A stretch of DNA of 64,000 nucleotides from the human T2T-CHM13v2.0 reference genome, Homo sapiens. The notes under the pieces were generated by a model. The model searched no databases. It was not told the DNA's origin and saw only the letters and a program-made list of their open reading frames with translations. Shown one piece after another: positions 1 to 64,000 of this stretch (position 1 is its first letter; each line of letters starts with the position of its first letter). The translations under genes and the position numbers were made by a program. The stretch lies in NCBI RefSeq assembly GCF_009914755.1, contig NC_060929.1; one strand, 5' to 3'.

Positions 1-1592
1 AATCTTATACAAACTGTTCTCGGAAATATAGAATGAGAAAACATTGCTGTGATACCAAAACTGGACAAAGATAATATGAGAATATAATACCACAGGCCAT
101 TCTTACTAGCGTGACCATATACTTTATCATCCAAACCCAGGCACTTTAAGAGTGTAAATGTTATCAATAATGATGCAGAAAAAGAAGTGTAAACTGGAGT
201 TGTTCCAGGTAAATTGGGCCATGTAGTCCCCTAAATCTCACTCATAAACATAGATACAAAAATCCTTCAAAGGTATAACACATAACTAGTAATACCAAAA
301 AAATGGTAATAACATATGATGACCATGTTGGGTCTACCTGGAATATGAATTATTTTAACATTAGAAAATAACTTAATGGGATTCACCATATTAAAAGATT
401 GAAGAAGAAAACACATATGATCATCTCAATATCTGTGGAAAAAACAATTGATAAAATCAACATCCATTCATGATGAAAGCTCTTAGCAAACCTAGGAATA
501 CAAGGGAACTTCCTTAGTCTGATAAAGAATATCTGCAATACACTTAGAGGAAACATCATGCTTAATGGTAAAATGATGAAATCTTTCCCTTTGAGATCTA
601 TAACAAGGATGCCTGATGTTATTACTTTTATTCAGCATTCTACAAGATATCCCAGTCTGTGTAGTAAGGAAAGAAAAATAAATAAAAGATAGAAAACTAA
701 GAAAAATAGAAGAAAATCTGTCACTACTCATAGGTGATGCATTTGTATATGTAGAAAATTCAAAAGGATCTATAGATAAGATTTTAGTATTGATAAGAGA
801 GTTTAGCAAGTTTGCTGGATACAAAATCAGTCCATAAAAATCAATTGCATTTCTTTATACCAGAAAAAGACATTTATTAACATGATATTTTAAAAGAAGT
901 TGCCTTTTTTAATATAATGCCAAAATGCCAAGTTCCTAGGAATAAATATAACAAAAGTTCTCTATTAAGAAAATTTTAAACTTTATTGGGAGACACACAC
1001 ACACACACAAACACACAAAGTGAAAATACTGTGTTTGTTAACTAGAAGTCTCAATATTGTAAAGATGTCATTCTACTGAAATTGATTTATAGAATCAGTG
1101 CAATCTCAAAGTCCCAGCATTTTGGGGTGTGGTGGGAAAAGTTGACAAGCTAGTTTAAAATGAATATGGATAAAGAATAGCCAAGACATTCTTAAAGAAA
1201 AAGAACAAGGTGGGAGAACTTGCTCTTGTAGATACCAAGATGTATTATAAAGTTAGAATATTTAAGACAATGTGATATTAGTTTAAGGAGAGACAAATAG
1301 AGCAATGGAACATAATAGAAAACCCAGAGAAAGACCCACACCCACGTATCTATGAACCCGTGAAATATAAGAGTCAGCAATGCAAATCAGCAGGAAAAGA
1401 AGTCTTTGCAAAAAATATGCTGGAACAAATGAGTATTAATATGGAAACAGCTAAACCAGAGCCCTGCCTCATGCAATTCCAGGTCAATTAAAGACATAGA
1501 TGTGAAAGAAAAGACTATAGAGTTTTTAAGATACTATACAAGAAAATATCATCATCTCAAGGTAGAGAAGGAATTCCTAAACAAAACAAAAT
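1..1592 (+). mobile_element. Old L1M-type LINE-1 ORF2 fragment, left part of the host element
   Basis: A-rich, heavily decayed sequence resembling sense-strand L1 ORF2 (e.g. gataaaatcaacatccattcatgatg at ~451, caatattgtaaagatgtcaattct at ~1052). No long ORF. Continues after 8545. Confidence 0.8.
993..1017. repeat. (CA)n microsatellite
   Basis: acacacacacacacacaaacacaca. Confidence 0.9.
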
Positions 1593-1601
1593 CAGTACCT
1601 A

Positions 1602-4600
1602 TTTTTTTAACTTTCATTTTAAATTCTGGGATACAAGTGCAGGTTTGTTACATAGGTAAACTTGTGTCATGGGGGTTTGTTGTACAGATTATGTCATCAC
1701 CCAGGTATTAAGCCTAGTATTCATTAGTGCTTTTTGCTGATCCTCTCCCTCCTTTCACCCTCCACTCTCCGAAAGGCTGCAATGTGTTCCCCTCTTTGTG
1801 TCCATGTGTTATCATTTAGCTCCCACTTCTAAATAAGACCACGTGATATTTGGTTTTCTGTTCCTGTGTTAGCTTGCTAAGGATAATGGCCTCCAGCTCT
1901 AGCCATGTCCCTGCAAAAGACATGATCTTGTTCTTTTTTATGGCTGCATAGTATTCAATGGTGTATATGTACCACATATTCTTTATCCAGTCTCTCATTG
2001 ATGGACATTTATGTTGATTCCTTGTCTTTGCTATTGTGAAAAATGCTGCAATGAACATACGCATGCATATGTCTTTATAATATGATTTATATTCCTTTGG
2101 GTATATATCCAGTAATGGGATTGCTGGGTCAAATGGTATTTCTGTCTTTAGGTCTTTGAGCAATTGCCACTCTGTCTTCCACAATGGCTGAACTAATTTA
2201 CACTCCCACCTATAATGTATAAGCATTCCTTTTTCTCCACAACCTCACCAGCATCTGTGATTTTTTGACTTTCTAATAGTAGTCATTCTGACTGTTGTTA
2301 GATGGTATCTCATTGTGGTTTTTATTTGATTTGCATTTCTCTAATTATCAGTGATGCTGAGCTTTTTTTCATATGATTATTGGCTGCATGTATGCCTTCT
2401 TTTGAAAAGTTCATGTCCTTTGACCATTTTTTATGGGGTTTTTTTTTTCTTGTAAATTTGTTAAGTTCCTTATAAATGCTGGATATGAGACCTTTGTTGG
2501 CAAAAATTTTCTCCCATTCTGTAGGTTGTCTGTTGACTCTGCTGATAGTTTCTTTTGCTGTGCTGAAGCTAAGTTTAATTAGATCCCATTTGTCCATTTT
2601 TGCTTTTGTTGCAATTGCTTTTGGCATCTTCATCATGAAATCTTTGTCTGTGCCTATGTCCTGAATGGTATGGCCTAACATTGTCTCCCAGGGTTTTTAT
2701 AGTTTGGGATTTTACATTTAAGTCTTTAATCCATCTTGAGGTAATTTTTGTATATGGTGTAAGAAAGGGGTCCAGTTTCAATCTTCTGCATGTGGCTAGC
2801 CACTTATCCCATCACCATACATTGAATAGGGAATGCTTTCCCCATTGCTTGTTTTTGTTGACTTTGTCAAAGATCAGATGGTTGTAGGCATGTGGTCTTA
2901 TTTCTGGGTTCTTGATTCTGTTCCATTGGTCTACGTGTCTGTCCTAGTACCAGTGCCATACTATTTTGGTTACCATAGCCCTGGAGTATAGTTTGGAGTC
3001 AGGTAGTGTGATACCTCCAGCTTTGTTCTTTTTGCTTAGAATTGCCTTGGTTATTAAGACTCTTTTTTTTTTTGTTCCATATAAATTTTAAATTTTTTTT
3101 TTCTAGTTCTGTGAAGAATGTCAACAGTAGTTTAATGGAAATAGTATTGAATCTATAGATTGCTTTAGGCAGTATGACCATTTTAATAAAATTGATTCTT
3201 CCTATTCATGAGTATGGAATTTTTTTTCATTTGTTTGTGTCATCTCTGATTTTTCAGCAGTGGTTTGTAGTTCTTGTCAAGATCTTTTACCTCCCTAGTT
3301 AGCTATGTTCCTAGGTAGTTTATTCTTTTTGTGGGAATTGTGAATGGGAGTTTGCTCATAATTTGGCTCTTGGCTTGAATGTTGTTGGTGAATAAAAATG
3401 CTAGTGATTTTTGCACATTGATTTTGTATCTTGAGACTTTGCTGAAGTTGCTTATCAGCTTAAGAAGCTTTGGGGCTGAGATGATGGGATTTTCTAGGTA
3501 TAGGATCATGTCACCTCCAAACAGCAATAGTTTGACTTCCTCTCTTCCTATTTCAATGCACTTTATTTCTTTCTATTGCCTGATTGTCTTGGCCAGAACT
3601 TCCAATACTATGTTGAATAGGAGTGGTGAGAGAGGGCCTCCTTGTCTTGTGCCAGTTTTCAAGGGGAATGCTTCCAGATTTTGCCCATTCAGTATGATGT
3701 TGGCTGTGGGTTTGCCATAGATGGCTCTTATTATTTTGAGGTATGTTCCTTCGATACCTAGTTTATTGAGAGTTTTTAGCATGAATGGATGTTGAATTTT
3801 ATATAAAGCATTTTCTGCATCTATTGAGACAATCATGTGGTTTTTATCTTTAGTTCTGTTTATGTGATGCATCAAATTTATTGATTTGTATATGCTGAAC
3901 CAAACTTGCATCCCAGGGATAAAGCCTACTTGATCATGGTGGACTAGCTTTTTGATGTGCTGTTGGATTCTGTTTACCAGTATTTTTTTTGAGGATTTTT
4001 GTATTGATGTTCATCAAGGATACTGGCCTGAAATTTTCTTTTTTTTATTGTGTCTCTGCCAGGTTTTGGTAGCAGGATGATGCTGGCCTCATAGAATGAG
4101 TTAGCGGGGAGTCTCCATTTTGATTTTTTGGAATAGTTTCAGTAGGAACAGTACCATATATTCTTTGTACATCTGGTAGAATTTAACTGTGAATCTATCT
4201 GGTCCTGGGCTTTTTTTTGGTTGATCGGCTATTTATTACTGCCTCAATTTCAGAACTTGTATTGATCTGTTCAGGGATTCAATTTCTTCCTTGTTCAGTC
4301 TTGGGAGGGTGCATGTGTCCAGGAATTTATCCATTTCTTCTAGATTTTCTAGCTTATGTGCATAGAGGTGTTCATAATATTCTCGGATAGTTGTCTATAT
4401 TTCTGTGGAGTCAGTGGTGATATCCTCTTTATCATTTCTGATTGTGTTTATTTGAATCTTCTCCATTTTCTTCCCTATTAGTCTATCTAGCAGTTTATCT
4501 ATTTTATTAATTTTTTCCAAAAGCCAGCTCCTGGGTTCGTTGATCTTCTGAATGTTTTTTTTCATGTCTCTATCTCCTTCAGCTCAGCTCTGATTTGGGT

Positions 4601-7600
4601 TATTTCTTGTCTTCTGCTAGCTTTCAGATTTGTTTGCTCTTGGTTCTCTAACTCTTTTAATTGTGATGTTAGGTTATTAACTTTAGATCCTTCTAACTTT
4701 TTGATGAGGACATTTTTTCCTCTTAACAGTGCTTTAGCTGTGTCACAGAGATTCTGGTATGTGTCTTTGTTTCAAAGAACTTCTTGATTTCTGCCTTAAT
4801 TTCATTATTTATCCAAAAGTCATTCAGGAGCAGGTTATTCCATTTCCATGTAATTATATGGTTTTGAGTGAATTTCTTAGTCTTGGTTTCTAATTTGATC
4901 GTGCTGTGGTCTGAGAGTCTGTTTGTTATTATTTCAGTTCTTTTGCATTTGCTGAGGAGTGTTTTACTTCCAATTATGTGATTGATTTTAGAGTAAGTGC
5001 CATGTGACAATGAGAAGAATGTATTTTCTACTGTTTCGGGGTGGAGAGTTGTGTAGATATCTATGAGGTCCACTTGATTCAGTCCCAAGTTCAGGTCCTA
5101 AATATCTTTGTTAATTTTCTGTCTTGAATGATCTGTCCAATATTGTCAGTGGGGTGTTAAAATCTCCCACTATTATTATGTGGGAGTCTATATTTCTTTG
5201 AAGATCTCTAAGAACTTGCTTTATGAATCTGAGTGCTCTTGTACTGGGTGCATATATGTACTTAGGCTAGTTATATCTTCCTGTTGAATCAAACCCTTTA
5301 CCATTATGTAATGCCTTTCTTTATCCTCTTTGATCTTTGTTGGTTTAAAGTCTGTTTTGTCAGAAACTAGGACTGCAACCCCTGCTTTTTTGTTTTCCAT
5401 TTGCTTGATAGGATTTTCCTCCATCCCTTTATTTTGAGCCTATGTGTGTCACTGCATGTGAGATGGGTCTCTTGAAGATGGTATACCAATGAGTCTTGGT
5501 TCTTTATCCAGCTTGCCACTCTGTGTCTTTTAATTAGGGAACTTAGCCCATTTACATTTAAGGTTGTATTGATATGTGTGGATTTGATATTGTCATCATG
5601 GTATTAGCTGGTTATTTTGCAGACTTGTTTATGTGGTTGCTTTATAGGGCCAGTGATCTGTGTACTTCAGTGTGTTTTTGTAGTGGCTGGCAGTGGTCTT
5701 TACTTTCCATATTTAGTGCTTCCTTCAGGGGCTCTTGTAAAGCAGGTCTGACAGTAATGACTTCCCTTGCTTGTCTGTAAAGTATTTTATTTCTCCTTCA
5801 CTTATGAAGCTTAGTTTGGCTGGATATGAAATTCTGGGTTGGAAATTCTTTTTGTTAAGAATGTTGAATATTGCCCCCCAATCTCTTCTGGCTTGTGCTG
5901 AGAGTTCTATTAGTCTGATGGGCTCCCCTTTGTGGGTGACCTGGCCTTTCTCTCTAGCTACACTTAACATTTTTTCTTTCATTTCGATCTTGAAGAATCT
6001 GACGGTTATGTGTCTGGGGGATTATCTTCTAGTGGGATATCTTATTGGGGTTCTTTGCATTTCCTGAATTTGATTGTTGGCCTTTCTAGCTAGGCTGGGG
6101 AAGTTCTCATGGATGATATCCTGAAATATGTTTTCCAGATTGGTTCCAGTCTCCTCATCTCTTTCAGGTACACCAGTCAGTCATAAATTCAGTCTCTTTA
6201 CATAATCCCATATTTCTCAAAGGTTTTCTTCATTCTTTTTCATGCTTTCTTCTCTTTTCTTGTCTGTCTTATTTTACAACAGTAGTCTTCAAGCTCTGAG
6301 ATTCTTTCCTTTGCTTGGTCTACTCTGTTATAAACACTTCTGATTGCATTATGAAATTCTTGTGTGTTTTTCAGCTCTATCAGATTAGTTCCATTCTTCT
6401 CTATACTGGTTATTTTGTCTGTCAGCTCCAGCAATGTTTTATCATGATTTTTAGCTTCCTTGCATGGGGTTACAACATACTCCTGTAGCTTACTGAAGTT
6501 CGTTCCTATTCATATTCTGAATTCTACTTCTGTCATTTCAGCCATCTCAGCCTCAGACTTCTTCCAAACCCTTACTGAAGAGGTGATGCAGTCATTTGGA
6601 GGAAAGAGGGCACTCTGGCTTTTTGAGTTTTCAGCATTATTATTCAGATTCTTTGTCATCTTTGTGGGCTTATCTATCTTCAATCTCTGAGATTGCTGAC
6701 TTTTGGATTTTTTTTGTTTTTAACAGACTGGCCACTTTGCTGCAGTTTGCTTGGAGTCCACTCCAGTCCCTAGTCACCTCAGATTTTCCAGTACCTGGAG
6801 GTATCACCAGTGAAGGCTGCAAAACAGTAAAGATGACAGCCTGCCCCTTCCTCTGGGAGCTCCTCCTTGGGAGGTATGGACCTATTGCTGGCCCAAATGC
6901 ACCTGTAGGAGGTGGCTGGAGACCCCATTTGGGAGGTCTCACCCAGGAGGATCGGGATTGAAGACCCACTTAAGAAAGCAGTCTGGCCATGCTTTCATAG
7001 AGTAGGTGTGCTGTGCCAGGTTACCACTTCCACCCCCCATCGTCTTCAGCTCTCCTAAGCCTGGAAGCTGGAATGGCAAAGTCACCAAACAGCAAAGATG
7101 GCAGCCTGCCCCTCCCTCTGGGGGCTCTGTCCCAGGAAGTTTTCAAATCTCTGTTAGCCAGAGAACACTGGTGGTGGTGGCTGGAGGCTCTGGTTGGGAG
7201 GTCCCGCCCAGTGAGGGGGAACAGATTTGGGACCTACTTAAAGAAGTCTGGCCACATTTTGGTACAGTAGCTGTGCTGTGCTGGGTTATCCCGTCTGCCC
7301 CCAGTCAGTTTGAACTCCCCAAAGTCTGCAGGCTAGAATGGCTAAGTCACCCAAACAGGAAAGATGGCAGCCTGTCCCCCTAACTCTGTCCCCGGGAGAA
7401 TTCAAATCTCTGTCAGTAGGAGAACACTAGAGGAGGTGGCTGGAGGCCCGGTTGGGAGGTTCTGCCCAGTGAGGAGGAATGGGATTGGGGACTTGATTAG
7501 AGAAGCAGTCTGACCATGCTTTCATAGAACAGCTATGCTGTGCTGGGGTACTACTTCTGCCCCGGTCAGTTTGGGCTCTCCAAAGCCAGAGTTGGAGGCT

Positions 7601-8535
7601 TTGTTGCCCTGAGTTGGGCTGAGCTGCCCAAATAGCAAAGATGGTGGCCTGCCCTTCCCCTGGGGAACTTGCCCCAGGGAGAATTCAAATCTCTGTTGGC
7701 CAGAGAACACCAGTGGGGGTGGGCTGGAGGCCCCAGTTGGGAGGTCCTGCCCAGTGAGGAGGAACAGATCAGCGACCTGCTTAAAGAAGCAGCCTGGCCA
7801 AATTTTGGTAGAGCAACAGTTCTGTGCTGGAGACTCCCTTCTGCCCCCAGTTGGTTTTGACTCCCCACAGTCCAAAGGCTGGAATGATTGAGTCGCCCAA
7901 ACAGCAAAGATGGCAGCCCTCCCTTCCCCATAGGAACTCTGTTCCAGGTAGGTGCAACACTGTTGCCAGTGGCTGGCTGAAATTCCAAGACAGTGGGTCT
8001 TATCCTGTGAGGTGCCCTAGAAGTGGGGTCTGCAGACTGTCAGTTCTTGGGCCCCTGGATTCAGCCTCCTTCCTAGGAGTGTGTATGGGGGTCTAACCTC
8101 CCACTTTGCTGGAGTTGCAGTTACTTTTGCCAGGAAGCCTGGAGCCCGAGTATGTAAAACTCCTGAGTGTCCACACATGCCTGAGCGGCTGCTCTATGTG
8201 TCACACTGAAGGCCCCGATGGAGTGGATTCACGAAGGGATCTCCTGACCGAAGGGTTGCAAAGATCCGTGGGAGAAGTGTGGTTTCCCCACTTCTTCCCC
8301 ATTCACTCACCACTTCCTTGTCTGGGAGAGGTTCCCTCGGCTCCGTGTTGCTCCTGGGCGGGCCGTCATTTTGCCTTGCTTTTCTCCATCCTCTGTGTGT
8401 CAGGTTGTTTCCTTGATTACTCCCAAAGAGAGTACCTGGATGTTTCTGTTGAAGGTGCTGTATTTACTTGCCTCTTTCATTCCTGTGAGAGCCATGCACC
8501 CTAGCTGTTTCTAGTTGGCCATCTTGGCCACACTC
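1602..8535 (-). mobile_element. Near full-length, inactive primate L1 (L1PA8-L1PA13-like)
   Basis: Minus-strand ORF fragments match L1 ORF2 C-terminus (WECKLVQPLWKT, 1816-2226), RT ([22 protein letters not shown], 3573-3911), EN (4723-5424) and ORF1 (KKNFQPRISYPAKLSF, 5725-5982). Poly-T at ~1602, GC-richer 5'UTR to ~8535. Candidate TSD cagtaccta (1593-1601) / cagtatcta (8536-8544). Confidence 0.93.
6819..7945 (-). repeat. Tandem ~270-bp monomers in the L1 5'UTR
   Basis: Anchor ccaaacagcaaagatggcagcctgccc recurs at ~6819, 7085, 7351, 7628 and 7897 (spacings 266-277 bp). Confidence 0.9.
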
Positions 8536-8704
8536 CAGTATCTACAATGAAAATATTTGACTACACTAAAATTTAGAACTTTGGTTCCTCAAAAGATACC
8601 GTGGAATGAAAAGATACAAAATAGTGGGAGAAGACATTTGCAACATATATAATCCATAGAGCATTAGTATCCAGAATGTTAAAAAAAAAACTTCAATAAA
8701 TAAG

Positions 8705-8871
8705 AAAATTAGCCAGGACATGGTGGTGCACACCTGTAGTCCCAGCTCTTTGGGAGGCCAAGGTGCAGGGATCACTTGAAGCCAGGAGTTTGAGGCTGTA
8801 GTGAGCTACGATCACACCAACTGCACTCCAGCCTGGGCGACAGCAAAACCTTGTCTCTATGAAAAAAAAAA
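8705..8871 (+). mobile_element. Alu right monomer (FRAM/AluJ-like)
   Basis: aaaattagccagg...cacctgtagtcccagc...ccagcctgggcgacag...A-tail. Confidence 0.85.
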
Positions 8872-9159
8872 TAGTGCAGACAATCCTATAGAAAGCCAGA
8901 CAAAGGTTGAACAGGCACTTTATAATACAGGAAATCCAAATAATCAATAAAAGGTTCTCAACCTCACTCATAATCAGATCAAGGAAAATTTAAACCACAA
9001 TAAGAGAAAGAATTCAAATTTCTGTTGGGGGTGACTAGAGGCCCCAGTTGGGAGGTCCCACATAGTGAAGGGGAATGGATCAGGGACCTACTTAAAGAAG
9101 TTGTCTGGCTACATTTTGGTAGAGCAACTGTGCTGTGCTGAGGACATTTGTGCATATCA

Positions 9160-9481
<322 letters not shown>

Positions 9482-9669
9482 TTGGCAATTTCAGACAATT
9501 TAATGTATTGGCAAGGATGTGGAGCAAAAGGAATTCTCAAATACTGCTAATGGAAGTATAAATTGTATGTTTGTGAAATTAACATTATCTAGGAAAGTGA
9601 ATATATCCCGTGATTAATTCAGCAATTTCAGTCCTATGTGTATGTGTGCATGTGCACATATACACATGC

Positions 9670-10130
9670 ATAATCACAAATTTAGTGGCTAAATAATGCA
9701 CATTTATTATCTTACAGTTCTAGAGCTAAGAAATCCTAAAATCAATGTATTGGTAGGGCTGCATTCCTTTTGGAAGAATCTGTTTCTTTGACTTTTCCAG
9801 CTTCTAGAGGCCTCCTGAATTTCCTGCTTCATGGCCCCTCCCTCCATCTTTAAGCCCAGCAGTGTAGTGTTTAAAAATTTCTCTCTCTCCTTTGCTTCCA
9901 TTGTCATGTCTCCTTCTCTAGATCTGACCCTCCTAATTCCCTCTTACAAGGATTCTTGTGATTCCATTGGGCCTACCTGGATAATTCAGAATAATCTTCC
10001 CATCTCAAAACCCTTAACTTAATCACATCTGCAAAAGCTCCTTTTGCATGTAAAATAACATATCACAGGTTCCAGGGATTAGGACATGAACATTTTTGGG
10101 GGTGGGGAGTGTGATGTATTATTCTGTTTA
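9670..10130 (-). mobile_element. MaLR LTR (MLT1C/D-like)
   Basis: cacaaatttagtggct...tttattatcttacagttctagag...cacaggttccagggattaggacatg is the antisense MLT1 pattern. Confidence 0.75.
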
Positions 10131-10639
10131 ATAAATACATGTTAATGTATTCATATATACGTGTACCAAGATAATGTTCACAGCAGATTTGTTTGCATTA
10201 TGTACCGAAAACAACCCCAATCTATTTATTTAAAGTTTAAAAACAGGCAAAACAAAACTGTATTGTTTAGGAATGTGTAAGTAAGTGACAAAGCTACAGA
10301 GAAAACCAAGGAAGAAAAAAATTGCCAGAGATCCAGGTTAAAAAAAAAAAAAAGAAAAAGAAAAGAAAACCAAGGAAGCAATCATCATAAAAGACAGGTG
10401 AGTGGGTTACCTCTAAGGGCGAGCAGTCACGATTAGAGGACAAATATGGGGAGAGTTTTGGAGCGTTGGCGATTTTTTTTTGACTTAAGCATGGTTAAAT
10501 GGGTGATTGCTTATAATTACTTGTTAAATTAGGTTAATTAGGTTTTATTTACATGTTTTATGCTCTTTTCTGCATGCATTTGTGCTCTATTTTTTTAATT
10601 AAAAAATAAAATAAAGTAAAACTATGTTTCTTGCACTTA

Positions 10640-10990
10640 AAATACTGGAAAACCAAAGAGAATCTGAAAAACTTTTAGAATGAAGAGAGTTTGGCAAGAC
10701 GGCAAGAACCCTTGCTTTTTCCACTGGGCCTTTCTTCCTCCCACCCTGAGGGTGCTCCATGGAAAATGCAAATCTACTTAACTGACTTTCGCAAATGTCA
10801 AATGTAGAGTACGAATTTCAAGGGGAGCCTGGGGCTGTGCCATATCCTGCTGTGAGCTACAGTTTTCCAGCCTCTAGAGCCATCTTAACAAGGTGCCTGC
10901 CTGGTGTCTACTACCCCAGTATGTGCTCCAACCCCTGCCCAGGCCTCCTAGTGCTAGAGAGGATATAGACATGGCCTCTCCATGGAAACC
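10640..10990. promoter_or_regulatory. IL3 -14 kb T-cell enhancer (NFAT/Oct composite)
   Basis: TGGAAAATGCAAAT (NFAT overlapping an octamer) at 10760-10773, 13.8 kb upstream of the IL3 TSS. Further NFAT cores at ~10646, 10717, 10863 and 10983. Position and motif fit the known enhancer. Confidence 0.85.
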
Positions 10991-11299
10991 TCCAGGGCTG
11001 GTATGACACCTTAACAAACAAAAAGGGAGGATTGCCGGTACAGCGGAGTCCCGCAGGAGGATAGGTGTTGCCTTCTAGGTGGTAGGGAGGCTGAGAGGGC
11101 CATCCAGAGTAGGGACCACGAACTGGGGTCTCAACATGAAGAGTCGTTCATCAGATCTCAAGGGGGCAAGGCCCCCAGGCTAAGGAGGACTAGGGGTCAG
11201 GGTGGGGAGGATGCTGGGATTGGCTGGGTGCTGTCTCTATGGGAAACCTTGGAAAGAGTCTCAGGGTCTATTGAGAAAACATCCAGACTAGACTTTTTT

Positions 11300-12012
11300 C
11301 ATGTGATAAAATATACGTAACATAACCATTTTTAAGTGTACAATTCAGTGGCATGAAGTACATTCACATTGTTGTGCAACCATCACCACCATCTACCTCC
11401 AGAATGGTTTCATCTTCCCAAACTGAAACTCTGTACCCATTAAATATTAACTCTTCATCCCCCAGCCCCCAGCCCCTGGTAACAACTACTCTACTTTCTA
11501 GCTCTGTGAATTTAAATACTTTAGGTATCTCATATAAGTGGAAGCAGGCTGAGAGTGGTGGCTCACACCTGTAATCCCAGCACTTCGGGAGGCTGAGGCA
11601 GGCAGATCACTTGAAGTCAAGAGTTTGAGACCAGCCTGACCAACATGCTGAAACTCTGTCTCTACTAAAAATACAAAAATTAGCCGGGCATGGTGACTTA
11701 TGCCTGTAGTCCCATCTACTCAGGAGGAGGCTGCAGCATGAGAATTGCTTGAGACTGAAAGGTGGAAGTTGCAGTGAGCCAAGATCACGCCACCGCACTC
11801 TAGCCTGGGCAACAGAGTGAGAACTCTGTCTCAAATAACTAACTAAATAAATAAATAAATAGACGCATATAATATTTGTCATTTTGTATTGACCGATTTC
11901 ATTTAGCACAATGTCTTCAAAGTTCATCCATATTGTCACATGTCAGAATTTCCTTTCGTTTTAAGGTTGAGTAATATTCCACTTATATACACACCACATT
12001 TTGTTTATCCAT
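11300..12012 (-). mobile_element. L1MB-like 3' end fragment, split by an Alu
   Basis: ccatttttaagtgtacaattcagtggca...tgtgcaaccatcaccaccatc; resumes after the Alu with ttcatttagcacaatgtcttcaaagttcatccat. Confidence 0.75.
11547..11860 (+). mobile_element. Alu (AluS-like) with (TAAA)n tail
   Basis: ggctgagagtggtggctcacacctgtaatcccagc ... gtctcaaataactaactaaataaataaataaa. Confidence 0.93.
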
Positions 12013-12429
12013 TTATCTACTGATGGACATTTGGGTTGTTTCTACCTTTTGGCTATTGTGAATAATGCTGCAGCTACAGACTGAATATCTATGCCTCAAT
12101 ATTCTTATGTTGAAACCTAAGCCCTAATGTGTTGGTATTTGTAGGTGAGGACTTTAGGAGGTGATCAGGTCATGAGAGCAGAGCCCTCATGAATAAGCTT
12201 AGGCCTTTATAATAGACACCTCAGAAAACTCCATTACCCCTTCTTCGATGTGAGGTTATAGCAAGAAGATGGCTGTCTATGAACCAGAAAGTGGGTCCTC
12301 ACCGGACACCAAATCTTCTGGTTCCTTGATCTTGAGCTTCCATCCTCCAGAACTGTGAGAAATAAATTTCTGTTCTGAATAGCCACTCAGTATGGTATTT
12401 TATTATAGCAGCCCTAACGGGATAAGACA
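12013..12429 (+). mobile_element. MaLR solo LTR (MLT1A/MST-like)
   Basis: gctacagactgaat...tcttatgttgaaacctaa...ccagaactgtgagaaataaatttctgtt...tatagcagccc...taagaca. Confidence 0.8.
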
Positions 12430-13170
12430 GCCACTATAAACATTGGTGTGTGAATACAGCCTAGATGTTTCAAAGTGAAAAACTACGGCAATTTCAGTTA
12501 AGAAAACAACCGTTGGAGAGGCCAGTACAGTTACAATTACCAAGACCAGAGAGAGACCCAGGAACTCCAAATCCATCTCCTACCTGCTGTCAGTGACCTC
12601 TTGGCCCTGTTGGCACAGGCATCTCTGCAGAAATGAAGTGTGGTCATTCCAGGCCATGGGCTTTTCAATAGCAGCTAAAACCTCATCCCAGCCTCATGGA
12701 ATACTGTACATGTTCAGTAGAGTGACAAGAATGTGACTCAGTGGATAAATCAGAAAGTTTTCAGAGTTGAAAAAGTCCATCGCAAACCTGCGAGATCCAG
12801 TATGCAAGAAAATGCTTGGAAAACGTTAGTGCTCAATAGTAAAGTAAATGTTTCAAACTAAACTCCTACAAATGAAGCCAAATGTAAGGTTCTATGTATA
12901 GACGAGAGACTCACCAATCAGGGACAGCATAGAGATCCTCACTACAGTGAGGTTTGCCTGGACCCATCCTGGTTTTTTAAAGCTAAAAGTCCTTTGTACT
13001 GGGAGCCCCCTCAGGCCAGGGCAAATCTCTTGTGCTCTTGGGCTTCACAGGGCCTTCAGCAAAGATGTCTCTGCCCTACTTGCCTCTGGGTGCCTGCAGG
13101 GGAAATACACACAGTGAGCAGGGAGTTTATAATCCCCATAATTGCAGCCACGTGTAGGAAAATAGCCTGT

Positions 13171-13595
13171 TGCATGGCAAGAGTGATGCCATCTTGAAGC
13201 AAAACCACCATTGTGACTGACGTTTGACTCCTGCATACCAAGGTGTTCGACAGCAAGGTCAAGAAACAATGCGTGTAGTATAGATAAACCATTGTAAAGA
13301 TGCTTATCTAACTCCCCCAGAGGTTAGGAGTTTCACAAGAGTGTCTAAGATATGAACAGTTGCACATGCATTTATCCTAAAGCTTGCCGTATTAAGAGTA
13401 CTTTCTGGAGGACAAGTGTGGGGACCTACTGTCTTGGCTGCCAGAGACATCACTTCCGTTCCTAAGTCCCTATTAAATGCTTCTTTCTGAAAAACTGGAC
13501 TTGTCAGACTTTTACTTCAGCCTCTTATTACTTCAGCCTCTCAGCTCCCTTGGCCTTCAGGGGTGGGTGTGCGTTAGACCTGCTCACCGCAGAAG
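13171..13595 (+). mobile_element. Solo LTR (LTR47-like)
   Basis: gagtgatgccatcttgaagcaaaaccacc...tgactcctgcataccaaggtgttc...ctattaaa...gacctgctcaccgc; family recalled from consensus, not verified. Confidence 0.55.
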
Positions 13596-15803
13596 CTATG
13601 TAAATTAAAGGATGGCAACAGCAACGAGCCAAGCAAAGCCGATCTCCGCTAGCATGCATGAGGTGCCTTTGCATGGGTGAGAATTCGCCCTCTAAGTGGG
13701 CGAATTACAGAAAGACACTTTTCCTCCTGGATGATACACTCTTGCGCTCAGCCCATGTCGAGGTCTGGCTTATGACCCTCTTACCGCTAAAGCTCAAATC
13801 CCTTTTGGAAAACTCAATGTGCGTGATTATCTGGGAAGAGCACTCTGGAGAGCTCTAAGAGGCAAGTGAGCTTGTCCTGGAGTCATGTGAAACACAGAGC
13901 CCTGCAGCCCCCACTCCCTGCATCAGGAGTAAGGTTTATAAGGGCCCCGAGGTATTCTCATGGGCCTGCTCCTTTACCCCAGAAGTGGACACTGTCAGAA
14001 GGTGCAAAGTCTGTAGAATGCAGAGCTTACATGAAGAGGTGCAGTGAAACCCGTCCTGTGTGGTCCAGGCCTGTGTCATGGAACACTGTCCTCCAGACTT
14101 CTGGGTCACTCTCCCCTTAATGCCCAATTACATACAACCCGAGCCCCAGCCTGCTGGGACCACACAGCACTCCCGTGATCTGGGGCCCTGTGGCTTCCTC
14201 TTTCTCTGACCACTACTCAGGGCTCTTGGCACTTATGCTCCAGGCTGCTTGTCACACTTCCCTTGCTGCTGTAACTCGGAGCTACCCACTGTATGGACTG
14301 GAAACCAAGCAGTAGGGGGTGGGCATCACCCCTGCGCCCACAATTCCTGAGCCAGGTATCCAGGCCTGAGATAGGGGGCCCTACCTGGGGATTTGAGAAA
14401 GTGGATCCAGGCTCTGCAAAGGAGAAGACCTCTGGCATCTTCTTGAGCTGAGTACTGATGAAAGAGCAGGCCTGGGAGGAGGGCTTTCTCTGAGAAAAGA
14501 GGGTGATGGTCCAGGGGCTGAAGGATTTTAGCTCCCCAAAGAAGTGCCCTGGAGGAAGATGTGTGTGCGTCAGAGCAGTGAACATTTGTCCAAACTCTCC
14601 TCTCTCAGTCTCAGGGACTTCCACTTTAGCAGGAATGGAAGGTTATCCACACCCGACAGGTCTCCTTGGGGAAAGGTTAGTCAGGCATCTGAATGGGGAG
14701 GCAGGTGCATGGGAACAGCTGGCTTTGAGTGAAGGGCATGGGGGAGCTGCGGCAGGGCCGTGGGCAGCTGGTTTAGGTGCTCTACACCTGCACGTGCTGT
14801 GGCATGCCTGGAACCTGGGGGGCACACACAGAACACTTTGTTTTTTCCAATCACCAGCCACAACTGTGTCCCTTCCTGCCACTCACTCCTGACCCTGGTC
14901 AACTTCTAGGGCAGATTCCCAATTCTGGAGTCACTTGCAGCATTAAAAAAAAAAATCCAGCACAGCTTAGAGCCTCAATCTCTTTTCCAATGTGACGCCC
15001 GTCTCTTCCCCTCCCCCGGGCTGACCAGCACTGGCCACAGACAGCTGAAATGGGGGTGCAGGGGAGGGCATGGTCTGGCCTTTCTGTTCTCTCCTCCCTC
15101 TTTAGGACCTTTTCTTCCATGGTGTACTGGGGCAGGGAAGAAGAGGGTGGAAAGAGACCTGTCTCTTACATGACAGACACTATCGTCCTCCTCTGATCTG
15201 TTGCTGCTGTTTGGACTGGCTGTGTCTGGCTGTGAGGCTGTCTGACAGATGGGTCCCCATGGGGCATGTGTATGCATCCTACAGGACTTTCCATAAGAAC
15301 AAGCAGAGATCTCCCTCCTCACAGTTCCCCATCAAGGGAAAACCCATGGTGTGGCCTCTTCTGAGCCCCCCTGCTCTGGACCCTGTGGTTGTCCTGCAAC
15401 CTCTGCCTGATGGGTCCCCTTGCCTGGAAGGCAACCCTCTTAATCAGAGGTTTAAGCCCTCTAACTTTTAGGCGTCCACTTAGGGGACGGGAAACCCTAT
15501 GTCCTTTCTCCCCCACATGGTGGGAGGGTAGAAGGCTCTAGGGTCCTCTGTCTGAACAGTTTCTTCCTGGCTCAGAGGCACGTGGTTGGGTGCCGCTTGT
15601 CTTTTCCAGGGCAGTTGGTAAAATCCTACCTAGCATCCTGTTAAACTGTTACCCAACACTGAGGGGGCAGTTTAGAACAGAATAGGCAGATGGCTCTAGT
15701 GGACAGTTAACTAGTAAGGAGGCAACACTGCAGTTGCCTGGTGTCTGTAGTTGGCGTCCTTTAGATGGAGACTGATGGCAGGGTTTTAGAGTATAGAAAC
15801 TGG

Positions 15804-16233
<430 letters not shown>

Positions 16234-16803
16234 TTAAATAGGGGTGAGGGAGTTTTGGCAGGGCAGGGATCCCAAAATAAAAAAGACCCATTGTTCCCTG
16301 GACTGGAAGGAGCCCTAGGAATCCTCAGTGGGGATTTCCACAGGAAGAAAACTGGCTTGTTCGTCTCCTGGGTCCTGGTACCAGGGAACCAACCGTAAAT
16401 CAGTGGAGGGCCAACAGCAGAGGTGACGTGAGCAGAGAGGTGTCCAGAAAGGCTGCTCTGACAACTGGGAGACATGCAGTGGCAGAACCCAGGCCTGAGA
16501 GCTGTGGTGAGAACCAAGGCGGCCAGGCCTGGACCAGGATGGGGGAGTCCATGGGAGCGATGAGAAGCAGACGGCGCAGAGAGGCCTTCAGAGGCTCGTG
16601 TGGGCAGTGGGGAGAGGAGCGAGTAGGTGGAGCGGGAGTGATGGGGGTGACTGAGCCAGGGAGAACGAGCAGGGTCTGGGTGGGCCCACTCAGGGCATAA
16701 GCTAGGGAAATACCAGGAAAATCCCCAAAGACAGAGTCCTGAGAGGAATCCAAGCTGTGGCATGAAAGAAATTAACTGTGGAGTGTGGAAATTGCAACCC
16801 AGA

Positions 16804-19035
16804 CCCAAGTCAAATGGAGAAGCCTTCTAGAAATGCAGCACTGCTGACAAAGGGACCCTCTACAAAGTGCTCACTTTCCCAGAGGAGAAGGAATTTACTG
16901 AAACCTGAGAGAGAAATGTAGATGCTCTCGTACCCGCTCTGAGCTCTGCTCAGAGGCTCCTAAGAGGGCTCCCTTAATAAAATAAAATATTTTCACAACA
17001 AAGTGAATAACCGTTAAGTAATCTGCAACATAAATACACATGATTGTCAGTATCCCCAAGATGAAAACTGAGCGGCTCATTCCAGAGCTAAACTTTCAAC
17101 TGCCAACGTCTGTAACAAGGAGTGGAGTATTCCTGGGATATCGAGAAGGAATATTGGTGACCCAGGACCTGAGCCCAGCTCTCAGGCCTGGGAGTTCAAG
17201 AGCCTGAACAAAGGCATGAGAGATTTGGTTGGTAGCAAGAGCCCAACATCACCCAGGGTTCTCGGGAAGCTATTCAACAAGTTATTAGAATTGCTTTCTT
17301 CGATGTGCAGCCGCTGTTTTTCCCTTGAAGAAACCAGAACATTGGGTCAGGTGTAGAGAAGGTGGAAGGGTCGTGGCAGGTACCTTGCTCAGCCTGGGGC
17401 AGTGGGCATCCCAGCCCAGGTGGCAGCTTCCCTGGGGTGTAGGTGTGGAGATGGGCAAGGTTTGCAGGAGTTCCTGTGGGCCAGAGACAAAAGAGGCCAG
17501 TCAGCTTCTGGAAGCCAAATAGACCAGGAGGGCCTTTTGAAAAGACTGAGAAGGTCCTGGGTGGTGGCCCTGGCCCAGCCCTGGAGGGGCTGCTGGCAGT
17601 GGAGAGGGGAAGAACCTGGGGGGCAGAGGTGGAGTGGAAATGCTGTTCCTGTTTGGGAAAGGGCAGGACAAGGGCAGGTACTTTGACCCGGAACGGGCTC
17701 TTCTGGGAACACAGAGACTCCAGTGACAGAGGGACGCTCCCCAGCCTCACACACCTCAATCATCTTTGGATTGTTCCAAATGGATAAAGAAGATGAGGTT
17801 TAAAGAGCTTTGAGGTGTTCAGTAAGGCAGCCAGGTTAGGCTTCAGAAAGGTGGTGTTCTACAGGGGCCAAGTGTGTGTGGTACGGCCAGGAAGGGCTGT
17901 CCTTGTGGCCTTGTTTGCCATTCCCCTGCCTCCTTTCTGGGGTGGCCTTCACTAGTTCCCCCATCACCTCCCCCAGCTCTGTCCTGCCCAGGCCCCAGGA
18001 GGAACCCAGCTGCTTTAGGAGCACAGCAGCCAAGCGGGTCACAGCACAGTCTGACACAGGCCGGCAGGGCAGGGACCATCATGCCTCCTGGCTCCAGATG
18101 CACTGGGCAAGGGCCTGGGGTATACGGGCACTTTCTGAACCAGCTTCCAGGATGCAAAAAGAAGGAAGCCAGCTGTGCCAATGTGAATATTACAACTCCC
18201 ACACTTGGCAAAGAACATCTACCACGCACATCCTCCATGAGGCAAAGAATAGGCTGGTGGATGCATCTGCAGTGAAGATGCCAGATAAAGGCTGACTCCA
18301 GTGTGACCCTGCAGGTGCGCCTCACCCAAATGTGCCCAAGCCCAGAGCAGTGACCAGCAATACAATGGCAGTGACGACTGGTAGGGAGGGCAGTGGGACT
18401 TCGGGGCTGTGTGCCCACCTCAGGATCCATTGCTCCTGGATCTCACCTTTCTGCAGGGGAAGAGCAAGAACCCATGAGTGCCTGGCCTGGGGCCGAGCGG
18501 AGCTGTTCCTACCCTGTGCCCATCTGGCACCAGCTACTCATAGAGGGCGTGCTCAGTTGCCACTGGATTTCAAGGATGATGTTCAAGAAGTTGTCTTTAG
18601 TCTGGATTCTAATGGCCATTGTGGGTAGGGGCTTTTGGAGGCTGAGAGGAAGAAGGATGAGGAGGAGGGGGAGGCAAAACGGTCTCCACATATCTGTACT
18701 GCTTGGAGGTACCGTGGTCTTCCCTAACCTGTGTGGATCTGAAGTGGCCTGGCCCACATCCTCTGTAAAGGCCCAGCACGGGTGAGGGCGGTGCAGGAGA
18801 TTCAGGGGGTGTGGGGGTTGGGGGGGATGATGAGGTGTGGGGAGAAGCCCCAGTGGACTGATACTCTTTTCTGATATGGAACCTCCACGACAAACACATC
18901 AACTTATTCATCATTTTCTGTAAAGAAAAGATCAGTAAGGCTGGAAACAATGTAAAAGGTTTCTCCTCACCTCACCAAGGAAGATAAGACAGAGCAGGCA
19001 CGGCTGAGAGGCAGCCTGGCTCTGAGCTCACCTGG
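16804..19035 (-). pseudogene. Unprocessed IL3-like paralogue pseudogene, 5 exons, head-to-head with IL3
   Basis: Minus-strand exons: E1 18691-18542 MWRPFCLPLLLILLPLSLQKPLPTMAIRIQTKDNFLNIILEIQWQLSTPS (16/50 ungapped identities to IL3 E1); E2 18450-18419 KGEIQEQWIL; E3 17858-17755 NTTFLKPNLAALLNTSKLF/fs/TSSSLSIWNNPKMIE; E4 17473-17432 ELLQTLPISTPTPQ (42 nt, as in IL3); E5 from 17322 EKQRLHIEESNSNN..FPRTLGD. Promoter, intron edges and 3'UTR are colinear with IL3. Donors 1 and 4 and acceptor 4 are mutated. Confidence 0.88.
18735..19035 (-). promoter_or_regulatory. Promoter relic of the IL3-like pseudogene
   Basis: Minus strand TGGAGGTTCCATATCAGA (18887-18870) vs IL3 TGGAGGTTCCATGTCAGA (24396-24413). 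GATGAATAA (18912-18904) and ACTGATCTT (18936-18928) are identical to IL3 24368-24376 and 24341-24349. Confidence 0.8.
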
Positions 19036-19879
19036 GTCTGTCTGTGCCCCTGCCTAGCTAGCATCTGGTCCTGTCCTTCCCTGGACAGCTCTGACCTGCA
19101 GCTGCCCACCCAGGCCGGCCCTTCCCCTCTCTCCCTGGGAGGCAGACAAGACTTCGCATGGCAACATCATCTACACAACTAATGCTCCATGTGAAGTCTC
19201 CCCCACTTAAGAGAGCATTTCCTGAGGGCCTGGACTGCCAGGTTCTTAGCATTTATGCCCCAACCTTGTCACCTCACAGTTTGGGGGCAGCTTCTTTGAG
19301 AACGGGGAGCTCTTGGTTTTGTCTGCGATAGATATGATAAATGCAATAGGAATGCATCTTCCAAAGCTTTGTATTTCAGGTGGGTAACAAGAGAGTGACA
19401 GACACTGAAAGCCCATAACTTATTAATAACAATAGGAACCATATGGCCACCCCAGGTATCCAGATATTGGAGCCCTGGATTGAGGCCAACAGATGGAGCA
19501 CCTGCAGCCCCAAACCCAGCACTCCCTAGGGAACACTTCTTCTGTGGCTTGCCTGGCTCCAGATCATCCTTTAGGTCATAGCTGTCCTTTCCTCCTGTCT
19601 TCTCTGATGGTGCAGGCTGGATGAGGCTGCCTCATTTCTGGGCTTCTGTCTCCCACAGGCATATCATTCTAAATGGGGATTCTCCAACTGTCTTCTCTAT
19701 TAGACTGGGCCTGGGATGGAGGGTCTGCTCTGCACCGACTGGGCCCCAAGGAAGCCATGACCCTGCAGCAGGGAATAGAAAGGCGAGGGTGCACAGGTGG
19801 AGGCTGTGTAGGTCTTGGGGATGGAGTGCAGAGCCAGGTTGGGACAGGAGGCCAGGGCTCTCCAGCTGGGCCCGCTCGG

Positions 19880-20150
19880 TGGCTTTTTCCTGAGCTCTCT
19901 GCTCAGGTGAGCAGGGGACATCTGGTTGCACTGCTTGGCTGGCCAAGAACCCTGAGCTGCCTTCTGTGGTGACAAAACCAGGCGATGTCATCAGGGCCAC
20001 CAGCGGAAATACAACCGAGGTCATGGGCAGATTAAATCTGACACTTGTGATGCCATGGAAAGGGTGGCGGAGGAGCTTGTCACAGTGACTGAGGCCCAGG
20101 TTCTTGCCTGTGGCGGGTACCCCAGAAAATTCCACTAGGCCTGTGGGGGT
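19880..20150. promoter_or_regulatory. Probable IL3 -4.5 kb enhancer
   Basis: 4.5 kb upstream of the IL3 TSS. NFAT tggaaa (~20056), kB/NFAT-like gaaaattcca (~20124), RUNX-like tgtggt/tgtggc, AP-1/CRE-like gatgtca. Assignment rests on position plus motifs. Confidence 0.6.
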
Positions 20151-21624
20151 GAGTGATGGGAAGAAGGAGGCATGTACCTCTAGTTGGACTGGACCCTGAG
20201 GGCCAGGACTTCCAACAATGTGGCCCACTCCATAGGGATGGGGTCAGGCCCACAGGGATCCATTAGACAGGGGTCCAGAGACCCCTCCTGAAACCTCCAG
20301 GGCTTTGGCAGACCCTGGGCTGCAGTCTTGGGCTGGCTCTCCTGTCCGGGCCCTGGCACACCCTCCCTCATGCCTGCCCCAGGGGTGGGCACGTGTGCTC
20401 ATTTCCCTTCTTGATAGCAATCAGCCCAGCCCACAAAGGAGGTTTCCCCTAAGCCGGGCTGGGTTGACACAAAGGCCTGGGGTGGAATCACCATCTTACA
20501 GGGGACCAGGTCTCTCCTCAAGGGCTGGCAGGACTGTCGCCTCTGGAGGAGGGAAGTGGTGCCCATGATTTTGCATGAAGCTCCTATAGAGTCAAGGCAA
20601 ACCTTGAAGGAGACCCCCAGGATGACCCAGGCTATGCCTCGGTCCAAGGGCTCACGGAAGCGCTGTGGTGGCCAACTACCCAGATATCCTTGGCAGCCCC
20701 TTTGGAATGAGGTTTGCTTTTAGGAACATGTCCCTCCATTCCTCCCTGGTTCATCGAACGGCAGCAGGTATTGGGCTGCAGTCACTGGGCCTCTCCGGGG
20801 TCCGGGGCTGCACCACCTCCTGCCTCCTTTGCTCTGCCCAGCTGGCCTCCCTGCCCATCCCAGCCTCCTCCCATGGCCCCACTCCCTGCCTCTGGGGCCT
20901 TCCATTCCATATTCTTGCCTGCCAAGGCCCTGGGTCCTCCCAACCTCCTCGCCCTCTGACCCCAGGCTGCCAGCCCCTCAAGGTCACCTCCAGGTAGTCA
21001 CAGCTCAAGCCACCAAACCTCACCACCCTTATTGCTTCTAGCCCCACCTCAGGGGCTGACTTGACCTCTATTTCACAGAGAACACAGAAGCCATTGTCCC
21101 CTCCCACCACAAACCTGTGGACCAACCAGGCCCACCCCACTGCACCTACCCCACCCAGATGGACTGGGCCACCCAGGCAGCCCTTCCCTGAGCTCTCTGC
21201 GAGGAGCCCGTGACAGCTGATGGTGGGGCTCTGCCTGTGCTGGCCGGCCAGCCATCTCACCCATTCCCGGCTCACCTCCTTAAGAGAGGAAGGAGCTCAA
21301 ACTTCTGTGTGGAAGGTGCGTCTCTGACCCTGTGACTCCTCTGGCTGCCCCATCCCCCTCTTTCCTTCAAAATAAAACTTCAAAGAATCTTCTACCCTCC
21401 GTCTCACCGTCACTCGCTTCTCAGCCCACTGCCAGAGGCTTTGCCCCACCATACACTGAAACTACTCCGCCAGAGGCCTCAGGGATCTCCCCGTCAGTAA
21501 TCAGAGTGGTTACATCTCATCCTCACCCTGCTGTCCCCTCCTGCCACATGGCATCATCCTTTAAGGCCGTCATTGTCCGATGCTGCCCAGGGGGTGCTCA
21601 GCCTCTGGGTTGGACTGTTCTGCT

Positions 21625-21810
21625 TATCTCAGTCCCAGTGATGTCACTTCCTAGCTACATCAGCTCAGCTTCTCTGAGACTCAGTTTCTTCATCTGGAAA
21701 ATGGGGCTAATAACAGCACCTGCCTCACAGTTCATCATGAGGATTAACAAGTTCAGCCATGAAAAGAACTTAGTTCTCCACACTTCACAAGTGCCACTCA
21801 ATAGAAGTCA
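21625..21810 (+). mobile_element. MIR
   Basis: Core ctcagtttcttcatctggaaaatggggctaataacagcacctgcctcacag. Confidence 0.8.
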
Positions 21811-22077
21811 GCTGTGAGAGCGCTTCCCTTCACCCAGTCCTCTCCACCCCGTAAGAACCTACCTAGTCCAGCTTCCCACCACCTGTCTTCCAGAGGACTC
21901 CCAATATCTCCTCACTGGCCACCCTGCTGCCTTGAACTTTCTCATCCTTTCCCCCACAGCAGGTGCACCTGAGCTTCACCTCGCCTCCCCTGGTTGAAAA
22001 CCCCGCAAGTCCTCCAATGCTCCTAGCATGAAGCCTCAACCTCTTTTGCCTTTAATAAACTATGTGTATATATATAA

Positions 22078-22285
22078 TTTTTTTGGAGAGATGGTCTCAC
22101 TCCAACGCCCAGGCTGGAGTGCAGTGGCACAATCACAACTCACTGCAGCCTTGACCTCCCAGGCTCAGGTGGTCCTCCCACATCAGCCTCCTAAGTAGCT
22201 GGGACCACAGGTGTGCACCACCACGCCTGGCTAATTTTTTGTATTTTTTGTAGAGATGAGGTTTCGCCAAATTGCTCAGGCTGGT
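22078..22285 (-). mobile_element. Truncated AluJ-like element
   Basis: Poly-T, gcccaggctggagtgcagtggcacaatcac...ttttgtagagatgaggtttc; ends early in the left arm. Confidence 0.85.
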
Positions 22286-22654
22286 ATATATTCATTTTTA
22301 AAATGAGAAAAACACTACAAATGTCAAGATTTACAATACTACTATTCAGGATTTTGTGTGCATGTGTGGTTACAACACAAAGTCTTGACTTTTAAAGAAA
22401 CAAAAAAAAATACAGGAATGTTTTGTCTCCACAGCTTTAAATTCATTGAACTTTAAAATTCCCTAGAAAAGCCCACTTACACTAAAAAAAATACAGCTTT
22501 TCTCTGTAAGGAATCACATTATTTGTGCACAAGTCCCCAAAACGTTTACATAGACAGTAACACCAAGGTACAGTTGAGTATGCAAGGAACAAACTCTGGG
22601 TCCGTGGGGCAATAGGGGACCCTACCGGAGCTAAGATTGCTGAGGTAGTTAGAT

Positions 22655-22810
22655 CAGAGCCCCTCAAATGCACTGAATCACTGAGGATCTTATCAAAATG
22701 CGATTTTTGATTCAGAAAGTCTGGGCTGGGGCCTGAGGGTTGACACCGCTAACAAGCTCCCGGGCAGGGCTGACCTGCAGGTCTGGGACCACAGGAAGGG
22801 TAGCAAGACT
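22655..22810. mobile_element. MER5-like hAT-Charlie relic
   Basis: gaatcactgaggatcttatcaaaatgcgatt...gtctgggctggggcctgag...taacaagctccc. Confidence 0.65.
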
Positions 22811-24219
22811 GGAAATCTGTCTCCTCACAAGACTGAGCTGCTAGTGGAGGTTACCATGTCTGTTTTATTCACAGCAAGTGCTTTGTAGACGTCTGTTGAA
22901 TGAATTGTGCCTACGGAGTACGCAAGCTGGTGCTAAGGCTCCCCTCTGTGTGTTGAGTTGTGCCTGTCAGACTCCACTCCGGGTCCAGAACCTAGGGCTC
23001 TTCCTGGTCCAGGGCCCAGCCTGGGGCTGAGCCAGGAGGGCATATCAGCTACAGAAATCATCCTCACAGCATGGCCTTGAGTCACAGCCTCTTCACCTGC
23101 CTCCCCACAGCCACATCCTGGTCCTTGTCTTCACCTGATCTGCTTATGCTCAGAAGCCCAAAGCACCCAAATTCCGCTGCCTCAGCATAACCTCCTATCC
23201 CGCATCCCCCACACTGATCACAACACACCGCACCATGACCCAGACCCTGGCCTTTCCTTACTGCTCTCCTCTCCCTCCCACCCGGGGCCAGTCATCTTGA
23301 AGAAGTCTTCCACATGCCCCTGTCACACTCATCCCTTTACCAAAAGCCCCTACCCCATGGGGTGGGTCAGGCAGGCCCCAAGACAGGCCCGTATCAGGAG
23401 GACCCCTCTTCTCTCAGGGGCTGCCCTCTGGGATAACCACCCCCGCCCTTCTGGGTTTCCTGCTTCCTATCTGGCTGCAGTTTCTCAGGTCCCTTGTGGA
23501 TTTCCCCATGGTCTGTCCCCACTCACATCCCCTCTCTGCAAACCTTGCCTACTGGGCCTGCACCTGGCAAATCCATGCTCAGCACAGACGGGGATCAAGA
23601 CCTCTCAATACAACTGTCTCCTGCCAATCCCTGCCCCAGCAGCCTGAGGCCCAGTCTGAAACCAGGGAGTTGCTCTCCTTTCTCCTCCCTTGACCTCACC
23701 CCTCAGACCATGCCAATTCTGCCTCCTAAACCTCCCAGGCCAGCCCCTCCCCCAGCTCCCAGTGACAGTGTCCTCAGGTACCTGAGCTCAGCTCTCGGTG
23801 CTACCAGAGGGACTGCCAGGGGCTGCAGCCGGGCCTCCTGCAGAGGCTGAGTCCCACACGCAGGGAACAGCCATGCCACTGCTAGCAGACCAGTAAGAGA
23901 ATGGCCACCTGGGGCCTGAGCGCCCTCGGCCATCCACCAGAAACAAAGTGTCAAGGAGAAGCTGCCCGAAGCCCATGGGACAAACCACTGGGGACTGGAA
24001 CACCAGTAATTCTGTATTGGGAAGCGGCACCAAGAGATGTGCTTCTCAGAGCCTGAGGCTGAACGTGGATGTTTAGCAGCGTGACCGGCTACCAGACAAA
24101 CTCTCATCTGTTCCAGTGGCCTCCTGGCCACCCACCAGGACCAAGCAGGGCGGGCAGCAGAGGGCCAGGGTAGTCCAGGTGATGGCAGATGAGATCCCAC
24201 TGGGCAGGAGGCCTCAGTG

Positions 24220-24524
24220 AGCTGAGTCAGGCTTCCCCTTCCTGCCACAGGGGTCCTCTCACCTGCTGCCATGCTTCCCATCTCTCATCCTCCTTGACAA
24301 GATGAAGTGATACCGTTTAAGTAATCTTTTTTCTTGTTTCACTGATCTTGAGTACTAGAAAGTCATGGATGAATAATTACGTCTGTGGTTTTCTATGGAG
24401 GTTCCATGTCAGATAAAGATCCTTCCGACGCCTGCCCCACACCACCACCTCCCCCCGCCTTGCCCGGGGTTGTGGGCACCTTGCTGCTGCACATATAAGG
24501 CGGGAGGCTGTTGCCAACTCTTCA
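24220..24524 (+). promoter_or_regulatory. IL3: IL3 proximal promoter
   Basis: AP-1 TGAGTCA 24223-24229, ETS-like ttcct ~24239, ACT-1 ATGAATAAT 24369-24377, RUNX TGTGGTT 24384-24390, CK-1 GAGGTTCCAT ~24398, GATA ~24411, GC box, TATAA 24494-24498, TSS ~24524. Confidence 0.92.
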
Positions 24525-24575
24525 GAGCCCCACGAAGGACCAGAACAAGACAGAGTGCCTCCTGCCGATCCAAAC

Positions 24576-24737
24576 ATGAGCCGCCTGCCCGTCCTGCTCC
24601 TGCTCCAACTCCTGGTCCGCCCCGGACTCCAAGCTCCCATGACCCAGACAACGCCCTTGAAGACAAGCTGGGTTAACTGCTCTAACATGATCGATGAAAT
24701 TATAACACACTTAAAGCAGCCACCTTTGCCTTTGCTG
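24576..24737 (+). CDS. IL3: Interleukin-3 exon 1
   Basis: MSRLPVLLLLQLLVRPGLQAPMTQTTPLKTSWVNCSNMIDEIITHLKQPPLPLL, donor gtgagt; Pro at codon 27. Confidence 0.99.
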
Positions 24738-24835
24738 GTGAGTAGCTTGGATAAGACTGGCCTGCAGCAGTGAGGGGTGGTGGCTGCCTAAGGCCAAAAG
24801 GCCTCATGGGCCTTTCTCTCCCTTCACCCCCACAG

Positions 24836-24877
24836 GACTTCAACAACCTCAATGGGGAAGACCAAGACATTCTGATG
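24836..24877 (+). CDS. IL3: Interleukin-3 exon 2
   Basis: cacag|DFNNLNGEDQDILM|gtaaga. Confidence 0.99.
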
Positions 24878-24894
24878 GTAAGAGCTCAGCCCGT

Positions 24895-25075
24895 GGATCC
24901 CGATCCACTTCCTGCCTGGGTGACTTCAGCCATGTCATTCCATCTTACCTAGCCTTGCTTTCTTCATCTGTAAAATAGGGTTAATAGCACCTATCTCAGT
25001 GGGATTGTTATGACAATCAAATGGCACAATGTGCATGTTCTGGCCCAGCATCTGGCACTTAAGAGTTCAATACAT
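24895..25075 (+). mobile_element. MIR in IL3 intron 2
   Basis: gggtgacttcagc...ttcttcatctgtaaaatagggttaatagcacctatctca. Confidence 0.8.
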
Positions 25076-25619
25076 GGCCACAGCCATGGCTATAATAATG
25101 AAAATGACTTTTAAATTAGAAAATGAAAAGGCAGTTCTAGGTGAGGAATACCAAGGGCCTTAAGGTCAGTGTTTGGTAGGGCAGACTCTGGACTGACAGA
25201 CAGAAATTTCCCCCTCAGATGTGCCAGCTTCTTTTTCCCTTAAAAAATTGAGTTTGTGTTTTCCACCCTCATTGGCTGTGGCATTATCATTTACAGTTAT
25301 TTTTCATGGTTCCAGTTGGTTGCAGTTGTTCTGTCTCACCTTTGCATGACATTTCTTGGGTCAAACAAGAAGTGGAAGCCTTTGCTGAGTTCCTGGGCCA
25401 TCTGTGTTTGGGGCACTCACAGCTCACATGCTGCACCCATTTCCATGCTGGGGTCTCTGTGATTTTCTTCTTGATTTCTAGGAGACTTTAATTCAGTCAG
25501 GGCATGAACACTGTTATCAGCCTCTGAGCTACAAATACTTCCCTTGGAAAACCCCCTGTCTTTTGTAGAGCTTCTTTTTGGAGATATTTTTTCCCCCAAG
25601 TGCAGAAAGATCCACCTAG

Positions 25620-25928
<309 letters not shown>

Positions 25929-26180
25929 CCCACCTAGGCCCTTTATGTAGCTCAAATGGAGCCAGAGACTGGGGGCTTGAGGAAACCAGGTCCTGCCTGC
26001 CACTCACTTCTAGGCCTGTGCCCTTGGGCAGGGACCCACCTGAGGCAAGAACGGGACTAGGAGGGAACCCGAGGATGTCCCCAACAGTGGGCTTGGGAAA
26101 CTGTGGGGGTGACTTCCACCTGCTTGTGGGAGGGATACTCTGTAACCTTTCCCCCTTAAGTGTATTCTCTGCCCCGTTAG

Positions 26181-26270
26181 GAAAATAACCTTCGAAGGCC
26201 AAACCTGGAGGCATTCAACAGGGCTGTCAAGAGTTTACAGAACGCATCAGCAATTGAGAGCATTCTTAAA
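26181..26270 (+). CDS. IL3: Interleukin-3 exon 3
   Basis: ttag|ENNLRRPNLEAFNRAVKSLQNASAIESILK|gtatgt. Confidence 0.99.
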
Positions 26271-26394
26271 GTATGTGAAGCTGTTGAGGGTTTGGGATCC
26301 CTGTGTTGGCCCTGCCCTGCCTCTGGGGAGGAGAGCAGGGCCCACTCCCTTTCCAAGGGAATCTCTGACCATCTGCTTTGGTCTCTTTCCACAG

Positions 26395-26436
26395 AATCTC
26401 CTGCCATGTCTGCCCCTGGCCACGGCCGCACCCACG
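26395..26436 (+). CDS. IL3: Interleukin-3 exon 4
   Basis: cacag|NLLPCLPLATAAPT|gtaagc. Confidence 0.99.
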
Positions 26437-26537
26437 GTAAGCTGTCCCCCAAGATGCCCGTCATGGCTTGCTCCTCAGCTGGTCATCACCATTACAGCCT
26501 GGACTCACCTAATGCCACCTTCTTGGTTTCTTTATAG

Positions 26538-26660
26538 CGACATCCAATCCATATCAAGGACGGTGACTGGAATGAATTCCGGAGGAAACTGACGTTCTAT
26601 CTGAAAACCCTTGAGAATGCGCAGGCTCAACAGACGACTTTGAGCCTCGCGATCTTTTGA
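26538..26660 (+). CDS. IL3: Interleukin-3 exon 5
   Basis: tatag|RHPIHIKDGDWNEFRRKLTFYLKTLENAQAQQTTLSLAIF*; total 152 aa. Confidence 0.99.
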   Translation, partial: RHPIHIKDGDWNEFRRKLTFYLKTLENAQAQQTTLSLAIF

Positions 26661-26886
26661 GTCCAACGTCCAGCTCGTTCTCTGGGCCTTCTCACCACAG
26701 AGCCTCGGGACATCAAAAACAGCAGAACTTCTGAAACCTCTGGGTCATCTCTCACACATTCCAGGACCAGAAGCATTTCACCTTTTCCTGCGGCATCAGA
26801 TGAATTGTTAATTATCTAATTTCTGAAATGTGCAGCTCCCATTTGGCCTTGTGCGGTTGTGTTCTCATTTTTATCCCATTGAGACT

Positions 26887-26947
26887 ATTTATTTATGTAT
26901 GTATGTATTTATTTATTTATTGCCTGGAGTGTGAACTGTATTTATTT
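26887..26947 (+). promoter_or_regulatory. IL3: IL3 3'UTR AU-rich element
   Basis: Clustered ATTTA repeats (atttatttatgtatgtatgtatttatttatttat). Confidence 0.93.
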
Positions 26948-27053
26948 TAGCAGAGGAGCCATGTCCTGCTGCTTCTGCAAAAAACTCAGAGTGGGGTGGG
27001 GAGCATGTTCATTTGTACCTCGAGTTTTAAACTGGTTCCTAGGGATGTGTGAG

Positions 27054-27059
27054 AATAAA
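27054..27059 (+). terminator. IL3: IL3 polyadenylation signal
   Basis: AATAAA ~390 nt after the stop codon. Confidence 0.9.
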
Positions 27060-27274
27060 CTAGACTCTGAACAACTGCTTTGTTACCAGTGTCTCAATTT
27101 GACTTGGGACTTAGTGACCATTTTAAGGGAGACTGGTGTGCCACAAATCCTGGGTGGCTTGATCCTGCCACGTGGATGCTGTCTGGGTGAGCTTGTTCTC
27201 ACACTGCCCTCCTGCCACCCCCATTTCCAGAAAGGTGATGATAACCCTAGCAATCTTGAAAATCCACAGAACTG

Positions 27275-27455
27275 CTACCAGGTACCAGGAGCCGTTCTGA
27301 GCATTTTACCTATGCTATCTAACTTATTCCTCACCCCAACCAAGAGTATGTTTTCTCCGTTTCATGGGAAACTGAAGTTCGGCCTGGTTGAGCAACTGCC
27401 TAAGCTGATAGTGGCCCAGCTGGGGCTTGAATTCAGGTCCCTGTGGTCTGGAGCA
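27275..27455 (-). mobile_element. MIR
   Basis: gggaaactgaagttc...gttgagcaactgcctaag...gggcttgaattcaggtc. Confidence 0.65.
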
Positions 27456-27474
27456 TGCTAATCCTGTGGCATGT

Positions 27475-27506
27475 CTCCCCCTAGTGGTCCTTCCAGAAAC
27501 TGCAGC
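27475..27506 (-). promoter_or_regulatory. CTCF site A (IL3 +2.9 kb), reverse orientation
   Basis: Minus strand gctgcagtttctggaaggaccactagggggag: CTCF core plus upstream TGCAG module; fits the known IL3/CSF2 insulator. Confidence 0.85.
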
Positions 27507-28715
27507 CGCCGCCCCTGCTCCTCCCAGGGCCAACATCAGGGATCAACATCCCCTGACCCCCTCAAGGCAGCAGGTTCTGCTGACACAAGCCACCCAATTC
27601 TTCATTCCATTCCTTTAAAACCCTCCAAGCCTGGAGTCTCCACCCCTGCCTAAGCCCCCAGCCTCTCCTGCCTGATGATTTAGCAGCCACCCTGTAGGCC
27701 TCCCGGCCAGCCCTGGAACCCACACCCTGACGATCTGTGCTCTACTGGGGAGCCAGATGGAGTTTTAGAAAATGCAAATCTGACCATGTGGATCTATACT
27801 GAATCCCCCAGTCCTCGGGGTCTTCTGGACCTTGTCCATATCCTTAGGACAACGTATAAGGCTCACCTCCATCTGTTGCTTCTGTTTCCCCCATGGCTAC
27901 CACCCTAATCAATGCTCCAGCCAACAGGAGTGCTGGGACTTCCTAGACAGCCTTCCATGAAGCCTCTCTTCATGCCCTGGAGCTTCTATCCACATTGTCA
28001 CCTCAGTCTGGCATGCCCTTACTTGGCTTGATGAGTTCCTATTCCATGGACCAACTCAAACTCTGCCCACCTCTGGACTGTCCACACCATCCCAGGATGG
28101 GGCCCTCCTCCGAAATAGGTGGGTACACAGGGACCCACTGGAGGGACAGCCACTGTGGCACGGAGGTGGTGCAGACCAGCCTGGAGGCAGAAGGCAGGAG
28201 GCTGGGACATCCCGAGTGTGGCTTCAGTCTACCACCTGGCCCTTTAGCCCTGAGTGCCCCCCTCTAACTCCCCTGCACACCACCCTGTGGCCCTACTCAG
28301 TCTGCCAGTGGAAGGAGGGGCAGAGGGGCCTTCCTCTGTCACCACGTAAGCAGCAATAGCATCCTCTCTGATTCCTCTCAAGTCCCAGAAAAGCGTCAGA
28401 GGCTGACACCAGGTGCAGGGGTCCTGTCCCCCTTTTTCCTGTTTTCCACCTTGATCCATCCCTCCCTTGAGGTTATGAATAAGGAACAGCCCGGCTGCTT
28501 GAATGGGACTGGAGATGATGGAAGATTTATCTGCTACAGGCTCAGAACTCTATTTCCCTAAATTCTTCCCCCTAAAAAATCGTTATGTTCCCACAGAAGA
28601 ACTCTCTTTTCCCCCTCCCCCCACCTCTCCCCAGCCTGGCTCACTGAGGGCATTGCCTGGGGACCAGGGGATGTCTGTTGTTGGACTTAGCCTGGGAGGA
28701 GATACAGAGGATGCT

Positions 28716-28747
28716 GCTGCAGTTTCTGGATTGACCACTAGGGGGAG
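28716..28747 (+). promoter_or_regulatory. CTCF site B (IL3 +4.2 kb), forward orientation
   Basis: gctgcagtttctggattgaccactagggggag. Confidence 0.85.
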
Positions 28748-29403
28748 GTGTGTGCCACTGGTCTCAGGGCACTTCAGAGGTCCTGGAGGAGCCAGGCCTG
28801 AGAGGGTAGGGTGAGAGGTCTGACTCTGGACTGGGTTTCCCAAGTCTCCTGCACACCCAGCTCCCCCCAGCCCTCACTTTCCCTCCCTCTCGCACGTGAC
28901 AGCTAGTCCTGTTTTCATCCTGGGCTGAGGCAGCATTTGTGCCCCAGCCCCATGTTCCCAGATGAGTCGCTGCTTGCCACCTCCTCTTCACACCCTGGAG
29001 AGTGGGTCAGCAGCTGTCTCCTCTGCTGGTCCTGTGTTAGTGACTGATGCCTGCAAGAGGCAGGGTTAGTGGCTGGATCAGACACAGACCTGGTGCACGA
29101 GGCCAGTCGTCAGGACCTGTCGCTGGCGGAGGGTGGCACGCGGAGGTGACATGCTGGAGAGGGCAGTGGGCGGACCTTTTCAGATGCGCTGGGGGCTCCT
29201 CGCTGACCTTCTGGAATAGTATAGACTGCAGCTTAAAGCCAGACTGGGGCCAGAACCAAGTGGCAGTCAGTTCCTGGACAGGCTGGGGGAATTTCTACAT
29301 GCTTTGACAGAAGGTTTATGTTCCCTCCAAATTTGTATGTTAAAATTGAATCCCCACTGTGATGGCATTAGGATGTGGAGCCTGTCCTTTGGGCCAGGTC
29401 TGT

Positions 29404-29430
29404 GTGTCCAGATGGCGCCAGGGGGCAGCA
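29404..29430 (+). promoter_or_regulatory. CTCF site C (IL3 +4.9 kb)
   Basis: gtccagatggcgccagggggcagca contains two overlapping CTCF-like cores (ccagatggcgc and cgccagggggcagc). Confidence 0.65.
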
Positions 29431-29566
29431 TCGCCCCATTATAAATCCCAGAACCACCAGAGAAGGCCCAAGTTCCTGCCTTCCCACATCCCAGGTGTCT
29501 GCTCAGGGGGAAGGTGGATTACAGCTCTCAGCCAGGAATTTTATTTTTCACTTAAAAACTATTGTT

Positions 29567-29597
29567 GGAGCGAGACTCCATCTCAAAAAAAAAAAAC
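29567..29597 (+). mobile_element. Extremely 5'-truncated Alu insertion with 13-bp TSD
   Basis: GGAGCGAGACTCCATCTC + A12C flanked by AAAAACTATTGTT at 29554-29566 and 29598-29610. Confidence 0.9.
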
Positions 29598-32500
29598 AAA
29601 AACTATTGTTTTTCATTGGAGGAGAAGATGGGAAAGCGTATATACTCTTTACTGAAAAACTTGGAAATGCAGAAAAATAGAACAAAGGGAAAATTGACAG
29701 AAAGGCAAGTGCCTAAGGAGGGCAGAACTCAGAAGGCACAACAAGCCTCACCCCTTGACAGGAATCCTCCCACTCCAGGAAGGGGCTCTGTTCCTCCTGC
29801 CCTGGACTCAAGCCCCCATTTGACTCAGTGGAGCAACTGCTCTGAGGACCCTCCACGGCTCCCCCAGGCTGGGGCGGGCATAGGTGAGACACTGGGCCAG
29901 GCCTTTCAGGCCTCCTGGCCTTGTGCAGTTGGCCCAGCACAGTGCGGTGGGGGTCATTACAGACAGCACAGGACCGACGGATGGGCGTGGACCTCATCGG
30001 AGGCACTGCCCATGGGTGGCACAGAAGGGGCCTGAGAGAGAAGTTCATCCAGCAGAGAAGGGTGGGAAAAGCACAGGGAAGGAAGGAGGCAGATGCCCTG
30101 GGGGAGGAGGGCATGGAGGTCGAGAAGACAAGGTAAGCGGAGGCACAGGAGAGACTAAGCAGTGGAGAGGCCAGAGTGTGGCTGGGTGCCAAGTGTCCAA
30201 GGTGAAGGCTGTGCCCTGGGTCACTGCTTTTGCCCCTGGAGCCCAGCCAGCCTGGGCCCCAGGCACCTCTGGGTCTTAGCTAGTCTCTTCTCCCCATTCC
30301 TCCCTCTCTGATCCCAGGCCAGCCCAGCCCAGACTGGCCGCTGTGGAGACGGTAAGACTGGACGACTGTGGCCTGAGGAGGGGTGGGTGGAGGGAGGCGG
30401 AAGGACAGGATGGAGCCATGGCAGACACTGTGTGTTTAACACCAACAAGAAGGAGCAAGGGCAGAGGGAGAGAGGTGCTGGAGGAAATAGGGGCTGGTCC
30501 AGCAGAGGGGAATCCCTGGGCCCAGGAAGATGGGGGACCCATGGTGGGAGAGAGGGAGAGGAGGCAGAGGTGGTGTGGACCAGGGGTGGGGGCTAGGGGC
30601 CCAACTTTCCCCCTTGAAAGCCTCAGATCAAGCTCAACGAGGTGGGTCAGCAAAGTTGCTGCTGCCCTCCTGGACTGAGAAGGGACTCAAAGAATCCCCA
30701 CAATGACCCAGGCACCCAGGCTGTGATTATCCCCATTACACAGACAGAGACTGAGGCAGAAAAATGAAGGTTATTTGAGTCCAGAGCCTCTGAATCCTTA
30801 AGCAACAGTGGTTCACTAATGCCCACTGAGGCCCAGGAATTCTTTTAAGTCTGACCCTGGATGTGCCTGGGGTCTCCCCTTGACTGGATCCAAGCCTCCC
30901 GTGTTAACTTCTGCCCTACAACCTCCTGGTTCCAGGCCCACAGTGAGCAGCGCAGCCTTAGCGCCTCAGCTCCATGCTTCTCACCTGACCACTCTCATAT
31001 TGCCCAGTAAATGCCTCTACACGCCCATCTGTCCTGTCCTCCTACCTGGCACCCCCTCCCCACAACCAACACACACATTGGGGGCTTAGATCCAGGGAGG
31101 TGGTCCTCTGTGCTCCTCTTTGTCTCTGTCCCCATGCCTTAAGGAACTTCTGAGAGAGACCCTGGCTCCCAGCTGTCCCCTGCCATGGCTGGTTGTCAAG
31201 GCCTCCTCCAGCTCCCACTCAGGCTCCCCAAAGACCCCAAGCTCAACTCTACCTCCAGCCATGGCTCATGAGTGACCCCTTCCCTTTCCCTTCCATGAGC
31301 CCTCCCTGCCCTGTGGGGTCCATGGAATCCTTCTGGTGTGAGGCCTCCTTCCCTCCTCCTCAGACTCATGAGCCCTTGACCCAGGGTGCTCCCGGGACCT
31401 GCTTTGGCAGAGACTTGCCTGGGGCCTGCACTTGGAGACTCAGCCCTTTCCTGGAGGGAAAGTGGGCTGTGCTGGAGATCAGCGGGCAGCAAGGACAGCA
31501 GGCTGTGTGGATGATGTGTGTGCCCTGAGGGGCCAAGTCAGGGTGTCAGGGAGGGAGGACAGCTGTGGGGAGGCAACGGAGGGCAGCGGGCGCCGGAGCG
31601 AAGGCCGAGCAGCAGAGCAGGGGTCTCCTTCCCTGCCTCCCTTCGTGAGCACCAGCTGCGCACCTGCTCTGTGTCCTGATCCCATGGGCTGGGCCGAGGC
31701 CCTCCTGAGCATAAGGAATAAAAACACTGGGCAGCCGCCACTACCATTCAGAGAGCCTTGAATCAGGGAGGATGTCCCCATGCAGTGGGTCTGTGATCAA
31801 CATGACTCCCCTGCTCTCCCAGGCTGATGGCCAGACTCAAGAGCTGCCCCTGGCAGCCTTGGACCACCTCCTCCCCACCAGGACAAGTGGAAAGACTGAG
31901 GAGGATGGTTCCCTGTCCTGGTGTTCCAAGCTGGCTCTTTCTGGAAAATCTGTATGGCTCAGCCACTTTGCCATCAGTCAGGCTCGAGCACCAGGATGCA
32001 GGTGGCGTTTGCCTCCTGGGGCTGGGGTGGGGAGGCTTTAGGGCCCTGGGGAGGGGTCTACACAGGCCCACTTCCCATGAGGGAAACCTAAATTTACACT
32101 CACCTCCAGGGAATGAGAAGGCTGGGAGGCTGGTCCGGACCCTGGTAACCATTCCCTCTCTTTGATGGACAGCGAGACTGAGGCTAGATGGAGGCACCTA
32201 GCAAGCCAAAACAGAAAACCAAAACAGAAACACCTTCCCTTGCAGATATCCAGTGCATCTCCCAACAGCCTGCAAAAGTAGTGCTGCATGCCCTGTGGGG
32301 TGAGCCAGCCGGGGCTCAGAAGGGGCAGGCCACAGGCCAAGGACATGCAGCGAGCTGTGCCTGCCCAAACAGGGCCTCAGGGAAAGTCTGAGGGACCCGT
32401 GAGGGATCCAGAAGAGTCTTGGAGGAGGCTCATTCCAGAACCACTCGTCCTGCTGAGAGCAGAAAGCCCACATCTGCCACCTCAATTCTGACCCATCAGT

Positions 32501-34369
32501 TCCAGGGGGATGCAGGTGCGCGAGCCGGGCAAGGGCCTGGGACTTCCACCTGGCATCTTGACCCAGACTCTAGCTCCAGACATAGAGGGCAGGAACGGAT
32601 GCCTGCAGGACTTCAGAAATTAAACAGGCTTCTGGTCTCATGATTTCTCCTGCTTTTGATTTTTAATGCACCTCCCGATGGCTCTTCCCAAGAGGGCACA
32701 CATAGGCTGTGGCCCCTCTGGGTGCCTGATGATCCTCCCAGCCAGAGATGAGGCTCAGAGCAGAGACTCAGGAGCAGGGGATGCATTTCTGGCCCTAGAG
32801 GGAGTACACCAGGCGAGTAGTAGACACAGGTCAGGGAGGGCACTGTGGTGGGAAGGCCTGGCACACCCATTGGGCGTTTGTGTCCACAAGGACTCCTCTG
32901 CCTGAGTGATGTGCATGGTGGAGTTGCCAGATCCTGAGGGAAAAAAAGGAAGCCCCAAGAACAAAGAAGCAAACAAGGAGGTCTCATTGTCCTTGGCCAT
33001 CCTCAAAAGTTGACACCCCGCCACTACTTTCTGCCTGGCTCACTCTCCACAGCCCCTCTGGTGTTGGGAGCCTCCTCTTTACCAGTGACTTCCAAATGCC
33101 CTGACTTCCGGACCCACATGGCCACAACTGACTGAGTCTTCCTGGAGGTCCCCTGGCCTCTCAAACTTGCCATTCCAGTGCAACATGGGCTGACCTCTCA
33201 AACTTCCCTGTGACCTTGTGTCTCCCCCATCACAGCAAATGGTCTCCATGTCTCTGCCTATGAGTGTGGGCCTTGTGCTCCCTGTCCCCCACCCCATGGG
33301 ACCACCAGAAGTGAGCTCTCCGAGTGCAAGGGGCCTGTGAGGTGCGTACTCCGCAGCAAACCCTCCCGGAAGCTTGGCTGAATAGATGCAGAGACCACAT
33401 GTGGTTGAGGGTTAACCACCCTCAGATCCTCCCAGGCCTCCCTGGCACTCCCCAGTGCCAGGAACCTGGGAATACCAAGAGGCCAAACTGGAATTGGAGC
33501 TTGGCGAGGGCAGCTTCCCTTTTTGAGGTGTACATTTGGGGACCGAGACAGAGGGGATGCACGTGGGGACAGAATGGGGCTGAAACCGCAGAAGCCAGAG
33601 ATGTTGCTTCATATGTCTGGTGTGGCCTGGAGTGACAAGGGAAGGACAAACCACTCATGGTGCCATGCGGTACCAGGATCTCCTGTCGGTGATGCAGGAC
33701 CCAGGAGCCCTGACTCAGGTGGAGGCCGGACTCCCTACCTCACCACGTGTGTCCAGAAGGTTGCCCTCTGCGGCTAGGGCTGGGCAAGGGGCAGCTGTCC
33801 CTGGAAACTCCAGCAGGCCTCGCTCCTCTGCCCAGTTTGGGCTTCAGAAATCTCCCCTAGCACTGGGCAGAGGAGAAATTGAAGGATTGTCTCTTCCCTG
33901 GGAGGATCTCCCACAGAGTTTCCTGGGGCAGGCAACAGTTTCCTCGGTGAGGCAGTGGCCATTAACCCATTGTACAGATGCAGGGGTTGAGGCTCAGGGA
34001 GGAGGGACTTTCCTAGGCTTCAGGGATTGGTGGTGGCTGGGTAAGGGCAAGAGCCCAAGCCTGGGGCATAGAGATGCCTGGATGGCAGGATCTGCTGGGG
34101 AAACTCTGCCTTCAGCCCAGACTTCCCTGGGACAGTCACAGGCCACTCCAGCCTACCTGCGAACACCTGGCAGGCATCTCTCTTTACAGCTGCCTTGAGG
34201 GGACAAGCACGCTGGGTCCACCCCCTGCTGGTCCAGCCAGGTGATCAGCATTTCCCAACTTCCTGACCCCAAGACAATGGAAAATGCTAGGATAGCAGGA
34301 ACAGATATGGGTTCAAATTCTGGTTCTGCGGTCACTGATTGTGTGGACTGGGCTGACCACTGGTCTCCC

Positions 34370-35086
34370 AGATCTCAGGTCCCCAGAGATAACAAGAACC
34401 CTCATCAAGGGTTGGACAGGTCAAAGAAGGATCAGATCAGCCCCAAAGCCTGTGCGGGGGTGCCATGGTACCGAAGGGACTTTGAGGCCCATTTCCTTCC
34501 CCTTGTGATAATGTCTCTCGTGATAAGGATCCTGGAGTGACTCAAGCCCCTGTTTCCTACAGAGCCTGTGGGGTGGACACGCATAGGAAACTCCTTCCAG
34601 AGGGTTTTCTCCTGTCTCTGTAGGAAGGGGGGCCCCAGAGGGGTCATACCACCCATCGTGGTCCCCGCCTCTGCCCTGCCACAGCCCCATCGGAGCCCCT
34701 GAGTCAGCATGGCTGGCTATCGGTTGACACTGTTTAAAATACAGTGCAATCTAGGAATGCCTGCCTGTGTCATGGCCTCAGCCCTGATGTCATCTTTCCA
34801 TGAGAAAGATGTGTGGCTGCCCACAAACCTCATCACCAAACCCATGGATTTCTGTCCTGTTTGTGCTGACTTGGGCACCTGCAGGCCACCACTGCCGAAA
34901 TGGATTTCTTATTATGACTCTTGCTTTCCTCCTTTCCTTCCCTCCTAGGCCCTTGGCCACTGGCCTGTTACTTGCCCATCTGTTATGTCCCAGCCCTTAA
35001 ACACAGCTTTGCTGGCCCTCAGCTCTTCTTCCTGAATAACTTCCGTGGCCTCAGCTACCACACAGACATGTACCGCTGCCAGATCT
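34370..35086. promoter_or_regulatory. CSF2 -3 kb enhancer (717-bp BglII fragment)
   Basis: AGATCT at 34370 and 35081. GATA x2 (34506, 34521). AP-1/NFAT composites: TGACTCA..TTTCC 34538-34557, TGAGTCA 34700, TGATGTCATCTTTCCA 34785-34800, TGACTC..TTTCC 34915-34929. RUNX palindrome TGTGGCTGCCCACA 34812-34825. Confidence 0.92.
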
Positions 35087-37470
35087 GTCTCCTGTACATG
35101 CAGACTCTGAAACTCCAAAACTTCCCGTGGGCCTCACGCTCTGAAGATCTGCTCCTTTGTCCCCTGGGTCCTCACCTTAGCCATGTGGACAGTGATTCTA
35201 ACTCCTCTTACTCACATTCAAAGCACACTTTGGTGGGGGGGGAGGGGGGTGAGTAGACTAATCTTGCTCCTCCATGGATGGGGTTAAAAAGTCCTTGGAG
35301 GCAGGACCCTGACCGTTTTTGTCATCCTTATGTCCCTTTTCCCTGCTGGGAACCTAGTAGATGCTCAAAAAATAATGAATGACTGAGTGACTTCACTATA
35401 GCACCAAGTCCTGTTGAGATTCTACCTCCTCAATCTCTCTGGAGTCTGCCTGCTGTTCCTTATACCCATTCCTAAAACCCCAGGGCTCCCTGTGCCCAGA
35501 ACATTCTCCCCTGTCCTCTCCTGCCCCTCTCCTTCCAACCCAACGTACCCACCTGACTTCTAGCCTTTCAGCCTGGGCTTGCAGGCAGGATCTCTAGTGA
35601 AGCTCTCTGGTCCCCTTGGATCCCCAAGCTAGAGAAGGTGGCCCTCTGGGATCCCTCAGCTCTGGACTTCCCCCTGCCGAGTCAAGGTCACACCATGGGA
35701 GGGTCCATTGCAGTCTGTTTCCTACCAGACTGGGAGCCTCAAGGGCCAAATGTGAGGGCCAGTGGGAGGGTCCCGTTTACCTCCCCAGAACAGGTCCTGG
35801 TGTGGATTGGAAAGACTTGTTGACTGACTGTCTGAGCTATGACAACTCATTTCTAGGAGGAAAGTGACCTTCTCTCCCAGATGGGTCATACAGGCTCTCT
35901 GCCTCCCTGGCCATCAGCTGAACCACTATCTATGGCTCCCTTCCCTGCCCTCCAGCCTCCAGGGTGCTATCCAACACATGTGATATCTACATGTAGTATC
36001 CATGTCCTCATCTCTCCCCCGAGAGCTCCCTGGAAAGAGCTGAGCCAAGGCCTTGCAAAAAAGGTGGAGAAAGGGCCAGGGCCTGGACATTTCATGTTCC
36101 CACCCCAGCCTGGCCACTAGGAGTGTTCTACGCAGGCTCAGATGGATGGGGCTGGCCTCACAGTGGGGTCTGGAGGACTAAGGTTTGGTTTCTCTATGCA
36201 AGGTCAGAAAAACTCCCACAGTACAGGGAAACTGGCCAGGGCTGCAGACTCAGACCACAGTGCTAAAGCCATGAACTCCACCTGCTCTCTGAAGGCTCGC
36301 CAACCTGAGTCCAGCAGAATGTTCTCGCTTGTGTCCAACCCCACTGGTTTAGGCTGAATCAGCCTCTAGGGCCCAGAGGCACTGCACCTGGAGTAGGGAG
36401 CTTCTCCAGTATCAGAGTCACCTTCAGAGGCCTGGAGCCTTTCATAAAGCAGGTAAGAGGACTCAATAGATGCATCTGCATGGAAAACATCCTCCCCTCT
36501 ACCAGGCACCTGTATGTACAACCAATCACAGCAGCACACATACACCCAGAAATGGGCACGTGTGGGCCCACACCCCTTTAGCTATGAAACCCAGGCATGG
36601 GGCAGCTTGAGCCAGATACCTTGTGCAAACACAAACTCGTGCTGTCTTCTCTGAACTCCATTGTGAAAATCAAACACTTGTCAGCCCCTCAAGAGCCTTT
36701 AGATTTCCTACTTCCACACTTCCACAGAAAGGCCTCTGGAGTTGGGGGATGCTGGGGTTATGTAGGAAATTAAGCCTGGAGGGCCTTGCTGGGGAAGCCA
36801 TTGTCCCTGTACCTGAGATGGATGCAGCCACAGCCCTGGAGCCAGCCTGAAGCTCCTGGTGTCTTCTGGGGGCTACATATAGGAGTGTAGTCCGAACCTC
36901 AGAGGGGCAAACCTGCTCTGCAGAGGGAATCAAGGTTCACATAACCAGAGAGGGGAGTCACTCAGGAAGGTGGCTCCAGAGCCAAGAGTCAGACTCTGGG
37001 TCCCGACTTGACCCAGCCACACCCCCTCTGAAGCTTGCTGAGAGTGGCTGCAGTCTCGCTGCTGGATGTGCACATGGTGGTCATTCCCTCTGCTCACAGG
37101 GGCAGGGGTCCCCCCTTACTGGACTGAGGTTGCCCCCTGCTCCAGGTCCTGGGTGGGAGCCCATGTGAACTGTCAGTGGGGCAGGTCTGTGAGAGCTCCC
37201 CTCACACTCAAGTCTCTCACAGTGGCCAGAGAAGAGGAAGGCTGGAGTCAGAATGAGGCACCAGGGCGGGCATAGCCTGCCCAAAGGCCCCTGGGATTAC
37301 AGGCAGGATGGGGAGCCCTATCTAAGTGTCTCCCACGCCCCACCCCAGCCATTCCAGGCCAGGAAGTCCAAACTGTGCCCCTCAGAGGGAGGGGGCAGCC
37401 TCAGGCCCATTCAGACTGCCCAGGGAGGGCTGGAGAGCCCTCAGGAAGGCGGGTGGGTGGGCTGTCGGTT

Positions 37471-37879
<409 letters not shown>

Positions 37880-37950
37880 TAGGCCACCCAGCTGGCCCCT
37901 GACTGGCCACGCCTGTCAGCTTGATAACATGACATTTTCCTTTTCTACAG

Positions 37951-37992
37951 AATGAAACAGTAGAAGTCATCTCAGAAATGTTTGACCTCCAG
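37951..37992 (+). CDS. CSF2: GM-CSF exon 2
   Basis: tacag|NETVEVISEMFDLQ|gtaaga. Confidence 0.99.
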
Positions 37993-38502
37993 GTAAGATG
38001 CTTCTCTCTGACATAGCTTTCCAGAAGCCCCTGCCCTGGGGTGGAGGTGGGGACTCCATTTTAGATGGCACCACACAGGGTTGTCCACTTTCTCTCCAGT
38101 CAGCTGGCTGCAGGAGGAGGGGGTAGCAACTGGGTGCTCAAGAGGCTGCTGGCCGTGCCCCTATGGCAGTCACATGAGCTCCTTTATCAGCTGAGCGGCC
38201 ATGGGCAGACCTAGCATTCAATGGCCAGGAGTCACCAGGGGACAGGTGGTAAAGTGGGGGTCACTTCATGAGACAGGAGCTGTGGGTTTGGGGCGCTCAC
38301 TGTGCCCCGAGACCAAGTCCTGTTGAGACAGTGCTGACTACAGAGAGGCACAGAGGGGTTTCAGGAACAACCCTTGCCCACCCAGCAGGTCCAGGTGAGG
38401 CCCCACCCCCCTCTCCCTGAATGATGGGGTGAGAGTCACCTCCTTCCCTAAGGCTGGGCTCCTCTCCAGGTGCCGCTGAGGGTGGCCTGGGCGGGGCAGT
38501 GA

Positions 38503-38847
<345 letters not shown>

Positions 38848-39518
38848 TAGGGGGTGGGGTCGACATGGGGAGAGATCTATGGCTGTGGCTGTTCAGGACC
38901 CCAGGGGGTTTCTGTGCCAACAGTTATGTAATGATTAGCCCTCCAGAGAGGAGGCAGACAGCCCATTTCATCCCAAGGAGTCAGAGCCACAGAGCGCTGA
39001 AGCCCACAGTGCTCCCCAGCAGGAGCTGCTCCTATCCTGGTCATTATTGTCATTATGGTTAATGAGGTCAGAGGTGAGGGCAAACCCAAGGAAACTTGGG
39101 GCCTGCCCAAGGCCCAGAGGAAGTGCCCAGGCCCAAGTGCCACCTTCTGGCAGGACTTTCCTCTGGCCCCACATGGGGTGCTTGAATTGCAGAGGATCAA
39201 GGAAGGGAGGCTACTTGGAATGGACAAGGACCTCAGGCACTCCTTCCTGCGGGAAGGGAGCAAAGTTTGTGGCCTTGACTCCACTCCTTCTGGGTGCCCA
39301 GAGACGACCTCAGCCCAGCTGCCCTGCTCTGCCCTGGGACCAAAAAGGCAGGCGTTTGACTGCCCAGAAGGCCAACCTCAGGCTGGCACTTAAGTCAGGC
39401 CCTTGACTCTGGCTGCCACTGGCAGAGCTATGCACTCCTTGGGGAACACGTGGGTGGCAGCAGCGTCACCTGACCCAGGTCAGTGGGTGTGTCCTGGAGT
39501 GGGCCTCCTGGCCTCTGA

Positions 39519-39722
<204 letters not shown>

Positions 39723-39921
39723 GACCGGCCAGATGAGGCTGGCCAAGCCGGGGAGCTGCTCTCTCATGAAACAAGAGCTAGAAACTCAGGATGGTCATCT
39801 TGGAGGGACCAAGGGGTGGGCCACAGCCATGGTGGGAGTGGCCTGGACCTGCCCTGGGCCACACTGACCCTGATACAGGCATGGCAGAAGAATGGGAATA
39901 TTTTATACTGACAGAAATCAG

Positions 39922-39992
39922 TAATATTTATATATTTATATTTTTAAAATATTTATTTATTTATTTATTTAAGTTCATATTCCATATTTATT
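39922..39992 (+). promoter_or_regulatory. CSF2: CSF2 3'UTR AU-rich element
   Basis: taatatttatatatttatatttttaaaatatttatttatttatttatttaa, the prototype class II ARE. Confidence 0.95.
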
Positions 39993-40018
39993 CAAGATGT
40001 TTTACCGTAATAATTATT

Positions 40019-40024
40019 ATTAAA
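40019..40024 (+). terminator. CSF2: CSF2 polyadenylation signal
   Basis: ATTAAA just after the ARE. Confidence 0.85.
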
Positions 40025-41138
40025 AATATGCTTCTACTTGTCCAGTGTTCTAGTTTGTTTTTAACCATGAGCAAATGCCAGTGGTGCCTGCCTTCCCATG
40101 AGGCAGGGGAGGGAGGAAACGGGGAGGTGGAGAGGGGGCGGGGGCCTCCCAGGCGTTGGGCACTATCCAAGGGCCAACACTGTCAGAGCAGAGGGGAGGT
40201 GAGAGCCGGGCATAGGTGCGGAATTCTGCACACCTGGACGGGCTTCCCGGGATGCTCCAGGGCTCCCACCCCAGAGAATGGCTCTCAAGTTCACCTGGAA
40301 GTCCAAGTGACCAGCCCAGGGAACTCTTATCCCAGAGAAGGGCACCACCCTTCCTGGGGAGGCCTGGGGGTTGGCTGGTCACTGGCTGAACAGGCCCACT
40401 CTGGCATCAGGCAAAACACCTGCCCTGTAGAGGCCTTGGCCCCTGTGCCCCACGCCCTGCCCCTCACACTCTGAGATTTAACCATTCCGAAAGTAAACAG
40501 CAAAATAGACTAACTGTTCAGGGGAAAAGAAACCAAACCACAGGGGTCACAGTGCAGCGTATTTACCAAACTTGCCCCAAAATGGGTGATCTTAATCTCT
40601 GAGAGTCAGAATGTAAGGTCATAATTTGTTGGTACATGGCTGTAGTGCCGCATGTTTCTGAATTGGTTTTTATTTTTACATGAAATTTTGAATCTAATCA
40701 GGCACTTTCCCCTAAAACTCATGGCCTGCAGGCTAAAAACAAAGTAGGCCTCCTCCTTCTCCTTACTTTGACAGCTGGGCTCAAGGCCTTGTTCCTGAAC
40801 CTGTTCCCTCATCTCCCTCCAGGACTATGAGGAAGTGGATGTGCCCCAAGTCTTAGGCGGGCAGCAGGGCCAGCTTCTCCTTGACAGGTGGGCCTAAGGA
40901 AGCTGGCTTGTGGCAGCTTTAGCCCCTGCCTGGCACTGTCTGCAGTCATGCGCCCACCACCCCTCTTGCTTCCTCTACTTCAGTCAGCACCTGCAGACAG
41001 CGCCAGGCCTGGCCAGAGACCCACTCCATGCTCATGCAGAAAGACCGTGACTTCAGGTGTGATTACAAATAAGAAGTCAGGGTGAACGCTCAGGATGAAG
41101 CCTGAGTGTCAGCACAGGCAAGAATCCATGAAGTGTGC

Positions 41139-41260
41139 TGTGGTTGTTGAAAATGCATGAAAATCACATCTTGCCCAGCGATAAGGTCCTCTCTGTCTTC
41201 CGCGTAAGCCAGTGATGACTGATAAGAGGTTTAGCATTTCCTTAGCCTCACATATATAGG
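41139..41260 (+). promoter_or_regulatory. Promoter of the KK34-like pseudogene
   Basis: RUNX TGTGGTT 41139, GATAAG 41180 and 41221, CLE0-like CATTTCCT 41235-41242, TATATA 41253-41258, accATG at 41331. Confidence 0.7.
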
Positions 41261-41330
41261 TACCCCTCTCCACAGAAATGCTGCCAAGCCCAGGGCTCGG
41301 ACCAGCTTGGAGTCACCTTCAAGTAATACC

Positions 41331-43075
41331 ATGCACCTGTACGTGCTCCTGGCTCATGTGCTCTGGGGGTCAGAAAGCCATTCTTCCCAATGAAAGTAGC
41401 CACGATATCTCCCCACGAAAAGTACACAGCAGTCTGTGCTGACATTCAGAAAGAACTCTCGGCTGACAATAACACACACAAGATAAGTCTGGGTCTCCAT
41501 CAAACGTTATTTTGCTCTTAGTGCCCCTTTGTGCTCCTGACCAATTTCTCTGGCTTCCGGGGTCCCTTCAATAGGCCCCAGAAAACCAGTGAGGTAAGAA
41601 ACAGCTGCCCCGGGACCTTTCATACCACATTTGAACAGGGAGAGAGAGATCTCACCAGTCAGTGCCCAGGGAAGAGATAACAACAAGGGATAGTGGAGTG
41701 AGAAATCTGGGAGAAAGCTCAGAGTGTGGGGATGGAACCTCCAGCTCAGTCAGCAGGTGAGCCTCCCAACCAAGTGCAGCCCTGAGCCCAGGGAGAGACC
41801 AGATGCCCATTGCCTCCACTGTTTGGCCTGCGAGACCCACAGGTCTCCTTGTGGGAGAATCAGGGTAGGGCCTGAGCTTGGGTCCAGGGCTCCTTCCGGC
41901 CAGGTTGACCAGGGATGGATGAGGCTGGGTCATCTGGTGCCCTGCTGTGCACCAGAGCCCTGAACCTGTTTCAGGAGCTCTGCTATGAGGAGTTTACAAA
42001 GAACTTTACCTTCACCCTGAAGAGTCTCATTAACAAATATGACAAACAGGACCATCACATAACGAAGGTTTACATGGACATGGAATAACTCATCAAAATC
42101 TGCCCAAAGCTGAAAGTACATTGTTTGCTGTTTGCTCTTAGCAGAACCTGAGACATCATTTCCCTGCACCACAGCCAGGGGCCCAGTGAGGCAAAGGGCT
42201 TTTATACACCCTGACTGCCACATGCAAGGTCTCTGGTGCTACTCCTAGGCCACAGGTGGCTATCCTCTGGAATTGTCTCCAATCTAAAAGAAGTCTACTC
42301 ACTGACACAAGGTGGAGGGTGGGGAGTGCAGGGCTGGGTGTGAGGAAGTGGGGATTCAGAGATTCTCAGGGTTTCTGTCTGTGCTCTCTGCCAAGCCCCC
42401 ATGCACAGGGATCAGCATGGGATAGGTCTGAGACAGGTCAGAGCAGGACTGGTCATGGACTCAGGCTGAGGTCATGGACTTGAACTGAGAACCAGTGCAA
42501 GCTTGCTCCAGTTTGCCCTGTCCTTGGGGCCTCTTTTGGATGATGAAGCCCACTGAGAACCCATGATGGGGGGATGAGCAGCAGTTTGCAGGGGCATGCC
42601 TGGAGAAGTGACTGAGCTGCCTCCCCCTCTTTTCCCACTGCTCAGACAGTCCTGGGTACTCCTCCCAGCCTGCTTGTCCTTATGTCCCTGTCCTGGACAG
42701 CCACGGGACCTGCCTATCCTGCGGGCTCCCTCTCCAACACTATGGATAGTCCTCAGACTCTGGACCCTTCCATCACCACACAGCCCCTGTGCCCTCCCTC
42801 AAACAGTTGGGGAGGGCTGCCAGTTACCTCCTAGAGGATGGCTGGAAGGACAAGCGTTTGCTTTTATTTATTCATTGTTTTTCCTACTAAGAAGATGACT
42901 GAAATGTGTATTTCTCGTTTAGCCAACAGACTCACCCAAGAATGGTACTATTGAGTAAAGTCATTTCTCCAAGTTCAAGGAAGCCTTATAGAGTGTTATC
43001 ATATCCATAGAAGGATGGAAATCTTCTAAGAGGATCAAGGGCAGCCTCTGGGCTCCTGCCCTCTCCCGAGGTTAG
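41331..43075 (+). pseudogene. Four-exon IL-5/GM-CSF-family cytokine pseudogene, probable human KK34 remnant
   Basis: E1 41331-41482 MHLYVLLA/fs/CALGVRKPFFPMKVATISPHEKYTAVCADIQKELSADNNTHK; E2 41561-41593 GPFNRPQKTSE; E3 41975-42115 ELCYEEFTKNFTFTLKSLINKYDKQDHHITKVYMDME*LIKICPKLK; E4 42923-43075 PTDSPKNGTIE*SHFSKFKEAL*SVIISIEGWKSS... All junctions are phase 0. Confidence 0.88.
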
Positions 43076-46000
43076 CACTGCAGGAAATTGATTGGAAAAG
43101 CATCAGGAACAACTTACTGCTGGGTTGGGGTGTGAGTTTGCTGGCCCTGGGCCGGCAGACAAGGGTGTGGGTGGGTATTGGGGGTGGTGGTGCCTGGGGA
43201 CACATTTCTGTAACTGACACCTGCTGCTTCAATAAGGCCCAGGATGTGGAAATGCTGGTGAGTGAGAGTCATGATGGAGTCCAGCCTCGTGGGGATGCAG
43301 TCCTGTTAGACTGCAAAGGGTGGAGGCGATGGCTCCATTTCTGGGCTCCATACCTGGAGTTCCACGGGTCTCTCAGGAGAAGTATCTGGCCGTGGATGAG
43401 GCAAATGGGACCCCACCTCATCTGAACCCCCACTGCATCTCCAGTGCCAGTGGGCACACAGTAGGGGCTCTATCAACTTGTTATGCCCCCCTTCTCCTTG
43501 TGTCCATCAGAACTCAAGATTTCAGGTCCTTTCCCAGGCCCGCCTCCCCAGCCTCAGTCAGCACCTGCCCACTCCAGATCCAAGTGCCAGGACTTGAAGA
43601 TCAAAGCTCTCCGTCCTCTGTTCTGTATCATAGCTCCTGGGGAGCTCTAAATCTAATCCAGCCCTGCCACCCCCTCAAGGCCCAGTGCGGCACCACAGAA
43701 ATGTCAGCCCTGGTAAATGGCTCAGGGGAACAGGGCCTTTCAGGTGACTCACAGAGCACTGGGCACAGTGTGGGACCTGGGGAGGAGGGGGCCCACAGAG
43801 GCCAGGGACATCTCCAAACCCCTGGCTTCCTCTGGACCAACAGAGTCATCTGACCTCAAAGTAAAATCTCTTTCTTGGCCTGCAAAACCGTGGCCAACAC
43901 TCTCCTGTGTCTCCATGGCATGACGGCCCCTCCATGACTAGTACCACCTCACACCCGCAGAGCACTGGGCCCTGCCTGGGGTGAAATGCCAGTTGCTTGA
44001 GTCCTAAAGTGCTGCCAGACTGGGCTACAAAGCTCTGACCCCCTACCCTTAGCTCTAACTTGAATTCTAAACATTTGAGTTTATTGGAGGCAACTGGGAT
44101 TACTCCACAGTCCACACAGCTTCCTACAATCCAAATCTCTCCAACTGTGAGTTTCTCCACCTGACCAGGACCGATAAAGACCCATTTGTTCTGGAACATA
44201 ATTGTTAAGTTGCAACCACAACTTAGCCCAGGCCAGACCTGCAGGGAGTTTGCCACATCTGCCCATCGACAAACCTGCCCAGCTGTAAAGCTTCGGACAG
44301 CACCTGCAGCCATGCAGGCCAACCACACACCTGCCCACCCCATCCCTTGCCCTAGGATCCCAAGACCCCCACTGCTCATCTCCACCTTGAGGGAACACAT
44401 CAGTCTGGAGGTCAGCAACTGTGCCTGAGAAAAGTTGCCAAATCATCTAGAACATGGAGGGTAGCCCTGTGATTCAGGATCAGATGTCAGGGGCTAGTGC
44501 AAGGCCAGGGTCCAAGGGTGGTTTCAGTCCAGAGAAAGCCCACAATCCAGTCACCAGAGACTGTAAGCTCTTGTCCCTTGGGTGCACCACCTGGGTGCTC
44601 AGAGGTCCCAAGGCTCTGGAGTGTATGAGGTGCATAGCTGGATGGCGCTGCTGGGACACTCTGGCAAGGAGACCCTCCACTTCCCTGCCCCAGCCTCCTC
44701 TTCCCTGCCCCAGACCTCCTCCAGGCATGAGGTCTCCTGACCTTGAGCTCCTGACAAAGCCTGAGGTACCTGACAGTGGGGGTGGGGAGCATAGACGTAT
44801 GTCCTTTTCACCTCAGTGCCACGTTCAGCACAGCATGGTACATGTGAGACTGGCCTGCCACTAGCTTGTTGTGTGACCTGGGACAGGTACTTCAGTCTCT
44901 CAGCCACAGAGTCCGCAAAGGTGGGGTGAACTCCAGCCCCAGAGGCCAGATCAGAACTCAGGTCCACGGTTTTTATCCAGCGAAAGGACCTCAGGGCATC
45001 TGGCTCAACTCTGGGGAAACTGAGGTCAGAAGGGTTGACAGGGAGCTTCTGGTACCTCTTCTGGTAAACAGGGAAGTTGGAAGGGGCACTGGTGGGAAGC
45101 TGGCTGTACTAAACCAAGTGACTGCCCTCATCACCCTGACAGCCTTAACCCTTGGTCAAAGTCACCAAACAGCTACCCATGAAGAGACTGCAGTGACGGC
45201 CACCTGAGTTTTCCATGTGCCCTTGTTCTACCGTCAGGTAGACTCATATCTGGACAGTGGGGCTAGGGAGCCTGCTGGGGGCTGGAACCAGGTGGGAGGG
45301 CCATGTGGGTACTGCACCTGAGACTCAGGCAGGCCTGAGCCCACAGCTCCCCAGAAGCCTGCTGGCATTGCTGCTTCAGGATCTCAAGATGCTGGCCTGC
45401 TGGATTCCTGGAGCCCTGGGCTGGATACCTGGGCCCAAGAAGCTTGGTCTTGACTCCCAATTGGCTGGGACTGGCCCTGGGTACTCCCTTTCCCAAGGAG
45501 GCCAAGAAATAGGTCCAAACAATATTCTTCCGTAGGAGACAACTATAGCAGGCCGGGCCCTGAGGAAATGCTCTAGACTGGGAGGAAGAGCAGGGCTTGG
45601 TGGCCTGAGAAGATTCATTCACACATCAAGACCTCTCAAGACAATGGGATAGCCCCTCCTTTCACATGGGCCTCCCAAGGACCACCTCTACTCTCTACCA
45701 CCCTCCGTGTCCTCTGTACTCTCTCCCACTACAGAAATCAGTAGCATTGAGGCTGGAACCAGAAATCTAAGAAATACGCTAAGGCAGCAGGGCAGCCCTC
45801 TCTCATATGCTGGGCCTTGAGAACCAGCAGCCCCACAGCAGTCTCTGTCACAGTCATAGTATGGCCACATCCTTTGACTTGGCATTCATACCCAGAGAGA
45901 CCACACATAAGGAGGGAAGCTTCATCCATGGAAATGGCCAATCTGTCAGTCTGTGAGATGAAATGATGGGCATGAAACTAACAGGGCAACGTGGAAGGGC

Positions 46001-47574
46001 ATCCCTGAAAGGTCCAGTATGGCGTGGCTGCCAGGATAACCCCATGTGGGCCAGGGACTGGAAGGGAATTGGGATGATGACTTGGGAGGTGGGATGGCAG
46101 ATGAGCTTTTCCCTATGGCTTGATCTGAAGAGAGGGGCACAGTGCCCAGGTCAGCGGCCATCACGTGGTCCCCGTGCTTATAGAAAATTTCCATCCTCAG
46201 TGTCCCTGGCTAAATGAGATTCTCTGTGGTGTCCTTGTGTCAACTGATTCCACAAGTTGGCTGTTCGGCCAAGATGCTGAACATCTTGATTAGCTTACAA
46301 TGAGGCAGGTTCCCTCAAAGGCCCACAGCATTCCTGCCTGGGCAAGAGCCAAGGTGCCTCTTTCAGCACAGACAGCAGAAGAGGCCTGTCTGCTCCTCCC
46401 GGACAGGCAGAACAGCTCACAGCATGGCCTGAGAGGGTGCAAGTGCTGTCCACACATCCTCAGTTAACCTCACACGTTAATGCCCTGTGCATGGAGTCAC
46501 AGATAGGGGGCTACCCATTTGGCCTGCACCACGCCAGCCCCAAATGGACAGGACTGGCCCTGGTAATCAGATGTGCTATGTTCTGGAGACTTTACTCCTG
46601 GTTCCTGGCTGCCTGCATATGTATGTGCTTGGTAAGCTGGGTCTGCATAATTGAAGTGGAGGGCAGGGGCTGCAGGCACCACACTGTGCTGTCCCAGGCT
46701 TCTGAGCCCGCTGCTGGTTTGTGCTGAAGGCACATGGCTGGTGTCCCTGGACCCAGCGGCTCCTGCCGTGGATCCTCCCACTTTGTTACATGGGCTTCAC
46801 AAGAAATGTGATGCGTGGGTCCCTCTCTGGCCTGTTTTCTTATCTGTGAAGTAGGGGTGAGGCAGAAATGGAAAGACCCCAGCCCAAGACCAGCTTGCCC
46901 TGACACCATTAAGACCAGGCAGATGCAGAGTCGGGAAAACCTGTTGCTGCTGAGAACACCCTGATGCGTGCCCTGTTCCTCAGAGGGGTGGGGAGGCCAG
47001 ACACTCATGGCATGCAGTCTGCAGAGCAAGTCAAAACAGGGGCAGCCCCCAAGATGGGAGCTGGGGGTGATGAGCAGCCATCTCACCTACTGTCAGTGCT
47101 GGAAGCTCCCCAGCCCCAAGGCCCAGAGAGGGCAGGGACTTCCTCAGGACCACACAGGAGGTAAGCTAGACAGAATTGTTGAGCCTGGCCCCACAGAAAC
47201 CCCCTCTCTGGGTCCTCTAAAGGGCTGCTGGACACAGGCCTCACTCTTGGAAACAGTTGACCAATTTCCCTTCTGTGAGGGGACCCTGCACCATGACTGC
47301 CAGGAAAAATGCAACTTCAAAAGTTATTTTTCACTGTGGTTTAAGAAAAGAGCAGCGAAACAGTTTCATGTTGGTGCTGCTGATGTTATCTCTGGCCCAG
47401 ACCTGCTCTTTCAACCTGAGAGATGATTAATTAAAATCTTTCTCCCTTTTTTTGGTCAACCTCAAGGGAAGATCAGCACGAACTTCCCAGGCCCTTCCGT
47501 TAACATACCACCTGGAAGTTCAGCACTTCCTTCAAAAGCCTGCAGTTCTTGTGTAGGTGGAGAAAAACCTTTTA

Positions 47575-48480
47575 AAAAGTTATTTTCATTTTTATTGCAA
47601 TATTGTACAAATGAAGTGCACAAATCTTAAGTATATCGTTCAGTGAGTTTTTATATTTATACCTATATAAATAACTGGCACCCAGGGAAACACATACACC
47701 ATTTTCCACTACCACCAAAGCCTTCCTTGTACTTCCCTGCTCCTAATCAGTATCCTCCCTCCAAGTATAGCCACTATTCCAACCTCTGCCACCATAAATT
47801 AGTTTTGCCCATTCTTGAACTTCATTTAGAACAGAAGCATGTACTATACCCTTTTATGATTGACTTCTTTCATTCAACGCTGTGTCTGTGTAATTCTCTA
47901 GTTATTGCCCATCATTGTAACGTTATTTTTCACTGCTGTATAATATCCCATTATAAAAATATCCTAAAATTTATTTCCCTATTCTGGCCAGGTGCAGTGG
48001 CTCATGCCTGTAATCCCAGTACTTTGGGAGGCTGAGGAAGGAGGACTGCCTGAGGCCAGGAGTTTGAGACCAGTTGGTCAACACAGCAAGACCTCATCTC
48101 CACAAAAAAATAAAACAATTAGCTGGACCTGGTGGCGCAGGCCTGTAGTCCTGGCTACGTGGAAGGCTGAGGCAGGAGGACTGCTTTAGCCCGGCAGTTC
48201 AAGGCTAAGGTGAGCTGTGATTATGCCACTGCACTCTAGCCTGAGCAACCGAGTGAGAACCTGTCTCTAAAAAAAATTTTTTTAATTAAAAAAAAATTTC
48301 CTATTCTACTGCTGACAGACATTTGGGGTGTTTCCACTTTGGGGCTAATATTAATAAAGCTTCACTGAATATTCCTGCACTCATGTTTTGGTGAGCATAT
48401 GTTTACCTTTCTTCTGGAAATGCTGGGAATGACATGGAATTGCTAGGTCATAGGACATACATATTTTAGCTTTAACTAAA
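47575..48480 (-). mobile_element. Old L1M 3' fragment, interrupted by an Alu
   Basis: aagtgcacaaatcttaagtata...tagttttgcccattcttgaacttcat...ggaattgctaggtcatagg. Confidence 0.75.
47986..48296 (+). mobile_element. Alu (AluJ-like)
   Basis: Diverged dimer; candidate TSD tttccctattct / tttcctattct. Confidence 0.9.
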
Positions 48481-48537
48481 TACTAGCTTTAGCTGCTGGC
48501 AAATATTTAATATTTTCCCAAGGAAAAGTCTTTCATT

Positions 48538-48840
<303 letters not shown>

Positions 48841-50913
48841 TCATGAACAATGTTGCTGTTGGTTTTCCTGCCTTTTGTAGACACTGCTTATCCACCAGAC
48901 ACTGGAACTCTCTTCTTCTTTCATATGATCTGAGCCTGCTTCCCAAATGCTCCCATCATTACCAGAAATTCTTCTCTGCGTTGTTTACTCCTGCATCTCC
49001 TTTTTGGGAGAGGTAGCTCACAAAGGGCCCAGTTTGATGTGGCTGTGGATGGTGTCTTGCCAGCACACTGTGGAGTGCAGCCCTTATCTACAAGGTCTCA
49101 GAGCCTCTGGGAGGCTCCAGGTAAACTGTAATGTTTTGCTATCCTATGTGGAGAAACCAAGTGGAGAGACCTGGGTACTGTCCTGGGTTCCTCTTGAGGT
49201 CTCGGTCCCTTAGTCAGTCCCCTGCCATGTCCTGGTACATTCATCTTCCCAGCCCCTTTCCAACCTGCCCACTTCTCTTTGTCTTTATGGCTTTGCCCTG
49301 ACCCAGTCCACCTCACTAATGCAGACAATCACCCCAAATACCCACAGGCCTTGTCTCTAGACCCTTCCTGCTTCTCTCCCCACAGCAGCCACCCATTAAT
49401 TCATTACATAAATATGTACTGAGCACCTACAAAGTGTCAGGAACTGTGCCAGGCTCTGAAAGGAAACCAACCCTTGAGGAGCTTACACTTTAGGGGTTAG
49501 TCTGGCTGTGTGTCATAAGGGTTACCTGCCAGCTCAGCATGAACTCCAAGCCCTTTGGTCTGACCTAAGACCCTCCCTTACTGCCCTGGCCCCGTCAGCC
49601 CCTGCAGATACCTCTAGCCTCATTGCTCACCATCCATCTCCTTCATATCAGCCCTGGACCCCAGTAACACGAACCAGCCACAGCACTCCCACCATCACCT
49701 GCTACCCCTGCCTGGAATGCACCCCAGCCAAATGGTTGACATCTGTCTCCACAATGGGGTAAGACTAATGTCCAGTGGGAGGTGGAGAGGTCCTGCACTG
49801 GGGCCTCCTCTTCCTCAACACCTACTCTGAGGCTTGCCTGCCCACCTCTTACGCCACAGGGGTGGACTGTTATCTGTTCCTCAGGGGACTGTGAGGGTCT
49901 CTGCTCTGAACTACTGCTTTATCCCCCAGCTCGGAGGAGGGCCCCTCATGGCATCAAGTGCCAGCAGTGACTATGTTCCAGAGTCTGATGAAAGTGAGCC
50001 TCTTTTCACCTTTGAATAAAAGAAATGCACACAGCTTTTACAGAAGTCCGGATGGAAAGGCAACATCCAATTTTCCAAAGTTTAGAAAATGTTCTTGGGA
50101 CCAAGATCAGCAACAGGCTATAAGCAGGTACTAAGTACACAGCCAGGGCTGTTGTTTTCATTATTCTTATCAAAAATAGCATCTGTGAGGGAGCCAAGAG
50201 GAGGCCCTTGGGGCCATCCAGGAGCCAGGGGAACTGGGAGCCCAACACCAGCACAGCTGCCAGCTCTTTTTCCCACTTAACGGATTCGGGAACCATCTCA
50301 AAGGAAGCTGCAAGAGGGAGGGAAGCCCAGCTCTCTGGGAATGTGTCACACTTCCTCCAGTTAGGCCTGGGGCAGCCCCAAGCTCTCCTGATGGAGGCCC
50401 TGGCTCCTATCCAGGCCTCTTCCTCTACCAGACTGGATAAGGGTGAGGTCATGTGCTGGGGAAGGGAGGCCAGGGAAGCAGCAACTGGGTTGGAGCCAGT
50501 CAGAAACAACACAATAACAGGATAACTCATAGTCTCCCCTCTCCCCTTACACTCCAGGAAGCTGTCCCTGAGTGAACTCCATACCCCTCAGGTCCCTTCT
50601 CCCACTGGGACCTCTCTGGGGCAGATTCTGTGGGTGCCTCTTAGTCCTCAACTGAAATGGAAGCTCTCTCTCTTCTCAGGGCTAGGGGAAGCACTGTGAA
50701 TCAGACAGACCCTAATGCCTCCTCTCACCAATCCAGTCCTGGACATGGGCAGCAACCAGTGTTGGAACCCAGGTGGAAATAAGAGGAAGCTGCCAGAGCC
50801 TCGAGCCATACCCTGGGCCATGGTCACACCAAAGGTTCTTGTGCCTATGGGGCTGAGGGACAGAGATATGCAGCCTTGGGCTCTGAGATCAAACAAAAAT
50901 GGGTGTGGGCCTG

Positions 50914-51061
50914 GGTCCCCAAGTTACAATGAACCCCCCTGTTAGGAAGGTGCATCTGACCTTAGACTCTGTCAGGCTGAAGGACCAGGTCCCCAAGTTA
51001 CAATGAACCCCCCTGTTAGGAAGGAGCATCTGACCTTAGACTCTGTCAGGCTGAAGGACCA
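50914..51061. repeat. 74-bp tandem duplication, 73/74 identical
   Basis: Units 50914-50987 and 50988-51061 differ only at aaggTgcatc / aaggAgcatc. Confidence 0.95.
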
Positions 51062-52013
51062 GGAGTCACAAGCAGACAGACAGACACAGCAGGACCATGA
51101 CAGGGGCAGACAAACAGATAGGCATAGCTCAGGCTCCTGGCAGTGATGAGTAAACGGACAGACACTGATAGACAGTTAGACTCAGCGAGAGCCTGGAAAG
51201 GACAGATGGAGAGACAAGAGGGAACGCTGGCAGTGAAAGACTGACAGACATAGAGGAGATGGCGGACTTGGCAAGAGCCCCTGGCAGGGACAGACAGAGA
51301 CGCAGTTGCAAGCTGTGGTCAGGTTAAAATGTGGCCATTCTGTCTCTGAGCTCAGCCCCTGACTGCAGATCCCGATTCTCTTGGAGGTTCCTCCTCTTGG
51401 CACTGTGATCAGAGACTTTGTGGGACTCTTGGGACCCATTTCTCCAGGACTACAATGCCCTCAACCCCACAAGTCCCAGGAAGGTAGTAGGCTGTGGCCC
51501 TCACTGTCCCTGGAGTCAGACTCAAGAATCAATCCATTCTCCTGGTTTTTTCCTCCCCTTCCTGGCCTGTGGGGCAGAGAAAGCCTCCTCGACATCTCTC
51601 CTGGGGCCACCTACTCCCAGCATGGTGGCTGTGCTTGTCGTGGAAAAGGTCTTTTTAGGAACCACTATGAGTCCGGACTCTGTTGGCACAGGGGGCGGTG
51701 CCCAGAAGAGGCTATAGTCCGGCATTTGCACGACTATCCGAGGATGTTGAGCTCCACCTGGCCGCCTTCTCTTCTCACCACCCCTCATGACCTCCAGGCC
51801 CCAGAGGCCTGAGGGCCTAAAAGGTTTTGACCCAGGGGAGCAATTCCAGGCCAGGTGAGGATGGGGTGATTAGTCCCCTTCATAGCTGCAGAGACTGAAG
51901 CTGACTTGAACACACTCTGCTCTGAGGCTGTAGGGTCCAAGAACCCCCCTGGGGTGAGCTGAGGTTTTTCTACTTTCAGGGGACCGTTGTGCTGAAAGCA
52001 TGACGAGGCTGCC

Positions 52014-55000
52014 TGCCTGAGGTTGGGTTCCCTGGGAAGCAGACTCTGAGACAGAAACTGGCATGCAGGACTGCTCATGGAAGGGAAGGGAAGGAAGCAG
52101 GATTGAACAGAGGGAGAATTTGGACAAAATACAGTCACAACAGAAGTCTCAGCTGATCCTAAGGAGACTTCTACAGCTGGGATGGCCCTTCAGACTCTTC
52201 CTATGTTGGGGCAAGGAGGTCAAGCCTTTATGCCTTCATTTTGATCAGTAATTGGATGTAAGCTGCCCCTGGAAGGAAGCATGACCTTAGGCACGGAAAT
52301 TTTCTTCAGCAGGGGCAATCAGACCTTGACTCCTGAAGGGTGTTCAGGGCAGCATATCATAGCTTCCACCATAGTCCATCCCTTGAGCTTTCTGGATCCA
52401 CTTCTTCATATAAACACTTCCCACTGGTTCTGGGAGCAGCTCCTCCAGGATTCCAGTGGTGTGCTATCAATAACTGGTTCTCCAAAAAAAAAAAAAAGAG
52501 AAAAAAAAACTATCATGGTATAAATACTCCCACCATCGGTGCACTACCAACGGTTTAAAAACAGACTGGCAACAACTTTAGCAATGGGATCTCACGAGCA
52601 AGTAGCCAGCTCTAGCACACCAATGGTTCCAGCAGGCTTCTACTTCTGGGAGACTTAGAAGAGGAAGGTTCACAATGAACTACAGTCCCTGCTGTTGCAG
52701 TTGATCTCAGGGCCACAAATGACACTCATCATCTCCTCCTCTACTATCCATTCCAGATTCCCCCTCACTCTCAGTTAGCACCTTTGCTCATCCTGCTGGC
52801 TCACCTGGTAGCATGACCCAATCCTTCATCTCTAAGAGGTCTGATTCCATCTCAGGCTGGGATTGTTGCACTTGTCCATTTACTGTCAAAATTGGGAAAG
52901 GGAGTAATAAAGAGGTATCCAACTGGATCACCGGGGTGCTACATGTATGCCTCCCTGCCTCCACTGTGTAGTCTTACCTCCTCCTGATGATCAGGCTCAG
53001 GTACCCCTGCCAAGATGGTACCTCCTTTTCTTTCCTGCTTGTCCCTAGACACAAGAAGGCTGAAGTGCCCTGGCAGCATCCCTAGCTGATAGTCTAATGG
53101 GACTTTTGCTGGAAATGTTCCCTCCTGGGGAACCAGGATCTCCAAACCCACAGAGCCCAGATTTGCAGGGATGGGAGGCATATATTTTCCAAGTGGGCCA
53201 CTGGGAATGATAGTAAAGGGGGCCACTCCTGTTTTTATCTCTTGGTTCTGAAACTCTTGTATTATACCTATTGGAACAGAGCTCCATATAAGGTCTTTGA
53301 TTTATAGTGAGAACTGCATCCTGAAGAATAGTTCATTATCCTGTAAAGTAGCACCCCAAGCCGGTGCTTCAACTATGCCATCAACAGGCTGTTGCCCAAC
53401 ACTCTACCAAACTGACAACACCTGAGTGGTGCAATATGTGATATGACTAGCACATCCTATGGTCATGGACCTGTGCTTCCACTTTCTTTGATATAAAGTA
53501 GATCCCTCAGTCTGATATGCTATGTGAGATCCCATACCAGGGGAATAAAAACTCTGAAGGCCCTTGGATAGTGATGTTGGCTGTGGCCCTGCAGCCAGGA
53601 AAGGCAACCTCATGCTTAAATTGTGTCTTTATTCTTGTCAAAATGAATCACTGGCCCTTCAGGGGTATAAGAGGGCTAATGTAGTCACCTAGCAGTGGGG
53701 TGGTCTCTTGATCTCCCTGAGGCCGAGTATTGTATCTGAACTTATTTGGGAATCAAGTTTGAGCTTTTACATCCTCCATCAGCTGGACACAAGGGATCAC
53801 CCATGCAGCCATAGATGTGAGCTGGGGGAAGGTTTTGGTGTCCTGGAGTTGGATGGTACAGGGTTCTGGGTCACTTGCACCTGCAGCTTATTTGTGTCTT
53901 CCAATCCTGCTCATTGGTTAGAGTTGTACCACTTCCATCTTATGATGGATTGCTGTTGAGCCCACCTGACCTTATGGCTTAGTAGGTCTCACAAAAACCA
54001 ATTCATCATGGTGGTTCTTGCTGCATGGTCACTGAGTCAGGCCCTCCAGGCCTACCAAGGCTCAGAAGCATGGCACAGCTGTTTTTCAAAAGGTATGTAA
54101 TTCTCCAGTGCAGATGGTATGGCCTTGTTCCAGAACCCTAGGGACAGTGTATTTTCCCAGTACAGATACCTTTAAAACCACAGTATCTGATGACTCATAT
54201 GGCCCACATGGCAGGGCTACATGTACTACAGCCAAAGAGCCCTTTCCTGCCTGGGGCCCCACTCAAAGATGGCAGGCTTTTGTGTCACTGCCAGGTATAT
54301 GGTTCAGAATAATATTCCCAAGTGTGTAATAGGTTTCATCCATATAGGTTGCATCCATAACCCTAAGAGGCCTGCCAAACATTCCGCTTCCTTCTTCATG
54401 GTGGGAAGTACAAGACATAGTGATTTGTCCTATACTTTGGTGGGAATTTTCTGCACGCTCCAGACTACTGGATTCCTAAAAACTTCACTGATGTGGCAGG
54501 CTGTGAATATTCATAGGGTTTATCTTCTGGAGTGCATGTGTCTTGCCATGGCCATCAATCTTGTCTGACTGGCATAATATTATCAATAGAGTAGACCAGT
54601 GTGATGTTCTGCAGGATGCCCAAGTGGTTCAGACTTCTTGGAACTATGTTATGACAGAGGGCAGGAGAGTTAACTTTGCCTTGGAAATTTGAACTGTTGT
54701 TTGTCCCAAGTGAATGCAAACAATTTCTAACAGGGGTGGAAAAGAATGGATTCACCAAATCAGCAGCTACACACTGTATGCCTGAGCCCATGTTAATCTG
54801 TTGTAGTGAAGACACATTTGGCAAGCACAGTGGCTGCAAATGGGGCTACTGTTGAATTGGTAGTAGCCTGCTGTCATCTTTCAGGATTTAACTGGGTTTT
54901 GCTGGTAAATTAAATGAAGATATGACGGACTCCCTTTTAGGTCTATAATGGTGGCAATAATTTCTGCCATTAACCCTGGAATGTGATATTGTTCTTGATT

Positions 55001-57393
55001 TACTATTTTGCCTGGAATGGGAAGGTTTTGAAGGCTTCCACTTGGCTTTCTTCACTATGATCACTCTCACCATGCAGGCCAAGGACCCAATGTAGGGGCT
55101 GTGCTAATTATCAAGTGTGTTGATCTGATTATATCACTGTGGGTCTGTGGACCCAGAGGACCTGCTATTAGCAGAACTCAGGCCAGGAATCTATCACCTG
55201 GCCCACATATACCCCTCATTCTAATGAGAGGATTTTGGTGCCACTTCAGGTACCTAGGTAACAATGTCAATTCTAATCCCGGGTTCAATAGTCTTTCACA
55301 TGTTAGGATATTCTCTTTCCTAGTATGTAGCTATCCAAGTTAAGTGCCCACAGGTCCCCCTGGGAAAGGGCTGGGGAAATCATTATCATGCACACTTGCT
55401 GTGGTGGTGTGGGACTCTTCCTTCTGGGAGATCTGGCATCTTCTTCAATCAGTAGGTTCTAAGTCTGAAAACTGGTTCAGATCTGGAAACTCGGCAGGTT
55501 ACTTTTTATTGGGGTGACTGGACTCATTATCCATGATTGATTTCTTTTTCTTGCACAGAATAACCCGCAGCACTGTTGGCTGGCCATCTATTGTGACCCT
55601 CCAGATGCTATGTTTTATTAACCATGTCCATAACTCCCCGGGAGCCAGGCCCTCTTAACAGCCATTCCAATCTTGCCACCCAGACAACTGGGCCAAGTGC
55701 TATGACTTGGCCTCTATTATCTCAGAGTCCTATCACCCCTACTGCTATCAGTGAGCCCAGTTCTGTGACATTTCCTATCAATGCTGGCCTATTTTAGCCA
55801 CCATTTTAGTTCTTGGTGATACTGGTGCCCTTCTTTCCAATACATTTCTTGTTTTGGTATCTTCTTGGCCCTCAGGCGAGTATTCTGAATTTGCTTAGTA
55901 TATTTATTCCTGCACACCCACGTCCTTCATAGTCTGCCATAGCCATTCTGGCTACCCTCACTTAATATGGGCCATCCTCTTTCCATGCTTCTAGGAGCCA
56001 TCCAAACGATGTATTTGCACCATCTCTTGGGGCCTTGCCACAGTTTTAAATACTTTATCCTGGAAGAATGTTCCCATATCCATAAACTCTTTTGTTCAAA
56101 TTTCTGTTCCACCCCCTTGGTCCAGAATCCAGTCCTGTGCATACTCTCCAAGCTCCTGCTAGTACTCTCTGGATATGACCAGAATTTCCTTTGAGGTATA
56201 GTCCTTTTCTACACTAGCAAGTTCAGCATGTCTGGCCAGGTTAGGTTTTGACTTAACCCTAGTTATTGGCCTAGCACAAAGAGGTAACATGGAATGAGAG
56301 CATGTCTTGCAGGACAGAAGCCTCCGCATTTTCTTTTTAAAGTAAGAAGCAAGTTCTAGCTTTTAACAGAGATGAGTAGGTCACTTCTGCAGGTCCAGAG
56401 TGTTTAGTGAAATCTGAGGATTCAAGATATTCAGGTGCAACAGAGGTCCTCATCCCACGTGTCAGGGTCTCATTCTTCCCCAACCAGGGCTCTGCCCTTG
56501 GCATAGAAGACCTGCCTTGGTTGGGAATATAACCTTCTTTGAAGCTTAACTACTTTGACAGAAGTCTGGGTCTGATTCTCTGCTTTTTCTTCTTTTCTAT
56601 AGATGCACCAAAGAGGCCTACGGCTTTCATGCTTATGTTTTCATTGCCAATTAATCACTCTAAGCTCTCCATTTTCTTTTACTGAAAGTTAGTCAAGCTT
56701 AGCAATTCCATTGTCCTTGCAGTGGCTAATTCCCCCATATTTCTCAAACACCTGAGGCACTGCACCATCTAATGCATTCTCTTCCAACATAGGTAAAAGT
56801 TTTAACAATTATTACCATGGGCCAAAAGCTGTCTGCTTCACCTGCCACCTGTGATGGGAGTCCTCATTGGCAGCCAACAGTGGATGATCCAGCTCCAAAA
56901 TCATATCTTAGCATCTCATTTTTTTTCTGTCACTCCTAAAGCCAGATGCCATAGATTAGGTTCTATAGGAAACAGACTGAGTAGGATATGAGCATGTAGG
57001 ACCTTTATTAGGAAAAGATCTTGGGGTCAACATCAGTGGAAATGAGGACTGAAACAGGACTAGGCAAAAGGAGAAGTGGAGCTACTATGCAATTCCAGCC
57101 GAGGTTCCAGCTGAGACCAGGAGTGCTCATCTGTGATGATCCTTCAGAGTTTTCCCAAGAAGGAGAGGGAGCCAAGCCTTTATACCTTCATATTTATCAG
57201 TTGGTAGACGTGGGCTCCCTACAGAAGTAGGTGTGACCTTACACAAGGCAATTATTTTTTAGCAGTAGTCCAAAATAGGGCTGACAGCTGGGGCTGTCTT
57301 CTGGCAGCTCTCCCACCAGCTGGTGAAATAAATCTTTCATTCATAAAGGGGATGGGGCGGGGGGGTCTGAGCTGTGTATCACAGCATCCACAA
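52014..57393 (-). mobile_element. Decayed near full-length ERVL provirus (HERV16/LTR16-like)
   Basis: Related LTRs at ~52014-52373 and ~56947-57393. PPT-like gtccatccct at 52374. dUTPase remnant (VPLDYQLGMLPGHFSLL..GGTILAGV, 52939-53226). RT remnant (DLVNPFFSTP..QGKVNSPALCHNIV..LVYSIDNI, 54555-54839). Protease remnant RLLNPGLELTL at ~55265-55295. Confidence 0.85.
52454..52625. mobile_element. MER63-like hAT DNA transposon nested in the ERVL
   Basis: Terminal inverted repeats cagtggtgtgct ... agcacaccaatg; internal taaatactcccaccat...ctaccaacggttta. Confidence 0.7.
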
Positions 57394-59833
57394 GACCACC
57401 TTAAAAAGCCTGTACAAATCTTGTCCCTGGGCAGATGGGTCAGAGCCTGATGCTTACAAACCACGCTTCCCCCCACAACCCTGGCAACTGGGATTCTGTT
57501 GCTTTCCTATTGTGACACATAAGCCCAGGGAAGAGCCTCACTCTGCCATTCTCAGGTACTCAACTCCTCAGGAGAAATGGCTACAGGGTCCCTCTCCCCA
57601 TCTAATATTGAGTACTCACTGTATCTCAGCCACCAGGTATCAGAGACACCTGTCAGGCAGCTTTTGTCCCTAGCAGTAGTGAGCAGAATCAGTATCATCT
57701 GGGTTGGGGCGGCTATAGTTTCTTGGTCAGTCTATGAAAAGAGGAGGAGTCGTTTGCCAGGTGGCAAAGGGGCAGAGAAAAACATGCTTGTGATGGGATG
57801 CCTTAAAGAAAGCCCTTCAACCAGGCCAGGTGATCTGGTAAGAGGTGTGGTGGGGATAGGCTGAAGCTAGATCAAAGAAATCTGGACCTAGTAGCTCGCA
57901 TTTAGGATGGCTCCATAATCGTGGAGTTTCTCCCCAAAGAGGGGCATGCAGAAACATGTCTGGGAACACCACTAGTCTGAAGTGTTGTTTGTAGGGTGGC
58001 AGGTTAAGAAAAGGTAGGGACCCTTGTTGGAGGGTGCAGACCTTGATTTGGCCTTTAGACCGCAAGTTTGAGACCTGTAGGGTAGCCAAAGAGAGAAGTA
58101 CCAAGCCCCAAGGAACTTGGAAACCTAGAAGATGGGCAGAGGAGGAGGCAGCTGTGTAAGAGGCTTGTAAGAACTGGTCACAGAGGAGAAAGAGAAACAG
58201 GAGCGGTGGCATCAAAGAAGCCATGAAAAACATAGAAGTCAGAAAATACCAATCCTGGAGGAAGCAGGTTGGTGTGGGGAAGTGACATTTGTTGGCAGGG
58301 GCCTCGGGGCAGGCCTGTGGAGGATAGGGAAATGGAACAGTCCTGGCAGTTCAGGTGGCTGGGGGCTGGGACCTTTGGACAGGCTGTATATTAAGCAGGT
58401 TTCACGCGACGCCTCCCCTTCTGAGCATTCCCCATGGCCTCGCTAGTGCAGGATGGACAGGAACTGTACTCAGGTCCAGGTGACAGCTCATGCCTGGATT
58501 TTCCCAAGGGGGCGGATCCAACCAGTCCACCAGTCCGTTCTGGCAGCTTTAAGCTCCTCTCAGACAGGGTGACATCCAACTGTTTCAAGGGCTTTCCAGT
58601 GGGCTGCACTTGTTCTGTCCCACAGGATCTATAGGGAAACCCCAGCTCTGGGCAAACAGACCCCCACCCCCTGACTAAGGCCTCCAGAATCTGGGCCAGA
58701 GGCCAGGGTGGGGCAAGACACTGAGTCAGGACAGCGGTTTTCTGGCTTCCTTAGTTTGTGTCCACAGACATCCTCACTATCCTAGGAGATGACCCCAGCA
58801 GGAATGGGGAGCTGAAGCCTGAAGAGTCACTGAAATGATTTACATAATTTCCTTAATGCTCACCACGATCATGTGAGAGAGAGAACATGACCCGTTTCAC
58901 AGACGCATCACTGAAGCTGTGAGCAGAGAAACGACTTGTCTGCCAGACAGTGGCAGATACAACACTTAAACCAAAGTCTCTGAGTCTCCTCAGGTGCCCT
59001 TTCATCACTCTTCCTGCTACTTGGCATCAACCAGCCGGGATGAGACACTGAAAGGGATGCCAGGTCTTTGTTATGTTGCATCCAAATGCTAGCTAGCCCC
59101 TGCCAGCCCATCCACCACACCCGGGCTGCCTCTCATATCTAGTATCTCAGCCCTCCAGACCCTCACTCCTCCTTGAGACTCTAGCCCCCAGTCCCCAGTT
59201 CCTCCCAGACTTCCCAGACTCTTCACAATCACCAGTGTGGAGGAATCCATTGTACCAATGAAGAGTCTAAAACACAGAGAAGCACAGGGAGCCAGGTGCA
59301 GAGAGCACATGGATATGACACTTGCCCTATGGCAGCTGCCCTAGTGTCCATGAATGGCAGAGAAGTGGGACAGTAGCCCTGCGTCTTAACCACCACAGTG
59401 AGGACAAGGGTGAGGCTGCTGGGGCAGTCCCAGCTCCAGGGCCTTTGGAGGGGATCTCCTCTCCTTGCTCTCCACAGGAAGCATGTGGTGCTGGCCAGCC
59501 AGCCACAGAGGTCTGGGCATCCCCAGGGAGCAGCACAGAGGTGCCCGGCAGCCCCCACCTCTCCACCCTTCAGCCCTCTTCCCACCTCTATCACGCTGGC
59601 AGCCACACTTCTTATCTCCAGGACTTGGCTTCCTGTTGCTTTTAAAGAGACCCGTGGCCTACTGGCTGGCATCCACTAGGCCAAGAGGCCTTGCCCCGTA
59701 ACTCCTGGGGTTATGGCAGGCTCATGCCTTGCTCGCCACAAGGAGAGGCTCTCCTCTCCACTCAGCACTCAAGTCAGCCTGAGGACTGCTTGACAGCCCA
59801 GTGACTGGCAATGTGAGCTCTTCTTAAGAATGG

Positions 59834-60450
59834 ATTCATTCATTCATTCATTCATTCATTCAATAAATACTTTTTGAGTACCAATTTACCATGTTATCAG
59901 GCACTGTCCTGGGCATTAGGGCCATGCGGGACAAATTGTCTGCCCTCTTGATGCTTACAAGGTAGTAAAGAAGACAGTAAAGCAGTAAACAAAAGAATGC
60001 TCAAGATAATGTCAGTGGAGATAATAAAATAAAATACAGAGTGGAATAACAGGCATTGGAGACTTCAAAAGATGGGAGGGAGTGAGGGTTGAAAAATTAC
60101 CTATTGGGTACGATGTTCACTATTCAGGTGATGGCTACACTGAAAGCCCAGACTTCACCACTACATAATATATCCATGTAACAAAACCACACTTGTGCCC
60201 TTTAAACCTATTTTTAAAATAAAAATAAAATAAATAGAATATGTGATGATGGCATGGAAGATTTTAGATGGTCAATGGGAGCCTTTCTGAGAAGGTGACA
60301 TTTGGCTGAGACCTGACTGACAAGAAGGAGCTGGATTTATGTTTTTAAAGGATCCCTCAGGCTACTGTGCTGGCCAAAAGTCAGTAAGGGGATCAGTGAG
60401 AAGGTTTTTATATTTGCTTCGCCAGAGTTGATGGCCTGAACTGGAGAGTG
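59834..60450 (-). mobile_element. L2 3' fragment with (TTCA)n tail
   Basis: attcattcattc... x7 followed by caataaatactttttgagtacc; gaaggtgacatttggctgagacctga. Confidence 0.75.
60034..60235 (+). mobile_element. L1 3'UTR fragment (L1PB/L1MA-like) inserted in the L2
   Basis: gaaaaattacctattgggtacgatgttcactatt...cccagacttcaccactac...atccatgtaacaaaa, A-rich tail. Confidence 0.85.
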
Positions 60451-61853
60451 AGGGTAAAAAGGGGGAGAAGTGGTCAAAGAAGGGCTCACAAAGGAATAGA
60501 GGACAGAGGCTGGGGCACAGGAGGCTGCCTGGGTTCAGTGCTCAAGGTCTTGGCAGGTGGAGGCTTTTCAACACCTCTACCTCTGCTCCTCAGTTGGCCT
60601 AGGTACTTGGAGGCCCCTGTCAAATGCCCTGGGACAGGGCCAGAAGTATCCAGAAGGAAGAGGGAACAGACAGCAAGGGAGCCCTGGGGCCAGGTCTAGC
60701 TGGGCTCTGTTCTCACTTGCAGGGAACTCTGACTCTAATCATAAAAAGAACTGAACTTGACATGCAGCAAGTGCCCTTCAACCTGGTGCTCTTGCATCTT
60801 GAACTGACAGAACTTTGACAGGTGGACGCCACAGCAGTTGCTTGTTGACTGCCTGGCACTCAGCACCTTGACCTGGTCATAATCCAAGCTGATGCCCAGA
60901 TGATGCCCACTGAAGTTGTAGCTCATTGGTCATAAGGTGTCCAAGCTGGAATCCTCCTGGTCTGTAGCAGCTTTTGAGCTCCTGGCCATGGGGAGAGCAG
61001 AGAGCAATGTTTGAACAGTGGTAGTGGTAGAGCCGAGGGAAGGCGGCTGCCAGGAGGAGAGAGAGTCAATTGTCATCAGAGGTCCACTAGTCATCTCCTG
61101 CTCACCACCAAAGAGAGCTCTCCTCTCCACTCAGCATCCAAGCCACAAAGATATCAAAGCAGAGGGCTGGGGATGCCAAGGTGAAGGGGGCAGAAATGGA
61201 AGCAAGGACAATTGAAGCATAAATGGGAATACCAGGGAAGAGTCAAGGGCCTTGTGTGAGCATTCAGTGTTGGGGCAGAAATTATCCATTAAAGTCACTC
61301 CAATCAGCAAATCTCAGTGGTGTGGGGCAGGGTGGATGTCTGTGACACATCCAGTAATATACCCCCTCACAGTTTGGTACCCGGTAGTGGGACCCCAATG
61401 GTCAGAGAGTATGAGAATTATGCCATTTTCAAACTGGGCTGCCCTGGACTCTAAGAATGAGCCCAGGAAAATGTTGAATCAGGATGATACTAGGCTTCCA
61501 ATATAGAAAACATCATGGCTGAAAGGCAGGTACTCAAATGTTTTGCTTCTGCACAATTTTATAGCTTTCTTGAGAGACCATTTGGGAACTTGGCCTGTCT
61601 CTTGAACTGTTTTACAGGCTAATGAAGCCAGTGTATCTGAGATTCACATGCAAATGTCCACACTGGCAGGTGCCATGAATCAAATCTCCAGGATTTAAAC
61701 AGAATAAAGATGAGATTCCTGTTCTCATATATGCCAGTTCTACAGGAGGCCTGCAAGTAGAACTTCTGGACCTAGAGATTTTGTTATCCTGAAGCTGTCA
61801 AAGATGTCTCATGTTTACCTGAGCCCTCACTCACCACCAACCAGTGTATAGAG

Positions 61854-62060
61854 CAGGGGTGTCCAATCTTTTGGCTTCCCCAGGCCCCAATGGAAGAAGA
61901 ATTGTCTTGGGCCACACATAAAATACACTAATGATAGCTGATGAGCTTAAAAGAAAAAAGTCTCATAATATTTTAAGAAAGTTTATGAATTTGTGTTGGG
62001 CCACATTCAAAGCTGTCCTGGGCCGCATGTGGCCCACAGGCCGTGGATTGGACAAGCTTG
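61854..62060. mobile_element. MER30 hAT-Charlie element
   Basis: caggggtgtccaatcttttggcttccc...ttggacaagcttg. Confidence 0.88.
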
Positions 62061-63449
62061 AGAGGGATACTACAAACCTCAAGTTGTTCTTACGTTTCTA
62101 CCCAGAGAGAAGGCTTTCTCAGACAGTGATCAAATGACTAAGCATGTGCACGGCTCTGGGTCTGAGCAGTCACCAACCTCAGCTGAAGAGGGAAGTTTGG
62201 GCACTTCTAAGGAATCTGTTTTGCTAGGCCTCACTATCTCATGCACCCTGACTTGGGCTGTCCATCATGGTGTCAGCACAGTCAGGTGGCCCCTCAGATA
62301 AAGCAATGTAACCACTGAAAACAGTTAATCACACAGGTACCACACAAATCTTACCGGACATTTCAGAGACATCTTTACAAACTAGCCTATTGTCCTAAGA
62401 ATGATTTAAGTTTACTGTTAAAAATTCAAACAAGTAAAGAGCATCCCATATCCAAAGATGGCCCTTGGGTAGCATCCTTCCAGGTACCTGGATTTTCTCA
62501 TCCATAAAGTCAAGTATATCCAATTATTCCCTGTATGAAAATGCTTCTACTATACAGACTATAACCTTTTTTGTTTTGTTCATTTAAAAATTGTAATGTG
62601 CCACATGCCAACAATATTATTCAGAATCAAATGATTCAAATAGCTAAGATAAAGTTGTGACCTAATGTTAAGTCAGCCTACTGTCTTTTATAACAAAAGT
62701 GTAGTTTTGGAGAAAATCCTTCCTTTCTTGAACTACTGACAATGATTAACATTTATTAACAATGGTTAACCTTTCTCAAGCATTTACTAAGTTCTAGGCA
62801 CAGTGGTACTAAGCATTTTTGCATATACTCATTCACTTAATTCATATAACAAGCCTCTCTGAACCTTTGTTCTTCATCTATAAAATGGGAATAATAGTAC
62901 CTACCTCACAGGTAAGTAATTTTTCAACAGTCCCATAACAACCTGGGGGTGGGGGGACAAGGAGTGATATGGATGTCGGTGTGTGTCTGTAGAACCAAAC
63001 TGTTCTGCTGAAGAGATCATGCCTCTTGCTCATGTGACACCAGCAGAGTGACTGATATGGAAACGGTGAGCACATAGATGGAGGCTGTCTGGGCGCCACA
63101 GTGCCCCGATGCAGAAACTCATCATCACATCAGTGTGTCAACATCACCGAGAAACCTTTGACAAATCTAAAGACCCTGTTAGCAACAGTGAAAGTTTCCT
63201 GAAGAGTGAGAAAACCACAGGGAGGAGGCTGTCTTGGCATCTGATTGGCACATTACTTCTACAGAAAGGCAATTAGTCAAATTGGTTTGGGGACCCCAGC
63301 TGTTCATGCTTCACCACCTCTTTGAGAAAGAAAAAGGGAAAGTGACATTTACTAAGAGCTTGCTAGTACTAAGACCTTTCATATATTATCATATTTAACC
63401 CTCACTACAGCCTGTGAAGTATAATTATCCCATTTTATGTGTGCTAAAG

Positions 63450-64000
63450 TGAACTCCTAATCTTCCCCTTCATGCCTGCCCCACATATAGTCTTCTTGTC
63501 TCAGTTGAGGTCAAATCCTTCTTTCCAGCTGCTCAGAGAAAAACCCTTGGAGTCATCCTTAACTCTGATCTCTCTCTCATACTCAACATCTAAGCCATCA
63601 GCAAATGCTGATGATTCTTCTTCCAAAACAGGTCCAGAATCCAACATTTCTCATTTCTCCCCACTTCCACTGAATCCATGATGATTCCAGCCACTATTAT
63701 CTTCTAGAATATACTTCAGTGGAAGCCTAGCTAATTTCCCTGCTTCTACCTGTTCCCTGCTCTATAATCTATTCTCAACTCAGCAGCCAGAGTGATCCTG
63801 TTATGCTCTAGTCAGATCATAGCCCTCTGTTCAAAACCCTCTTGGAGTTCTGTGTTTTACCACAGAAAAGCCATAGTTCCCACAGTGGCCTGCAAGGTCC
63901 GCATCATCTTCCCCTTTATCTTTCCATCACTTTCTTTTCCCCTGTGACCCTCTCTGCTCACTCATTCTGCTCCAGCCACACTTGCCTCCATGTTGCTCCT
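63450..64000 (+). mobile_element. L2 fragment
   Basis: aaacccttggagtcatcctt...ccatcagcaaat...cagcagccagagtgatc...ctccagccacac. Confidence 0.75.

What the first reader, a model, noticed from the sequence alone, without database searches (positions are those of the whole stretch)
16804..43075. Locus is a fossil four-cytokine cluster arranged as two insulated pairs
Seen: order is IL3-like pseudogene (-), IL3 (+), divergent CTCF sites, CSF2 (+), KK34-like pseudogene (+). The 5-exon genes lie left of the insulator and the 4-exon genes right, each pair with its own nearby enhancer and one surviving gene. Inference: the regulatory layout evolved for four genes, and some unexplained hypersensitive sites may be orphan promoters.
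Basis: inference. Interest (0 to 1): 0.7.

Follow-up and report, generated by a model that had tools for sequence, protein, structure and literature searches.

The report
Dead IL3 twin beside human IL3
Next to the human immune-signal gene IL3 lies a broken, back-to-back copy of IL3 that the gene annotation does not list; it likely worked for a long time, so an ancestor likely carried four related cytokine genes here where humans now use two.

Summary
The gene order is real. At 16.8-19.1 kb (- strand) lies an inverted five-exon paralog of IL3. Its promoter, exons, short introns and 3' end are colinear with IL3 at 59-68% DNA identity, and its read-through scores 41 bits on an IL3-family profile (best shuffle 8.7). 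Three frameshifts, two dead donors and a lost TATA box disable it; it has no in-frame stop. It is absent from the supplied annotation and from my literature searches. The four-exon remnant after CSF2 fits the published human KK34 pseudogene, and the divergent CTCF pair is the published IL3 insulator. Lesion counts suggest the copy decayed for only part of its history (about 0.04-0.16 substitutions/site against a paralog distance of 0.42-0.53), so a four-gene ancestor is likely. No intact orthologue was found. The claim that the layout evolved for four genes is unsupported: the insulator is explained by IL3 versus the CSF2 enhancer and persists in mouse and human. Its outer boundaries show no motif above chance, and no listed hypersensitive site lies on either dead promoter. 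Verdict: a real, apparently undescribed IL3 pseudogene inside a largely known locus.

The parts
18741..19122 (-). psi-IL3 promoter, paralogous to the IL3 proximal promoter; keeps the CK-1-like box, has lost AP-1, RUNX, GATA and TATA matches
   Evidence: 68% identity, z 12.9; motif scan; TATA alignment. Motif names recalled.
18542..18691 (-). psi-IL3 exon 1: ATG, 50 open codons, hydrophobic signal-like start, helix-A Glu kept; donor GT mutated to AT
   Evidence: best non-IL3 segment of 3241 on the IL3-family profile, E 0.01
18419..18450 (-). psi-IL3 exon 2, 32 bp (frameshift)
   Evidence: AG/GT flanks, intron 1 + exon 2 alignment z 4.9
17755..17858 (-). psi-IL3 exon 3, 104 bp (frameshift)
   Evidence: its first 20 codons match a bat IL3 at 60%
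17432..17473 (-). psi-IL3 exon 4, 42 bp as in IL3; donor mutated to GG; its acceptor is used by the predicted lncRNA LOC105379174 exon 17384-17473, which runs on to a cryptic GT
   Evidence: supplied annotation
17182..17323 (-). psi-IL3 exon 5 coding part (frame offset at its start; helix D poorly kept)
   Evidence: weak on its own
16789..17181 (-). psi-IL3 3' UTR and flank; 1 ATTTA against 6 in IL3, poly(A) signal degenerate
   Evidence: 64%, z 10.2
19900..20500 (.). approximate place of the published IL3 -4.5 kb inducible enhancer and -4.1 kb primed site, between the two divergent promoters and nearer to the pseudogene (about 1.3-1.7 kb) than to IL3
   Evidence: offsets from PMC4772849 passages applied to the annotated start 24524; not a mirror copy of the -1.5 kb site
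24524..27073 (+). IL3, intact, five exons
   Evidence: annotation; translation; Pfam IL3 hits
27476..27505 (-). CTCF site IL3 +2.9 kb with upstream motif
   Evidence: PMC12885311
28717..28746 (+). CTCF site IL3 +4.2 kb with upstream motif; with the +2.9 kb site forms a 90-bp inverted repeat at 76% identity
29415..29428 (+). third CTCF-like core (about +4.9 kb), no upstream motif
   Evidence: inside an annotated enhancer/enhancer-blocking stretch
34480..34800 (.). CSF2 -3 kb inducible enhancer (NFAT/AP-1/GATA cluster)
37659..40040 (+). CSF2, intact, four exons
   Evidence: annotation
41249..41482 (+). KK34 remnant: TATA, ATG 41331, exon 1 with one frameshift, donor mutated to AT
41561..41593 (+). 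KK34 remnant exon 2, 33 bp, acceptor mutated to GG (boundary inferred)
   Evidence: the alternative 72-bp exon leaves a 39-bp intron
41975..42115 (+). KK34 remnant exon 3, 141 bp, one stop
   Evidence: weak DUF6217 match, E 0.023, under the cut-off
42923..43075 (+). KK34 remnant exon 4, two early stops; true end uncertain

Best explanation
The locus holds an inverted, complete but broken copy of IL3 upstream of IL3 and a broken four-exon cytokine gene, likely KK34, downstream of CSF2; the IL3 copy likely arose before or around the placental radiation, likely stayed functional for much of its history and likely died later on the human line, so an ancestor likely had four working genes here. Mechanism: (1, shown) an inverted duplication copied at least the -400 promoter, five exons and the 3' end of IL3. 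(2, inferred) It left the two genes head to head 5.8 kb apart, sharing the enhancer region between them. (3, inferred) The copy was kept under selection and diverged as a secreted four-helix, beta-c-binding cytokine (signal-like start and helix-A Glu kept). (4, shown lesions, inferred timing) It was then lost by frameshifts, donor mutations and promoter decay; KK34 was lost separately. (5, from print) The divergent CTCF pair keeps the CSF2 enhancer off IL3, a job that needs only the two living genes. The grouping into 'two pairs' is likely a by-product of local duplication on one side of an older boundary.
For: Colinear inverted homology with matching exon phases, exon 4 length and short introns. 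Read-through with X at frameshifts scores 41.3 bits on a 20-sequence IL3 profile; 0 of the 493 reported shuffles (500 made) reach it, best 8.7. Paralog distance 0.42-0.53 substitutions/site, against 5 lesions that simulation fits at about 0.04-0.16; at 0.25, 1% or fewer of 150 runs have so few. The copy is no closer to human IL3 (27%) than to carnivore IL3 (33-36%). The lncRNA model uses exactly the exon 4 acceptor. KK34: intact in cattle, directly downstream of IL-3 and GM-CSF, pseudogene in human (PMC4690019 passage) and mouse (PMC6412223 passage). Insulator function and conservation (PMC12885311).
Against: No intact orthologue of the copy among 22 hits, 24 hits of 7994 scored candidates or 10 candidates. 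Exon limits and frames were chosen after the fact, which undercounts lesions. The copy keeps only 21 of 42 family-conserved columns (human 35) and helix D is poor. Single exons do not hit Pfam IL3 (0 of 3 pieces). The protein tree cannot place it, and a clade with primate IL3 is not rejected (p-AU 0.24). The KK34 identity rests on position, exon layout and print, not on an alignment to a real KK34. Calendar dates rest on recalled neutral rates.
Confidence: 0.72

Rival explanations
1. One reading: the insulator, enhancers and unexplained hypersensitive sites evolved to run four genes as two insulated pairs, and some sites are orphan promoters.
For: Order and divergent CTCF pair confirmed. The -4.5/-4.1 kb elements lie nearer the dead promoter than IL3. 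The dead promoter is the best-kept part of the copy (68%). The KK34 promoter keeps TATA, RUNX and GATA matches.
Against: The insulator works on IL3 versus the CSF2 enhancer and is conserved in mouse and human, where KK34 is dead. No outer boundary motif above chance. Named sites (-1.5, -4.1, -4.5, -34, -37, -41; CSF2 -3, +22 to +30) miss both dead promoters. The dead IL3 promoter lost AP-1, RUNX, GATA and TATA matches. -4.1 is not a mirror of -1.5.
Confidence: 0.15
2. The IL3 copy was dead soon after duplication, so a four-gene state was fleeting and never shaped anything.
For: No intact orthologue found; long branch (2.7-3.9) in the trees; half of the conserved residues lost.
Against: Neutral decay over 0.25 substitutions/site predicts 13-16 lesions against 5 seen, and no stop in about 155 codons. 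Promoter, exons and UTR align while introns 2-3 do not, although constraint on IL3 alone could give part of that pattern.
Confidence: 0.22
3. Hidden paralogy: the gene called IL3 in carnivores, bats and ungulates is the orthologue of the human pseudogene, with reciprocal losses.
For: The copy is closest to bear, cat and fox IL3 (33-36%) and lacks the two cysteines of primate IL3, as those do; it falls among bat-like rows in both trees, without support.
Against: All 19 other IL3s are as close or closer to human IL3 than to the copy. The mispredicted tail of P0023, a carnivore-like IL3, matches window 28961 onward on the + strand (60% over 25 residues, E 0.003), which puts that gene in the human IL3 orientation next to the insulator.
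Confidence: 0.05

Closest known systems
Human KK34 pseudogene (Yamaguchi et al. 2016, PMID 27492645; title seen in a reference list; text not held)
   Same: Position directly downstream of CSF2, pseudogene in human, four phase-0 exons with a short exon 2.
   Different: Nothing found to differ; exon coordinates and lesions here are my own and were not compared with that paper.
IL3 insulator (Bowers 2009, not held; Bowers and Cockerill 2026, PMC12885311)
   Same: Same +2.9 and +4.2 kb sites with identical upstream motif.
   Different: The two text parts read (2 of 5) do not mention pseudogenes; the pair being a 90-bp inverted repeat is seen here, and the paper calls them nearly identical.
IL-3 family (Pfam PF02059) within the IL-3/IL-5/GM-CSF/KK34 beta-c cytokines
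   Same: Five-exon IL3 layout, signal-like start, helix-A Glu, N-L motif of helix B, promoter and 3' UTR homology.
   Different: Inverted, disabled, 19-36% identical to mammalian IL3s, helix D diverged; no second IL3-type gene matching it was found in the protein collections.
Cytokines lost in humans but alive in other mammals (IL-15L, KK34; IL-15L abstract seen)
   Same: Pattern of a decayed human cytokine gene at a conserved cluster.
   Different: For the IL3 copy no living counterpart is known or was found.

Membership tests
Duplicated (unprocessed) IL3 pseudogene | Homology to IL3 across promoter, exons and 3' end in colinear order | tested here: met
   (exon 5 weak alone)
Duplicated (unprocessed) IL3 pseudogene | Five exons, introns at the IL3 positions | tested here: met
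Duplicated (unprocessed) IL3 pseudogene | Protein-level match to the IL3 family | tested here: met
   41.3 bits on own profile, best shuffle 8.7; single exons miss Pfam PF02059
Duplicated (unprocessed) IL3 pseudogene | Disabled coding capacity | tested here: met
   3 frameshifts, 2 dead donors, TATA lost
KK34 | Position directly downstream of CSF2, same strand | tested here: met
   ATG 1291 bp after the CSF2 end; PMC4690019
KK34 | Four phase-0 exons, family-type layout | tested here: met
   152/33/141/open-ended; exon 2 limit inferred
KK34 | Sequence orthology to bovine or chicken KK34 | tested here: inconclusive
   No KK34 protein was retrieved. 8.4 bits on the IL3 profile (best of 404 reported shuffles 4.2; CSF2 scores 12.1), z 1.1 against CSF2; DUF6217 under cut-off; no cytokine among 3 PDB hits
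Functional beta-c cytokine (ancestral state of the IL3 copy) | Intact gene in some lineage, signalling through CSF2RB | tested here: inconclusive
   no intact orthologue; signalling not testable
CTCF enhancer-blocking insulator | High-affinity CTCF sites with upstream motif between enhancer and promoter | tested here: met
   function from PMC12885311
Two insulated neighbourhoods | Outer convergent CTCF anchors and a contact boundary | tested here: inconclusive
   no outer motif above chance inside the window; anchors may lie outside; no contact data available

The most novel reading that the evidence does not exclude
The inverted IL3 copy is the human remnant of a fifth mammalian beta-c-family cytokine, born before the placental radiation and driven from the enhancer region it shares head to head with IL3, that is still intact but unannotated in some living mammals, as happened with KK34 and IL-15L.
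Probability: 0.25. Interest if true: 0.75.

Novelty: new member of a known kind. Interest (0 to 1): 0.5.

Why it matters
The IL3/CSF2 locus is a textbook model of inducible gene regulation, yet a whole paralogous gene sits 5.4-7.7 kb upstream of IL3 without a row in the supplied annotation. If it was functional until fairly late, mammals had one more beta-c cytokine than is recognised. A living orthologue would be a new cytokine, as KK34 was. It also offers a reading of the -4.5/-4.1 kb elements as once shared by two divergent promoters, explains one exon of the antisense lncRNA, and warns that conserved sequence there may be gene remnant rather than enhancer. If it is dead in all mammals, it is a modest addition to the pseudogene catalogue.

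Tried and rejected
Mirror duplication of upstream elements (-1.5 kb versus -4.1 kb): not found; only -1200..-850 gave a weak in-register signal (z 2.5, 1 of 200). Mirror CTCF site beyond the pseudogene: a loose match at 16620 (+) is one of 36 with 32 expected, rejected. A CSF2-like inverted exon at 32280-32360: 67% over 83 columns, z 3.9, 0 of 60 resamples, but no ATG, open frame or further exons; treated as probable chance. A 72-bp KK34 exon 2 was rejected (39-bp intron). Search with pseudogene exon 1 alone found nothing. Trees did not place the copy (one spurious repeat protein P0022, truncated or read-through rows and near-duplicates were left out). The Atlas feature search with a bear IL3 gave only other cytokine clusters. 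PDB search with KK34 exon 3 gave three unrelated chains. Yamaguchi 2016, Bowers 2009 and Baxter 2012 could not be read; supplements of PMC4772849 were not seen and may list further hypersensitive sites.
Full report
What was checked. The window is the human IL3/CSF2 locus (supplied annotation).

The IL3-like pseudogene is real. The IL3 gene compared with the window gives, besides Alu and other repeat matches, three inverted hits in colinear order: promoter 24137-24456 to 19122-18821 (62.5%, E 1.7e-15), intron 3/exon 4 to 17504-17419 (E 3.6e-5) and the 3' end to 17036-16789 (E 9.6e-8). Local alignment against 40 resampled controls put promoter, exon 1, exon 4 and UTR above every control, exon 3 level with the best control, and missed exons 2 and 5. 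Anchored global alignments recovered intron 1+exon 2 (z 4.9) and intron 4+exon 5 (z 3.9). Against 200 Markov resamples the identities were promoter 68% (z 12.9), exon 1 63%, exon 3 62%, exon 4 62%, UTR 64%; exon 5 alone was not significant. Introns 2 and 3 do not align. The five exons are 18691-18542, 18450-18419, 17858-17755, 17473-17432 and 17323-17182. Lesions: frameshifts in exons 2, 3 and at the start of 5, donors of exons 1 and 4 changed from GT, no stop in the homologous frames. The promoter keeps the CK-1-like box but lost the AP-1, RUNX, GATA and TATA matches of IL3 (motif names recalled). An independent check: the predicted lncRNA exon 17384-17473 begins exactly at the exon 4 acceptor and runs past the dead donor to the next GT.

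Protein-level test. IL3 relatives were collected (7 hits, 22, of which P0022 is an unrelated repeat protein). A profile of 20 of them ranked, among 3241 stop-to-stop segments of the window, three IL3 exons first and then pseudogene exon 1 (E 0.01) and exon 3 (E 0.39). The read-through with X at frameshifts scored 41.3 bits; none of 493 reported shuffles of 500 exceeded 8.7. Single pieces did not hit Pfam IL3 (0 of 3, while 3 of 3 IL3 exons did). The copy keeps 21 of 42 conserved columns (human 35), including the helix-A glutamate that PMC4690019 calls functionally important, and is poor in helix D.

Age and life span (inferred). Identities of 62-68% correspond to 0.42-0.53 substitutions/site, far beyond simian distances (recalled). 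The copy is 27% identical to human IL3 but 33-36% to bear, fox and cat IL3. This points to a duplication around or before the placental radiation. The trees cannot confirm it: the branch is long, and a clade with primate IL3 is not rejected (p-AU 0.24). Neutral simulations (150 runs per cell, IL3 as proxy, my own rate settings) fit the 5 lesions at about 0.04-0.16 substitutions/site and predict 13-16 lesions at 0.25. The KK34 remnant's 6 lesions fit about 0.06-0.2. The copy therefore probably lived for much of its history. The caveat is that frames were picked after the fact. Since KK34 is intact in cattle, it was intact on the human line at the boreoeutherian ancestor, so all four genes probably overlapped in time.

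No living orthologue found. A profile seeded with the pseudogene pieces and three IL3s gave 24 hits among 7994 scored candidates: 19 named IL3 or IL3-like proteins of rabbit, bats, carnivores, horse and armadillo, and 5 unnamed. Four of those are intron-retaining reads of ordinary IL3 genes, and one is the pseudogene's own exon 1 run into its intron with one residue changed. In that alignment only exon 1 and the start of exon 3 were placed correctly. The search sees only predicted proteins, so an unannotated gene would be missed. Hidden paralogy is unlikely: the tail of P0023, a carnivore-like IL3, matches window 28961 onward on the + strand.

The right-hand pseudogene. TATA at 41253, ATG at 41331 and four phase-0 exons are present, with one frameshift, three stops and two dead splice sites. 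It scores 8.4 bits on the IL3 profile (best shuffle 4.2; CSF2 12.1) and matches DUF6217 weakly (E 0.023). I could not align it to a real KK34. Print describes this gene: intact in cattle, directly downstream of IL-3 and GM-CSF, pseudogene in human (PMC4690019, passages), pseudogene in human and mouse (PMC6412223, one passage; Yamaguchi 2016, title only). It is known.

Insulator and enhancers. Two exact CTCF sites with the upstream motif point away from each other at 27476-27505 and 28717-28746. PMC12885311 (abstract, introduction and results, 2 of 5 parts, and supplement table S3) shows that one such site blocks the CSF2 enhancer from the IL3 promoter. It also shows both sites conserved in mouse, dog and horse, and the +2.9 kb site in elephant and armadillo. 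That function needs two genes and persists where KK34 is dead. Other CTCF-like matches are at chance. PMC4772849 (passages) names sites at IL3 -1.5, -4.1, -4.5, -34, -37, -41 kb and CSF2 -3, +22, +25, +28, +30 kb. The dead promoters lie at IL3 -5.4 to -5.8 kb and CSF2 +3.6 kb, so none coincides; figures, supplements and two fine-mapping papers were not seen. The -4.5/-4.1 kb elements do lie nearer to the dead promoter than to IL3, which fits once-shared control but does not show it. No contact map of the 27.5-29.4 kb stretch was found (PMC11290521 passages, do not address it).

Novelty. Searches for 'IL3 pseudogene', 'IL-3 pseudogene', 'IL3-like', 'IL-3-like gene', 'IL-3 paralog', 'LOC105379174' found no paper with these terms in the open library. 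A broader search listed none about an IL3 duplicate by title or abstract. The supplied annotation has no row for it, but it has none for KK34 either. Yamaguchi 2016 studied this locus across species and may show it. I rate the IL3 copy as a probably undescribed member of a known kind; the rest of the finding is known or unsupported.

Verdict. Observation confirmed; four-gene ancestor likely (about 0.7); layout evolved for four genes unlikely to be needed (0.15); living fifth cytokine possible (0.25). Interest 0.5.

Noticed in passing
window 32280-32360 (-): 83-column, 67% match to the signal-peptide part of CSF2 exon 1 (z 3.9, 0 of 60 resamples), without ATG, open frame or further exons; a strong donor lies near 32104. 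Probably chance, possibly a very old inverted fragment.
   Followed up: partly
window 27475-27561 and 28659-28747: The two insulator CTCF sites are arms of a 90-bp inverted repeat (76% identity), suggesting that the divergent pair arose by an inverted duplication.
   Followed up: partly
window 17384-17473 (-): Predicted antisense lncRNA LOC105379174 starts inside IL3 exon 5 and splices into the pseudogene's exon 4 acceptor, using a cryptic donor 48 bases past the dead one.
   Followed up: yes
window 23339-23642 versus 19926-19604: Weak homology in almost exact register (-1185 versus -1186 from the two starts; z 2.4-2.5), hinting that the duplicated block reached about 1.2 kb upstream.
   Followed up: partly
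window 28961-29035 (+): Matches the mispredicted last exon of protein P0023, so this stretch inside the insulator is conserved in another mammal; not a human exon as far as seen.
   Followed up: partly
window 52078-52312 and 57037-57265; 59722-59776 and 61091-61145: Direct repeats at 67% and 82% identity outside the masked list; probably old interspersed repeats.
   Followed up: no
window 41133-41240 versus 37457-37572: Weak similarity between KK34 and CSF2 promoters (z 3.3, 1 of 100 resamples).
   Followed up: no
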